A stretch of DNA of 64,000 nucleotides from Candidatus Latescibacterota bacterium (GTDB lineage: Bacteria > Latescibacterota > UBA2968 > GCA-2709665). The position numbers and the translations under genes were made by a program. Below the pieces are notes generated by a model. That model did not search any database, was not told the origin of the DNA, and saw only the letters and a program-made list of their open reading frames with translations. The stretch lies in the NCBI GenBank assembly GCA_965222075.1, contig OZ244937.1:2656001-2720000 (forward strand). Direction: 5' to 3'. Numbering within the stretch: position 1 is the stretch's first letter; every line of letters starts with the position of its first letter. This document shows positions 1-64,000 of this stretch, one piece after another.

Positions 1-1631
1 TCAATCAGCTCTCTTGGATCAACCCCGGTCCCCAGCGACTTGCTCATCCGCCGCCCGTCCCGCGTCTGCACGGTGGGGTGGACCAGCACCGTTTTAAAGG
101 GGATCTCGCCCACAAACTCCAGTGCGGTCATCACCATGCGGGCCACCCACAGGTAGAGAATATCCCGCCCCGTAATCATGAGGTCCGTCGGATGGTAGAC
201 CTTCAGATCCTCCGTCTCATCCGGCCATCCCAGCGTGGCAAAAGGCCACAGGGCCGAACTGAACCAGGTATCCAGCACATCCGGGTCCTGGACCAGGCGG
301 CCGCTGGGGCACGCGCCGCATTCGGTTGGAGCATCCACCTGCGCCATCACCTCCCCGCAGTCCTCGCAGGTCCACACCGGGATCTGGTGCCCCCACCAGA
401 TCTGCCGGGAAATGCACCAGTCCTGGATGTTCTCCAGCCAGTCCACGGAATAGCCCAGAAAACGATCGGGCACGTAAACGATCTCTTTCTGGCGCAGCAC
501 CCTCAGCGCCTGGTCCGCCAGGTCCCGCATCGCCACGAACCACTGCTCCATCGGCAAGGGTTCGATCACCGTCGCGCACTTATCGTGGTGGGGCAGGGCA
601 TGCACATGGTCTTCAATACGCTCCAGCAGACCGGCGCCCTCAAGCGCCTCCACCACCGCCTCCCGGCAGGCGTACCGGTCCATCCCCGCAAACCGCCCGG
701 CCTCCTCCGTCATCGCCCCGTCAAAACCGATCACCTGGACCTCCGGCAGGTCGTGTCGCGATCCTATCTCGTAGTCGTTCGGATCGTGCGCCGGGGTCAC
801 CTTCACCGCCCCGCTCCCCATTTCGGGATCTGCATATGCATCCGCCACAATCGGGATGCACCGATCCACCAGCGGCAGCATCACCTGTTTGCCAATCGCG
901 CCCCGCCACCGTCGGTCCTCCGGATGCACCGCCACCCCCGTATCCCCCAGCATCGTCTCCGGCCGGGTCGTGGCCACCACCACATCCGGCCCCCCACCGA
1001 TCCCCGGATATCGGATATGCCAGAGGTGCCCACGTATCTCCTGCTCTTCGACCTCTAAGTCGGAAATCACCGTCCCGCACTGCGGGCACCAGTTCACCAT
1101 CCGCGTGCCCCGATAAATCCAGCCTTTTTCGTAGAACCGGACAAACGCCTCCAGCACGCCCCGCACATACCCCTCGTCCATCGTAAACCGTTCCCGTGAC
1201 CAGTCGTAGCTGCACCCGAGTTCCCTGAGCTGCCGCAAAATCGTATTCCCGTACCTCTCCTTCCAGCTCCAGACCCGCCCCAGCATCTCCTCCCGGCCGA
1301 TATCGCGCCGGTTCTTCTGCTCCTTTTCATAGAGCTGCTGTTCCACCTTCATCTGCGTGGCAATACCCGCGTGGTCTGTCCCCGGCAGGCAGAGGGTGCG
1401 ATACCCCTGCATCCGCTTCCACCGTACCACCGTATCGTGAATGGCATGCTGGAGCGCATGCCCCATGTGGAGTTCCCCGGTCACATTCGGCGGCGGAATC
1501 GTAATCGAGTACGGGGTTCCCTCCCCCTGCGCCTCCGGCCGGAAACACCCTTTCTCATCCCAAAACGCGTACCACGGTCCCTCAACCGCCTCCGGATCGT
1601 ACGTCTTCGCCAGCGCCTCTGGATCGCTCAT
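1..1631 (-). CDS. valS: Valyl-tRNA synthetase (3' end runs off the window)
   Basis: Translated by hand (absent from the ORF track): MSDPEALAKTYDP...IPPPNVTGELHMGHAL (HIGH motif) and DGRRMSKSLG (KMSKS motif) near position 40. Confidence 0.97.
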   Translation of the reverse strand, partial: MSDPEALAKTYDPEAVEGPWYAFWDEKGCFRPEAQGEGTPYSITIPPPNVTGELHMGHALQHAIHDTVVRWKRMQGYRTLCLPGTDHAGIATQMKVEQQLYEKEQKNRRDIGREEMLGRVWSWKERYGNTILRQLRELGCSYDWSRERFTMDEGYVRGVLEAFVRFYEKGWIYRGTRMVNWCPQCGTVISDLEVEEQEIRGHLWHIRYPGIGGGPDVVVATTRPETMLGDTGVAVHPEDRRWRGAIGKQVMLPLVDRCIPIVADAYADPEMGSGAVKVTPAHDPNDYEIGSRHDLPEVQVIGFDGAMTEEAGRFAGMDRYACREAVVEALEGAGLLERIEDHVHALPHHDKCATVIEPLPMEQWFVAMRDLADQALRVLRQKEIVYVPDRFLGYSVDWLENIQDWCISRQIWWGHQIPVWTCEDCGEVMAQVDAPTECGACPSGRLVQDPDVLDTWFSSALWPFATLGWPDETEDLKVYHPTDLMITGRDILYLWVARMVMTALEFVGEIPFKTVLVHPTVQTRDGRRMSKSLGTGVDPRELI

Positions 1632-1717
1632 GCTGCCTCTGCACTCCTTCATTATCGCCGTAAATGGTACCGCTTTAGAGCATCCCCACCGCCCCGAACA
1701 ACGGGTTGCCCGGCAGC

Positions 1718-2527
1718 CTACCTCCCCCCCTCCCCGGATGCCTCTGTCCGGTAGAACACATCTGTCCCTTCAGCAGCCAGCATCCTATCCAGAAAATCCA
1801 GAGATTTCACCCTCTGACGGCTCTCAATATGATAGCTCAGGAACATGCGCAAAGCGCTACGCGCTCCTGCCCGGTCACACCCGCTGACCCCCCCGATCTC
1901 GATCCGGTCGGGCCGACCGGTCTGGAGCTGTTCCAGAAAACCCACAGTGAACCTGTCCATCACCATGCCGCTGTTGGTTTCGCATCTGTTGCAGAGGGTC
2001 CCCCCCTCAAAGGGGCTAAACCGCACCTGGGCACCCAAAAGCCGTTCACCACAGTGCACGCAACCGCTCAGGTGCGGCCTGTACCCCAGAGCCGAAGCCG
2101 CCTTGAGTTGGAAATACCAGAGGGGAATTTCAATCGCCCATTCCTCGATGGTCTCCATCCATCTGAGGGTATCCAGCGTCACGCTGTAAAGCAGTGGATT
2201 TCGGTCTTCGTCCACCGTCATGTGGTTGAGCAGATCGCACACAACACAGGCATGGACCATCCGCCTGTACGCCTGCTTGATCCCATCAAAGGGATAGAGA
2301 ATATCCCCTTCGCTCAGGGTCTGCAAATCCCGGTTTTCCCGCCTGTAGAACATATAGGTCCCCCAGGTCATCAGCTCTAAGCTTGCACCGAACTTGCTCC
2401 TGGGACGGCGTGCCCCTTTGGCCACCAGGCGGAGCTTTCCACTCTCCCTCGTATAGATGACAACGACCTTGCTGCTCTCACTCATCCGGTAGCCGCGAAG
2501 AACCAGCCCCTCAGTCCTGCAAATCAT
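1718..2527 (-). CDS. recO: DNA repair protein RecO
   Basis: N-terminal OB fold (EGLVLR...SESSKVV..YTRESGK...AKGARRP) and Zn-finger CVHC...CNRC. Confidence 0.93.
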   Translation of the reverse strand: MICRTEGLVLRGYRMSESSKVVVIYTRESGKLRLVAKGARRPRSKFGASLELMTWGTYMFYRRENRDLQTLSEGDILYPFDGIKQAYRRMVHACVVCDLLNHMTVDEDRNPLLYSVTLDTLRWMETIEEWAIEIPLWYFQLKAASALGYRPHLSGCVHCGERLLGAQVRFSPFEGGTLCNRCETNSGMVMDRFTVGFLEQLQTGRPDRIEIGGVSGCDRAGARSALRMFLSYHIESRQRVKSLDFLDRMLAAEGTDVFYRTEASGEGGR

Positions 2528-2877
2528 CGTTCGCCTTCCATTCTGTTCTCGGGAGGGTAGGGATAGACCATGTAGACCGACTCGTTCGCCTTAACCATCC
2601 CGTAACGCTCGCGGGCAATCCGCTCGATCGTCTTCAGATCGTCCTTCAACAACCCCACCTCTTCCTGAAGGCGAACATTCTTCTCAAATAAAGCCTCGAT
2701 TTCTTCGCGCAATGCGTCGATCTGACCCTCACGGTGCCAGACCTGGTAAAGCCCGCTGTCCCCGGCCACGATCAGGTAAACAGAAATCATGACGGGCATA
2801 GCCAGAAGCAAGCGGCGCGTCTTTTTGCGCGGCTCCGACGGAAACTGATAGTTCCCCCGGTAAAACCTCATCCGCAT
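2524..2877 (-). CDS. ftsB: Septum formation initiator, FtsB/DivIC family
   Basis: Single TM, coiled coil, IERIARERYGMVKANE motif. Confidence 0.85.
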   Translation of the reverse strand: MRMRFYRGNYQFPSEPRKKTRRLLLAMPVMISVYLIVAGDSGLYQVWHREGQIDALREEIEALFEKNVRLQEEVGLLKDDLKTIERIARERYGMVKANESVYMVYPYPPENRMEGER

Positions 2878-2937
2878 TTCTCCTTAGTTCTTGGAACCCC
2901 ACACCACCCAGCACCGCCCACAACACAGAACTTCGTG

Positions 2938-3312
2938 TCATTCCACGATACGCTCCCCGTCTTCAACCCAGGCCCCATCCTCGTACCGCCGGTAAAAACA
3001 GGACCGGAACCCGGTATGGCAGGCCCCGCCCCTCTGGCGGACTTTAAAAAGCAGCGCATCCCCATCGCAATCGATCCGAAATTCCTCCATCTGCTGCGTG
3101 TGCCCCGAAGTCGCCCCCTTCACCCAGAACGCCTGCCGGCTGCGGGACCAGTACGTCATCTGCCCCGTCTCCAGCGTTCTGCGCAGGCTCGCTTCGTTCA
3201 TATAGGCCTGCATCAACACCTGCCCGCCATCCACATCCTGCGCAATCGCCGGCACCAGTCCATTCTTATCAAACTTAACCTCACCCAGATCCAAAGTCAA
3301 ACTCCTCCCCAT
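2938..3312 (-). CDS. hisI: Phosphoribosyl-AMP cyclohydrolase
   Basis: [21 protein letters not shown] and [11 protein letters not shown] motifs. Confidence 0.96.
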
Positions 3313-3326
3313 CTGCTTTTTTCACG

Positions 3327-4475
3327 TTACAGCACCACCAGATCGTCCCGGTGAATCACCTCTGCGCCTTCCACTCCTTCTAAAACAGCCGCCACCTCAG
3401 ACGTTTTTTTTCCCAGAATTTTTCGTACCTCTTCCGAACCGTAGCGCACCAACCCCCGCGCTATCTCCATGCCACCTGGGTCCTCCACGCCAATCAGTTC
3501 GCCTGCCTCAAACGCTCCCACAACATCCAGAATACCGGAAGGGAGCAGGCTCTTGCCGCGTGTCCCGATCGCCTCTACAGCCCCGTCGTCCACCACCACG
3601 GCCCCCTTCTTCCGGGTGTTGGCAATCCAGACTTTCCGGCTTGTCAACCGTCCCTTCCCGGGCATAAAAAGGGTGCCTACCTTCTTCCCTTCCAAAATAT
3701 CGATAATCCTGGTGGTATGTCCGTTTGCAATCACCATCATCCTGCCGCCTCGGGTAACGCTTTCAGCCGCGTGGAGCTTCGCCTGCATCCCCCCCAGGCC
3801 CACCGCACTGCCCCGATTTCCGGTCCGGGCAATCAACTCCGGGGTAACCTCTTCTACATGGGAGATCAGCTTCGCATCCCCGTCCTGGTTCGGGTCGTCC
3901 GAGTAGAGCCCATCCACATCCGTCAGAATCATCAGAAGCTCGGCATCCACCAGGTGGGCAACCAGGGCAGAGATCCGATCGTTGTCCCCCACCTTGATCT
4001 CTTCTACGGCCACACTGTCGTTTTCATTGAGAATAGGAACCGCACCGAACCGGAAGAGTTCATCCAGCGTATTGCGCGCGTTCACATAACGCTGCCTATC
4101 GTCCAAGTCTTCGGTAGTAATCAGAACCTGCCCAACCGGGATATCGTGCTCACGGAACGCCAGCTTGTAGGCGTTCATCAACAGCCCCTGTCCAACCGCG
4201 GCCGTGGCTTGCAGCTCGGGAATCCTGCGAGGCCGCTGCTTCAATCCAAGCCGCCCCATACCCGCGCCCACAGCGCCCGAGGAAACAATCGCCACCTGCA
4301 CCCCCCGGCTTCGCAGATGGGCGACCTCCCCTGCCAGGCGGTCGATCAGTTTCCGATTCAACGCATTGTCGTGAACCGTAACCACCCGTGTCCCCAGCTT
4401 AACCACCAGGCGCTTGGCCCCTTTAAAAAGGGCCTCACGCTCAAGACAAGCCATATTCCGCCGAATCTCACCCAC
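3327..4475 (-). CDS. proB: Glutamate 5-kinase
   Basis: VVKLGT, VSSGAVGAG, NENDSV, GDNDRISA and a C-terminal PUA domain; start uncertain (4475 or 4454). Confidence 0.96.
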   Translation of the reverse strand: MGEIRRNMACLEREALFKGAKRLVVKLGTRVVTVHDNALNRKLIDRLAGEVAHLRSRGVQVAIVSSGAVGAGMGRLGLKQRPRRIPELQATAAVGQGLLMNAYKLAFREHDIPVGQVLITTEDLDDRQRYVNARNTLDELFRFGAVPILNENDSVAVEEIKVGDNDRISALVAHLVDAELLMILTDVDGLYSDDPNQDGDAKLISHVEEVTPELIARTGNRGSAVGLGGMQAKLHAAESVTRGGRMMVIANGHTTRIIDILEGKKVGTLFMPGKGRLTSRKVWIANTRKKGAVVVDDGAVEAIGTRGKSLLPSGILDVVGAFEAGELIGVEDPGGMEIARGLVRYGSEEVRKILGKKTSEVAAVLEGVEGAEVIHRDDLVVL

Positions 4476-4487
4476 CGTTGCGCCCTC

Positions 4488-5279
4488 TCACAGCGTCGAC
4501 ACCACCTTCGTCCGCACCAGCACCTCCCGTTCCGCCAAATACCGCTTGACTTGGGGAATGCTGTACTGTTGGTAATGAAAAATCGAGGCCGCCAGGGCCG
4601 CACTCGCCTTGCCCTCTGCAAGGACCTCGTACATATGCTCGGGCCCGCCGCACCCCCCCGAAGCCACAATGGGCACATCCACCCGCTCGGCCACGGCCCG
4701 CGTCAGTTCAATATCGTATCCGTCTTTTGTCCCATCGGCATCAATACTGTTCAAAACCAGCTCTCCGGCCCCCCGGTCCACCAGTTCCTCCGCCCAGGCC
4801 AGCGCATTTTGTCCCGTTGGCGTCCGCCCCCCACGCACCACAACCTCCCACCAGACCTCTGTGGAATTTTTCTCGCCCCGCCGGATTGCATCGATAGAGC
4901 CCACCGTGGCCTGGGAGCCAAAGCTCTCCGCGCTCTGGTTGATAATTTCCGGATTCTGAACCGCTGCCGAGTTTATCGAGGCCTTCTCCGCCCCTCCTTC
5001 AATAATCGCCCGCACATCCTTGATCGTTCGAACGCCGCCGCCAACCGTAAAGGGAACAAACACCTTCTCGGACACCCGCCGGACCAGGTCGGCCACGATC
5101 TGCCGCTTCTCTGCAGAGGCCGTAATATCGTAAAAAACCAGCTCGTCGGCCCCCTCCTCATCGTACCGCCGGGCCAACTCGATCGGATCCCCCGCATCCC
5201 GATCCGCCGAAAATTTCACTCCCCGCACGTTTCGCCCGTTCTTCACATCCAGACACGGGATAATGCGTTTGGCCAACAT
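4488..5279 (-). CDS. hisF: Imidazole glycerol phosphate synthase cyclase subunit
   Basis: MLAKRIIPCLDV, GADELVFYDITAS, SIDADGTKDGYD. Confidence 0.97.
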   Translation of the reverse strand: MLAKRIIPCLDVKNGRNVRGVKFSADRDAGDPIELARRYDEEGADELVFYDITASAEKRQIVADLVRRVSEKVFVPFTVGGGVRTIKDVRAIIEGGAEKASINSAAVQNPEIINQSAESFGSQATVGSIDAIRRGEKNSTEVWWEVVVRGGRTPTGQNALAWAEELVDRGAGELVLNSIDADGTKDGYDIELTRAVAERVDVPIVASGGCGGPEHMYEVLAEGKASAALAASIFHYQQYSIPQVKRYLAEREVLVRTKVVSTL

Positions 5280-5301
5280 GACGGATTCCTCTCCTACAGA
5301 T

Positions 5302-5913
5302 TTACGTTACGCAATCCATCTCTGCAAAATTCTTCAAAATACGCAGCCCCAAGTCCTGGCTCTTCTCCGGGTGAAACTGGATGCCAAACGCAGTTCCCCG
5401 TCCCGCGATCGACGTGTAGTCGATCCCGTAGTCGGTCGTGGCGATGGTATCCTCCGGATTTTCCGGATCCACGTAGTAGGAGTGCACGAAATAGAAGAAC
5501 GAGCCGTCCGGAATGCCTTCCAGCAGCGGGAGCTTTCGCCGAATGTGGATCTGGTTCCACCCGATCTGCGGCACCCGTTCCCCTTCGGGAAATCGGCGTA
5601 CCCGTCCGGGAAGCACGTCCAGCCCCCGGTGGCGGCCCATCTCCTCGCTCTCGACAAACAGAAGCTGCAGCCCCACGCAGATCCCCAGGAACGGGCGCCC
5701 TTCGGAAATTGACTTCACAACAGGGTCGATCAACCCCGCCCGCTTCAAATTGGCCATCGCGTCTCCAAAGGCACCCACCCCCGGCAGCACCACCCGCTCT
5801 GCCTGCCCCACATCCTCCGGCCGGTTCGTAACCACAGCGCCGTATCCTACCCGTTCAAAGGCCTTCTGCACGCTGCGCAGGTTGCCCATCCCGTAATCCA
5901 CAATCGCGATCAT
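5302..5913 (-). CDS. hisH: Imidazole glycerol phosphate synthase amidotransferase subunit
   Basis: DYGMGNLRSV, LGICVGLQ, YFVHSYY, QFHPEKS. Confidence 0.97.
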   Translation of the reverse strand: MIAIVDYGMGNLRSVQKAFERVGYGAVVTNRPEDVGQAERVVLPGVGAFGDAMANLKRAGLIDPVVKSISEGRPFLGICVGLQLLFVESEEMGRHRGLDVLPGRVRRFPEGERVPQIGWNQIHIRRKLPLLEGIPDGSFFYFVHSYYVDPENPEDTIATTDYGIDYTSIAGRGTAFGIQFHPEKSQDLGLRILKNFAEMDCVT

Positions 5914-6723
5914 CTAAGCCCCCAGCTCTTCAGACCTCCGGGTCGCCGCCTCCACGGCCGCCATCAGCGCCGCTCGAAACCCGCTCTGTTCCATCGCATA
6001 CAACCCCGCAATCGTCGTTCCCCCCGCAGAGGTCACCCTGTCCTTTAAAACCGCCGGGTGCTCCCCGCTCTCCAGCACCGCCTTCGCCGCACCCAACACC
6101 GTCTGCGCCGCCAGCTTTAGCGCCACCCCCTTCGACAGCCCCACCTTCACGCCCCCCTCCGCTAAGGCATCAATCATCGCATACACATAAGCCGGCCCAC
6201 TTCCGGACAGCCCCGTCACCGCATCCATCTGCGCCTCATCCACCACCACCGTCTTTCCCACCGCCCCCAGAATCTCCCGAGCCGCCCCCAGATGCGCTTC
6301 CCCGGCATGTTGCCCCGGGCAGACCGCCGATATGGCTTCCCGAATCTGCGCCAGAATGTTCGGCATCGCCCGGACCACGGGAATCTCTTTTGCCAACGTC
6401 TGCTCAATCGCCGACGTACGCACCCCGCCCATAATCGAAAGCACAAGCTGCGTCGAGGTCAACGAACCGCTGACCCCCTCCACAACATGCTGCCAGATCT
6501 GCGGCTTCAACCCCAGCACAATCACATCCTGATCTCCAACCACCTCCCCGGCTTCCCCGCTGGTGTTCACCCCCAGCTTTTCCCTGTGCTCCTCCAGGAT
6601 CGCCTCAGAAATATCTATCGCCGTAATCTGATCCGGAGGCAACAGGCCGGACTTCACCATCCCGGCCACCAGTGCCCCACCCATATTCCCCGCCCCGATC
6701 ACCGCCACCCGCTTCTCTTTCAT
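5914..6723 (-). CDS. proC: Pyrroline-5-carboxylate reductase
   Basis: IGAGNMG, RAMPN, TGLSGSGPAY, VTSAGGTT; start set at MKEKRV. Confidence 0.96.
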   Translation of the reverse strand: MKEKRVAVIGAGNMGGALVAGMVKSGLLPPDQITAIDISEAILEEHREKLGVNTSGEAGEVVGDQDVIVLGLKPQIWQHVVEGVSGSLTSTQLVLSIMGGVRTSAIEQTLAKEIPVVRAMPNILAQIREAISAVCPGQHAGEAHLGAAREILGAVGKTVVVDEAQMDAVTGLSGSGPAYVYAMIDALAEGGVKVGLSKGVALKLAAQTVLGAAKAVLESGEHPAVLKDRVTSAGGTTIAGLYAMEQSGFRAALMAAVEAATRRSEELGA

Positions 6724-6809
6724 ACCCCCCATACGCCTTGCTCCATATAACAGACCGTTTCCCCACCACCACCTTTGTCCAACCACCCTCCAACCTTCAA
6801 TCTTCAACC

Positions 6810-7733
6810 TTAAACATACGTCAACCACCCGTGCCGGTCCTCCGCCTTCCCCTGCATAATCGAGAAAAAGGCTTCCTGCAGCGCCTCTGTGACCGGCCCC
6901 CGCTTCCCGTCGCCAATCTCGATAGTGTCGATGTGAGAAATTGGAGAAATCTCCGCAGCACTGCCGGTAAAAAAAACCTCATCGGCAATATAAAGCGATT
7001 CCCGGAGAATGGGCCGCTGAGTCACCAAATAGCCCAGATCCCGTGCCAGAACGATCACCGAATGCCGCGTAATTCCCGGCAGGATCGACGACCCGGTGTC
7101 CGGCGTATAAATCCGTCCATTCCTCACCATAAACACATTCTCTCCACCGCCCTCGCTCACATAACCCTGCGTATCCAGCGCGATCCCCTCCGCATACCCA
7201 TCGGTCTGCGCCTCCATCCTGATCAACTGAAAGTTCATATAATTGGCGCCAGCCTTGGCCAGCGACGGCATAGTGTTGGGCGCCAACCGGTTCCAGGAAG
7301 AGAAGCGCACAGAAACCCCTTTTTCCAGAGCCTCTGGACCCAGGTACGTCCCCCACTCCCACACCGCCACAACCACATCTACCGGACACGGCGTTGGATC
7401 AACCCCCAGTTCCCCGTATCCACGGAAGGCGATCGGCCGCACGTAACATGCCTTCAACTCGTTCACCCGGATCGTCTCCAGAATCGCCTCGGTCATTTCC
7501 TCTTTTGTATACAGAATGGGCATTCGGTAGATCTTGGCCGAATCGTAAAGCCGATTCACGTGGTCGGCCAACCGAAAGCAGGCCGGGCCCTTCCCCGTAT
7601 CGTAACAGCGCATGCCCTCAAAAACGCTCGACCCGTAGTGCACCACATGGGAGAGCACATGGATCTTCGCATCGTCCCAGTTCACAAATTCCCCGTTAAA
7701 CCAGATCTTCTCGGCCTTTGGCATAGGAGGCAT
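6810..7733 (-). CDS. ilvE: Branched-chain amino acid aminotransferase
   Basis: [35 protein letters not shown]. Confidence 0.96.
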
Positions 7734-7766
7734 CGTTCATCCCTCGTGTAAATATTATGTGTTATC

Positions 7767-8618
7767 TCAGGTCCTTAATCCGCACCTGTCCTGTGAATAG
7801 GCAGCCAGCCCACGGCAAACCTGTTCGAACTGCTCCATAGAGATGGCTTCCGGACGCAGAAGCGGGTCTACCCCCGCTCCTGAAAATACCCTGGCCAGAA
7901 CGTCCTCCTGGCCGTCAACCAGGCTCAAAAGCGTATTCTTGAGCATCTTCCGGCGCTGCTGGAAGGCCGTTCGAACCACCCGGAAGAAAACCCTTTCGTC
8001 TTCAACCCGCACCGGCGGCTCAGAGGTAAAATCCAGCCTGAGGACCGACGAATGGACCTTGGGGACGGGCGTAAAACGCTCGGGCGGAAGGTCAAAAAGC
8101 CACTCCGGGCGTGTCCGAAGCTGCACGGCGATCGACAAAATACCGTAGTCCTTCCCCCCCGGCAGCGCCGTCATTCGTCGGGCAACCTCCCGCTGGACGG
8201 TCAGAACCGCCCGTGTCAACACCGCTCGAGCATCCAGAATCTGTTCCACCACGGCGCCCGTAACCTGATACGGGAGGTTGCCCACCAGCACCGCACGCTC
8301 AAACCTCTCGCTTTGGACCAGCTCTGGAAAATTGACCTTCAACACGTCGCAATTTAAAATCGACAGATCGCCTCGGCGCCCACAGGCCTGCTGCAACAAC
8401 GTGCAAAGAGAAGGGTCCAGCTCGATCCCCACAACCCGCGACGCCACCTCCAGCAGCGGCCCCGTCAGCGCCCCCCGTCCCGGTCCGATCTCCACAACCA
8501 GGTCGTCCGCCCCCACACGGGCCGCTTCCACAATCCGGCTTACTGCAACAGGATCGATTAAGAAGTGCTGGCCCAGCCGTTTTGCGGCCCTTATCCTGCG
8601 CGTTCGGGCCACCATCAC
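7767..8618 (-). CDS. rsmA: 16S rRNA adenine dimethyltransferase
   Basis: KRLGQHFL, VEIGPGRGALT, GNLPY, FTPVPKVHS. Confidence 0.96.
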   Translation of the reverse strand: MMVARTRRIRAAKRLGQHFLIDPVAVSRIVEAARVGADDLVVEIGPGRGALTGPLLEVASRVVGIELDPSLCTLLQQACGRRGDLSILNCDVLKVNFPELVQSERFERAVLVGNLPYQVTGAVVEQILDARAVLTRAVLTVQREVARRMTALPGGKDYGILSIAVQLRTRPEWLFDLPPERFTPVPKVHSSVLRLDFTSEPPVRVEDERVFFRVVRTAFQQRRKMLKNTLLSLVDGQEDVLARVFSGAGVDPLLRPEAISMEQFEQVCRGLAAYSQDRCGLRT

Positions 8619-9385
8619 CTGCCCGGCAGCCTGAAGAGCCGGAGGGCGTTCTGCGTCGTCCGCTCAAACAACCGCTCCATCGGCACGCCCTCCTCTTGTG
8701 CAAGGCGTTGGGCCACGCACCGCACATAGGCCGGTTCGTTCCGGCGTCCCCGGTGCGGCACCGGCGCCAGATAGGGACAGTCGGTTTCCAGAACCAGCCG
8801 GTCTGGCGGCACCTGTAGGGCCACGGGCAGAGACGACGACTTTTTAAAGGTCACCGTCCCGCCAAACCCCAAGTAGAAATTGAGGCCCACGCCGCGTTTT
8901 GCCTGCTCCAGATCGCCCCCAAAGCAGTGCAGCACGCCGCCAACCTCGTCGGCCCGCTCCACCTCTAAGAGGTCCAGCACCCTCTCTTCGGCCCCGCGGC
9001 TGTGCACCACCAGCGGCAGACCCGTCTCCCTGGCCAGGCGGATGTGCCGTCTGAAGACCCGCTCCTGCACTTCGCGGGGCGCATAGTCCCGAAAAAAATC
9101 GAGCCCCGTCTCCCCTACCCCCACCACCTTCTCGTGTAACAGCAGGCCCGGAAGCTCTGTTAAAGACCGCTCCTCCACCTTCTCAACACCGTGCGGGTGA
9201 AACCCCGCCGTAGCATAGACCCCCTCCTGCCCCTGCGCCAGCGCCGCCGCCCGCCGGCTCACCTCCAGGGTTGTGCCCACATTCACAATCCGTGTGACCC
9301 CCGCCTTCCGGGCATTTTGAATCACCCCATCCCGGTCTTTTGAAAACTGGGGGGAATTCAGATGGGCATGCGTATCGACAAGCAT
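8615..9385 (-). CDS. TatD family hydrolase
   Basis: DTHAHL, GETGLD, VLHCF, ETDCPYLAP..RGRRNEP. Confidence 0.95.
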   Translation of the reverse strand: MLVDTHAHLNSPQFSKDRDGVIQNARKAGVTRIVNVGTTLEVSRRAAALAQGQEGVYATAGFHPHGVEKVEERSLTELPGLLLHEKVVGVGETGLDFFRDYAPREVQERVFRRHIRLARETGLPLVVHSRGAEERVLDLLEVERADEVGGVLHCFGGDLEQAKRGVGLNFYLGFGGTVTFKKSSSLPVALQVPPDRLVLETDCPYLAPVPHRGRRNEPAYVRCVAQRLAQEEGVPMERLFERTTQNALRLFRLPGR

Positions 9386-9417
9386 CGTCAGGTCTTTTTA
9401 TCCGTGGTTGCTTTTCC

Positions 9418-11346
9418 CTAACTCACTGCGGTCCCGTCCGGCACCTCCGAATCGGGTCGAAGCAGCGCCAGATGCCCATCTCCCGAGGCCGCCAGGAGCA
9501 TACCCTCCGACGCCACCCCCCGGATGGTTGCGGGCGCTAAGTTGGCCACCACCACAATCTGAGCTCCAACCAGCGCATCTGGCTCGTAGCGCTGGGCCAC
9601 GCCCGCAACAAGCTGGCGTTTCTCATCCCCCAGGTTCACCTGCAGCTTCAAGAGGCGGTCGGCCCCCTCGACCCGTTCTGCGGCCTCAATCCGGGCCACC
9701 CGGAGGTCCAGCTTTTGAAATTCCTGAAAGGATATCCGGTCCTTGCGTTCCTCCGACATTTGATGCTCCCTGGTGTCTTTTTCATCCGATTCTGTCTCTG
9801 CTTCAATCAATGTCCCGTCAACCCTTGGGAAGACCGGTTCGGCTGCCTGAACCTTCAAGCCGGCCCGAAGCCCTCCCCACGACTTCAGACCCTGAAGCCG
9901 CTGGTCCTCCAGCGCCCCCGCCGCGCCAACCTGTTCCCAGATCTCCCGGGCCTTTTCAGGCATCACCGGAAAAAGCAGAACGGCCAGGTGACGCATCGTC
10001 TCCAACAGCCCGTAGATCGTGGCCTCAAGCGCCTCACGTTTGTCCGGATGCTTTGCCAGGTTCCAGGGAGCCTGGACCTCGACAAACCGGTTGGCCTCCC
10101 GCACCAGTCCCCAGATCGCATCTAAGATGTCGGTAGGATTTAAATCTTCCAGGGCATTCCCCACCCTGTCCAACGTCTTCAAGGCCTGCTTCCGCAAAGG
10201 CCCCGGCACCGCATGGTCGGCCTCGACTTGGGGGACCTCTCCCCCCACATACCGATCGGCCATAACCACCGTGCGGTTCAGCAAATTCCCCAGGTCGTTT
10301 GCCAGCTCCGCGTTGTACCGCTGAACAAAGGCCGCTTCGCTGAAGCTGCTGTCCAGACCCAGCACCATTTCCCGGACCAAGAAATACCGAAAGGCATCCA
10401 CCCCGTATTTATCGGCAAGGTCCAGCGGACGGACCACGTTCCTCAGAGACTTGCTCATCTTCGCCTCGTCCACCAGCCACCATCCGTGGGGCATCACCGT
10501 CTCGGGAATCGGAAGCCCGATGGCCTTCAGCATGGTCGGCCAGTACACACAGTGCGTCGTAACAATATCCTTTCCGATCAGATGGCAGGACGCAGGCCAC
10601 CATCGGTTGAATTCCCCATCGTCCTGCAGATAACCCGGCGCGGTGATATAATTGATCAGGGCGTCGAACCAGACATAGCAGACATAAGCCTCGTCAAACG
10701 GAAGCGGAACACCCCAGGCCAGCCTCGCTTTGGGCCGGGAAATACACAGGTCATTGAGGGGATTTTTCAGGAACCCCAGAACTTCGTTTTGGCGTGTCCC
10801 GGGCCGGATGAACCGGGGATGCGTCTGAATGTGTTGAATCAACCATTCCTGATACCTGCCCATTCGAAAGAAATAGTTCTTCTCCGAAATCCGGATCACC
10901 CCACGCCCGCACTCCGGGCATTTCCTCTCCACCAGATCTTTCTCCGTCCAGAAGCGCTCGTCAGGAACGCAGTACCATCCTTCGTAATCGTCCGCATAGA
11001 TCTCCCCCGCGTCCCAGAGCCGCTGCAGGATCTCCCGGACCACCCTGCGGTGCCTCGCCTCGGTCGTACGGATAAAATCGTCGTGCGAAATGTTCAGAGA
11101 CTTCCACTGCGCCTGGAAGCGGAGCACCATCTCATCGCAGTGGGCCTGCGGGGAGATCCCCCGCGCCTTTGCCGCCTGCTCCACCTTTTGACCGTGTTCG
11201 TCTGTACCGGTCAAAAACAGCACCTCGTCCCCTGCCGTCCTGTGGTACCGGGCCAGCACATCGGCCATAATCGTCGTATACGCATGGCCGATGTGGGGAT
11301 CGTCGTTTACGTAGTAAATCGGTGTAGTAATATAAAACTTGCCCAT
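9418..11346 (-). CDS. metG: Methionyl-tRNA synthetase with C-terminal tRNA-binding domain
   Basis: FYITTPIYYVN..PHIGH, KMSKS, C-terminal OB domain (VANL.P...GVASEGM); start set at MGKFY. Confidence 0.97.
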   Translation of the reverse strand: MGKFYITTPIYYVNDDPHIGHAYTTIMADVLARYHRTAGDEVLFLTGTDEHGQKVEQAAKARGISPQAHCDEMVLRFQAQWKSLNISHDDFIRTTEARHRRVVREILQRLWDAGEIYADDYEGWYCVPDERFWTEKDLVERKCPECGRGVIRISEKNYFFRMGRYQEWLIQHIQTHPRFIRPGTRQNEVLGFLKNPLNDLCISRPKARLAWGVPLPFDEAYVCYVWFDALINYITAPGYLQDDGEFNRWWPASCHLIGKDIVTTHCVYWPTMLKAIGLPIPETVMPHGWWLVDEAKMSKSLRNVVRPLDLADKYGVDAFRYFLVREMVLGLDSSFSEAAFVQRYNAELANDLGNLLNRTVVMADRYVGGEVPQVEADHAVPGPLRKQALKTLDRVGNALEDLNPTDILDAIWGLVREANRFVEVQAPWNLAKHPDKREALEATIYGLLETMRHLAVLLFPVMPEKAREIWEQVGAAGALEDQRLQGLKSWGGLRAGLKVQAAEPVFPRVDGTLIEAETESDEKDTREHQMSEERKDRISFQEFQKLDLRVARIEAAERVEGADRLLKLQVNLGDEKRQLVAGVAQRYEPDALVGAQIVVVANLAPATIRGVASEGMLLAASGDGHLALLRPDSEVPDGTAVS

Positions 11347-11450
11347 TGAGATAACTTTTCTGGCACCTACCGCAAACAATAGGGTGAACCGTTTTTCTGC
11401 GTATGCGTTCAAATAAATCAAGGGGGTTACAAAATGCTAAGTGCTGTGCG

Positions 11451-12512
11451 CTATGCGTACTGTCTCACCTGCCGCCAGAGAGAGACCAGTCCCAGGTGAA
11501 AGTTGACATTTCGGTTGTTCATCTCCCGGAGAGCTTCTACCCTGCCAACCGTCTGCTGCAACCGCTCTGTGTCAAACGCCTCCGACAACCGTTCAATATC
11601 GCGCAAACGCGTCCGATGCGAAACCCGATCGGCGTCTCCGTTTCGATAAATCAGAATATCCCGCAGCCAGACTACCGCGCCTCCCAACACATGCAGCCCC
11701 TTCTGCCGGTCTGAAGCCAGCTGCTCCAGCGCCGTATACGTCTTGAACTCCTCTCCCCAGATCAGGGCTTCTAAAAACCGGTACGCCCGATCCTGTACAT
11801 CTTCCACCTCCGTATCGGCCATCTCCCGGGCCCGCCGGAGGTTGCCCCCGCACGAGCGCGCAATAAACCAGGCGTGATCGGCGCCAAGGCCCATTTGTGC
11901 GATTAGCGTCTCCGCCACGTCCCGGATGGAAAGGGGCGAAAACGTCTGGACCTGGCATCGGGACACAACTGTAGGCAGCAGGACCTCGGAACTGGGTGCG
12001 GTCAGGATCAGCACAGACCGATCCGGCGGTTCCTCTAAGGTCTTAAGCAGGGCATTGGAGGCCTCGGGACGCATGTGGTCCGCATGAAGAATGACGGCCG
12101 TTCGCCATGCGCCTTCAAAGGCTCCATAAGAGAACTGCTTCTGGAGCTCCCGGATCCGATCCACGGAAATGGTCGCGGTCGCCTCCGGCAGCGAATAACC
12201 GTAGGGGTCCTGCATCACCTCCTGCAAGATCCCCCGCTGGACATCTTGTATGGTACGTGCAGAAAAGGGAAACAGCAGCGACAAATCGGCGTGGTTCAAA
12301 GCCGCCGTTTTTCGACATCCCCTGCAGGTTCCACACGTCCCCTCCGCCCCTTGTTCGCAGTGCAGCGTCCGGGCCATCTCTAAGGCGGCTGCACCCCCCC
12401 CCGTCCCGGCGGGTCCGACAAACAGGAGGGCATGGGGAATCCGACCGGTTTGGATAAGCCGCTTGAGAAAGACAACGGCCCGCCTCTGACCTACCACGCA
12501 CGAATCAAACAT
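11451..12512 (-). CDS. holB: DNA polymerase III delta-prime subunit
   Basis: HALLFVGPAGTG, Zn-binding Cys cluster, ASNALLKTLEEP, TVVSRC. Confidence 0.9.
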   Translation of the reverse strand: MFDSCVVGQRRAVVFLKRLIQTGRIPHALLFVGPAGTGGGAAALEMARTLHCEQGAEGTCGTCRGCRKTAALNHADLSLLFPFSARTIQDVQRGILQEVMQDPYGYSLPEATATISVDRIRELQKQFSYGAFEGAWRTAVILHADHMRPEASNALLKTLEEPPDRSVLILTAPSSEVLLPTVVSRCQVQTFSPLSIRDVAETLIAQMGLGADHAWFIARSCGGNLRRAREMADTEVEDVQDRAYRFLEALIWGEEFKTYTALEQLASDRQKGLHVLGGAVVWLRDILIYRNGDADRVSHRTRLRDIERLSEAFDTERLQQTVGRVEALREMNNRNVNFHLGLVSLWRQVRQYA

Positions 12513-12522
12513 CGCCCATCCC

Positions 12523-13107
12523 TCAAATGCGCTGATAAAGTGGCGTAACGGTGCCTCCCAACCCGTCGGAGAGTTTCCCCCGGAGGGCCTTCAACATCAC
12601 AAGCGCATCCTCTCTGGGCCGGCTGTAATAGCCCCTCCGAATCGCTACGGTTTGGAATCCAACCTGCTTATAAAGGGCAATTGCTGCCCTATTCGAACCG
12701 CGCACTTCCAAAGACACAAGGCTGACCGGCCGACGTTTGAGCACATCCAGCAGCACATCCAACAGCTGCCGCCCTATGCCCCGGTTCTGTAGGTCTGGAT
12801 GAACGGCAAAGTCGGCCAGGTGGAATTCTTCCATCACAAAAAACCCGAGGGCATAGCCGATGACCCGGCCCTCCACTAAGCAGACAACGCCATAGCTGCC
12901 CTCTCTGGCCAGGGCATACTGAAAATCTTTCAGCCGCCAGGGGTTGGAAAACACAGCCTGCTCAATCTCCAGCACGGCATCCAGATACGCCTCGTCCATC
13001 TCCTCCAGTACAAACAGCAGTGCATCGGAGTCTATTCTCCCCTCCCCGCTTCGGGGAGGAGCCGTGGGAGGGGTCTCAATGGGCAATTTGCATTTCTCAA
13101 TTTTCAA
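12523..13107 (-). CDS. rimI: Ribosomal protein alanine N-acetyltransferase (start uncertain)
   Basis: PW motif, LEVRGSNRAAIALY..GF...RRGYY..P.EDA; adjacent to tsaB. Confidence 0.9.
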   Translation of the reverse strand: MKIEKCKLPIETPPTAPPRSGEGRIDSDALLFVLEEMDEAYLDAVLEIEQAVFSNPWRLKDFQYALAREGSYGVVCLVEGRVIGYALGFFVMEEFHLADFAVHPDLQNRGIGRQLLDVLLDVLKRRPVSLVSLEVRGSNRAAIALYKQVGFQTVAIRRGYYSRPREDALVMLKALRGKLSDGLGGTVTPLYQRI

Positions 13108-13807
13108 TTTTCAATTCCCTGAGGCGTTCCTCTCGCACCCATTCGGCCTGCGAACGCCTCAGATAGCTGGGTTCTGCCTTGGAAAGATCCTCGACCTCAC
13201 CCGCCATCAGCCGGCGTATCCCCAGCAACGCCACCGATGCCGCACCGGGGCGGTTGAGGGCTCCGGATACAAAATGGGCCTCCCCCTCCAGAACGTCCAG
13301 AATCCGGTCGCGGTAGACGACCGCCCCCTCTCCCACGAACAGAACCGGCCGGGACAACCGCCCCAACAGGTCACCTACCCCAAGGACGGCGTCGGGGACC
13401 AGGCAGGCCAGCCGCTTCCCATCCAGTTGGTAAACCCCCGCGTACACTTCCCCCCGACGCGCATCCAGCATCGAACAGGTCGCCATCCCCCCAACAGCCA
13501 CCCGCAGCGCCAGCGCTTCCAGGGTAGGCACGCTCAGCAGGGACAGACCCGAGGCCAGACAGAGCCCCTTGGCACTGCTCATCCCAATCCGCAAACCGGT
13601 AAACGAACCCGGACCGGCAGAAACGCCCACACCGTCCAGATCGGAGGGCCCCATCCCGGCGTCCTCTAAAACCCGCTGGACCATCGGCAGCACCCGCCTG
13701 GCATGCTGCACGCCCACATCCAGTGTATACTCGGCAACCACCCGGTCCGAATCCGCCAGGGCCACACTGCAAACAGGCGTTGCCGTCTCAATCCCCAACA
13801 CACGCAT
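13097..13807 (-). CDS. tsaB: tRNA t6A biosynthesis protein TsaB
   Basis: VLGIETAT, GPGSFTGLRIG, DARRGEVY, P.YLR. Confidence 0.95.
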   Translation of the reverse strand: MRVLGIETATPVCSVALADSDRVVAEYTLDVGVQHARRVLPMVQRVLEDAGMGPSDLDGVGVSAGPGSFTGLRIGMSSAKGLCLASGLSLLSVPTLEALALRVAVGGMATCSMLDARRGEVYAGVYQLDGKRLACLVPDAVLGVGDLLGRLSRPVLFVGEGAVVYRDRILDVLEGEAHFVSGALNRPGAASVALLGIRRLMAGEVEDLSKAEPSYLRRSQAEWVREERLRELKIEN

Positions 13808-13889
13808 CGCACGGCCTCTGTGAGTCCGGACAACCGACCACCGACGCGGACGAGACGCGTGGGGCCTGCTGTCTGTCGTCCGTCGTCTC

Positions 13890-14912
13890 TTACAACAACC
13901 GTCCCTGCTCACCCTCCGGCGGCTTCATCCCCAGGTGCCGGTAAGCCCGTTCGGTCGCCTGGCGACCCCGAGGTTTGCGGATCAGGTACCCCTGCTGGAT
14001 CAAATAAGGTTCGTAGACGTCTTCAATCGTATCCGTCTCTTCCCCAAGTGCGGCCGACAGGTTGTTCAGCCCCACCGGTCCCCCGCTGAACTTCTCGATC
14101 AGGATCAAGAGCAGCCGACGGTCCATCTCGTCCAGCCCCTCTGTATCGATATCTAAGAGTTTGAGTGCATGAACGGCCACGTTATGGGTAATCACCCCAT
14201 CGGCGCGGGCCTGGGCAAAATCCCTGGAGCGGTCCAGCAGCCGGTTGGCAATTCGCGCGGTGCCCCGCGCCCGGCGGGCAATCTCTTTGGCCCCGTCCGG
14301 CTCGATGTCGATCTTCAAGATCCGCGCCGAACGCTCAACAATAAATTTGATCTCCGCCTCCGAATAGAAATCGAGCCGCTCAAGAATCCCGAACCGGGTC
14401 CGCATCGGACTGGTCAACAGCCCCAATCGGGTAGTCGCTCCCACCAGCGTAAACGGCTCTAAGGGGATCCGGTAGGATCGGGCGCTCGGCCCGCTGTCGA
14501 CCATAATATCGAGCGTAAAATCCTCCATCGCCGAGTAGAGTGTCTCTTCCACCACCCGGTTCATCCGGTGAATCTCATCGATAAAAAACACATCCCGCTC
14601 GTTCAGATTGGTAAGAATGCCCGCCAGGTCCGCCGCCCGCTCCAGCACAGGCCCCGATGTGGGCACAACCTCCACCCCCAGTTCGTGGGCAATCACGTAG
14701 GCCAGGGTCGTCTTTCCCAGCCCAGGCGGCCCGTAGAGCAGCGCGTGGTCCATCGCATCGCCCCGGTGCAGCGCGGCTTCAACCGCAATCCGGAGCTTGT
14801 CCTTCACCTTCTCCTGTCCTGTCATGTCCTCAAACCGGACCGGCCGCAGCCGCTCGTCCGACTCAAACTCGTCCCCATCCTGCGCATTGGGGGCATTTAT
14901 CCGCTTATCCAT
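13890..14912 (-). CDS. ruvB: Holliday junction helicase RuvB
   Basis: [30 protein letters not shown]. Confidence 0.98.
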
Positions 14913-15026
14913 ACCAAACCCTTCCTTTCCAACCCCAGCCGCGAGTCATGAGTCGCGAGTCGAAGCCAAAAGCGGCGGAGAGGCGGGGAACTCGTGACCC
15001 GTGACCCGCGACTTTTGACTATCCTT

Positions 15027-15620
15027 CTAAATCCGTTTCAACGCCAGCCGGATCACCTCCTCCACCGCCACTTCGTCCCCGCCTTCCTGAATCACCAGCG
15101 CCACCACCCTCCGCGCCTGGAGGGGGTTTGTGCCCAGGCCGATCAGGGCCCTGGTCGCCTCTTCCAGCTGGTCCAGTGCCCCCTCCGCCACGATCTCTTC
15201 CATACCCTCAGGCGCAAGCGTCCCGACCCGGTCCTTCAGTTCCAGGACCAGCCGCTGCGCGAGTTTCTGGCCGATGCCCTTAATACGCGTCAGTCCCTTG
15301 ATATCCTCCGCAAAGACCAGCTGCTGGAAGTCCGCAATCGAGACGCCCGACAGGATCTTCTGGGCCAACGGAGGGCCGATTCCAGCAACCGAGATCAACA
15401 TCTCGAACAGATCCCGCTCCGCCTGGGTCATAAATCCGTAGAGCGCCATCGCGTCTTCCCGCACATACAGATGGGTCAGAACCTTGATCGTCTTCCCGAC
15501 CTCCTGCGCCCCGTCATAGCTCGAAAGCGGAATATGCACATAAAGCCCAACGCCTCCCACATCCACGATGAGGTGCGTTGGACTTTTGGCCACCAGCCTG
15601 CCCTCTAAGTAAGAAACCAT
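15027..15620 (-). CDS. ruvA: Holliday junction DNA-binding protein RuvA
   Basis: VDVGGVG, VREDAMALYGF, two HhH motifs. Confidence 0.96.
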   Translation of the reverse strand: MVSYLEGRLVAKSPTHLIVDVGGVGLYVHIPLSSYDGAQEVGKTIKVLTHLYVREDAMALYGFMTQAERDLFEMLISVAGIGPPLAQKILSGVSIADFQQLVFAEDIKGLTRIKGIGQKLAQRLVLELKDRVGTLAPEGMEEIVAEGALDQLEEATRALIGLGTNPLQARRVVALVIQEGGDEVAVEEVIRLALKRI

Positions 15621-15627
15621 CGGCCTC

Positions 15628-16257
15628 TTATCGCCCTCCCCGCCTGGTGAGCGCACGCCGGGACTTCGGATCCAGCTTCGCGGCCTTTATCTTCTCATCC
15701 AGCCGATTGGGCCGCCGGTCGTAGGCCCCGGCTTCCCGCAGTTTGGCCTCCAGATCGTTCTTCTCACGCCCCCCATGTCCCTCCAGCAGCCCGCCCCGGT
15801 TCGCATGACAAAGGGCAATGGCCACGGCATCGGTGACATCGTAGGTCTCGGGCAGTTTGTCCATCTCGAAAATACGCTGAACCATAAACTGCACCTGCTC
15901 CTTGGAGGCGCCCCCCCGCCCTACCACCGCCTTCTTGACCTCTCTGGGCGAATACTCAAAAATCGGGAGGTACGAATTGGCCAGGGCCAGCAGAATCGCC
16001 CCTCGTGCATGACACATCTTCATCAGGGTCTGCACATTGGCCCCGTAGAAGACCGCCTCCACCGCAACCTCATCCGGCGCCACATTGGAGACCAGTTCGA
16101 GCAGGCCGTCGTAAATCTCCAAAAGCCGCCGGGCAAAGGGCAGCTTGGCGTCTGGCCTCAGACAGCCGCAGGTCATCAATCTGCTCTTCCGGTTTTGATG
16201 TTCCACAACACCATAACCGGTAACCACGCTACCGGGGTCGATACCCAGGATAACCAC
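15628..16257 (-). CDS. ruvC: Holliday junction resolvase RuvC with C-terminal extension
   Basis: ILGIDPG, EYSPREVKK, ASKEQV, DVTDAVAIALCH; GTG start inferred. Confidence 0.95.
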   Translation of the reverse strand: MVILGIDPGSVVTGYGVVEHQNRKSRLMTCGCLRPDAKLPFARRLLEIYDGLLELVSNVAPDEVAVEAVFYGANVQTLMKMCHARGAILLALANSYLPIFEYSPREVKKAVVGRGGASKEQVQFMVQRIFEMDKLPETYDVTDAVAIALCHANRGGLLEGHGGREKNDLEAKLREAGAYDRRPNRLDEKIKAAKLDPKSRRALTRRGGR

Positions 16258-16363
16258 ACAACCCCCCTTGCACAGGGAGAATAGAGAGGAAAGGTCAAAG
16301 AAGGAGGGGAGGAGGGAGGAAAATCGGAACGCTTGGTATTTCTGATTCCGTGGTGTTTTATGC

Positions 16364-17113
16364 CTAAGAAGCCAGTGCTGCCAATTCCTGATCGTCCATC
16401 TCAAAGTTCGCATATACCCGCTGCACATCGTCGTGGTCTTCCAGCACCTCCAGCAGGGTCAAAATCCGCTTTGCCAGCTTCCCCTCCAAGGGTACTGTAT
16501 TTTGGGGAATTCGGGTCAATTCCGCCCGTTCGCAGGCAATGTTTTTCGCCTCTAAGGCCTTTCGGACCTGGTCGAATTCCTGCATCGGTGTGTAGACCTC
16601 ATACCTGTCCTCTTCCTCGACCATGTCCTCCGCACCCGCATCTAACACAACCGTCATCAACGTCTCTTCGTCCACATCGTTTTGGTTGACCACAAACAGT
16701 CCCTTCTGGTCAAAAATCCAGGCTACCGCGCCGCTTTCAGCCATGCTGGCATTATACTTGTTGAACAGGTGCCGGATCTCCGAAACCGTCCGGTTCTTGT
16801 TGTCCGTCAACACCTCTACAAACAGCGCCGTGCCCCCCGGCCCATACCCCTCGTAAACGGCCCCCTCATAGGATTCCCCGGGAAGCTCTCCGATCCCCTT
16901 CTTGATGGCCCGCTCGATGTTGGCCGCTGGCATATTTTCAGACTTGGCGTTGAGAACCGCAGCCCGCAAACGGGGATTGTTCGCCTCTTCGCCGCCTCCC
17001 TCCCGAGCGGCAACCGTAATCTCCCGAATCAACTTGCTAAACAACTTCCCGCGTGCCGCATCGGCCCTGCCCTTCCTGTACTTGATGTTCGCCCACTTCG
17101 AATGTCCGGCCAT
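16364..17113 (-). CDS. yebC: YebC/PmpR family protein
   Basis: MAGHSKWANIK, YEGYGPGG, TDNKNRT, LEDHDDVQ. Confidence 0.97.
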   Translation of the reverse strand: MAGHSKWANIKYRKGRADAARGKLFSKLIREITVAAREGGGEEANNPRLRAAVLNAKSENMPAANIERAIKKGIGELPGESYEGAVYEGYGPGGTALFVEVLTDNKNRTVSEIRHLFNKYNASMAESGAVAWIFDQKGLFVVNQNDVDEETLMTVVLDAGAEDMVEEEDRYEVYTPMQEFDQVRKALEAKNIACERAELTRIPQNTVPLEGKLAKRILTLLEVLEDHDDVQRVYANFEMDDQELAALAS

Positions 17114-17232
17114 AGAGGCACCAACCTCCTTCCAAAGACCTGAGCCTTCTGTGCCAAATCGCCCTAACTCTTTGATAATATAGCAAGAAAAACATATGAA
17201 GGCAAGATAAAATCGGGCTGTGCGCCCCTCCC

Positions 17233-17802
17233 CTATCGCTTCTCAACCAGAAGGAAAAATTCTCGGTTTCCCCCGCTGCCCGGCACCTTCGACTCAACCC
17301 GTTTCGCAACCGGGATATCCGACTGCTCCAGCCCTTGAATCACGCGTGTGACCACATCCTCCAAACAATCCGGCAGCACCACGCCCCCCTCACGTTCAAA
17401 CGCCCCTGCCTCGTATTGGGGCTTGAGCAGCGCCACCACATCCCCCTGCTCTCCCAAGAGGGCCACTGCCTTGGGCAGGATAAGCCCAAGCGGGGTCCAC
17501 CCGACGTCAACCACCACCAGATCAAGGGGTTCGGGCAGGGTCACGTGCAGGGCATTCTCCCGCTCCAGCACCACCACCCGGCGATCCTGCCGCAACTTCC
17601 AGCCGAGCACCCCGTAGCCCGTATCAATCGCATAGACCCGAGCCGCCCCCCGCTGCAGCAAACAATCCGTAAACCCGCCCACATTGGCCCCCAAATCTGC
17701 CGCTACACACCCCGCCACATCCACCTCAAGCGCCTCCAGAGCGCCCTCCAGCTTATCGCCGCCTCGGCTGATAAACCGCCGACTTTTGAGGCGTCTTACC
17801 AC
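17233..17802 (-). CDS. TlyA-like rRNA 2'-O-methyltransferase, catalytic domain only
   Basis: FISRGGDKL, DLGANVGGFTDCLLQRGA, LLKPQYEA, GNREF; AAAGGAGG SD before the GTG start. Confidence 0.85.
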   Translation of the reverse strand: MVRRLKSRRFISRGGDKLEGALEALEVDVAGCVAADLGANVGGFTDCLLQRGAARVYAIDTGYGVLGWKLRQDRRVVVLERENALHVTLPEPLDLVVVDVGWTPLGLILPKAVALLGEQGDVVALLKPQYEAGAFEREGGVVLPDCLEDVVTRVIQGLEQSDIPVAKRVESKVPGSGGNREFFLLVEKR

Positions 17803-17826
17803 CCCGCGACCTCCTTTCCCATTGAC

Positions 17827-17857
17827 AAAAAAAGGCGGCGCCCGGGAGCGCCGCCTT
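17827..17857 (-). terminator. Intrinsic terminator after EF-G2
   Basis: GGCGGCGC/GCGCCGCC stem with a U7 tract on the minus strand. Confidence 0.85.
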
Positions 17858-17885
17858 GAAACTACGGTGAATAACCCGCTTCCAC

Positions 17886-19979
17886 CTAAGCTTCTACGGC
17901 CTCCCCCTCCTCTTTCTTGGATGCCTCCACGATCTTCTGCGTCAGATCTCGGGGCACCTGTTCGTAATGGGAAATTTCCATAGTATAATCACCCATGCCC
18001 TGGGTCATGGAGCGCAGCGACGTCGAGTATTTGTAAAGCTCCGCAAGGGGCACCTCCGCACGAATCACCTGGAATTTTCCCTCTGGGTCCATCCCCTGAA
18101 TCCGGCCCCGCCGGCCGTTCAGGTCTCCCATCACATCGCCCATGTATTTCTCAGGCACGGTCACTGTCACCCTGTAAATCGGTTCTAAAAGAATCGGCCT
18201 GGCGTCCATAAAGGCCTTCTGAAAAGCCTGGGACCCTGCCATCTGAAAAGCCATATCGGAGGAGTCAACAGAGTGGTAAGACCCGTCGTAAACCGTAACC
18301 TTGGTATCCACAATATGGTAACCCGCCAGCACCCCGCGCGCCATGGCCTCGACAACCCCCTTCTCAACCGCCGGGATGAAATTGCGCGGAATGGCCCCAC
18401 CCACAACTTTGTCCTCAAATTCATATCCTCCACCTCGGCCTTTGGCCTCCACTCGCAGGTACGCTTCCCCGAACTGCCCCCGGCCGCCGGTCTGTTTCTT
18501 GTGCCGGTGGCGTCCTTCTGCTTTACCCGTAATGGTCTCCCGATAGGGAATCCGAGGCTCGACCTTGTCCACCTCCACACCAAATTTCTGCTTCAGCTTC
18601 TGAAGCACAACCTCTAAGTGGAGTTCCCCCTGGCCCTCCACGATAATCTGTTTCAACTCCGGATCGTACCGGGAAATAAAACCGGGATCTTCTTCGTGGA
18701 TACGCTGCAGCCCCGTACTGATCTTATCCTCATCCCCCCGCGACTTGGGCTGAAGGGCAATCCGAATCAGAGGATGGGGGAATTCAACGGATGTCACTTC
18801 CAGAGGCGAACGTCGGTCGCAAATCGTGTTCCCGGTGTGGGTGTCCTTCAACTTGACAAGCGCCCCCATATCGCCCGCAGGAACAGACACGACCTCCTGC
18901 CGGTCCTGTCCGTTCAACACATAGATCTGACCGACCCGTTCGACCGCCCCACGACTGGCATTGTAAGATTCGCTTGCGGCTTTAAGTGTTCCCGAATAAA
19001 CACGCATAAAAGACAGGTCGCCCACCGTCTCCGAAATGGTTTTAAAGACCACCGCAGATAAGGGGCCATCTTCAGAAGGGGTCAATTCAACGGTCTCTTC
19101 CGAATCGCCCTTTTGTGCGCTTTGCGGAGGCATATCTGAGGGAGAAGGCATCTCACCGACCAGAAAATTCAGGAGCAGGTCCGTGCCGATGTTTCGAAAC
19201 GCATCGCCACACAGCACGGGAAAAAGCGTTCGGTTGACAATGCCGATCTTCAGGCCGCGAGCGACCTCTTCCTCAGAGAGTTCCTCCTCCTCCAGATACT
19301 TTTCCGTCAGCTCATCCTCGCTCTCCGCAGCGGTCTCAATAATCTGCTCTCGAATCTCTCCAACCTGGTCCCGTAAATCGGCCGGCACATCTTCGGCTTC
19401 GGACTTGCCGCTCCCATCCGTAGGGTAGGTCAACAGCTTCATCTGGAGCACATCCACAATCTGATTGAAACCCACCCCCTGGTTAACCGGAATCTGAAAT
19501 GGCACCACACCCTGTCCGTATTGTTCCTGCAAAGCCCCCAATACACCCTCAAAATCGGCGAATTCTTTGTCTACATGGTTGATAAAGAAAAGCACAGGAC
19601 GTGCAAATTCTGCTGAAAGCCCCCACGCTTTATCCGTCCCGATCTCCACGCCGTTTGCCGCATGGACCAGAATCACCGCATTGTCCGTAGCCCAGAGGGT
19701 TGCCTTGGCATCTCCGACAAAATCGGCGTATCCGGGGGCATCTAAGATGTTGATCTTGGTGTTCTTCCACTCACAGTGCAACAGCGATGTGCTGATGGAA
19801 ATTTTGCGAGAGATCTCGGCCTGGGTATAATCCGATTTGGTCGTACCCTCGTCAACCGTCCCCAGGCGGTTGCTCTGGCCCGATAAGAAGAGCGCGGCCT
19901 CGGCCAGCGAGGTCTTACCCGTGCTGCTGTGCCCGGCCAGTGCAATATTTCGAATCTTTTCAGGAGCGTAAATATTCAC
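17886..19979 (-). CDS. Elongation factor G paralog (EF-G2 type)
   Basis: GHSSTGKTS, DAPG, QGELHL, KQTGGRGQFG, DGSYHSVDSS; lacks the canonical RGITI and has no rpsL/rpsG/tuf context. Confidence 0.92.
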   Translation of the reverse strand: MNIYAPEKIRNIALAGHSSTGKTSLAEAALFLSGQSNRLGTVDEGTTKSDYTQAEISRKISISTSLLHCEWKNTKINILDAPGYADFVGDAKATLWATDNAVILVHAANGVEIGTDKAWGLSAEFARPVLFFINHVDKEFADFEGVLGALQEQYGQGVVPFQIPVNQGVGFNQIVDVLQMKLLTYPTDGSGKSEAEDVPADLRDQVGEIREQIIETAAESEDELTEKYLEEEELSEEEVARGLKIGIVNRTLFPVLCGDAFRNIGTDLLLNFLVGEMPSPSDMPPQSAQKGDSEETVELTPSEDGPLSAVVFKTISETVGDLSFMRVYSGTLKAASESYNASRGAVERVGQIYVLNGQDRQEVVSVPAGDMGALVKLKDTHTGNTICDRRSPLEVTSVEFPHPLIRIALQPKSRGDEDKISTGLQRIHEEDPGFISRYDPELKQIIVEGQGELHLEVVLQKLKQKFGVEVDKVEPRIPYRETITGKAEGRHRHKKQTGGRGQFGEAYLRVEAKGRGGGYEFEDKVVGGAIPRNFIPAVEKGVVEAMARGVLAGYHIVDTKVTVYDGSYHSVDSSDMAFQMAGSQAFQKAFMDARPILLEPIYRVTVTVPEKYMGDVMGDLNGRRGRIQGMDPEGKFQVIRAEVPLAELYKYSTSLRSMTQGMGDYTMEISHYEQVPRDLTQKIVEASKKEEGEAVEA

Positions 19980-20120
19980 ACCCGGATCCTCCTATAAAAA
20001 TACACCCTCTCATCGTTCCAAAAAAATGCCACATCGTAGGGTCACTGCCGTACCCCCACCTGAACCCTACGGCTAATAAATACAAAAAAAAACGTCTGTC
20101 AAGCATTCTTTTGAAAGACA

Positions 20121-34834: not shown

Positions 34835-37132
34835 CTACCGGCCGGCCACCTTGGCCACCCAGATGCTGATCTCGTACAGCACGATCAGAGGGAGCGCCAT
34901 CATCAGCTGAGAAACCGGATCCGGCGGCGTCAGCAGGGCCGCCAGAACAAAACCGACCACAACGGCATAACGCCGGCCTGTCCGCATCCTCTCCGGTGTT
35001 ACCACGCCTACCCTGGCCAGAAAAAAGGTCGCCACCGGCAGTTCGAACACCACGCCGAAAGCCACCAGCAGCTTCAGCACAAAATCGGTATAAAACCCGA
35101 TATCATATTGAGGCTCAACCCCCGTCTCCACCCCAAGACCCAGCAGAAACCTCAGCGCAAGCGGTATGACTCCCCAGTAGGCCAGAGCGGAACCGACCAC
35201 AAAACAAACGGTCGATGAGAAAACGATAAAAGCCACATACTTTCGTTCGCTGGCGAACAGCCCAGGCGCCACAAAAAGCCAGACCTGGTAGAGCAAAACC
35301 GGCAGGGCCAGCACCGCTCCGCCCCACAGGGCGATCTCCAGCTTGACCATAAACATCCCCATCGGTTTCAGGTAGATCAATGTCGGGCCGGCCTCCATCT
35401 GCTGTACCGGCCACGTCAATGCCCTGAGAATGTCATTGGAAAAAACCGCACAGATAATCGCCCCCACCACCACCGCCGCCAGCCCTTTTAGAATCCGCCA
35501 TCGCAGTTCCTCCAGGTGATCCAGGAACGGCATGGAACGTTCTTCTTCTGGAAGCTCTGGATCAGCTTCCGCGCCCATCGACACGCTTCCCGCCGCCGAC
35601 CTGGGCAAAATGGTCTGTTCTTCCACCTCCCCACCCTTCCGGCGGACAGCCATGACCACCACCAGAACCGCCAGCCCGGTGCAGATCTGGGAGAAGACAT
35701 CCCCGTATCGGGTATAAAATGTGAGGTCCGACCTGACGGCCACCCTGCCGTTTAAAACCTCCGGGTGAAAAATCCCCGTCGTCCGGGACTTTCGCCCGTA
35801 CGCATCGATGAACGTTGAGACCCCGGTATTGGCGCAGCGCACCACGGCCCGCCGGTTCTCAATCGCCCGAAACACCGCAATTTCGGCATGCTGGAAAGGC
35901 CCCGATGTCTTGCCGAACCAGCCGTCGTTGGTAATCACCACCAGAAACCTGGCGCCTCCGGCCACGAACTCTCGAACCAGCCCCGGAAAGGCCGAATCGA
36001 AACAGATCAGCCCGGAAAACCGCGCCCCCGGCCCCTCAAAAACCGTCCGCACCTCCCCAGAATCCCAGTTGCCGCCCACATACCCGCCGCCGGTGAACTG
36101 CATATCGCGCAAAAAGGGAAGCAGTTCTGGAAACGGGGACCGTTCGCCGAACGGCACCAGTTTGGTTTTGTCGTAATATCCAACCGTCCCCCTCCCGGGC
36201 GCAAAAAGAAAAGACGAGTTATAGGTCCGGATACGCGCGTCCTCTACCCTGCGATAGGCGCCGGTGTAGAGATATACGTTCAGCGAATCGACCAGCGTCT
36301 GTACGCCCTCCTGGTAGGGCCGGTAAGCCTCCTTGTTGACGTAGAAGGCAGCAGCCGTCTCCGGCCACACCACCAGACGCGCGCCCCCCTCTACCGCCTG
36401 AACCGTCAGTGATTTTAAAATCTCGAAATTGTCCCAGAACCCGCCGTACTCCTTTGCAACAGGCGGAATATCCGGCTGCACCACACCCACGGGAATGGTC
36501 TCACCTTCATCAGCCCGGGCAAATGCCATATACCCCTGGACCGCCGGCGCGGCAAAAAGCAGGACCAGCACCACAACGGAAGCGCTCCGGCGCACGCGGG
36601 GGCGCAGGAGCGCCAGCACCGTCAGGTTGACCAGAACGACCCAGAAAGACACCCCGTAGACCCCGGTGAGTTCCGCGTACTGAATCAGCGGCAGGTAGGC
36701 CGTCTGGCTGTTGCCCAGCACCACCCACGGGAATCCCAGGTCTCCCAGTGAGTTGAAATACTCAAACCCCACCCACAAAAAAGGGGCGCTCCATAAGCCG
36801 AACGCCTCGAACCGGCGAACCACAAGGCTAAGCGCCCAGATGGAAAGCCCTCTGAAAACGGACATATAAAAAATCGCCGCGGCCGTGCCGGGAGGGGAAA
36901 TCCAGGAAATCCAGTAAATCGTTGCACCGTAAAAAACCAGCCCCTGCACAAACCCGGCGCCAAAAGCCGCTCGGCCCTGCAACCGCTCGGCCGAGAGGAA
37001 AAGGGGAATTAACCCGACACAGGCAAGAAACCCAAGCGGCAGCGGTGGAAACGCAGCCCCCAGAACGATTCCCGAGATTGCCGGATAGACCAGGAGGGGC
37101 AGCAAGATCCTCCCTTTCCACACCTCCACCAT
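34835..37132 (-). CDS. Fusion of apolipoprotein N-acyltransferase (Lnt) and Tat translocase TatC
   Basis: One ORF: Lnt triad motifs WPET, YDK..LVPFGE, ICFD and RCANTGVS, then TatC motifs MPFLDHLEELR, W.FVAPGL...E, FELP, TPPDP.SQ. Confidence 0.92.
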   Translation of the reverse strand: MVEVWKGRILLPLLVYPAISGIVLGAAFPPLPLGFLACVGLIPLFLSAERLQGRAAFGAGFVQGLVFYGATIYWISWISPPGTAAAIFYMSVFRGLSIWALSLVVRRFEAFGLWSAPFLWVGFEYFNSLGDLGFPWVVLGNSQTAYLPLIQYAELTGVYGVSFWVVLVNLTVLALLRPRVRRSASVVVLVLLFAAPAVQGYMAFARADEGETIPVGVVQPDIPPVAKEYGGFWDNFEILKSLTVQAVEGGARLVVWPETAAAFYVNKEAYRPYQEGVQTLVDSLNVYLYTGAYRRVEDARIRTYNSSFLFAPGRGTVGYYDKTKLVPFGERSPFPELLPFLRDMQFTGGGYVGGNWDSGEVRTVFEGPGARFSGLICFDSAFPGLVREFVAGGARFLVVITNDGWFGKTSGPFQHAEIAVFRAIENRRAVVRCANTGVSTFIDAYGRKSRTTGIFHPEVLNGRVAVRSDLTFYTRYGDVFSQICTGLAVLVVVMAVRRKGGEVEEQTILPRSAAGSVSMGAEADPELPEEERSMPFLDHLEELRWRILKGLAAVVVGAIICAVFSNDILRALTWPVQQMEAGPTLIYLKPMGMFMVKLEIALWGGAVLALPVLLYQVWLFVAPGLFASERKYVAFIVFSSTVCFVVGSALAYWGVIPLALRFLLGLGVETGVEPQYDIGFYTDFVLKLLVAFGVVFELPVATFFLARVGVVTPERMRTGRRYAVVVGFVLAALLTPPDPVSQLMMALPLIVLYEISIWVAKVAGR

Positions 37133-37133
37133 G

Positions 37134-37424
37134 CTACCTCCCTCCTGCAATAATCCCTTTTTGCACGAGTAGATCGGTGTAGTCTTCAGCAGACATATTA
37201 CCGCGCCGAGCCTGTTCAAATTCGGCTCTGGTCATAAAAAGTTGCCGTCTAAGGATATGGGCAAGGAGCGCATCACCGATATCGGATGAACCTCCATGTG
37301 AAATCCTGGTGCGAACAAGACGCCCAGGAAAGACACGTTCAAAGAAGATATGATGGCTGCCTCGGACTTCGGTAAAACCGAGACCGAGCAGAATAGATCG
37401 GAGGTTGCGTTTAGCGATGGGCAT
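37134..37424 (-). CDS. HicA-like toxin (putative)
   Basis: 96 aa with the LGF...RGSHH.F...T.ISHG..DIG..LL..I.RQL pattern of the dsRBD-like HicA fold. Confidence 0.65.
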   Translation of the reverse strand: MPIAKRNLRSILLGLGFTEVRGSHHIFFERVFPGRLVRTRISHGGSSDIGDALLAHILRRQLFMTRAEFEQARRGNMSAEDYTDLLVQKGIIAGGR

Positions 37425-37794
37425 CGCCGAAAAGATTTTCCAACCTGTGGAGTTGTCCTGTCAGATGTTGATTTAACAGATCCCTTCTTTTGAAAAGGTA
37501 GGCGTAATCATCTTCGATCGTGCGTAGAAGATTCACCTTGGCCTGTTCTAAGTCAGACCCTTCGGCCGCCAGATCGGTATCGGGAAGCAATGCGAGAATA
37601 TCTCCGTTAGCAAAAACCTGAATCTCAACGGGGACCTCCACGCCGGCAACGGGGAGCATATCTTTGAAAACCAGGACCGGTTGGGGTTCATCATCTTGTA
37701 GGTACCGGTCCAGCCACGCTGCCAAATCCTCTTTGGTATGAGCCTTTTTCCAGACCTCTGCGGGAAAAACAACCACAGGTTTTTCTTTTGCCAT
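37411..37794 (-). CDS. HicB-like antitoxin (putative)
   Basis: A.LPDTDL.AEG.DLEQA..NL pattern of the HicB partial RNase H fold; overlaps the toxin by 14 nt. Confidence 0.55.
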   Translation of the reverse strand: MAKEKPVVVFPAEVWKKAHTKEDLAAWLDRYLQDDEPQPVLVFKDMLPVAGVEVPVEIQVFANGDILALLPDTDLAAEGSDLEQAKVNLLRTIEDDYAYLFKRRDLLNQHLTGQLHRLENLFGDAHR

Positions 37795-37855
37795 GGGGTA
37801 TCACACTCCTGATCGTGTATCAAAACCAACGGGTTGCCCTACACCTCAACCCTTA

Positions 37856-38018
37856 GAAGCTGCCTTAAAATCCCCAGCGGTCTTCACGCGGCTGCAAAAG
37901 CGTCGGTCGGCGTTGGTCAAACCCACCCGTATCTCCAGGATATGGGCGGGTTCTCCCGCCTTGACCGACACCTTTTCGCTCGCGCTCGGGAACTCACCAG
38001 GAATTTTAAAACAACTTC
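37856..38018. mobile_element. MITE, 163 bp, TTA target duplication
   Basis: tta|GAAGCTGCCTTAAAAT...ATTTTAAAACAACTTC|tta with internal hairpins. Confidence 0.75.
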
Positions 38019-38054
38019 TTAGAAGCCAGATGTATAAGCCGAAGCGTCAAGTAG

Positions 38055-38083
38055 AATATAACCGAGCGAATTTCCTTTGTCAA
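38055..38083 (-). promoter_or_regulatory. sigma70 promoter of hicBA-like/lnt-tatC
   Basis: TTGACA-17 bp-TATATT. Confidence 0.7.
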
Positions 38084-38114
38084 ACCGGCAGAATCGGCCG
38101 ACACCCGTATCTGT

Positions 38115-38143
38115 TTGACAGACCCGTCCTGCTTCTTTACCTT
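38115..38143 (+). promoter_or_regulatory. Divergent sigma70 promoter of the bioF-like gene
   Basis: TTGACA-17 bp-TACCTT. Confidence 0.65.
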
Positions 38144-38317
38144 ATGACCAGCCTTCTCCGGTCTTGCAGCGGTTCTTCAAGACCGAACCCTGCTATGCCC
38201 GTGACCGTCGAGGATAGGGACACCCAAAGCCAACGCGAAGTCCTCTGGTGTACACGGAGCACACAAGTCAGGGACTTCCACAGGGCCGAATTTCGTGATT
38301 TTTTAAAACATCTCACC

Positions 38318-39481
38318 ATGCTCCCCAACCTCTCAGCAGAACTGGACGACCTCAAATCCCGCGGCCTCTACCGCACCGCGCGTCTCATCGAAAGCGCCCA
38401 GGGCCCCCGCGTGCACATCAACGGCCGGGACCTCCTCCTCTTTTGTTCCAACAACTACCTGGGTCTGGCCAACCATCCCGTGCTCAAAGAGGACGCCGCC
38501 GCCGCCCTCCGCGCCTACGGCCTGAGCGCCGCCGCCTCCCGCCTCATCTCGGGCAGCATGGCCCCCCACCGCGACCTTGAAACCCGCCTCGCCCGTTTCC
38601 TCGGCACCGAGGCGGCCCTCATCTTTCCCACCGGCTACATGGCCAACCTGGGCGCAATCACCGCTCTTGTCGGCCCGCAGGACGCCGTCTTCAGCGACCG
38701 GCTCAACCACCGCAGCATCATTGACGCCTGCCGGCTCTCCCGCGCGGTGACCCACGTCTACCGCCACTGCGACATCGACCACCTCAGCGACCTGTTCTCC
38801 AGCGAAACCGGTTTCCGCAGGCGCCTGATCGTCACCGACGGCCTCTTCAGCATGGACGGAGACCTCGCTCCCCTGCCCGACTTAGCCGAACTCGCACGCG
38901 ACCACAACGCCATCCTGATGGTGGACGACGCCCACGCCACCGGCGTCCTGGGCCCCTCTGGCCGGGGAACCCCCGAACACTTTGGCATCAACGGCGGCAT
39001 CGACGTCCTCATGACGGCCGGGAGCAAGGCCCTGGGCACCTTCGGCGGATTCATCGGCGGCAGCGCCGACCTCATTGACCTGCTCAGCAACAAATCCTCC
39101 AGCTTTATCTACACCACCTCCCTCCCCCCTGACGCCTGCGCGGCCACCTTAGCCGCCCTCGACCTGATCGAATCGGATCCGGGAATCAGGGATCGCCTCT
39201 GGGCCAACGTCCGGGCCGTCCGGGAGGGCCTCCTCGATCTCGGATTCGACCTGATGGGATCTCAGACCCAGATCATCCCCATCCTCATCGGCGACCCCGA
39301 ACGCACGATGGTGATCTCCGCCGACCTCTACGAACAGGGCGTCTTCCTCACCGGCATCCGTCCCCCCACGGTCCCGGAAGGCGAAAGCCGCCTCCGCCTC
39401 ACCGTCATGGCCGACCACAGCGACGACGACATCGCCCGCCTTTTAGAGGCCATGGCAGAGGTCCGTGCCCGTTTTTTTTGA
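38318..39481 (+). CDS. bioF: 8-amino-7-oxononanoate synthase-like alpha-oxoamine synthase
   Basis: FCSNNYLGLA, ASRLISG, TGYMAN, FSMDGD.APL, VDDAH, IRPPTVP..SRLR; start set at MLPNL. Confidence 0.85.
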   Translation: MLPNLSAELDDLKSRGLYRTARLIESAQGPRVHINGRDLLLFCSNNYLGLANHPVLKEDAAAALRAYGLSAAASRLISGSMAPHRDLETRLARFLGTEAALIFPTGYMANLGAITALVGPQDAVFSDRLNHRSIIDACRLSRAVTHVYRHCDIDHLSDLFSSETGFRRRLIVTDGLFSMDGDLAPLPDLAELARDHNAILMVDDAHATGVLGPSGRGTPEHFGINGGIDVLMTAGSKALGTFGGFIGGSADLIDLLSNKSSSFIYTTSLPPDACAATLAALDLIESDPGIRDRLWANVRAVREGLLDLGFDLMGSQTQIIPILIGDPERTMVISADLYEQGVFLTGIRPPTVPEGESRLRLTVMADHSDDDIARLLEAMAEVRARFF

Positions 39482-39521
39482 ACCCACACGCCGCGCCCCT
39501 ACGGCAGGTTGTCCTTCTCAC

Positions 39522-40721
39522 ATGCTCCGGCCCCTTCCAGTCCTTCTGCTCCTCCTCGGCCTGACATCCCCCACTTGGGCCGCCGCCCTCTCCGGCGCCG
39601 TCACCGACAGCGCCACCGATCAGGCCCTCCCCTACGTCAGCGTCGTCTTCCCCGTCCTGAGGCGGGGTACCACCACCGACCTCCACGGCCGCTACGCCCT
39701 CGACGCCCTGCCCCCCGGCGCCTGGCGCCTCCAGGTCTCGTGCATCGGCTACCGGACCTTCGCCGACACCCTCTGCCTCGAATCAGACACCGACTTGCGC
39801 CTCGACGTGATCCTTTCCCCGGCCCCCATCCTCCTCAAACCCGAGGTCTCCCTTCCCAGACAAACCCTGGACGACCTCCTTGAGGGCATCGCCCGGCAGG
39901 ACCACGAGCAGGTCTTCCACGCCCGGTATCCCGCCCTGCGCGCCTACCGCTTCACGGCCTATGGCACCCAGACCCTGTATGCCGGGAAAAAGGCCGCGGC
40001 TAAAATCCTGGCCAGGATCGAATACGACGGCGAAGGCTACTACCGAAACCCGGACGACATCGTTCAGGCCATCACCGCCTACCGGGCCCTCGGCGCGGCC
40101 GGCCGGCGCTTTGGCATGCACCCCGGCGCCTTCGTCAACATCCGGAAAGGCCACCTCAACGGCCGGACGTTCGACGTGGGGCCGCTCCCCTTAGAGCCCG
40201 ACGCCCGGAAGACCTACCGCTACCGCCTGCTGGACACCGTCCAGATGGGGGACGTCATCGTCTACCACATCCGCGTGACCCCGCGCAAAAAAAGACGCCC
40301 CGCTGTGGAAGGGGACGTCTGGATTTCAGGGACCGATTTTTCCATCGTCGGCTATGACCTGAAGCTCAACAGGCCCCTGCGCAAGGCCCTCGGCATCTCC
40401 GAACTCCGCACCTACCAGGAAAACGCCCTCTACTACGACCGCTACTGGCTCCCCACCCGGCAGACCGTCCGCATCCGGACCGCTTCGGGCGCCCTGGCCG
40501 AGCAGACCACCCACATCTCCGGCTACGCCCTCAACATCCCCCTGCCCGACTCCCTCTTCGACCGGGGGCCCATCTCCATCCTTCCCGGCGCTACGGAGCG
40601 GACGCACGCCTACTGGACCCAACGCGCAAGCCGCTTGAAAACCGCCGAAGAAAACGCCGTCCGACACCTGCTTGAAAGCAGCACCCTTCCCGCGGGATGG
40701 AAGCGCCTGATGAATCGGTAG
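39522..40721 (+). CDS. Exported protein with a carboxypeptidase-regulatory-like domain and a DUF5686-like region
   Basis: Signal peptide; LSG.VTDSAT..ALPYVSV...GTTTD..GRY; PL...A...Y.Y.LLDT; G.VWI. Confidence 0.7.
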   Translation: MLRPLPVLLLLLGLTSPTWAAALSGAVTDSATDQALPYVSVVFPVLRRGTTTDLHGRYALDALPPGAWRLQVSCIGYRTFADTLCLESDTDLRLDVILSPAPILLKPEVSLPRQTLDDLLEGIARQDHEQVFHARYPALRAYRFTAYGTQTLYAGKKAAAKILARIEYDGEGYYRNPDDIVQAITAYRALGAAGRRFGMHPGAFVNIRKGHLNGRTFDVGPLPLEPDARKTYRYRLLDTVQMGDVIVYHIRVTPRKKRRPAVEGDVWISGTDFSIVGYDLKLNRPLRKALGISELRTYQENALYYDRYWLPTRQTVRIRTASGALAEQTTHISGYALNIPLPDSLFDRGPISILPGATERTHAYWTQRASRLKTAEENAVRHLLESSTLPAGWKRLMNR

Positions 40722-40776
40722 GGAATGATAATAGTGCCGAAACCTGTTGATTTTTGGGCATCAAAAAAGGGCGGCA

Positions 40777-40915
40777 GAACAACACCCTATCGGGCAGCGC
40801 CATGAGGATCCTCCATTGCCAGGTAGTCGTCGTGCCTGGTGGAGACATCCGGCTCGGGGTCTTTACCTGCTCCGACGAACTCCATGAGGCTGCGCCTCTC
40901 CCTGACCTTTCGCGG
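40777..40915 (-). pseudogene. Possible vapB-like tail and vapC-like N-terminal stub
   Basis: FVGAG...PDVSTRHDDYL resembles antitoxin C-termini; the overlapping MALPDRVLF stub resembles a PIN-domain start and then degenerates. Confidence 0.35.
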
Positions 40916-40999
40916 ATCGATACTGATGGAAACGAGCCGCGTATCTTTGTCGAGATCGAGGTACACGCCCCTGATTGCCGGGACCTGCTCTTTGTTTGA

Positions 41000-41215
41000 G
41001 ACCCCGTTGGGATATGGAATTTCGTGAATCCTGACGAAATCTTCCACATCTCTCGGATCATCGTGAGCCAGACCAATGATCGTCAAGTCACGTTCCGGGA
41101 AAGATTGATGAAGTTTCTTGAGATTTGGCAGTTCATTAAGACAGGGAGCGCACCATGTCGCCCAAAAGTCAAGGAATACGAATTTTCCTCGAAAGTCGGA
41201 CAGCCGTAGCCATTT
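41000..41215 (-). pseudogene. TlpA/redoxin fragment
   Basis: LSDFRGKFVFLDFWATWCAPC..E.P; no proper start or C-terminus. Confidence 0.75.
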
Positions 41216-41247
41216 GTCTTGAAAATTCAGGCTAAGTTTTGCCACTC

Positions 41248-41448
41248 TCAGACCGTCTCGAACTGCAACGCAGAGAGGTTCAGTTTGGAGGAGCGTTTCG
41301 AGAGATGAAGCATCTCCACGCCTACCACTTCGTTCGATTCGTTGTAGTCGAGCACTACTCCCGGCGAAACCTCCTCGGACTCGACTATGGGAGAGTCGTC
41401 CAGGCGCAGGTAGAGGGCGTCGGCTTCCTTGTCCACGTTCAGTTTCAT
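41248..41448 (-). CDS. DUF2283 protein (putative antitoxin)
   Basis: D.EADALYLRL....ESEEVSPGVVLDY....VVGVE. Confidence 0.9.
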   Translation of the reverse strand: MKLNVDKEADALYLRLDDSPIVESEEVSPGVVLDYNESNEVVGVEMLHLSKRSSKLNLSALQFETV

Positions 41449-41705
41449 AGCTCTCCTCTCTTGCTTCGATCAAAGAATACGCTCACCACCCGCCAGGGCA
41501 CAACGCGGGTGTTGACGGCTACTCGCAGTGCGCGGTCACAGTGTTCGGGGATGGGGCGAAAGAATCGCTCCACGTCGGGATCGTTCGGATCGGGCGTGCG
41601 CAATGCTGGTCCAGCCACCGCCAGCTCGACCCACTCGGCAGGGATCATCCGTTCTGCCATAACGTGAAGGGCGTGCCGAGTGTATTCCAGAGTCAGCGGT
41701 CCCAC
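41445..41705 (-). CDS. DUF4258 protein (putative RelE-fold toxin)
   Basis: YTRHA...M.ER.I..EWV...P, LRV.VN, VVSVFFDR; ATGA overlap with DUF2283. Confidence 0.88.
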   Translation of the reverse strand: MGPLTLEYTRHALHVMAERMIPAEWVELAVAGPALRTPDPNDPDVERFFRPIPEHCDRALRVAVNTRVVPWRVVSVFFDRSKRGEL

Positions 41706-41807
41706 GACGCCTGTTCGTCCTTGAAATAGGGATTATATACCAAAATCACATCTGACCGTCAACGCTTCGCTTCAACAACCCTAATTTCTACATCGCGAAC
41801 CACACAC

Positions 41808-42047
41808 TGGACTTGACCCGATTTGGGTGGACACCCATCTTCTTGTTATCTTGTTGAGGAGAAAGGAGGTTCATCATGCCTCAGACGCATCCACCGTATC
41901 CGCCGGAGTTTCGGCCTGCCTGTGCGTGGCACGTAGCCAGGTGGCGCACCCCGCATACATGGACTTGACCCGATTTGGTAGACAACTTATCTCTTTTAGA
42001 GAAAAGAGTCCACAATGAAAAAATCATATCCAGCAGCATTTCGCTAG
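41808..42047 (+). mobile_element. Two tandem IS3-family left-end remnants
   Basis: TGGACTTGACCCGATTTGG at 41808 and 41960, each followed by an SD and an OrfA-like start (MPQTHPPYPPEFR; MKKSYPAAFR*). Confidence 0.7.
41915..41941. repeat. 27-bp palindromic micro-insertion, copy 1
   Basis: CCTGCCTGTGCGTGGCACGTAGCCAGG directly after codon 13 of the IS3 stub. Confidence 0.7.
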
Positions 42048-42090
42048 AAACTGAATATGCTCAGACCTATCCACAACATTTCACAGAACG

Positions 42091-42630
42091 TCACTCGTAA
42101 CGAATAATCTGCTTAATGTCGCCGTGAGTCTGAGTTGGTCGTTCAGGCCCGTGAAATAATGTGGTCGCCAGTTTCGTAGAGTATCCTCGTTCGCCCCAAA
42201 TTGCCCAGATCAACGAGCAATCATTCTTTTTTAGGTAGTCCTGAAGCAGATTTTCTCGCATGAAGAATATATGCTGATAATTGTTATAGTCATCACCTTG
42301 ATCCGAGATACCAAGGGTTGCCCTAACGCCATCTGCTGTAAAAAAATCAAACTCTTGGGGACGGTTAATTAGATCAAGATCCTTTGCAATCTCCTTAGCT
42401 AACGTCACTGCGTGGCCTGCATCACTCGCCGCGCTTTGATACCCCTCCCACCCGAAATCACACACTGGAATTAACGCTTTAAATGTGGCAAATTCTTGCT
42501 CCATCTCTTCCTCTTCATAAGGAATTTCACGAACTTCGATCTTTGCCCAGTCATCATCCGTAAGTCGCTCATCTTCATTCTTATGAGGTTGAAAAAGGTG
42601 ATCAGGACACGTTAGATTATCCTTCAAATG
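42091..42630 (-). pseudogene. Low-GC C-terminal fragment resembling Avs2-type STAND NTPases
   Basis: Ends ...FMRENLLQDYLKKNDCSLIWAIWGER...; no N-terminal portion; AT-rich. Confidence 0.45.
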
Positions 42631-42742
42631 GGTAACCCTCAAAGAGGAGGATAATCATGGAAACGTTCGCCCTGCTCGAAGCAGTATTATACCGCTTTCG
42701 AGACCTGTTCGGTAGTCAAAACTTCGCGCTATTTTGTGCCTA

Positions 42743-42767
42743 CCTGCCTGTGCAGATGGCAGACAGG
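42743..42767. repeat. 25-bp palindromic micro-insertion, copy 2
   Basis: CCTGCCTGTGCAGATGGCAGACAGG; frameshifts the remnant. Confidence 0.75.
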
Positions 42768-42810
42768 TGTGGGGGGCGTGATAATCTGCAGTGGCCCTCA
42801 CACCGTCTCA

Positions 42811-43015
42811 GAAGCTGTCTTAAACCCCACGTCGGGCCGCTTTGCGGGGCTGTCGCCCTAGCGTCAAGCGATTCTCGAGGGCGAGACGCCCGCGTTCCAA
42901 GGGGTATTACGGCCTTGTACGACCATACCCTACCCCAACATGCGGGCGAGACGCCCGCGTTCCCGGGTGCTTTGATCCGCTTGAGGGACCCAACCCGGAA
43001 TTTTGAGACAGCTTC
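42811..43015. mobile_element. MITE, 205 bp, TCA target duplication
   Basis: tca|GAAGCTGTCTTAAA...TTTGAGACAGCTTC|tca; carries two GGGCGAGACGCCCGCGTTCC REP-like units. Confidence 0.8.
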
Positions 43016-43290
43016 TCAGAGCGACACCAGCTCGCCCATTGCCGACCGTAAATCCGCACGCTTGACAACACCTGCTCTGTTTCGGTACATTTCCGGTCCT
43101 GAGCGGTATCGGTACCCATCCTGAATGCCCTCCCGATATGGCTCGAATGTAGCCACAGTGATCTGCCATGTCAAGGACAATGCCGGCACAGGCGAGCGTT
43201 CGCCCTATTCGACCCGAACACTTACCGCAGACCGTCTGATCGACATGGTCAAACCTGGATGTTCCACAGACGGAGGACTGGAGACAGAAC

Positions 43291-44055
43291 ATGGCAGAGA
43301 AAGAATCGGACCCCTGCGTGCTCGACCGCATCCGCATCGTCCTGGTTGAGCCGAAAGCGCCCGGCAACGTCGGGTCTGTGGCCCGGGCCATGAAAAACAT
43401 GGGTCTCTCCCGGCTCTACCTGGTCAATCCCCCGGACCACAAATCGGGAGACGCCCGGAAAATGGCCCACGGATCGGGAGACGTCCTCTACGGCGCTACC
43501 GTGACCGAAACCCTCGAAGCTGCTCTGGCCGGAACCGTCCTGGCCGTGGGCACCACCCACAGAAGGCGCCAGAACATGGACCTCATGTACGGCCCCAAGG
43601 AGGCCGTCCGGCGCCTCACCTCCCTTCCCGGCGGCACCGAGGGCGCCCTCGTCTTTGGCCGGGAGGAAAACGGCCTCACCAACGACGAACTCCAGCTCTG
43701 CCAGCTCGTCGCCAGGATCCCCACCGCACATGCCTACCCCTCCCTCAACCTCGCCCAGGCTGCGCTCATCTTCGCCTACGAACTCTACCGGGCGGCCAAC
43801 AACCCGGCGCAGACCCCGCAGCTCGACCTCGCCTCCTTTGAAGAGATCGAATGCATGTACGCCCACATCGCCTCGGCCCTGGACAAACTCGGCTTCGTCC
43901 CCCGTCACCGTCCCGAGACCTTCCTGCGCGCCCTGCGTCGGCTCTTCGGGCGCATCCCCCTCGAACGGCGAGACACCGCCACTGTACACAAAATCTTCCG
44001 TCAGATCGACAAGTTCGTCGCCCGCCACGAAGATCAGGTCGAAAAGGGCACTTGA
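43291..44055 (+). CDS. trmJ: tRNA (cytidine/uridine-2'-O)-methyltransferase, TrmJ family
   Basis: IRIVLVEP..PGNVGSVARAMKNMG, VFGREENGLTNDEL, SLNLAQA. Confidence 0.93.
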   Translation: MAEKESDPCVLDRIRIVLVEPKAPGNVGSVARAMKNMGLSRLYLVNPPDHKSGDARKMAHGSGDVLYGATVTETLEAALAGTVLAVGTTHRRRQNMDLMYGPKEAVRRLTSLPGGTEGALVFGREENGLTNDELQLCQLVARIPTAHAYPSLNLAQAALIFAYELYRAANNPAQTPQLDLASFEEIECMYAHIASALDKLGFVPRHRPETFLRALRRLFGRIPLERRDTATVHKIFRQIDKFVARHEDQVEKGT

Positions 44056-44100
44056 GGGATTGCACGGTGACCGGGGCATGGGGGCTCAACATAAAAAAAC

Positions 44101-44127
44101 AGGGCGCACACGCAGGTGCGCCCCTAC
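44101..44127 (-). repeat. GTAG-type REP palindrome, possibly also a terminator
   Basis: GTAGGGGCGCACCTGCGTGTGCGCCC followed by a U tract on the minus strand. Confidence 0.7.
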
Positions 44128-44149
44128 GACCCCCCACCCCTTCCTTCTC

Positions 44150-44683
44150 TTACGCTGCCGACCCCGGCCGCCGCATCTCCACCCCTTCCTTCTCAAGGAT
44201 GTTCACCACCTTTGGAACAGGACACTGAAACCGCTCGGCGATCTGGTCCAGCGTTTGCCCCTCCTCGCGGTAGAGACGCACCATCTCACCCCTGGAAAGC
44301 ACCGCCTGATACCCCTTGTTCCCCTTTAAACCCGCGTGTTTAGTCACCTGAATATCCCCCGTCACCTCCATCTGGCAGGCGAGACGCAGGTTGCCTTTAA
44401 GCAGGAGAAAGCGGAGCTTCTCCTTGGCCCGCTTGACCGTCCCGCCTTTCTGGGGAACAACCTCGACTGTGCAGGTACCGCACAATCCATGCCCCTCGCA
44501 GTTAAAAAATCGGGACATCCCGTTGTAGAGATCAATATCGTTCTCAATGGCCAGTTCTCTGAGGTTGGTATGGGGCTTGCACCCCACCGTCCTGTTCCAG
44601 TTTGTAAAGGTCACCTTATGGCTCGTCTTTCGCTCCGGAAGGCGGAGGATAGGGGTCGGCATGGGCGTCTCCTGCTCTGGCAT
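44150..44683 (-). CDS. 2Fe-2S ferredoxin fused to a C-terminal helix-turn-helix
   Basis: C-x5-C-x2-C...RLACQ, then LYREEGQTLDQIAERFQCPVPKVVNILEKEGVEMR. Confidence 0.8.
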   Translation of the reverse strand: MPEQETPMPTPILRLPERKTSHKVTFTNWNRTVGCKPHTNLRELAIENDIDLYNGMSRFFNCEGHGLCGTCTVEVVPQKGGTVKRAKEKLRFLLLKGNLRLACQMEVTGDIQVTKHAGLKGNKGYQAVLSRGEMVRLYREEGQTLDQIAERFQCPVPKVVNILEKEGVEMRRPGSAA

Positions 44684-44838
44684 AGGGTTGTAAACAATCG
44701 TCGGCGCTCCACTGGAGCCGCTAAAAGGTAAAAATTTTTACCTCCAAAAACAAGGAGAAACCGGAGGTTCTTCGGGCCTTCAAGAAATCGTCTGAAAAGT
44801 ATTGCCAAAAGAGATAATTTATCCGTATATTGGGTGCC

Positions 44839-44863
44839 GGGCGAGGCAGCGCCTCGCCCCTAC
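44839..44863 (-). repeat. GTAG-type REP palindrome
   Basis: GTAGGGGCGAGGCGCTGCCTCGCCC. Confidence 0.7.
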
Positions 44864-44901
44864 GGTTGATTGCTGGTGCAAAGTCAGCCAAGGAGAACGC
44901 T

Positions 44902-45381
44902 TTGACCCGAACCTACAGGCCTTCAGACCTCGACACGCTCCGGGAAATTACACGCATCTGCTTCGACGGCATCTCCATCGACCAGCGCATCGAAAACGCC
45001 TTCGGCAGGATCGGCGAAACCGACTGGCGCTGGCGAAAGGCCAGCCACATTGACGTAGACGCCCGGGCCAACCCCGAAGGCATCTTTGTGTACGAAGAAA
45101 ATGGAACAGTCGCCGGCTATATTACCACCCGTATTGACCCCGACACCCGGATCGGCTCCATCCCCAACCTGGCCGTACTCCCACAACATCAGGGCAAGGG
45201 CATCGGCAAAGCCCTCATGGCCGCTGCGCTTGACTACTTTGAAACCAGCGGAATGGTCCTGGCAAGAATCGAGACCCTGGATCAAAATGAAATCGGCACC
45301 ATATTCTATCCCCGAACGGGCTTCCAGGAAGTCGCCCGGCAAATCCACTACGCCATGCCCCTTAAAAACCGAAAACTCTGA
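44902..45381 (+). CDS. GNAT family N-acetyltransferase
   Basis: LAVLPQHQGKGIGKAL, N....FY...GF; TTG start after AGGAG. Confidence 0.88.
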   Translation: MTRTYRPSDLDTLREITRICFDGISIDQRIENAFGRIGETDWRWRKASHIDVDARANPEGIFVYEENGTVAGYITTRIDPDTRIGSIPNLAVLPQHQGKGIGKALMAAALDYFETSGMVLARIETLDQNEIGTIFYPRTGFQEVARQIHYAMPLKNRKL

Positions 45382-45409
45382 CTGCCCGGCATCGTTTTGG
45401 GGAGGGGTG

Positions 45410-46207
45410 TCAATCTTCAACCTTCAATCTATAGACCTGCGGAAAACGTCTCCCCTCCATCACCTCTCCATCCCTCACCTCCACAAACGGCTTCATCACA
45501 TGCTCGCCGCTGGCCACGAACCGGGTCTCCTGGGTCATAAAATGGATTGCAATCGCCCGCCGGGGCCGGATGCTGGTATTGGCGTGCGACGCATGCCAGG
45601 TCAGCGCATGGTGGTAATGCACCTCTCCCTTCCGGACCGGACACCGCACCACCTCCACCGCGTGCCCGTCGAATTCGGACGGCATGTCTTCAAAGTCCTC
45701 CAGCCCGCTGAGAAAGTCGATCCGATTCCCCCATCTGTGTGACCCCGGCACCATGCTCATACAGCCGTTGGCCTCATCCACGTCATCTAAGGCAACCCAC
45801 GCACTCACCTCAGTCATCGGCGCCAGAATCGGCCACAGCGGCGCGTCCTGGTGCCACGTGGTTACGCCCCCCACCTCGGCCGGTTTGTACTGGATCTGGT
45901 CGTGCCAGACCCGCAGCTCGGTCGCCCCTGTCAGCTGCGCCATCTCCTCCACGACCTTCTGTTCAAAGATCAGTGTCCGGTACGGCTCGCTCGCCTCCCA
46001 GATATTCACAACCTGCCAGACCGGCGTCCCGGAATCCCGGTTCAGGTTCCGGAGCAGAACCGGCTGGGGGACATCCGGTTTGTCTTTGTCCTCGATCACT
46101 CGCGCCAGTCCCTCCCGCAGCGCCTCCACCCGATCGTCGTCCAGCAGGCGCCCCCCGTTGAGAAACCCCCTGGCATGGAATTCCGCGACCTGCGCCTCGG
46201 TCAACAT
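45410..46207 (-). CDS. Phytanoyl-CoA dioxygenase (PhyH) family protein
   Basis: WHQD, WVALDD..EANGC...PGSH, TWH.S..N.S..PRR. Confidence 0.92.
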   Translation of the reverse strand: MLTEAQVAEFHARGFLNGGRLLDDDRVEALREGLARVIEDKDKPDVPQPVLLRNLNRDSGTPVWQVVNIWEASEPYRTLIFEQKVVEEMAQLTGATELRVWHDQIQYKPAEVGGVTTWHQDAPLWPILAPMTEVSAWVALDDVDEANGCMSMVPGSHRWGNRIDFLSGLEDFEDMPSEFDGHAVEVVRCPVRKGEVHYHHALTWHASHANTSIRPRRAIAIHFMTQETRFVASGEHVMKPFVEVRDGEVMEGRRFPQVYRLKVED

Positions 46208-46262
46208 CAATAACTCCTCTTCGAAGAACTTTTTTCCAGTATTGCGCATCTTCTGATAAGCC

Positions 46263-46940
46263 TCACCCATGGTTCCGGTCCAGCTTCCGCTTCAGGGCCT
46301 GTAGCTCCTTCTCTACCCGCTTCTTCTGCTCCAGCTTTTCGAAGGCCTCATCCAGCATCGGGTTCGATCCGGCCACCTCCTCGTAGACCTCCGCCGCGGC
46401 CTCCTCGCCAGCCACCTCCTGGCAGAACCCCTCAAACCGCTCAAAAACGTCGGTTCTCACCCCCACAGGATGCCGCACAACGCCCCTCCGACCCTGCGCA
46501 ACCCGGCAGCGGGCCACGAGCGTCCGCTGGCGCGCCCGCGCCTCATCCAGTTTCGACTTGAACTGAGCCAGCTGCTGCTTGAGCTGCGCCGTAACCTGCC
46601 GGGCCTCCTCTAAGGCCGCTTCTAAGTCCTGCGCCGCCCCCATCGCCGTCGCCTTCTGATGCAACGCCTGCCGGGCCAGGTCGTCCTCTCCCGCCTCAAC
46701 GGCCTGAGCCGCCTTCATCTCCCAGGCCTCCTCCGCCGCCTGCACTTCCCGCAGCCGCCGTTCCAGCAGCTTCTCGTTGCCTATCGCCCTGCCCACCGTT
46801 GCAACCGCCTCCTCCACCGCCTCCTCCATCTCTAAAATCATCTGCCAAATCAGCTTCCCCGGGTCCTCCATCCGGCTCAGCAGATCGTCGATATCGGCCT
46901 TGATAATGTCGGCCACCCGTGATAGGGCTCCTTTCGCCAT
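46263..46940 (-). CDS. pspA: PspA/IM30 family protein
   Basis: IIKA.I..LL..MEDP, W..KA..AV..G..DLAR.AL, coiled coil. Confidence 0.92.
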   Translation of the reverse strand: MAKGALSRVADIIKADIDDLLSRMEDPGKLIWQMILEMEEAVEEAVATVGRAIGNEKLLERRLREVQAAEEAWEMKAAQAVEAGEDDLARQALHQKATAMGAAQDLEAALEEARQVTAQLKQQLAQFKSKLDEARARQRTLVARCRVAQGRRGVVRHPVGVRTDVFERFEGFCQEVAGEEAAAEVYEEVAGSNPMLDEAFEKLEQKKRVEKELQALKRKLDRNHG

Positions 46941-47004
46941 GGTCTTCGCTCCTCAATTAAAGTGGGTGAAATGCCTTCTGTTCAATTTGCAACCTCTTCC
47001 CCAT

Positions 47005-47019
47005 ACAAATGCTGTGCCA
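47005..47019 (-). promoter_or_regulatory. sigma54 (-24/-12) promoter of pspA
   Basis: TGGCAC-AGCAT-TTGT, an upstream AT-rich tract and the palindrome TTGGTAAAAACCACCAA (~47106-47122) as candidate activator site. Confidence 0.75.
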
Positions 47020-47215
47020 GAAAACCCAAAGAGGCCGAATATCGGCTAACACATTATTTTATTTAATACTTAAAATATTCTCTATAAAAATAACCGCCTG
47101 AGAAATTGGTAAAAACCACCAACACAGACGGCCAAATTCACCTCATGCCCCTCGCCTGACATATCGCGCAGGCATAAAATCACACGATTGGCGAGGTCTA
47201 AGTAGATACCCGAAG

Positions 47216-48343
47216 TTACGGCGCAGCGGCCGTCCTGGGCGCCGACAGGGACCGCACCTCGTGGGCCGGTTTGCCTCCAGACCGGCGCACCTGGATCAGT
47301 TCGGCCACAATGCTCACCGCGATCTCCTCCGGGTTGTCCGCCCCGATGTCCAGCCCAAGGGGCGCATGCACCTCCTCTAAGCGCTCTCGGGGGATGCCCT
47401 TCTCCTCTAACTCCTTCCACATCAGCGCAATCTTGCGCCGGCTGCCGATCATCCCGACGTAGGCCGCGTTTGTCACCACGGCCTGCTCGACCACGGGCTT
47501 GTCGTGCTGGTGCCCCCGGGTCACCGCCAGAACATAGGAAAGGCTGTCGATTGCCAGGTGCTCAAACGCCGTCTCCATCTCCAGCGTAAGCGTCTCATCG
47601 GCCATCGGGAACCGCTCCCGGTTGGCAAACATCGGCCGGTCGTCGATCACCACAATGCGGAACCCGACCGTATGGGCGATCCGGGCAATGGCAAAGGAGA
47701 CGTGCCCGCCGCCAAACAGGTAAAGCGTCGGCTCCGGACAAATCGACTCTAAGAAAATCTTGAGCGCCTCCCGGTCCTCCGCTGCCTCACCCTCCAGATC
47801 GATCACCTTCAACAGGTCCTCCGGAATCGAGTCCATCCCCTCTATCTCCGCCAGCACCGCCGCATCCGCCTCCGGGCAGCCCAGCGTGCCCAGCGTCGTG
47901 CGGTCTGCGCGCACCAGCAGCTTGGCGCTCTGTGAGGCCTTATCTCCCCCCGACACCAGCGTGGCCAGCACCCCCGACCCCCGCTCCGCCCGAATCTTCG
48001 CAATCTCCCTCAGGACCTCTTCTGGCCCTCCGGCATAGAGGGGCTCCGTGAAGATCTCCACGTTCCCGCCGCAGTTCAGCCCGTCCTCTCCTGCGTGCTC
48101 CTCCGTCAGAATAAACCGCTGAAGCGTCGGCTCTCCCGTCTCCATCACCTGCCGCGCCTCTGCCCACACATCCGCCTCTAAGCACCCGCCGCCCACCGTC
48201 CCCACAATCTTACCGTCGGGTCGCACCAGCATCTTCGCCTTCTTGCTCATCGGCAGCGACCCCTTGCTCGCCACAATCGTCGAAAGCACGGCCTTTTGCC
48301 CCTCCGAGATCAGGTCCAGCGCCTCTGTAAACACATCTGCCAT
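47216..48343 (-). CDS. XdhC/CoxI family Moco-insertion chaperone
   Basis: GTVGGGCLEA, CGG, FGGGHV, TRGHQHD, YVGMIGSRRK, PLGLDIGA.PEEIA. Confidence 0.93.
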   Translation of the reverse strand: MADVFTEALDLISEGQKAVLSTIVASKGSLPMSKKAKMLVRPDGKIVGTVGGGCLEADVWAEARQVMETGEPTLQRFILTEEHAGEDGLNCGGNVEIFTEPLYAGGPEEVLREIAKIRAERGSGVLATLVSGGDKASQSAKLLVRADRTTLGTLGCPEADAAVLAEIEGMDSIPEDLLKVIDLEGEAAEDREALKIFLESICPEPTLYLFGGGHVSFAIARIAHTVGFRIVVIDDRPMFANRERFPMADETLTLEMETAFEHLAIDSLSYVLAVTRGHQHDKPVVEQAVVTNAAYVGMIGSRRKIALMWKELEEKGIPRERLEEVHAPLGLDIGADNPEEIAVSIVAELIQVRRSGGKPAHEVRSLSAPRTAAAP

Positions 48344-48391
48344 CCAGACACCCCCTTCACTTGCGGATTTAAAATCTTCTATTCCGATGTC

Positions 48392-49534
48392 TTATCGCCA
48401 CACCGACCGCAATGTCTTGGCCAACTGTATTAAGCTCTCTAAGTTGTGTGCGGGTAAAAAATAGTCCAGATACGGCAGGGCCGTCTTCATGCCCAGGCAG
48501 AGCGGCTGGTAGCCCGGGCTCCCCAGGAGAGGGTTGAGCCAGACCAGCTTATGTACGCGCCGCCGGAGCCGCTCCATCTCCAGCCGCATCAGCCCCGCAT
48601 CCCCCCGGTCCCACCCGTCGCTTACAACAATCATCACCGTCTTGGACTTGAGCATATCGCGGGCAAACCGGTCGTTGAACTCCCGCAGACACCTCCCGAT
48701 GTCCGTTCCCCCCGCCCAGTCGTGCACCGTCTCCGATACCTCCTCCAGCGACTCCTCCACCCCCTTGGTCTTCAGCAGCCGCGAAATTGGCGTCATCCGG
48801 GTGGAAAACACCCCCACCTCCACATCCCGGATCTCCCGCTTCAGCGCGTAGATAAACTGGATCAGAAACTGGCTGTAGCAGTCCATTGACCCGCTCACAT
48901 CGCACAGCAGCATCAACTTCGCCTTCTTGATACGCCGCCGCCGCATGGCCAGTTCTACCCCGTCCCGACCGTAGACCGCGTTGCGCCGCCAGGTCCTCCG
49001 AAAGTCGATTTCCGCCCCCCGTTTTTCGGGCACCCGCCGCCGGCTGCGCCGGTTGGCAATAATATTCACAATCTCCGCAATCACCCGCCTGGCCTGCTCG
49101 ATCTCCTTGTCCGACATCGCGGCCAGGTCCTTCTGCATCAGCGCCTCGTCGGGGCTGTAGCCCACCTCCTCCGACTCCCCCTCCCCGTTGGCGTCTTCCT
49201 CCCCCCGGTCCACCGTCTCGACGCGTTCGTTCAGTTCGTCCAAGAGGTCCAGATTCGGGTCTTCCCCCTCCTCCTCGGACAGTTCCACCTCCGGCGTGTG
49301 GACGGGCATATCCCAGAACGCCAGGAACACCCGGTCGAACGTCTCTAAGTCGTCGTAGCGTGAGACCAGCGTCGCCCGGGCCGCCGCGTAAAAATCCCGG
49401 CGGTCGCTCACATCCACAAACTGGAAGCTCTGGCACAGGTCGAGCAGGTTGCCCGAATTCACCTCCACCCCGGCCCGGTGCAGCGACCGGGAAAACGCCA
49501 CCACCTGCCCCATCATGCTCCGGTCTCTTACCAT
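48392..49534 (-). CDS. CoxE-like VWA domain protein
   Basis: LCDVSGSM, GGTDIG, SDGWDRG, WLNPL. Confidence 0.92.
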   Translation of the reverse strand: MVRDRSMMGQVVAFSRSLHRAGVEVNSGNLLDLCQSFQFVDVSDRRDFYAAARATLVSRYDDLETFDRVFLAFWDMPVHTPEVELSEEEGEDPNLDLLDELNERVETVDRGEEDANGEGESEEVGYSPDEALMQKDLAAMSDKEIEQARRVIAEIVNIIANRRSRRRVPEKRGAEIDFRRTWRRNAVYGRDGVELAMRRRRIKKAKLMLLCDVSGSMDCYSQFLIQFIYALKREIRDVEVGVFSTRMTPISRLLKTKGVEESLEEVSETVHDWAGGTDIGRCLREFNDRFARDMLKSKTVMIVVSDGWDRGDAGLMRLEMERLRRRVHKLVWLNPLLGSPGYQPLCLGMKTALPYLDYFLPAHNLESLIQLAKTLRSVWR

Positions 49535-49549
49535 CTGCTCACCCAATCT

Positions 49550-50485
49550 TCAATCTTCAATCTCTACCGGCCTCGATACCCTTTTCTCAGCCCGCTCCTT
49601 CAGCATCCTGGCCTTCTCGATAATCTGAGGCAGGCCGTCCTTCTGGAGATTCTCAATATCTTCCTTGTACTTTAAAATACACCCGATCGTTGTGTCCACC
49701 GTCGGCGGGTCCAGCTCTTCGATATTCAGCGCCATCAGAGCCAGCGCCCAGTCGATCGTCTCGGCAATGCCGGGGCGCTTGTAGAAATCCCGGGTACGCA
49801 TCAACTGCATAAATCCGCAGACCTGCCGGGCCAGCTCCTCCTGGATGCCCGGCACCCGCGAATCCACGATATTCATCTCCTTCTCGAATGTCGGATAGTC
49901 GATCCAGAGGTAAAGACACCGCCGCTTCAACGCGTCGTGCAGCTCCCGCGTCCGGTTGGACGTCAGAACGACGAAGGGGATCTCCTTTGCTCCTACCGTG
50001 CCGATCTCCGGGATCGTAATCTGAAAATCGGACAGGACCTCTAAGAGGAAAGCCTCGAATTCTTCGTCACACCGGTCCACCTCATCAATCAGCAGAACCG
50101 GCGCCGTCCGCCCATCGCTCTGGATGGCCTGCAGCAGCGGACGCTTGAGCAGAAACTCCTCGCCGAAGATATTCCGCCCGATCTCCTCCTTCGCAATCCC
50201 CCGGGCCTCTTCCAGGCGCAGCTCCAGCATCTGCCTGGGGTAGTTCCACTCATAAAGCGCGGTATTCGCATCCAACCCTTCGTAACACTGCAGCCGGATC
50301 AGATCCGTCTTCAGGATCTCCGCCATCACCTTGGCCACTTCGGTCTTGCCAACCCCGGGTTCCCCCTCCAGAAAGATCGGTTTCCCCAAAGACATGGCCA
50401 GATATACCGTTGTGGCCAGTGTCCGGTCTGCAATGTACCCCTGCTCGGCGAACTTCGGCTCGACCTCCTCGATGGATTTAAACAT
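49550..50485 (-). CDS. CoxD-like MoxR AAA+ ATPase
   Basis: LEGEPGVGKT, RLQCYEG, LIDEVDR, TSNRTRELHDALKRRC. Confidence 0.94.
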   Translation of the reverse strand: MFKSIEEVEPKFAEQGYIADRTLATTVYLAMSLGKPIFLEGEPGVGKTEVAKVMAEILKTDLIRLQCYEGLDANTALYEWNYPRQMLELRLEEARGIAKEEIGRNIFGEEFLLKRPLLQAIQSDGRTAPVLLIDEVDRCDEEFEAFLLEVLSDFQITIPEIGTVGAKEIPFVVLTSNRTRELHDALKRRCLYLWIDYPTFEKEMNIVDSRVPGIQEELARQVCGFMQLMRTRDFYKRPGIAETIDWALALMALNIEELDPPTVDTTIGCILKYKEDIENLQKDGLPQIIEKARMLKERAEKRVSRPVEIED

Positions 50486-50615
50486 GATCTGTCCTGTTCG
50501 TCCTTTCTGAAGCTCAGAGATTCAACAATTCACCACAGGCGTGATTCGTTTTCTCGATACGCAATACACGATACACAATGTTGGTCTTTCTCTGCGTTCT
50601 GCGCGTCTCTGCGGT

Positions 50616-51137
50616 TCAAGTACATCGTTCCACCCACGCCCTGAGCGCATCGGCCGTACTCTGGAAAGCCAGATCCTCCCACGGAATCTCCGGGAGGGGA
50701 AAGGTCTGCACCTCCTGTGTCTCGGCATTCCCCCGGAGCGTCCCGCCCACGACCTGCCCCGTGTAGACGATTAGCACCACAGGCACCCCAGAATAGGAAT
50801 AGACCCCCAGCAGGTCCTCCACAGCCACCTCCAGCCCCACCTCCTCCCGGGCCTCCCGGGCCGCAGCCACATCCGTCGGCTCCCCCCGGTCCACGTATCC
50901 CCCGGGGAACACCCACTTCCCAATCGAAGGCTCGATCCCCCGCTTCAGCAGCACCACCTGCCCGTCCAGGGCCACAATCACGCCGGCAGCCACCTTCGGG
51001 TCCAGATACACGATAAACCCGCACGCCGGACAGGCCGGCAGTTCCTTTCCCTCAACCGGCCTCTGCTCAAGCGTATGCCCGCACCGTTCACAAAATCGGG
51101 TACCTGCCCCATGGATATGGGTTGCGATCTCGGCCAT
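50616..51137 (-). CDS. NUDIX hydrolase with N-terminal Zn ribbon
   Basis: FCERCG...CPACG, Nudix box GGYVDRGE....AAAREAREEVG. Confidence 0.92.
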   Translation of the reverse strand: MAEIATHIHGAGTRFCERCGHTLEQRPVEGKELPACPACGFIVYLDPKVAAGVIVALDGQVVLLKRGIEPSIGKWVFPGGYVDRGEPTDVAAAREAREEVGLEVAVEDLLGVYSYSGVPVVLIVYTGQVVGGTLRGNAETQEVQTFPLPEIPWEDLAFQSTADALRAWVERCT

Positions 51138-51255
51138 CTCTGGACTCCGACCCCCCCGGAAAAGGAGATTCAAACCATTTAAATATACAGGTTTCTGACC
51201 CCAGGACAAGCCCTTTTTGGAGGCGCTTTGCGCCGGGAAACGCAGACTGCCACAC

Positions 51256-51291
51256 AAAAAACCGCAGACCCCGAAAACCCGGGGCCTGCGG
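51256..51291 (-). terminator. Terminator after phoU
   Basis: CCGCAG.CCCC/GGGG.CTGCGG stem with U6 on the minus strand. Confidence 0.75.
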
Positions 51292-51313
51292 CTGGAGAAC
51301 GCCTCCCCTCATC

Positions 51314-52024
51314 TCACCCTTCCCCCTCACCTTCCCGTTCTACTGCCTCCTCCTGCCACAGGGCTTCCTTCTGGTGCCGCACGATCCGTCCCTGCACCAG
51401 GTAGACCACGTTCTCCGAAATATTCGACGCATGGTCGCCCATCCGCTCCAGGTGTCTGGAGACCAGGATCAGGTGAATCGCCCGGTCGATCACATCCTGT
51501 TCCAACTTTCCATGCAAATAGGTCAGCAGCTCGCGAAAGATCTGATCCCTCAGCCCATCGACAATGTCGTCCCGCCGGCGCACATCGTTGGCAAGCGCCA
51601 CATTTTGGTTCACAAACGCATCCAGAGCATCCTTCACCATCCCCTGCGCCAGCTCCGCCATTCGGGGAATATCGATCAGCGGCTTCAGCAGCGGCATCCG
51701 GTTTAATACCAGCGCCCTTTCGACAATATTCACCGCCTGATCGTTGATCCGCTCTAAGTCATAGTTGATCTTCATCACCGTTGCAATCAGGCGCAGGTCG
51801 CTGGCAACGGGATGCTGCACGGCCAGCAGCTTGAGGCACTCCTCCTCGATCTGGACCTCCCAATCGTCGATCCGGTCCCCCCCCTTCAGCACCTCCTCCG
51901 CCAGGTCGTTATCCCGGTCCACCAGGAAGCGCACCGCCTGGGCAATCGAATCCTCCACGGCCCCCCCCATCTTCAGCAACTCACCCTTCAGATGCTCTAA
52001 GTGCTGATCCAGTGTACGCTCCAT
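51314..52024 (-). CDS. phoU: Phosphate signalling protein PhoU
   Basis: QHPVASDLR, DLERIND.A.NI, LERMGDHASNISE. Confidence 0.96.
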   Translation of the reverse strand: MERTLDQHLEHLKGELLKMGGAVEDSIAQAVRFLVDRDNDLAEEVLKGGDRIDDWEVQIEEECLKLLAVQHPVASDLRLIATVMKINYDLERINDQAVNIVERALVLNRMPLLKPLIDIPRMAELAQGMVKDALDAFVNQNVALANDVRRRDDIVDGLRDQIFRELLTYLHGKLEQDVIDRAIHLILVSRHLERMGDHASNISENVVYLVQGRIVRHQKEALWQEEAVEREGEGEG

Positions 52025-52101
52025 GGCCACTCCCTGGAATTTCGGATTGCGGATTTCAGAATGCGGATTGAAGCGCTTTCATTCCCCAATCCCCTATGGT
52101 C

Positions 52102-52923
52102 TTACCCGAACCGTCCGGTCACATAATCTTCGGTCTGCTTCAACCTGGGGTTGGTAAATATCTCCTCCGTCCAGGCGTACTCGACGAGCCGCCCCAGGTA
52201 GAAAAATGCCGTAAGATCGGATACCCGCGACGCCTGCTGAAGGTTGTGTGTCACAATCACAATCGTATACTGTTTTTTCAGTTCCTCAATCGTCTCTTCA
52301 ATCCGCCCCGTTGCGATCGGATCCAGTGCCGAACAGGGCTCATCCATCAATATCACCGACGGCTCCACCGCTATCGCCCGCGCAATGCACAGCCGCTGCT
52401 GCTGCCCGCCCGACAGACCCAGTGCGCCCTCATCCAGCCTCTCCTTTACCTCGTCCCACAGCGCCGCCGCGCGCAAGCTCCGCTCGGCCGATTCGTCCAG
52501 CACAGACCGCCGGTTCTCCCCGGCGATCCGAAGCCCATAAATCACGTTTTCATAGATCGACTTCGGAAACGGGTTCGACTTCTGGAACACCATCCCAACC
52601 CGGCGCCGGAGGGAAATCACATCGTAGTCCGACCCGTAAATGTCCTCCCCGGCAATCCTCACCATGCCCTCAATCCGAACCGAATCGATCAGATCGTTCA
52701 GCCGGTTCATGCACCGCAGCAGGGTCGATTTCCCGCATCCCGACGGCCCGATAAGCGCCGTCACCCGGTACTCGGGTACCTGCAGGTCGATATCAAACAG
52801 CGCCTGGGTCTCTCCATAGTGCAGGTTCAGGCCTTCCACCTCCACAATCGGTCGCTCCACAACGGGCGCATCCACCTGAACCTGATCGTCGTCTGTCCTC
52901 TCCACCTGCGCAGCCATCGCCAT
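52102..52923 (-). CDS. pstB: Phosphate ABC transporter ATPase
   Basis: [38 protein letters not shown]; AGGAG SD. Confidence 0.97.
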
Positions 52924-52943
52924 TGTGCTCCTTAGAAGCTGAT

Positions 52944-54557
52944 TTAAAACCCGACCTTTGCAAACCGCTTCCGTAAACGGCCGCGGACCAGGATCGCAGT
53001 CAGATTCAGGGCCAGAACAATAGCCACCAGCAGCAGCGTGGTCGTATAGACCATCGGCCGGGCCGCCTCCACGTTGGGCGACTGGAACCCCACATCGTAG
53101 ATGTGAAACCCTAAGTGCATAAACTTCCGGTCTAAGTGGAAAAACGGCCAGTGCCCGTCCAGCGGCAGCGACGGCGCCAGCTTGACCACCCCCGTAATCA
53201 TCAGTGGGGCCACCTCTCCCGCCCCGCGCGCGATCACCAGGATCATCCCCGTCAAAATGCCCGGTAGCGCGCCGGGTAGCAGCACACGCCAGATTGTCTG
53301 AAACTTCGTCGCCCCAAGCGCCAGCGACCCCTCCCGCACCTCGCCGGGCACGGCCGCCAGCGCCTCCTCTGCGGCCACAATCATCACCGGCACCGTCAAA
53401 AGCGCCAGGGTCAGCGACGCCCAGAAGATCCCCCCTGTGCCGAACGTCGGCGTCGGCAGCGCCTCCGGATAGAACAGCTGGTCGATGCTCCCCCCCACCC
53501 CGTATACGAAGAAACCGAGCCCGAACATCCCAAACACAATCGAAGGCACCCCTGCCAGATTGTTCACTGCAATCCGGACCACCCGCACCAGCGGCCCCTG
53601 CCTGGCGTACTCCCGCAGGTAAAGCGCCGCCAGTACCCCGAAGGGCACAGCCGCTAAGCTCATCAGAAACACCATCATCACCGTCCCGAAGATCGCCGGG
53701 AAAACTCCGCCCTCCGTGTTCGACTCCCTCGGCTCGTCCGCCAAGAACTCCCACACCCGGGAGAAGTAGACCTTCAGCTTCCCTGTCGTGCCCAGCCGGT
53801 TGGGACGGTAGGCCCGGACGATATCGGCCACGGCCACCCGCCGCACCTCCCCTCCGGCCAGGGCGACCTCCACCTGGTAGGTCTCACCCTCTGCACGCAG
53901 CCGGGACAGCTTCTGGGCCAGGCGCTCGTAGCGTGTCCAGTACTGCCGGTTCTCTTCGTCTAAGCGTTCGATCTCCGCCTCTCCGCGCCCGGCCAGTTCC
54001 AGCCTGCGCTTCTCCAACCGGAGTTGCTCGATCCGGCGGTTCAGGTTTCCGATGGCGTCCTCCTCGATCTCCCGGATCTGCGCCCGGATCCGTCCGGTCA
54101 CCCGCAGCCCCCCCTGCATGGCGGCCCACCCGACTTCAGGCCCCTCGGCCAGGATCTGCTCACCCTCGTACACCCCCCGGAGAAACCCGAACATCTGGCC
54201 CCATTCGCGCCGTTCAAAGATCACCGCATTGCGCGGGGTTTCACGCGCTTCAATCCGGTCCTCGTCGATCCACCGGAAATCGTCCCCGTACACATCCCGG
54301 TTGCCCACCTTGACCTGCGTTCGATATTCGGCCTGAGCCTTCCCGTCCTGCGTCGGGATCTCCTGCCGGTCCCACACCTGGCCCATCATAGCCGTTCCGT
54401 CCGCCAGGCCGAAGGCCACCAGATTGCCCGGCCAGAAAAACCCGAGCCCGTTGTAGACCACCACCCCCACCAAGCCCGCGACCATCAACAGACAGAAGGC
54501 AAGCGCCCCGCCGGTAAGCCAGATAAACGGCTCACCCGATCTCCAGAACCTGTTCAT
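52944..54557 (-). CDS. pstA: Phosphate ABC permease PstA, long form
   Basis: [32 protein letters not shown]; large periplasmic insert. Confidence 0.95.
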
Positions 54558-56824
54558 ATCCGACTGTACCTCTCCCGCAGCCGCTGCCGAACAATCTCGG
54601 CCGCGGTATTCACCAGAAACGTCACACCCGCCAGCAGCAGGCCGGTCAAAAACAGCACCCGGTAGAGCGTGCCCTCGTGGGGAGCCTCTGGAATCTCCAC
54701 TGCAATATTTGCCGACAGCGTACGCATCCCGTTGAAGATGCTCCAGTCCATAATCGGGGTATTCCCCGTCGCCATCAGCACAATCATCGTCTCCCCCACC
54801 GCCCGTCCAAAGCCGATCATCGCCGCTGAAAAGATCCCGGGGCTGGCCGTGGGCAGCACCACCCGCAGCGCCGTCTGCCAGGGCGTGGCCCCCAGCGCAA
54901 GCGACCCGCCCCGCAGGTGGGACGGCACGCTTGAAAGCGCATCCTCGCAGATCGTATAGATAATCGGCACCACCGCGAACCCCATCGCAAACCCCACCAC
55001 CAAGCAGTTGCGCTGATCGTAGCGGGTGTCCGACGTCTGCATCAGCCAGCGCTGGAAATTTCCGCCGAAAAGGGCGCGCTCCACCTCCGGTCCCAGCACA
55101 AAGGCGAGCCAGGCCGCCAGCGCCGTCACCGGCACCAGGAGATAGATCTCCCCCTGGTCGGGCAGCCAGCGCACGGCCCGCCTGGGAAGCCGTTTAAAGA
55201 CCCAGGCGGCCAGCACCACCACCGCCGGCACGGCCGGAAACAGGAGCAGCGCGCCCACGGCCCCCCGTTCCAGGAGGGGAGCCATCCAGAGCCCGGCCAA
55301 GAACCCTAAGATCACACTGGGCAGCGAAGCCATCAACTCCACCGTCGGCTTTACCGCGTTCCGGATCTCCGGACGAGCGAACTCCGACGTGTAGATAGCG
55401 GCCAGAACCGCTAAAGGCAGAGCGAACAGCATCGCATAAAACGTCCCCTTGGCCGTACCGAAGGCCAGCGGAACGATGCCCAGCTTCGGCTCGAATTCGT
55501 CCGTCCCGCCCGTGGACTGCCACACGTGCGCCGGTCCTTCATACCCCTCGTACCAGACCTCGCCGAAGAGCGTCTTCAGCGTCACCTCCGGGTGCGGATT
55601 GTGCAGGCGGTAGTGCACCAGCCGCCCGCCTCCGTCTAATCCCAAAAACCCGTCGGCCTTGGGGGCAAAGACCACTGCCGAAATTCCGGCCCCGCCCGCA
55701 GACATCCGGAAGAAGGTCTGTTCCGAAGTCATGTGGTGCAGCGCCAGGTTCCCCTCCGTATCCCCCGTCAAAAACTGTTTGTCCCGCTCGGACGGGGCGA
55801 TCGCCGTCACCGCCCCCTGGTGGGGCTCAAACGCGTGGATCTTTTGATATCCCTGAAAACCGGGACGCCCCGACTGCCGCACCGGAAACCAGGTGCTCAC
55901 CCGCCCCGCCCCATCTCCCACCGCCACCGACACATCCCCCAAGAGGAACTCAAGCGCCGTAATCGCCTGCCCTTCCTCAGCCGCCTGGAAGCGCTGCGTC
56001 CGCTGTGGACGCGTTGGGGGGTCGGAAACATCAAAGCGGAAGATCTCACCCCGGTCCGTCCCTGCCAGCACAGTCTGCCCGCGCCCGTCGGTCAACACCG
56101 CTGTCGGACGTCCCGCGATATCTTCCGTCAGATCGTATACAAACACCTCCCGTCTGCCGCCTCCCAGCAGCCCCCGCTTCTGCACAACCGCCGCGGTCAC
56201 CAGCCGCCCCGAAGCCGTGACCCCAACCACCGTCGCCCGCCTCGCCCCGTCGTTCCGGTAAGCCACCCTCACAACCGCCTCGCCCCCACCGTCCAGCCGG
56301 ACCTCCCCCTCAACGGACAGCTCCGGCGTCACGATTCGCTCGCCTCCCGTGTAGCCTACCGAAAAGGTCACCCGAGCCGCAACCACGCTCCCCTCGTCGG
56401 TTCCCAGCCCCAGGTACCCGTCCACAGGAGACCGGTAGACCGAAACGATCCGGCGTCCGGCAAGCGCCTCGGGCCGTTCCTGCCGGAGCACCGCCCCGCT
56501 TGCCAGATCGACAAAATCGATCCCCTCCGCACGCACCACGTAGCCCACCTCCCGATAGGGACCGGCGCCCACGGCCAGGGCCTGCCCGCCGCCGGAGGCG
56601 TCCCACGTCCCGACCGCTTCGGCCTCCGGACTCAGGAAAAGCGGATAGGCCTCCCGCAGCACAAACACAAAAATTCCCAGCACCACCGCAATCACCCCGA
56701 TCCCGCCCACCGCAATCACCCACCGCCCTACCCGGTCCATCAGCCGTGCGGTCGGCGTGATCCCCGGCAGCGACCGAATCTCTGCATTCAGATCGGTCTT
56801 CTCTTCAACGTCGGGATGTGCCAT
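54554..56824 (-). CDS. pstC: Phosphate ABC permease PstC, long form with a beta-propeller-like domain
   Basis: KPTVELMASLPSV, SLALGATPWQT, GRAVGETM; WD40-like repeats upstream. Confidence 0.93.
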   Translation of the reverse strand: MAHPDVEEKTDLNAEIRSLPGITPTARLMDRVGRWVIAVGGIGVIAVVLGIFVFVLREAYPLFLSPEAEAVGTWDASGGGQALAVGAGPYREVGYVVRAEGIDFVDLASGAVLRQERPEALAGRRIVSVYRSPVDGYLGLGTDEGSVVAARVTFSVGYTGGERIVTPELSVEGEVRLDGGGEAVVRVAYRNDGARRATVVGVTASGRLVTAAVVQKRGLLGGGRREVFVYDLTEDIAGRPTAVLTDGRGQTVLAGTDRGEIFRFDVSDPPTRPQRTQRFQAAEEGQAITALEFLLGDVSVAVGDGAGRVSTWFPVRQSGRPGFQGYQKIHAFEPHQGAVTAIAPSERDKQFLTGDTEGNLALHHMTSEQTFFRMSAGGAGISAVVFAPKADGFLGLDGGGRLVHYRLHNPHPEVTLKTLFGEVWYEGYEGPAHVWQSTGGTDEFEPKLGIVPLAFGTAKGTFYAMLFALPLAVLAAIYTSEFARPEIRNAVKPTVELMASLPSVILGFLAGLWMAPLLERGAVGALLLFPAVPAVVVLAAWVFKRLPRRAVRWLPDQGEIYLLVPVTALAAWLAFVLGPEVERALFGGNFQRWLMQTSDTRYDQRNCLVVGFAMGFAVVPIIYTICEDALSSVPSHLRGGSLALGATPWQTALRVVLPTASPGIFSAAMIGFGRAVGETMIVLMATGNTPIMDWSIFNGMRTLSANIAVEIPEAPHEGTLYRVLFLTGLLLAGVTFLVNTAAEIVRQRLRERYSRI

Positions 56825-56869
56825 GTGACCATCCTGAAAAACAGCCGGGGGCTACCCGGCGGATCGTCC

Positions 56870-57841
56870 CTACTCGATTTTCGCCAGCTCCTCTTTTACC
56901 ACTTCGTACGGCACCGGCATATACCCATCCTTGATCACGACCTCCTGCCCCTCTTTGGAAAAGATAAACCGGCAGAACTCCCGCACCATCGGATCCAGCG
57001 GCTTTTCCGGCGCCTTGTTGATGTAGATATAGAGGAATCGTCCCAGCGGATAGGAACCGTCCAGCACGTTCTCCATTGTACCCTCACGGTAGGGCTGACC
57101 TTTCTCCCCCGCCAGAGGCAACACGCGCACCCCCGAGGTCTTGTACCCAATGCCGCTGTACCCGATGCCGTACCGGTCTTCCGTGATGCCCTGAACCACC
57201 GACGCCGATCCCGGCTGCTCCTTCACCTCATCCTTGTAGTCTCCCTTAAACAGGGCGTTCTTCTTGAAAAACCCGTACGTGCCGGACGCCGAATTCCGCC
57301 CATACAGACTGATAGAGGCCAGCTTCCACTCCCCCCCCAGCCCCAGGCCACCCCACCGGGTGATATCTTCCGGATACCCACCCCTTCGGGTCTTGGAAAA
57401 GATCGCGTCCACCTGGGGTAGCAACAGCCCTTCGATCGGGTTGTCCTTATTCACGAACACTGCCAGAGCGTCCAGCGATGTCCTCAGAGTCGTGGGGGTG
57501 TACCCGAACCGCTTCTCGAACTTATCGCTCTCCGTCGCCTTCATCGAGCGCGACATCGGACCGAACTGCGCCGTCCCTTCAATCAACGCCGGGGGCACCG
57601 TGCTCGACCCCTTCCCCTCAATCTGGATCCGCACGCTCGGATAGTACTTCCGAAACCTCTCCAGCCAGAGCGCCATCAGGTTGTTCATCGTATCCGACCC
57701 GATGCTGCTGGCGCTTCCCGAAATCCCGCTCACCTTCTGATACAGTGGAATCCGAGAGTCCACCTTCAACGTCTGCCCCAGGGCCGTTCCGTCGACCATC
57801 ATACCCAGGACCGCCAGGACAATTGCAACACCCCTTGCCAT
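56870..57841 (-). CDS. pstS: Phosphate-binding periplasmic protein
   Basis: GSDT, GKGSST, GRNSASGT, YPLGR; start set at MARGV. Confidence 0.95.
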   Translation of the reverse strand: MARGVAIVLAVLGMMVDGTALGQTLKVDSRIPLYQKVSGISGSASSIGSDTMNNLMALWLERFRKYYPSVRIQIEGKGSSTVPPALIEGTAQFGPMSRSMKATESDKFEKRFGYTPTTLRTSLDALAVFVNKDNPIEGLLLPQVDAIFSKTRRGGYPEDITRWGGLGLGGEWKLASISLYGRNSASGTYGFFKKNALFKGDYKDEVKEQPGSASVVQGITEDRYGIGYSGIGYKTSGVRVLPLAGEKGQPYREGTMENVLDGSYPLGRFLYIYINKAPEKPLDPMVREFCRFIFSKEGQEVVIKDGYMPVPYEVVKEELAKIE

Positions 57842-57938
57842 CAGATCTCCCCCCTGAAAAGAGCCTCCGTTGACAGAACGCCCGTGGGCGTTTCTTATCA
57901 TACGTTCCTTTCCGTTTTCTTCAACATAATCCGATAAG

Positions 57939-58082
57939 CAATGGTGTGAACACCTTTGCTTATCGGGGCCGAAATCTGGTCCTGTGGAATTTGTAGGGAT
58001 TTGTTTCGATAACTTGCAAATCCCAAATCCAATTTGCATAACTATAAGTTTTTAAAGATTTAAAAACCTGTTCACGTTATTG
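57939..58082. mobile_element. MITE-like element sharing ends with the nearby IS remnant
   Basis: CAATGGTGTGAACA...TGTTCACGTTATTG; the IS end at 58465 is CAATAGTGTGAACA; no perfect target duplication. Confidence 0.55.
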
Positions 58083-58558
58083 ATAGTGGCAATTTCCTCC
58101 CGATACAAGAATCGTTAACGCTGCTGGTATGATGGGAAAAGCTCGAGAAGTCTCGTCGGTCAACTCTGTCATCATCAACTCTTGCCGACTATTGCTTTTT
58201 TCACGCTTTTGTCCTGTGTAAAGTTTCAAAAAAAACTGGCTGCTCCATAACTCTTTATATTATAGAAACTTAAATTTTTGAGCGAAAACGCGAGCAATCA
58301 GTCGCCTATGGTGCGGATGATGCGTCCCTGCTGGTCAACCACGTAAATCGGCTCCCGCCTGAGACCGACGCCGCACAACAGCTTCGGCTACGCCGGAGTG
58401 GACGGCGCCAGACGCCCCATCAGGCGCCCTTCTTTTTTGGCCTTTTTCTTGGGCGAGCAAGAAACAATAGTGTGAACAATTTTAGGCAGCAATTTTGCCA
58501 TATTCTCTGAGCATTTGGTATTCGGGTCGTTTTTTTATCCAAGTTGGGTCCAAACCGA

Positions 58559-58585
58559 CTTGCCTGCGCGCAGCGCGCAAGCAGG
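58559..58585. repeat. 27-bp palindromic micro-insertion, copy 3 (in frame)
   Basis: CTTGCCTGCGCGCAGCGCGCAAGCAGG; removal restores RIIRIFGLDP. Confidence 0.8.
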
Positions 58586-58772
58586 AGATGCGAATAATTC
58601 GATCCAGGTAATGTTGATTGAAATAGAGTGCTTTAACACTGGCCATTGAACAGATGACCGATTGGTCGTTTTCCTGGGTCAGTGTAAGTTCAGCTTTGGC
58701 CAGATTCAGTGTGGTCAAAGACGCGTTGAAGTGAAAGTCCAACCGTTTTTGGTCTCGTGCCTGGCAGTCACA

Positions 58773-58799
58773 CCTGCCTGTGCGGTGCACGCAGACAGG
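58773..58799. repeat. 27-bp palindromic micro-insertion, copy 4 (in frame)
   Basis: CCTGCCTGTGCGGTGCACGCAGACAGG; removal restores KQFTGLCDCQAR. Confidence 0.85.
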
Positions 58800-59000
58800 T
58801 AAGCCGGTAAACTGTTTGGCATCGCGGAAGAGGAACTCGATTTGGAACCTGAGTTTGTAATAAGCAGTCACGCATGAGTTTTTTCGTATAATGGGGCTTC
58901 GGAAATCGTATATTAGAGAGCCGAAAAGAGCCTCCGTTGACAGAACGCCCGTGGGCATTTCATACGTTCTTTTCCGTTTTCTTCAACATAATCCGATAAG

Positions 59001-59018
59001 GTTACAATTGTGTGACAA
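59001..59018 (-). promoter_or_regulatory. Candidate PHO box
   Basis: TTGTCACACAATTGTAAC, two half-sites with 11-bp period, between the divergent pstS and ppx. Confidence 0.55.
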
Positions 59019-59143
59019 AACCCAAAAAATCCGACAAGATCAAAACTTGTAGTAGACCGTCACCCTCGGAATCACCTCTGCATCCACCCCTGAAGCGATG
59101 ATGAGGCATTTGATCAGGAAAAAAAAGAGAGAAAGGGAATCGA

Positions 59144-60724
59144 ATGGCACCCTCGCCGGCGCCCTCCGACGCCCAAATCGTCGCCTTCATCGACATGGGC
59201 ACCAACTCCATCCGTCTCCTGCTGGTGCGGATCAATCCGAACCACTCCTATACCGTTCTCACACAGCTTAAACAGACGGTGCGGCTTGGCGAGGGTGAGT
59301 TCGCAGAACACGTGCTCCAGCCAGAAGCGATGGACCGCGCCGTGCTGGTCGTCCAGAAATTTTCCAACCTGGCGCGGTCCTACGGCGCGGATGAGATCGT
59401 TGCTGCGGCAACCGCCGCTACTCGCGAAGCGGAAAACCAGGACGAATTTGTGGACCGTCTGTGGCGGGAGGCCCGGATCGACATGCGTGTGGTATCGGGG
59501 CTGGAAGAGGCCCGTCTCATCTACCTCGGCGTCTCCAGCGGCGTGCACTTAGAGGATCAGCAGGCGCTGTTGATCGACATCGGCGGCGGCAGCACCGAGA
59601 TCATCGTCGGCTCCCAGCAGCAACACCACTACCTCGACTCCCTCAAACTGGGCGCCATCCGACTGACCCTGCTCTTCCTTCCCGATGAACAGGGCCCTGT
59701 CGCGCCTTCCCAGTACGAACTGATCCAGCGCTATGTGCGCCACTACGCGGTGGCCTCCGTCCGCCAGGCGTCCAAACATCGAATCGACCTGGGCATCGGG
59801 AGCTCCGGCACCGTCGAAAACCTTGCGAACGTTACAATGCGCATGGTCTGCAAACGGCGCCTGCAGCGAGGCGATGTCCTGTCGCACACGCACCTCAAGC
59901 AGGCCGTAGAAATGCTCTGTTCGCTCCCGCTTGAAGCGCGGCGAAAGGTCCCGGGCCTCAACCCGGAGCGTGCGGACATCATCGTTCCGGGCGCGGCGAT
60001 TCTGGATACGCTTATGGACGAACTGAAGCTGCCCGAAATCCGGATCACCGACCGGGGGCTTCGCGACGGCCTGCTTGTCGACTATCTCTTAAAAAAGGGT
60101 CACGCACCCCTGCTGGCAGACGTGTCCGTCCGCGAGCGGAGCATCCTGCAATTGGGGCGCACCTGCAACTTCGACGAGGCCCACGGCCGAACCGCCGCCC
60201 ACCTGGCGCTGGAGTTGTTTGACAGCGCCCGTGGTGTCAAGCTGCACAGCCTCGGCAGTTGGGAACGCGAACTCCTGAAATATGCGGCGCTTCTGCACGA
60301 CATCGGCGGGTTCCTCACCTATAGCAACCACCAGGCGCACACCTACTACCTCATCCGAAACGCCGACCTGCTCGGCTTTGACCAGACGGAGGTCTCCATT
60401 GTTGCGTCAACCGCCTTCTACCACCGCAAGGCGCTCCCGCGCAAGAAGCACCCCGAGTTCGCCGCCCTGGACAAACGGTCGCGAAAGATCGTGCTGGTGT
60501 TGTGTGTCCTGCTGCGCATCGCGGAAAACCTTGACCGCAGCCACGCCGGCCTGGTGCACCATGCGCGCCTGTGCGCTGCCGATCAAAAGCAGGTCACCTT
60601 ACAAATCGACACCGGACACGACTGCCAGGTTGAAATATGGGGCATCCAGAACCACCTGGACGCCTTCGAGAAGGTATTTGGACGGAAGCTGAAGATCGAG
60701 GTGGCAGAACCGGAGGATTCTTGA
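59144..60724 (+). CDS. ppx: Exopolyphosphatase Ppx/GppA with HD domain
   Basis: IDMGTNSIRL, EEARL, DIGGGSTE, RADII, GLRDG, LLHDIG. Confidence 0.95.
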   Translation: MAPSPAPSDAQIVAFIDMGTNSIRLLLVRINPNHSYTVLTQLKQTVRLGEGEFAEHVLQPEAMDRAVLVVQKFSNLARSYGADEIVAAATAATREAENQDEFVDRLWREARIDMRVVSGLEEARLIYLGVSSGVHLEDQQALLIDIGGGSTEIIVGSQQQHHYLDSLKLGAIRLTLLFLPDEQGPVAPSQYELIQRYVRHYAVASVRQASKHRIDLGIGSSGTVENLANVTMRMVCKRRLQRGDVLSHTHLKQAVEMLCSLPLEARRKVPGLNPERADIIVPGAAILDTLMDELKLPEIRITDRGLRDGLLVDYLLKKGHAPLLADVSVRERSILQLGRTCNFDEAHGRTAAHLALELFDSARGVKLHSLGSWERELLKYAALLHDIGGFLTYSNHQAHTYYLIRNADLLGFDQTEVSIVASTAFYHRKALPRKKHPEFAALDKRSRKIVLVLCVLLRIAENLDRSHAGLVHHARLCAADQKQVTLQIDTGHDCQVEIWGIQNHLDAFEKVFGRKLKIEVAEPEDS

Positions 60725-60867
60725 ACCGCAGAGGGGGATCAATTGAAAACTGAAGCCTGTAAAACCCTGCACACGCTTTTGAATTGACTTACCCCCCTTT
60801 CCACCTTATCTTTCAAATTCGTATCGCGTGTCGAAAAGAAATCTCCCTCATTCAAACGGAGTCACCG

Positions 60868-63012
60868 ATGGACCTCAACGATCCCCAGCTCTATACCAAC
60901 CGGGAACTCTCCTGGCTCAGCTTCAACGAGCGCGTGCTTCAGGAAGCCCAGGATCCCAACAATCCCCTCCTGGAACGCGTCAGGTTTCTCGCCCATGTGG
61001 CGAACAACTTAGATGAGTTCTTCGAGGTTCGCGTCGCCGGCCTGCTGCAGCAGATGGAAGCAGGTGTATCAGAATCCGGTCCGGACGGCATGCTCCCCGA
61101 AGAACAGCTTCAGGCCATTTCCAGGGAGGCCCACCGCCTGGTAGACGAACAGTATGCTTTCTGGAACGAGGAACTGCTTCCGGCCCTGCATGAGGCCGAC
61201 GTTCACATCCGTTGTCTGGACAGCGTGTCCGATTCTGAGCGGACATTTATCCAGGACTACTGCAAACGGGAACTCCACCCCGTGCTGACCCCACTTACGG
61301 TGAGTCCGGCGCACCCCTTTCCATCGGTTGTCAACAAGGCCCTCTGCCTGGCTGTACTCCTGAAAAGCAAAGAAAACGAAACCCTCTTTGGGGTCGTCAC
61401 GGTCCCCCGCATCCTCCCCCGTCTCATCCGGCTGCCCAGGGAGGGGGAGGGACGGCGTGTGGACTACGTCTTCTTAGCTGACCTGGTCCGGGCGCACCTC
61501 CCGGAGCTCTTCCGGGGCTACCGGATCATGGGCACGGCCGCCTTTCGGGCTACCCGGAACAGCGACCTCTACCTGGACGAAGAAGAGGCCGAGGACCTCC
61601 TGCTGGCCATCGAAGACGAACTGAAGCACCGACGCAAAGGAGACACGGTCAGGCTGGAGATCGATGCCAGCGCGCCCGAAAAAATCGTACAGCGCCTCAA
61701 GATGATCTACAATTTGGGGAAGGACCAGGTCTATCGGGTGCACGGGCCGGTGAACTTGAACCGGCTGATGATGCTCTACAGCGACACCCCCCGCCCGGAC
61801 CTGAAGTACCCGCCCTACCAGCCGGTCGAACCTCCCCTCGGTAAAACCTTAGAGCACCTCTTTGCGCAGATCCGGCAGCGGGACATCCTGCTGCACCACC
61901 CCTACGATTCCTTCAACGCCGTCGTGCAGTTTGTAACCGCAGCGGCCGAAGACGCAAAGGTGCTGGCCATCAAGCAGACCCTCTACCGGACCAGTGAAGA
62001 GTCGCCGATCATGGAGGCGCTCATCAAGGCCGCAGAAGCGGGCAAGGAAGTGACGGTCGTGGTTGAACTGAAGGCCCGTTTCGACGAGGCCTCCAACATC
62101 CGGTGGGCCCGGCAGCTTCAGGATGCGGGCGTATGCGTGGTCTACGGCGTGGTGGGGCTCAAAACCCACTGCAAGCTCTTGCTGCTGGTCCGCCAGGAGG
62201 CCGACGGCCTCCGGCGCTACGCCCACATCGGCACAGGAAATTACAATCCCGCTACGGCCCGGGGGTATACCGACCTGGGCCTGATGACCGCCAGGGAGGA
62301 CATCACTGCCGACGCGGCGGAGGTCTTCAACCTCCTCACCACCCAGTCGCCCCACCCCCAGGTCAAGAAATTCCTGGTGGCGCCCTTTACCATGCTGGAT
62401 CAGATGCTGGAAAAGATCGACCGTGAGATCGAACACGCCAGGGCCGGCCGGCCCGCCCACATCTGGGGCAAGATGAACGCCCTGGAGGATCCGAAAGTCA
62501 TTCACGCCCTTTACGAGGCGTCTCAAAACGGCGTTGAGATCGATCTGATTGTTCGCGGCATCTGCTGCCTCCGCCCGGGGATTCAAGGGGTGAGCGACCG
62601 AATCCGTATCCGGAGCATCGTGGGGCGCTATTTAGAGCACAGCCGCATCTACTCCTTTGAAAACGGAGGCAGTTCGGAGGTCTACATCGGCAGCGCCGAC
62701 TGGATGCCGCGCAACCTCCGGCGGCGGGTGGAGGTCCTCTGCCCGGTGGAAGATCCGGAACTTGCCCGGAGGCTGAGGTCTCAGATCCTTTCCGCCTGTC
62801 TGGTTGACACGGTGAAGGCCAGAGAACTCCTGTCCGACGGCTCCCACCGACGGATAGCCTCTTCCGATGGGCTGCCTTCCCTCTCCGGACAGGATGCCCT
62901 GATGGCGCTGGCCCGGGGAGAGCCGGTCGATATTCCGGACCTCTTCTCCCCGTTCGATCCGTCAGCCCGGCAGGCCGCTTCCAGGGGTAACGGCTTCGTC
63001 GTTGAAAAATAA
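60868..63012 (+). CDS. ppk1: Polyphosphate kinase 1
   Basis: NRELSWL.FN.RVL, LHHPY, ELKARFDE, KTHCK, GRYLEHSR, SADWM.RN. Confidence 0.97.
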   Translation: MDLNDPQLYTNRELSWLSFNERVLQEAQDPNNPLLERVRFLAHVANNLDEFFEVRVAGLLQQMEAGVSESGPDGMLPEEQLQAISREAHRLVDEQYAFWNEELLPALHEADVHIRCLDSVSDSERTFIQDYCKRELHPVLTPLTVSPAHPFPSVVNKALCLAVLLKSKENETLFGVVTVPRILPRLIRLPREGEGRRVDYVFLADLVRAHLPELFRGYRIMGTAAFRATRNSDLYLDEEEAEDLLLAIEDELKHRRKGDTVRLEIDASAPEKIVQRLKMIYNLGKDQVYRVHGPVNLNRLMMLYSDTPRPDLKYPPYQPVEPPLGKTLEHLFAQIRQRDILLHHPYDSFNAVVQFVTAAAEDAKVLAIKQTLYRTSEESPIMEALIKAAEAGKEVTVVVELKARFDEASNIRWARQLQDAGVCVVYGVVGLKTHCKLLLLVRQEADGLRRYAHIGTGNYNPATARGYTDLGLMTAREDITADAAEVFNLLTTQSPHPQVKKFLVAPFTMLDQMLEKIDREIEHARAGRPAHIWGKMNALEDPKVIHALYEASQNGVEIDLIVRGICCLRPGIQGVSDRIRIRSIVGRYLEHSRIYSFENGGSSEVYIGSADWMPRNLRRRVEVLCPVEDPELARRLRSQILSACLVDTVKARELLSDGSHRRIASSDGLPSLSGQDALMALARGEPVDIPDLFSPFDPSARQAASRGNGFVVEK

Positions 63013-63045
63013 AAAACCGGGCTGTCGCCTTCCGACAGCCCGGTT
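63011..63045 (-). terminator. Terminator between convergent ppk1 and phoR
   Basis: AACCGGGCTGTCG/CGACAGCCCGGTT stem; U tract on the minus strand. Confidence 0.85.
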
Positions 63046-63083
63046 GTCTCCAGGGCACGGCTTTCGTTCTCTACATCCTCCGA

Positions 63084-64000
63084 CTATACAACCACCGGCA
63101 GCGTAAACCCGAACGTCGACCCCTTCCCCAGTTCGCTCCTGGCATAGACCCGTTCCCCGTGGGCCTCCACAATGTGCCGGACGATTGACAGCCCCAGTCC
63201 GGTCCCCCCCATTGCGCGCGAACGCCCCTTGTCCACCCGGTAGAACCGTTCGAACACCCGGGGCAGGGCATCGGAGGAGATGCCGATCCCCGTATCGGTC
63301 ACCTCCAATACAATCCGCGCCTCCGCTCCCTCTCCATCCGGCGCCGGGCGTTCTCCCGCTTCAGGTGAGACGGAAGGGATCGATAGTTCACTCCCGCTGT
63401 CCGTCCCCACAAAAGAGCGGACCACCACCCACACCGACCCGCCGTTCGGCGTATATTTCACAGCATTGTCCAAAAGGTTGATCAGCGTCTGTTCGATCAG
63501 CTTGGGGTCGCACCGCACCTCGACCTCTTCCGGGACGTCGAGGTTAATGGCGATCTCCTTCTCCTCGGCGCTCTGCACCACCGAACCGACCCCCGTCTGA
63601 ACCACCCGTCGTATCGGGCAGACCTCGGGCGCCAGTTCCAGCTTTCCCGACTCCAGCCGGGAAAGGTCTAAGAGATCGTCTAACAGGTGCTGCAGGCGGT
63701 CGGAATGGGAAAGGATGGTCTGCACAAACCGCTCGGCCACCGCACGGTCGGCAAGCGCGCGCTCCACCAGCGTCTCCGCACACCCCTTGATCGCTGTAAG
63801 CGGGGTGCGCAGTTCGTGGGAGACATTGGCCACAAAATCCTTCCGCACCCGCTCCAGTCGGAGCAGTTCCGTAATATCGTAAAACACCGTCACCGATCCG
63901 ATGCAGGCGTCCTCCTGCAAAATGGGCGCGACATGCACATCCAGATGCCACTCCGGTACCCCGGGCAGCGTCATCCCCTGCGTTGTCGCCCTCCCTGTTG
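63084..64000 (-). CDS. phoR: PhoR-like sensor histidine kinase (5' part outside the window)
   Basis: DFVANVSHELRTPLT, NLLDNAVKYT, FERFYRVDK.RSR..GGTGLGL; phosphate cluster context. Confidence 0.9.
   Translation of the reverse strand, partial: TGRATTQGMTLPGVPEWHLDVHVAPILQEDACIGSVTVFYDITELLRLERVRKDFVANVSHELRTPLTAIKGCAETLVERALADRAVAERFVQTILSHSDRLQHLLDDLLDLSRLESGKLELAPEVCPIRRVVQTGVGSVVQSAEEKEIAINLDVPEEVEVRCDPKLIEQTLINLLDNAVKYTPNGGSVWVVVRSFVGTDSGSELSIPSVSPEAGERPAPDGEGAEARIVLEVTDTGIGISSDALPRVFERFYRVDKGRSRAMGGTGLGLSIVRHIVEAHGERVYARSELGKGSTFGFTLPVVV

Follow-up and report, generated by a model that had tools for sequence, protein, structure and literature searches.

Apolipoprotein N-acyltransferase (Lnt) and TatC are both well studied, and each is normally a separate protein. 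In lipoprotein maturation, Lnt acts third, following Lgt and LspA (excerpts of PMC3850990 and PMC9360617). Stand-alone structures are available for Lnt from E. coli and P. aeruginosa (5N6H, 5VRG and 8AQ3, among others) as well as for TatC from Aquifex aeolicus (4B4A/4HTS) and, as part of a TatBC cryo-EM structure, from E. coli (9DZZ). Natural fusions involving either family have nonetheless been described. In the mycobacterial protein Ppm1 (M. tuberculosis Rv2051c / BCG_2070c), Lnt continues at its C-terminus into a polyprenol-monophosphomannose synthase (Ppm) domain, a partner linked to lipoprotein glycosylation, while M. smegmatis (MSMEG_3860/3859) and C. glutamicum (ppm2/ppm1) encode the same pair as two adjacent genes (excerpt of PMC3850990). 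The haloarchaeal 14-TM TatC, TatCt, unites two TatC units in one chain, and its twin-arginine sites are probably both inactive (excerpt of PMC13673990).

In the window, by which we mean the whole 64-kb stretch of DNA analysed here, Lnt and TatC themselves are joined. The ORF list and translation give a single minus-strand ORF encoding Lnt, a linker and TatC (Table 1). The open frame spans 34835 to 37219 and, when read from the ATG at 37132, runs for 765 aa without the stop between the two halves that the preliminary description had also found to be missing. A Pfam search placed LNT_N, CN_hydrolase and TatC all in this one frame; an extra match to DUF7534 within TatC was sub-threshold (19.6 bits versus a cut-off of 28.4). 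Two database proteins match the window protein over its full length, one 99% (P0002) and the other 83% identical (P0003). The start codon is backed by the N-termini of relatives and by a strong Shine-Dalgarno (SD) sequence, AGGAGGGAGG, which falls inside the 3′ end of an upstream HicA-like ORF (TAG stop at 37134-37136); the 3′ end of the 16S rRNA carries the canonical anti-SD CCTCC. A literature search found no published description of an Lnt-TatC fusion, and the preliminary description knew of none either. The fusion is a new domain architecture built from two known families.

Table 1. Features of the lnt-tatC fusion gene in the window, and the lnt/tatC junctions of split relatives.
Feature	Position	Strand	Details
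Shine-Dalgarno sequence AGGAGGGAGG	37137..37146	-	4 nt upstream of ATG 37132
Whole lnt-tatC fusion gene	34835..37132	-	765 codons plus stop codon at 34835-34837
LNT_N membrane domain, residues 20-170	36623..37075	-	Pfam PF20154, 5.9e-32; AF2 helices
CN_hydrolase (nitrilase-like) catalytic domain of Lnt, residues 215-447	35792..36490	-	Pfam PF00795, 5.6e-29
Lnt catalytic codons	E258 36359-36361; K322 36167-36169; C377 36002-36004	-	Motif alignment to E. coli Lnt
Last Lnt transmembrane helix, residues 479-497, then RRK	35642..35698	-	AF2 helix H479-497
Linker, residues 500-533	35534..35635	-	Acidic, Pro-containing, predicted disordered
Complete TatC, residues 534-765, opening with conserved MPFLDHLEELRW	34838..35533	-	Pfam TatC, TIGR00945
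TatC twin-arginine-motif binding residues	E542 35507-35509; F620 35273-35275; E629 35246-35248	-	Alignment to 9dzz_A
Split junction, L011			TGA, 3 nt, ATG
Split junction, L012			TGA, 3 nt, TTG; AGAGGA precedes
Split junction, L013			tatC start 17 nt ahead of lnt stop
Split junction, L016			ATGA overlap

By domain order, curated cut-off, catalytic triad and fold, the N-terminal half is an Lnt. The window protein scored 346.2 bits against NCBIfam lnt (TIGR00546; cut-off, 132.9), and, in an alignment, its WPE (E258), YDK (K322) and ICF (C377) motifs fall on those of E. coli Lnt, whose Glu-Lys-Cys triad we take to be E267, K335 and C387; the YxK..LVPFGE motif and the last helix find their E. coli counterparts as well, the latter in the C-terminal helix. 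The triad, initially judged intact from this one gene, proved invariant in all 109 aligned fusions. Against the Lnt structures 8aq3, 5vrg and 6nwr, the AF2 model (pLDDT 83) reached target TM-scores of 0.82 to 0.86 (E about 1e-23), in keeping with the Lnt fold, in which a membrane domain is combined with a periplasmic nitrilase-like domain and a C-terminal helix. The fusion thus shares domain order, positions of the E-K-C residues and fold with stand-alone Lnt, at a sequence identity to the E. coli enzyme of only about 25-27%; it departs from them at the C-terminus, which runs on into the linker and a whole TatC. The Lnt module is predicted to be catalytically competent and may well be active.

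The C-terminal half is assigned to TatC by a full-length domain, a curated cut-off, twin-arginine-binding residues and the six-helix fold. The Pfam TatC match (residues 538-748; 1.7e-71) covers model positions 1-208 of 208, TIGR00945 gave 221 bits (cut-off, 132.7), and M534, encoded at 35531-35533, lines up with the first residue of 4b4a_A, the TatC chain from Aquifex, bearing out the earlier view that a complete TatC begins at 35533. In the alignment to 9dzz_A, E542, F620 and E629 are the equivalents of E15, F94 and E103 of E. coli TatC, of which we take E15 to be a twin-arginine-motif binding residue; F94 and E103 are named as such residues in an excerpt of PMC13673990. Among the 109 fusions, F620 and E629 do not vary, and conservation of E542 is at least 90%. 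The TatC half of the model superposed with target TM-scores of 0.89 on 4b4a and 0.80 on 9dzz_A. Compared with the stand-alone proteins (about 38-40% identity; target TM-score, 0.77-0.89), the likeness extends over the full length from residue 1 and includes these three positions, the difference being that the N-terminus is not free and that its acidic tail is continuous with Lnt. The fused module, too, would be expected to be active.

The linker, anticipated to be acidic, Pro-containing and about 35 aa long, measures 34 aa with a net charge of -7 and 3 Pro. It sits between the positively charged stretch that comes after the last Lnt helix (...MAVRRKGG, in which the RRK noted earlier is seen directly past the helix) and the cytoplasmic N-terminal helix of TatC. 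The C-terminus of Lnt and the N-terminus of TatC are both cytoplasmic, and both halves superpose on solved structures, so that the topological compatibility proposed at the outset holds. Among fusions, linkers range from 16 to 99 aa, and 117 of 119 carry a negative net charge. In 1114 close pairs, linker identity was 0.42, compared with 0.87 for Lnt and 0.92 for TatC, and linker lengths were unequal in 1030. In the AF2 model of the window protein, pLDDT stayed below 50 across residues 500-534, and the same was true of the linker of P0103, a fusion with a tether of only 16 aa. The linker is hypervariable and predicted to be disordered. Neither model contained a confident fixed Lnt-TatC interface; their pTM values (0.67 for the window protein from a 109-row alignment, 0.61 for P0103 from 72 rows) probably lie near those expected of a confident Lnt module by itself and so would be neutral on an interface. 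Taken at the level of sequence, the fusion is confirmed as genuine, with both halves intact and a sensible topology.

How does this protein relate to the fusions already described? Ppm1, as excerpted, likewise carries a second partner on the cytoplasmic C-terminus of Lnt and has relatives that encode the pair as adjacent genes. Its Ppm synthase domain is soluble and cytoplasmic, however, whereas the partner here is a six-helix membrane translocase subunit, and the analogy is one of layout only; indeed, Pfam found no Ppm-like domain in the window protein. TatCt, to the extent of the excerpt, resembles it in that TatC lies inside a larger polytopic membrane protein through natural fusion, but the window protein has one TatC, its twin-arginine residues are intact, and the partner is an unrelated enzyme. 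Our searches also returned single-ORF TatC-NadA fusions from neighbouring phyla (P0125, P0126, P0128 and P0131, one of them named KSB1), for which we likewise found no description. Unlike in Lnt-TatC, the partner there follows TatC, at its C-terminus; it is a cytoplasmic enzyme of cofactor biosynthesis without an obvious link to export.

The fusion recurs among relatives. Both halves lie in one chain in 113 of the 120 listed homolog clusters (all three Pfam domains are found in 109, and 4 are truncated at the N-terminus), which come from several independent sources (NCBI, ENA, JGI, Logan), and in one ORF at 11 of 80 related genome loci, a recurrence beyond chance. Homolog record titles name mostly Candidatus Latescibacterota and a few Gemmatimonadota. 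An exhaustive search of 1.84 billion cluster representatives yielded exactly two full-length fused proteins among the best 150 (P0025 and P0102), which match the two clades, A and B, that we discuss below. Where sources name the fused proteins at all, they do so only as "apolipoprotein N-acyltransferase" or "hypothetical protein."

Close relatives that lack the fusion carry lnt and tatC as a tightly coupled pair, with an ATGA overlap or with 3 nt between the lnt stop and the tatC start (Table 1), and in one relative an IS110 element lies between the two genes. Adjacency of the unfused genes was checked in these 4 split loci and the 1 IS-interrupted locus, since the "short" TatC proteins come without genomic context. 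In clade B, 67 stand-alone TatCs open with Met-initiated acidic tails, mostly of 16-77 aa, before the same MPFLDHLEELRW, and the tails of split TatCs are net negative in 67 of 76 cases. By this comparison, the linker corresponds to the acidic tail with which TatC begins in split relatives. Elsewhere the linkage is rare; among 64 other loci, lnt lies within 10 kb of tatC in three (L019, L020 and L078) and is directly adjacent in one.

Parsimony on a TatC tree (324 rows), counted with an approximate treatment of polytomies on large trees built with FastTree only, gave an unfused root, four changes with at least three fusions in clade B, and a fused root with one reversion in clade A, to which the window belongs. 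The Lnt tree (276 rows) is congruent with the TatC tree. Trees of both halves point to a coupled pair as the ancestral state, with at least three independent fusion events and a single reversion. Judging from them, the fusion is evolutionarily unstable, and fused and split forms interchange repeatedly.

As to the genomic surroundings, clade A keeps a neighbourhood of aminotransferase, lnt-tatC, Na/Ca exchanger, rmlB, rmlC and UvrA; in clade B, RadC and a gene for a bifunctional nuclease are retained upstream. None of the conserved neighbours in either clade is related to export or lipoproteins. The preliminary description had seen no tatA or tatB nearby, and Pfam agreed: none of the 63 window ORFs of at least 70 aa matched the TatA/B family, a search that is weak for very small ORFs, and neither did any of 147 ORFs around 12 related loci, which leaves room for a small gene elsewhere in the genome. 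A TatA motif had no convincing match in the window (one candidate lacked a TatA-like hydrophobic N-terminus, and none passed a hydrophobicity filter); among related loci, it pointed to tatA only in L070. Similarly, lgt and lspA were absent from the window and from the 147 ORFs within 6 kb of the fusion or pair in the 12 loci. A crude regex scan for Tat-lipoprotein-like signal peptides gave one hit in 368 kb of linked loci versus two in 935 kb of others, which is uninformative, and the equally crude scan for twin-arginine signal peptides gave none in the window, too little sequence for the result to carry weight.

Which reading best accommodates these observations? We consider it probable that the protein comprises two autonomous modules, derived from a fused pair of coupled genes and tethered for equimolar co-synthesis and co-localisation; that the full-length polypeptide is made, and what the linkage serves, we infer from sequence. 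The gene product would be one bifunctional inner-membrane polypeptide of 765 aa. Its N-terminal module, an Lnt, would combine a membrane domain with a nitrilase-like domain and a final transmembrane helix; a complete TatC, which in the twin-arginine translocase is the receptor for signal peptides, would form the C-terminal module; and a disordered acidic tether of about 34 aa in the cytoplasm would connect them. Each module would most likely perform its ordinary task, with the covalent link mainly securing 1:1 co-synthesis and co-localisation in the membrane. Such a protein probably arose by loss of the boundary between two translationally coupled neighbours, lnt then tatC, in which case the tether would be the former acidic N-terminal tail of TatC. 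Since both joined termini are cytoplasmic, the fusion would be tolerated, and because close relatives work with the two-gene form, the covalent link need not be a mechanistic necessity. The long-lasting fused state of clade A, in which 67 of 75 rows are fused with many in-frame linker lengths, could nevertheless reflect positive selection for physical coupling and not neutral tolerance.

The preliminary description went further, suggesting that export of folded Tat lipoproteins is physically coupled to their N-acylation: Lnt would be held at the Tat translocon, modifying folded Tat lipoproteins on the spot, in a lineage reliant on them. In its favour, the order lnt then tatC, whether fused or translationally coupled, is conserved over two deep clades and rare elsewhere, both modules look active to judge from their key residues, the fused state persists in clade A, and Tat-exported lipoproteins are a recognised category, the "Class II Tat substrates" (excerpt of PMC13673990). 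Yet Lnt acts after Lgt and LspA, whose genes are unlinked; the Lnt-TatC connection has been made and broken repeatedly; the linker is disordered and varies several-fold in length; the models contain no sign of a fixed interface; and NadA, an unrelated cytoplasmic enzyme, is another fusion partner of TatC, in KSB1-type bacteria. We therefore regard this explanation as unlikely, and mechanistic coupling of Tat export to N-acylation as speculative. A bolder variant, in which Latescibacterota-type Lnt would be an accessory of the Tat translocon, recruited by the acidic tail or tether of TatC so that lipoprotein triacylation is completed at the exit site, strikes us as quite improbable.

Equally, one might suppose that the gene yields two products, the fusion plus a free TatC made from the internal ATG or by linker cleavage, and that the translocase uses the free form. 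A separately translated TatC, raised earlier as a challenge to the fusion, does exist in the split relatives; the window bears no sign of one. All 109 fusions have a Met at the start of TatC, and 17 of 17 loci have its ATG; E. coli TatC has Gln at this position, and the Met could be a retained internal start. In unfused relatives from other phyla, this Met falls near the beginning of the open frame and probably initiates translation, and TatC works as a separate chain in split relatives. In addition, three fused clade-B loci (L008, L009 and L014) have unusually open mRNA at this ATG (folding as weak as this was seen in 0 to 2% of control windows). Split TatCs that really begin 16-77 codons further upstream retain the same Met, however, so its conservation requires no role as a start codon. 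In the window, the internal ATG has no SD upstream, in contrast to the strong one at the true start, and its folding energy is ordinary (-17.1 versus an ORF mean of -18.0 kcal/mol). Two candidate signals were rejected as general features. An internal SD formed by the Glu/Gly codons of the linker was unsupported, with an SD-like 4-mer found by inspection upstream of the ATG in 2 of 12 fused loci versus a background of 16%; and open mRNA was confined to the three closely related clade-B loci, folding being ordinary in clade A as well as in the window. Finally, if only free TatC were important, frameshifting linker indels should be common, yet 67 of 75 clade-A rows have remained fused over 24 distinct linker lengths. 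We thus consider dual products of this gene improbable.

The idea that two ordinary genes look joined only because a stop was lost or the frame shifted through an error of assembly or sequencing, or that the gene is a pseudogene, has next to no chance of being true and was rejected: a stop or frame change does occur at the junction in L011, L012, L013 and L016, but not in all close relatives, as the preliminary description had asked, most of which are fused, and the open junction recurs in many independent records, including 11 independent genome assemblies with chromosome-level records among them and the near-identical P0002, with linkers that vary in length and sequence yet are all in frame.

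Several implications follow. If the link is merely tolerated, the locus neatly illustrates how adjacent membrane-protein genes can fuse and split repeatedly by way of overlapping stop and start codons, provided that the joined termini lie on the same side of the membrane. The fused, split and IS-interrupted forms in close relatives amount to a natural experiment on tethering an enzyme to a translocase subunit. As fused proteins are annotated only as Lnt or hypothetical, surveys of Tat systems would miss tatC in carriers. Were Lnt a Tat accessory after all, the repeated independent fusions would represent selection tightening an existing Lnt-TatC complex, and the lineage would provide the first known case of a protein translocase linked directly to an enzyme that modifies lipoproteins. 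More broadly, the conservation of lnt and tatC as a fusion or a translationally coupled pair hints at co-ordination of lipoprotein maturation with Tat export in a poorly known, largely uncultured phylum.

The gene was initially read as one continuous Lnt-TatC coding region, and that reading is correct in every detail that could be checked. The minus-strand ORF running from 37219 to 34835 gives, from the ATG at 37132, a stop-free translation of 765 residues (P0001) in which all three Pfam domains lie in one frame. Its lnt and tatC halves score 346 and 221 bits, respectively, against NCBIfam curated equivalog cut-offs of 132.9 and 132.7. We place the start at 37132 because it is preceded, at a distance of 4 nt, by the strong Shine-Dalgarno sequence AGGAGGGAGG and because the N-termini of relatives begin at the matching position; the canonical anti-Shine-Dalgarno sequence is present in the genome's 16S rRNA. 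As described previously, RRK follows the last Lnt helix, the linker is acidic and Pro-containing (34 aa, net charge -7, three Pro), and TatC starts at 35533.

Features of the window, with the domains of the Lnt-TatC fusion protein
Feature	Position	Strand	Remarks
lnt-tatC fusion gene	34835-37132	-	P0001
LNT_N domain	residues 20-170		Pfam
CN_hydrolase domain	residues 215-447		Pfam
TatC domain, full length	residues 538-748		Pfam model positions 1-208 of 208, E 1.7e-71
Small ORF, HicA-toxin-like	37134-37424	-	Pfam 1.9e-5, under gathering score
Small ORF	37411-37794	-
TatD-family DNase gene	8615-9385	-	Pfam 1.1e-81
5S rRNA	20165-20281	-	rRNA operon
23S rRNA	20362-23393	-	rRNA operon
Two spacer tRNAs	23557-23629, 23660-23733	-	rRNA operon
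16S rRNA	23850-25408	-	rRNA operon
Complete rRNA operon	20165-25408	-
Additional tRNA	28466-28539	+
pstS-pstC/A-pstB-phoU cluster, long ORFs	52102-53754, 54554-56824	-	both far longer than family matches

Directly upstream of the fusion gene lie two small overlapping ORFs, neither of which occurs at this position in the relatives examined. The HicA-like match of the first is weak, and its TAG stop falls 1 nt before the lnt-tatC ATG; a Pfam search with the second gave no match. Together they may constitute a HicAB-type toxin-antitoxin insertion. Elsewhere in the window, the TatD-family gene is the only other one with a 'Tat' name; TatD is not known to be a translocase component. In the pst cluster, the PstB match covers residues 304-550 of a 550-aa ORF, and the best PstC stretch residues 528-748 of a 756-aa ORF, a second stretch not being located. 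Either ORF call may extend too far, or these membrane-transport genes may themselves be fused or extended.

Both halves of the fusion look functional, as judged from conservation and structure prediction. The Lnt half aligns full-length with E. coli Lnt, and its matched WPE, YxK..LVPFGE and ICF motifs carry the intact Glu-Lys-Cys triad reported earlier (E258, K322 and C377), which is invariant in 109/109 aligned full-length fusions. The TatC half is likewise complete, covering the whole Pfam model and matching the crystal chain of Aquifex TatC from its first residue onwards. Alignment to 9dzz_A equates its E542, F620 and E629 with E15, F94 and E103 of E. coli TatC; across the 109 fusions, F620 and E629 never vary, and E542 is conserved in at least 90%. 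According to passages of a 2026 review (PMC13673990), F94 and E103 are the key residues through which the twin-arginine motif is bound. An AlphaFold2 model built on the 109-fusion alignment predicts both modules confidently (mean pLDDT 83); superposed separately on solved structures, they reach target TM-scores of 0.82-0.86 (Lnt) and 0.77-0.89 (TatC), and no solved chain in this comparison spans both. Since Lnt ends and TatC begins on the cytoplasmic side, joining them needs no change of topology.

The fusion is no artefact, and its phylogenetic range is narrow. The 120 best matches listed by a word-indexed search of 5.8 billion protein clusters comprised 109 proteins with all three Pfam domains, 4 N-terminally truncated ones (CN_hydrolase plus TatC) and 7 Lnt alone, counts that were confirmed with purpose-built HMMs of both halves. 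The matches listed came from several independent sources, the named ones being called only 'apolipoprotein N-acyltransferase' or 'hypothetical protein' and belonging to Latescibacteria or Gemmatimonadetes MAGs. In a one-genome-per-species collection that excludes the window's own genome (best match there 66% identical), 11/80 fetched loci (L001-L010 and L014) carry the fusion as a single ORF; their record titles read Candidatus Latescibacterota in nine cases, Gemmatimonadota in one and uncultured bacterium in one. Latescibacterota are placed in the FCB group by NCBI. When 1.84 billion representatives (50% identity clusters) were scanned exhaustively with HMMER, the best 150 included exactly two full-length fused representatives, P0025 and P0102; the others were Lnt-only chains or fragments and, in one case (P0396), TatC alone. 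Because any further fused lineage would far exceed the 255 bits of rank 150, the fusion is confined, at 50%-identity-cluster resolution, to two clades: clade A, to which the window belongs (55-99% identity to its protein), and clade B (about 40-44%).

Each partner was also seen in other fusions. A second, unrelated TatC fusion of ~680 aa joins TatC (19-228) to quinolinate synthase NadA (339-673) in one chain (P0125, P0126, P0128 and P0131, one named candidate division KSB1); a 686-aa TatC-containing ORF at a Caldithrix locus (L023:9956-12013), of the same length class, is probably another. Among distant Lnt homologs (P0276, P0323, P0328, P0279 and P0304) we found PAP2+Lnt, Lnt+SNase and Lnt+LEA_2, as well as Lnts with Pfam-negative C-terminal extensions of ~340-360 aa.

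In four close relatives, lnt and tatC are adjacent as two genes, each pair with a coupled boundary: the lnt stop TGA is followed after 3 nt by ATG in L011 and by TTG, preceded by AGAGGA, in L012, the tatC ATG of L013 precedes the lnt stop by 17 nt, and the two genes overlap by ATGA in L016. All four split TatCs open with Met and a 15-30-residue tail that leads into the common MPFLDHLEELRW; the tail is acidic in L011, L013 and L016. The fusion linker thus corresponds to the N-terminal tail of split-form TatC. L015, from a chromosome-level Latescibacterota MAG, is a natural disruption of the unit: an IS110-family transposase gene (11995-13230, minus strand; Transposase_20 2e-22, DEDD_Tnp_IS110 7e-13) sits exactly between lnt, which ends at 11533, and the tatC ORF, which runs from 13242.

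Many stand-alone TatCs came to light when we searched for short TatC relatives. The TatC tree comprised 324 domains rooted on Desulfobacterota loci, with 2 truncated TatCs and 7 Lnt-only proteins omitted. Clade A (support 98) has 75 rows, 67 fused and 8 short, the latter including at least two truncated fusions and one genuine split pair (P0138, P0141). Clade B (support 100) has 137 rows, 63 fused and 67 short. The short ones have tails that start with Met and are mostly 16-77 aa long; the split and IS-interrupted loci make up the rest. Parsimony makes the root of the whole tree unfused and that of clade A fused, with one reversion, and counts four changes in clade B, which means that fusion took place independently three times or more. 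The 276-row tree of the Lnt half is congruent: L016 nests between fused groups, L011 is sister to the large fused group, and the Lnt-only P0060, which ends just past the last helix, takes the position held on the TatC tree by its presumed partner P0138, which opens with a 23-aa acidic tail. The lnt-tatC junction is evolutionarily unstable.

The linker itself is best described as a probably disordered acidic spacer in which composition rather than sequence is kept. Over 1114 fusion pairs with TatC halves 80-97% identical, the linkers averaged 0.42 identity, against 0.87 for the Lnt halves and 0.92 for the TatC halves, and linker lengths were unequal in 1030 pairs. Linkers span 16-99 aa, with Pro, Glu, Ala and Asp abundant; 117/119 are net negative, as are 67/76 split-form tails. 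Their pLDDT falls below 50 in the AlphaFold2 models of both the window protein and a relative with a 16-aa linker.

The preliminary description proposed that the fusion may physically couple the export of Tat lipoproteins to their acylation by Lnt. Both clades keep the order lnt directly followed by tatC, which is seldom met outside them (in the other 64 loci, lnt lies within 10 kb of tatC in three and is directly adjacent, divergently, in one), a conservation that favours some functional relation. Functional coupling is currently a weakly supported hypothesis. Several observations argue against a need for physical channelling: the two halves have joined and separated more than once, the tether is variable as well as long and disordered, and both partners are promiscuous, TatC fusing with NadA and Lnt with PAP2, SNase and LEA_2. 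We read the pTM values of the two models (0.67 for the window protein, 0.61 for the 16-aa-linker relative) as containing nothing that would point to a fixed Lnt-TatC interface. Moreover, Lnt acts after Lgt and LspA, as stated in passages of PMC3850990 and PMC9360617, yet neither lgt nor lspA was found among the 63 window ORFs of at least 70 aa or, at 12 related loci, among the 147 ORFs lying no more than 6 kb from the unit; tatA is missing from both sets too, as had been remarked for the neighbourhood. At L008, an ORF 2 kb downstream of the fusion (14278-14997, no Pfam match) has an N-terminus resembling a Tat-type lipoprotein signal peptide (RRR, hydrophobic stretch, lipobox Cys), the sole such candidate that a crude regex returned from 368 kb of linked loci.

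TatC begins with Met in 109/109 fusions, encoded by ATG at 17/17 loci, although E. coli TatC has Gln at this position (9dzz_A alignment); this raises the possibility that free TatC is also made from the internal ATG at 35533. For the window this is not supported: split TatCs that actually start further upstream retain the Met equally, by inspection just 2/12 fused loci have an SD-like 4-mer ahead of the internal ATG versus a 16% background (10/29 at ordinary gene starts in the window), and the window mRNA is ordinarily structured there (-17.1 versus an ORF mean of -18.0 kcal/mol, 38% of control windows folding as weakly or more weakly). Only in the closely related clade B loci L008, L009 and L014 is the mRNA around the internal ATG (11576, 11507 and 11441, respectively) predicted to be unusually open, with 61-nt windows folding at -6 to -9 against about -18 kcal/mol elsewhere in the ORF and 0-2% of controls as weak, a pattern that would fit an internal start, residual or active, confined to this subclade.

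The Lnt-TatC fusion is apparently undescribed. The preliminary description knew of no example, and we found no paper describing it in the main texts of the openly searchable literature; passages of three reviews, among them PMC13673990 and PMC9360617, treat Lnt and TatC individually if they mention them. In layout, the nearest precedent is mycobacterial Ppm1: according to passages of PMC3850990, its Lnt carries a Ppm synthase domain at the C-terminus, and in M. smegmatis and C. glutamicum the two parts are adjacent genes. Haloarchaeal tandem TatC, treated in part of PMC13673990, is the only described TatC fusion that we found.

The fusion is real and conserved, and it is most economically read as a bifunctional membrane protein composed of two autonomous, functional modules. 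It would have been born from a translationally coupled gene pair and may have been kept because it would guarantee equimolar co-synthesis and co-localisation, free of topological cost. Its novelty lies in the domain architecture, which combines two known families, rather than in a new kind of system.

Follow-up and report, generated by a model that had tools for sequence, protein, structure and literature searches.

Hairpins of 25−36 nt in a Latescibacterota genome as a putative superfamily of very small mobile DNA elements

In a 64,000-nt stretch of the one-contig, 5.36-Mb genome of a Candidatus Latescibacterota bacterium (below called the window), four short hairpins interrupt remnants of insertion sequences (IS). 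To judge from sequence comparisons, these hairpins are probably members of a superfamily of mobile DNA hairpins that are non-coding, non-autonomous and 25−36 nt in length, with the general form CCTGYCTG...CAGRCAGG, found in this genome at 215 loci in a strict search and at about 237 in a relaxed search. A wider reading, to which we give slightly less than even weight, is that these hairpins constitute a mobile DNA that spreads horizontally across phyla, that the 27-nt form is active, or recently was, in many phyla and in viral contigs, and that the elements have evolved compatibility with open reading frames and insert at any purine^pyrimidine (R^Y) step by no described pathway. Here, coding sequence could be colonised because element lengths increase in steps of three and stops are absent from all six frames, and mobilisation may be due to a trans-acting RAYT-like Y1 protein unlinked to the hairpin, or to an enzyme not yet recognised. 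The features of the window are listed below.

41876..41914, forward strand: start of an IS3-family orfA stub (MPQTHPPYPPEFR), read from the sequence
41915..41941, forward strand: site 1, a type A hairpin of 27 nt, decayed, with its 3' arm altered at two positions
42657..42742, forward strand: N-terminal 29 codons of an IS701-like transposase (METFALLEAVLYRFRDLFGSQNFALFCAY)
42743..42767, forward strand: site 2, a 25-nt type C hairpin in the IS701-like transposase stub
58482..58982, reverse strand: ORF, C-terminal remnant of an IS4-like DDE transposase (YYKLRFQIEFLFRDAKQFTGL...), hosting sites 3 and 4
58559..58585, strand not assigned: site 3, a 27-nt type B hairpin in the IS4-like ORF
58773..58799, forward strand: site 4, an exact 27-nt type A hairpin in the IS4-like ORF

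Reading of the sequence confirmed the original observation that four hairpins are present here and that all of them lie in IS-derived reading frames. Site 1, scored as type A with two substitutions, follows codon 13 of the orfA stub, which we take to be of the IS3 family from its motif rather than from a Pfam call. An IS end sequence lies 5' of this stub and occurs a second time at 41962−41980. The stub displays 89% homology to genome positions 3422250−3422114, and this paralogous copy is also filled (at 3422114), with the left flank and the element in common with site 1, i.e., the two represent one and the same insertion, between ...PEFR and QQMVA of the IS3 orfA. At site 2 the target is ...GCCTA^TGTGG... 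and the insert shifts the reading frame; without it the IS701-like stub reads ...FCAY directly followed by VGGVIICSG (VGGVIICSGPHTVSEA). An identical filled fragment is found at genome position 114365, and two other genomic stubs of the same IS break 1−2 nt from the hairpin site.

Sites 3 and 4 are in frame and each adds nine codons, CLRAARRQV at site 3 and, on the minus strand, PVCVHRTGR at site 4. A paralogue of the IS4-like remnant (genome 5150296−5149973; 56% identity, tblastn), in a region that matches DDE_Tnp_1 and DDE_5, is without exactly both inserts, including the nine residues of site 3. Excision restores the host frame at all four sites, as had been proposed for three of them. Site 4 folds better as the minus strand (5'-CCTGTCT, GC bulge, GTGC stem). 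The pattern CCTGYCTG-N9-20-CAGRCAGG has two matches in the window vs none in each of 100 dinucleotide-preserving shuffles, and a search for types A−D with at most two mismatches revealed no copy in the window beyond the four sites.

In the complete genome, the exact 27-mer of site 4 (type A) is found 37 times vs 0 times for the reversed pattern. The superfamily has a common architecture composed of an outer stem of 7 bp (CCTGYCT/AGGCAGG), a one-sided bulge of 2−3 nt (GC or GCA), an inner stem of 4−8 bp with a subfamily-specific sequence and a short loop. Counts of architecture, length, stops and gene location refer to the 225 simple loci, while 237 refers to all relaxed loci. The architecture fits 182 of the 225 loci, 132 of them on exactly one strand, and the 34 distinct inner stems retain their pairing, in line with the earlier description of conserved ends around a variable interior. 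The folding energies of the hairpins are not unusual compared to those of shuffled sequences (z from −0.1 to −2.1).

Evidence on insertion comes from pairs of filled and empty sites. Of the 50 repeats of a CRISPR array, 48 are empty, and the other two, which are adjacent, are filled with 27 nt at GGCCG^CGATC. An AcrB-family gene is filled at CCGA^TCAC, by which it gains LPVRRTQTG; exactly these 27 nt are absent from the orthologues of four out of four aligned relatives and from a ~96%-identical contig of another sample, and they are kept in two near-identical strains. Flanking bases are biased: among 120 type A flanks in other genomes, the base at position −1 is G in 98 cases and A in 14, that at +1 is C in 57 cases and T in 45, and the 144 oriented loci of this genome display the flank pairs G/C (51), A/T (39), G/T (15), A/C (11) and other (28). 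A target site duplication was not seen at any empty/filled pair. As far as such paired sequences can reveal the event, they show that the hairpins enter precisely at a purine^pyrimidine step (G^C, A^T or G^T in most cases), that both orientations occur, that the recipient is often another copy, and that target bases are neither duplicated nor deleted, which agrees with the original description of a very small palindrome inserted without target duplication. A MITE of a DDE transposon was also considered and rejected; apart from the lack of target duplication at these pairs, no distance between orphan ends in the range 400−6000 nt was seen more than twice.

The exact 27-mer of site 4 is present in at least 118 stretches, the record titles of which, with taxon labels that are those of metagenome bins, name many phyla and are not cyanobacterial; stretches from viral contigs number 19. 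Five genomes from other groups harbor 10−83 exact copies each, with a dominant loop that is specific to the genome. Nesting is found both in this genome (type B in type A and type A in type B, with 21 composites of 60 nt) and in other phyla, where double and triple nesting occurs.

Some hairpin copies have multiplied as passengers of larger sequences: two copies of an IS, located at 1604 kb and 4161 kb, have three hairpins in common, site 1 and its counterpart at 3422114 stem from a single event, and in the genome with 83 exact copies most of the copies seen reside in a larger palindromic repeat of ~90 nt, a hairpin copy having been found at the centre of such a larger repeat. Several paralogous homologies end at a hairpin border, which indicates recombination or deletion at the copies. 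Taken to its limit, this behaviour would mean that the hairpins are not self-mobile, i.e., that a few ancient insertions were amplified as part of IS, duplications and palindromic repeats of larger size, with recombination between copies shuffling them, as the chimeric junctions at hairpin borders would suggest. We consider this very unlikely to be the case. Unique genes and a CRISPR repeat display solitary, clean 27-nt differences between filled and empty sites with nothing else changed, the 120 flank contexts from other genomes are unlike each other, the copies in other genomes have no recurrent protein family in their vicinity (the largest cluster among ORFs from 118 loci comprises 7 loci), and nested insertions are found at many different positions.

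If the hairpins are themselves mobilised, the conserved asymmetric bulge would be explained by recognition of one strand, as a folded single strand, by a trans-acting enzyme, which would cut R^Y steps at both hairpin ends and at the target. The leading candidate for this activity is the group of Y1 (HUH) RAYT-like proteins. Genes for Y1 proteins are present in this genome, and RAYT-like genes occur in 9 of the 10 relatives that have 14 or more loci vs 3 of the 21 that have at most 6 (kin that are not independent), as well as in three out of three further element-rich genomes; among other groups, Y1-like genes were found in all five rich genomes vs 6 of 14 control genomes. Other observations fit this candidate less well. 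Genome G021, with 79 loci, gave no match to the RAYT-like query, and no Y1 gene with CCTG hairpins as flanks was seen here or among six Y1 loci of other phyla. In this genome a single gene lies between two CCTG hairpins, and the RAYT-like gene at 3242104−3242868 is flanked by its own GTAG-type hairpins, present only 2−4 times in the genome. As to other enzyme types, searches of this one-contig genome for RVT_1, Resolvase, IS110 DEDD and TnpB zinc-ribbon domains gave no match, and the only Y2 found is broken. A single-strand mechanism of the IS608 kind, acting on the lagging strand, predicts a replication-strand bias. With replichore limits taken from GC skew, no such bias was seen (32/29 vs 39/44 by replichore, Fisher p = 0.61, n = 144), which counts against this type of mechanism.

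Absence of a replication-strand bias is also what would be seen if the hairpins spread via RNA, with reverse transcription of a copy into the target, a route reportedly proposed for cyanobacterial small dispersed repeats, and the 26 loci with CCTGTCT/AGGCAGG, where G.T pairs keep the fold on one strand only, are consistent with such a route. Yet, RVT_1 has no match at E ≤ 1e-8 either in this genome (215 loci) or in G021 (79 loci), and the hairpins are not preferentially oriented with respect to host genes (18 same, 11 opposite, p = 0.26), which makes an RNA intermediate very unlikely.

The strong conservation of the outer stem and bulge, together with the location of 153 of the 225 simple loci between genes (by crude gene calls) in a genome with 85% coding sequence, could alternatively reflect a use to the host, i.e., the hairpins would be terminators, mRNA stabilisers or protein-binding sites maintained by selection rather than selfish insertions, as has been suggested for REP sequences. 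This explanation is difficult to reconcile with copies within genes, CRISPR repeats, dead IS DNA and one another, with numbers that range from 0 to 193 among relatives within one genus, or with the same 27-mer in unrelated phyla, and we regard it as highly improbable. Host function and mobility are not mutually exclusive.

With genes called by our own crude caller, there are 0.72 loci per kb in IS zones, 0.19 in other intergenic DNA and 0.016 in strong genes. The length is a multiple of three at 180 of 225 loci, and 205 of 225 are stop-free in all six frames (the corresponding shares are 40% for shuffles and 27% for random genomic windows). The majority of subfamilies measure 27, 30, 33 or 36 nt and are free of stops in all six frames, so that a copy in a gene would only add 9−12 residues. 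Strong protein-coding genes contain 40 of the 225 simple loci, the hosts including AcrB-family, molybdopterin-binding, FG-GAP and LRR genes, but none of the 25-nt copies, of which there are 13. Selection would then determine where copies survive, commonly in dead IS and other non-coding DNA and more rarely in genes, and the window would show copies only in transposase remnants because these are places where selection permits survival. The density gradient, together with the absence of 25-nt copies from strong genes, fits the persistence under relaxed selection that had been put forward as one option.

The other option, i.e., that the hairpins target mobile DNA and serve as an anti-transposon system by inactivating transposases, has a very remote chance of being correct: all four window copies and several clusters do lie in IS remnants, and IS zones have 3.9 times the density of other intergenic DNA, with at least one copy in 9 of 17 zones, but 214 of the 237 loci (90%) are outside the IS zones that could be defined, the intact-looking transposase ORFs in these zones (5143137, 3455991, 5150162 and 2157015) are empty, 27-nt copies that are in frame and free of stops do not cause inactivation (the IS4-like ORF is open through both), CRISPR repeats (two copies) and housekeeping genes are interrupted as well, and part of the IS excess stems from IS copies that were duplicated with their hairpins already in place. 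The original notion that hairpins occur only inside transposase remnants therefore does not hold for the genome; the enrichment in IS DNA over genes and other intergenic DNA does, without being specific to IS.

A number of known systems resemble the CCTG hairpins. REP sequences are reported to be lineage-specific. They are imperfect palindromes of 20−40 nt, of high copy number and mostly extragenic with some in genes (Di Nocera et al. 2013, PMC3733652; Bertels & Rainey 2011, PMC3116915), and form super-families tagged by a GTAG or CGTC tetranucleotide, of which the CGTC type is described there as having no dedicated transposase adjoining it (PMC3733652). The CCTG hairpins are likewise short imperfect palindromes of high copy number (~237 loci), mainly intergenic, with numbers that vary widely between related genomes as in REP/REPIN-RAYT systems, and, as for CGTC REPs, a dedicated transposase is not adjacent, while RAYT-like genes tend to co-occur. 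They differ from REPs in that they lack a GTAG or CGTC tag and have the ends CCTGYCTG and CAGRCAGG in all subfamilies listed, from REPtrons in that hairpins of their kind flank none of the RAYT/Y1 genes inspected in this genome and at six loci of other phyla, and from REPINs in that there is no doublet spacing up to 400 nt apart from nesting. Furthermore, an identical 27-mer across many phyla, exact empty/filled sites and self-nesting are documented here for the CCTG family.

Elhai et al. (2008, Genome Res 18:1484) reportedly described small dispersed repeats (SDR1−8) of 21−27 nt in Nostoc and relatives, whose common hairpin fold is maintained by compensatory changes; these repeats reportedly insert into their own copies and into other small repeats, were proposed to be the smallest mobile elements and are reported to be confined to one cyanobacterial group. 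The CCTG hairpins (25−36 nt, 34 inner stems) also keep a common fold by compensatory change and nest in their own copies and in a larger palindromic repeat. Compared by description only, they differ from the SDRs in being found in many phyla, in having lengths of 27−36 nt in steps of three, in residing in frame within genes and in inserting at a defined R^Y target. Elements of the IS200/IS605 type move by single-strand “peel and paste” catalyzed by the Y1 transposase TnpA, without target duplication and with hairpins that contain unpaired bases. Their derivatives share with the CCTG elements the lack of target duplication, a hairpin with unpaired bases and Y1 genes in the genome, but a CCTG element is one hairpin rather than two, has only R^Y (with biased −1/+1 positions) instead of a conserved left-flank target of 4−5 nt, and displays no replication-strand bias. 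Palindromic elements of Rickettsia (RPEs) are ~100−150 bp, are not known outside that genus and reside in frame within genes that stay open. The CCTG hairpins do the same as palindromes of 25−36 nt, and across phyla. RPEs are mentioned in PMC3733652.

If the reading of the CCTG hairpins as mobile elements is correct, they would be among the smallest mobile DNA known and, with the same 27 bases in many phyla, not a curiosity of a single lineage. They would also offer a clean system for the old question of how REP-like hairpins move, with a base-exact R^Y target, no duplication, many natural filled/empty pairs and one-contig genomes that narrow the list of candidate enzymes. For annotation, such a hairpin adds 9−12 residues to real proteins, splits CRISPR repeats, marks recombination breakpoints and inflates metagenome read depth.

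All four of the hairpins that the original prediction placed in the window are found at the positions that it gave:

Window 41915-41941 (site 1): the site 4 unit with two changes in the 3' arm
Window 42743-42767 (site 2): a 25-nt relative
Window 58559-58585 (site 3): a 27-nt relative, the ends of which are CTTGCCTG...CAAGCAGG
Window 58773-58799 (site 4): CCTGCCTGTGCG-GTG-CACGCAGACAGG

Here, the exact 27-mer of site 4 is referred to as type A, the site 3 kind as type B and the 25-nt site 2 kind as type C; all belong to a superfamily of 25-36-nt hairpins with ends CCTGYCTG...CAGRCAGG (also named CCTG hairpins). The strict pattern CCTGYCTG-N9-20-CAGRCAGG has two matches in the window vs none in each of 100 dinucleotide-preserving shuffles, and a scan that allowed up to two substitutions revealed no further copy of the four hairpin types in the window.

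All four hairpins interrupt IS-derived frames, and the prediction that excision restores the host reading frame, made for three of them, is borne out. A minus-strand open frame (58482-58982), whose translation resembles the C-terminal part of an IS4-like transposase, holds both site 3 and site 4. A paralogue at genome 5150296-5149973 (56% identity), in a region with Pfam matches to DDE_Tnp_1 and DDE_5, aligns across this frame and lacks exactly the two 9-residue stretches encoded by the hairpins. Site 2 is located after codon 29 of an IS701-like gene, where excision of the 25 nt joins FCAY to VGGVIICSGPHTVSEA. Site 1 comes after ...PEFR in an IS3-type orfA, and a copy at genome 3422114 harbors the same hairpin in the same place, followed by QQMVA. 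Directly upstream of this IS3 stub, two small overlapping ORFs on the minus strand (66 and 86 aa, window 41248-41705) look like a toxin-antitoxin-type pair.

Insertion without duplication or loss of a single base is seen in a CRISPR array outside the window, ~160 kb upstream (genome 2492815-2496475, locus L141). The array is composed of 50 repeats of 36 nt, separated by spacers of ~36-41 nt; 48 repeats are intact, and the last two on the low-coordinate side are interrupted by the 27-mer, which lies between GGCCG and CGATC. Because both copies have the same loop, they likely reflect one insertion followed by duplication of the repeat. This end of the array is preceded by an AT-rich stretch and may therefore be the leader side. 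An AcrB-family gene (1498725-1501964) carries the 27-mer at CCGA^TCAC (^ marks the insertion point), by which the protein gains LPVRRTQTG; the orthologues of G001, a genome of the same genus, and of the related genomes G003, G004 and G007 are all without exactly those 27 nt. In contigs from other samples, two near-identical strains retain the insert at this locus and a ~96%-identical contig omits exactly 27 nt. In the same samples, the word depth rises ~30-60-fold over the element, which indicates many element copies in the sampled communities.

The hairpins also insert into each other. Type B is found inside type A after CCTGTCTG^CG, and type A inside type B after CCTGCTTG^CG or ...GCG^CG; there are 21 composites of 60 nt, and double and triple nesting is seen in other genomes. 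In 120 distinct contexts of type A from other genomes, position -1 is G in 98 and A in 14, while position +1 is C in 57 and T in 45. The flank pairs at 144 oriented loci of this genome are G/C (51), A/T (39), G/T (15), A/C (11) and other (28). These counts indicate that insertion takes place at a purine^pyrimidine step, and both of the new junctions (R|C...G|Y) likewise form purine^pyrimidine steps. Pairing between the flanks is only slightly in excess in other genomes (6 or more of the 10 flank positions pair in 9 contexts, vs 4.4 expected).

The hairpins had been described as confined to remnants of insertion sequences, a view that fails when the entire genome (5.36 Mb, one contig, 59% G+C) is considered: the original search pattern alone matches 77 places. 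There are 37 exact copies of the type A 27-mer (reversed control, 0), and relaxed ends yield 252 matches at 237 loci, with length peaks at 27 nt (70 pairs) and 33 nt (97), then 30, 36 and 25 nt. As assigned by a crude, purpose-made gene caller (3906 genes, 85% of the genome coding), 153 of 225 non-overlapping loci are intergenic, 32 fall in weak ORFs and 40 lie inside strong genes. Host genes confirmed by Pfam encode two AcrB-family transporters, a molybdopterin-binding dehydrogenase subunit, and FG-GAP/ASPIC, LRR and DsbH-like proteins. No Rfam family was found at the sites at the gathering score.

Insertion sequences are nevertheless the densest compartment. Zones defined by Pfam matches to DDE_Tnp_1, rve or DDE_5, extended by 700 nt on each side (17 zones, 32 kb in total), contain 23 of the 237 loci, i.e., 0.72 per kb, vs 0.19 per kb in other intergenic DNA and 0.016 per kb in strong genes; the true share is somewhat higher because the small IS stubs of the window fall outside the zones as defined. 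Hairpins are found in nine of the 17 zones, of which two are duplicates of one IS with the same three hairpins, and none is found within the intact-looking transposase ORFs of the zones. This density gradient is the outcome expected from a selection filter. The proposal that the hairpins constitute an anti-transposon system is contradicted by the copies that lie within housekeeping genes and within CRISPR repeats, as well as by the in-frame copies through which the IS4-like ORF stays open.

A common plan fits 182 of the 225 loci, i.e., a 7-bp outer stem (CCTGYCT/AGGCAGG), a bulge of 2-3 nt and an inner stem of at least four Watson-Crick pairs. There are 34 different inner stems, which shows that pairing is retained while the sequence varies. 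A 5' GC, GCA or GCC bulge is present on exactly one strand at 132 loci, and the plan fits without a bulge at only four. In type A, the same strand that has the bulge on its 5' side also has the odd pair as T.G rather than C.A, and the bulged fold is what ViennaRNA predicts for site 4 on the minus strand. Compared to shuffled sequences, the folding energies are not unusual (z -0.1 to -2.1). A conserved asymmetric bulge is a feature used by proteins that read folded single strands, such as the IS608 TnpA, RAYT and integron integrase. The asymmetric bulge of the CCTG hairpins suggests that the substrate of mobilization would be a single strand.

The lengths are a multiple of three at 180 of the 225 loci (27 nt, 53; 30 nt, 18; 33 nt, 95; 36 nt, 14). 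Because stems grow by 2 nt per pair, folding does not account for steps of three. No stop triplet is found on either strand at 205 of the 225 loci, vs 40% of shuffled copies and 27% of random genomic windows, and the variable interior alone is stop-free in 91% vs 57%. Among the loci in strong genes, 35 of 40 are multiples of three; of the other five, at least three consist of a unit of 27 or 30 nt plus an adjacent CAGG-type repeat that the pattern also picked up. The 13 copies of 25 nt all lie outside strong genes.

The strict superfamily count ranges from 0 to 190 among 30 relatives. Thirteen of 121 sampled genomes of the phylum have at least 14 loci; 12 of these belong to the window's own family and one, G021, to the sister family. 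The exact type A 27-mer is found in at least 118 stretches of a species-genome collection and in 19 stretches of viral contigs. Record titles among the species-genome matches listed include Thermodesulfobacteriota, Nitrospirota, Verrucomicrobia, Kiritimatiellae, Latescibacterota, Planctomycetota, Methylomirabilota, Anaerolineae, Acidobacteriota, Bacillota, Spirochaeta, Elusimicrobia and one Methanosarcinales bin, where the labels are those of metagenome bins and single contigs could be mis-binned. Five of the species genomes that carry type A have copy numbers of 21, 35, 31, 10 and 83, and the dominant loop is particular to each, a signature of amplification within the genome. At seven loci of one small genome from another group (L005, L045, L071, L087, L100, L101 and L185), the 27-mer lies at the center of a ~90-nt palindromic repeat (...TTGAGCGATTTTGTAAGGCAGG-(27-mer)-TCTGAATATAGAATCGCTCAA...), a composite that probably accounts for much of the 83 copies in its genome.

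Paralogous homology often ends at the edge of a hairpin, and copies therefore seem to be sites where deletion or recombination occurs, perhaps through the mobilizing enzyme or through ordinary recombination. In two further stubs of the IS701-like gene, the break falls within 1-2 nt of the site 2 position, 10 nt are missing beside site 1 relative to genome 3422114, and a type B copy at genome 818683 is joined to half a type A copy and IS4-like sequence. A unit of 42-44 nt at window 58421-58464 (TCAGGCGCCCTTCTTTTTTGGCC...) recurs at more than 50 other genome places at 93-98% identity among the matches listed, and represents an abundant family of small repeats distinct from the hairpins. The stretch right of site 2 (window 42806-43020) is a patchwork of other short repeats that have matches of 70-140 nt at many genome places, one of which adjoins three hairpins spaced ~153-166 nt apart (genome 1139014-1139359). 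A ribosomal RNA operon on the minus strand (window 20165-25408; 16S, two tRNAs, 23S, 5S) contains no superfamily hairpin; its 23S match is 3032 nt vs 2925 in the model, and may include ~100 extra bases.

The search for a mobilizing enzyme covered several classes. In this genome, RVT_1 has no match at E <= 1e-8, and Resolvase, IS110 DEDD and the TnpB zinc-ribbon have none at E <= 0.001; Y2 is present as a broken fragment only, and tyrosine recombinases as two full genes and fragments. A longer element with the same ends is not supported, as no distance between orphan ends recurs more than twice in the range of 400-6000 nt. A source locus was not apparent in the five densest hairpin clusters, which are located between ordinary genes in stretches that either have no Pfam match or contain rve_3, DDE_Tnp_1 or UPF0236 fragments. 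Only one gene in the genome has hairpins on both sides. A recurrent neighbor gene was likewise rejected after clustering 2606 ORFs from 118 loci of other genomes, where the largest cluster covers seven loci.

There are three Y1 loci in this genome. One is IS200-like (TnpA, 2071937-2072296), with end hairpins unrelated to the CCTG hairpins, and another, at 3018501, is broken and lies 150 nt from a type C copy. The third was found with proteins of relatives and missed by Pfam:

Genome 3242104-3242868 (within locus L186): RAYT-like Y1 gene, 255 aa, HVH motif

This gene is bracketed by two copies of a 140-nt direct repeat (unit 3241493-3242980), which contains three GTAG/CTAC-tagged hairpins with only 2-4 genome copies; the unit is thus REPtron-like without a large REP family. 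Small ORFs upstream of the gene are toxin-antitoxin-like, named from reading their translation alone. Nine of the 10 relatives that have at least 14 loci carry RAYT-like genes, vs three of the 21 that have at most six; three of three further rich genomes carry them as well, and divergent Y1-like genes are found in five of five rich genomes of other groups vs six of 14 control genomes, a co-occurrence that is overstated by kinship among the genomes counted. In G021, a genome with 79 loci, the RAYT-like query finds no match, and CCTG hairpins do not flank any of the Y1 genes examined. The Y1 loci of other phyla were rejected since the hairpins there are ordinary insertions rather than end structures. 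In the relatives G002, G009 and G018, a different family of hairpins, CGAGGGCA-N3-4-TGCCCTCG, surrounds the RAYT-like genes (loci L153, L150 and L151, respectively) and also runs through the reading frames upstream of these genes. The mobilizer is possibly, and rather less than probably, a Y1/RAYT-like enzyme; the remaining probability is spread over an unrecognized enzyme or a host function.

In general terms, the CCTG hairpins are of a kind already known, which includes mobile hairpins of the REP type as well as small dispersed repeats (SDRs) that insert into one another. REPs are defined by a GTAG or CGTC tag, a REPtron and lineage specificity, whereas the CCTG superfamily has neither tag, is without a REPtron and is not lineage-specific. 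Elements of the IS200/IS605 type display a target motif and a strand bias; the superfamily fails both signatures, with no bias relative to the replication strand (p = 0.61). Host-gene direction shows no bias either (18 vs 11, p = 0.26). The likeness to cyanobacterial SDRs is one of description. Neither the superfamily sequence nor a description of it was found in the literature searched, although supplementary tables of genome papers could list it, and the only matches to four 12-mers from the element were unrelated primers. What is unusual about the superfamily is the combination of one exact 27-mer across phyla, a base-exact purine^pyrimidine target and a design compatible with open reading frames.
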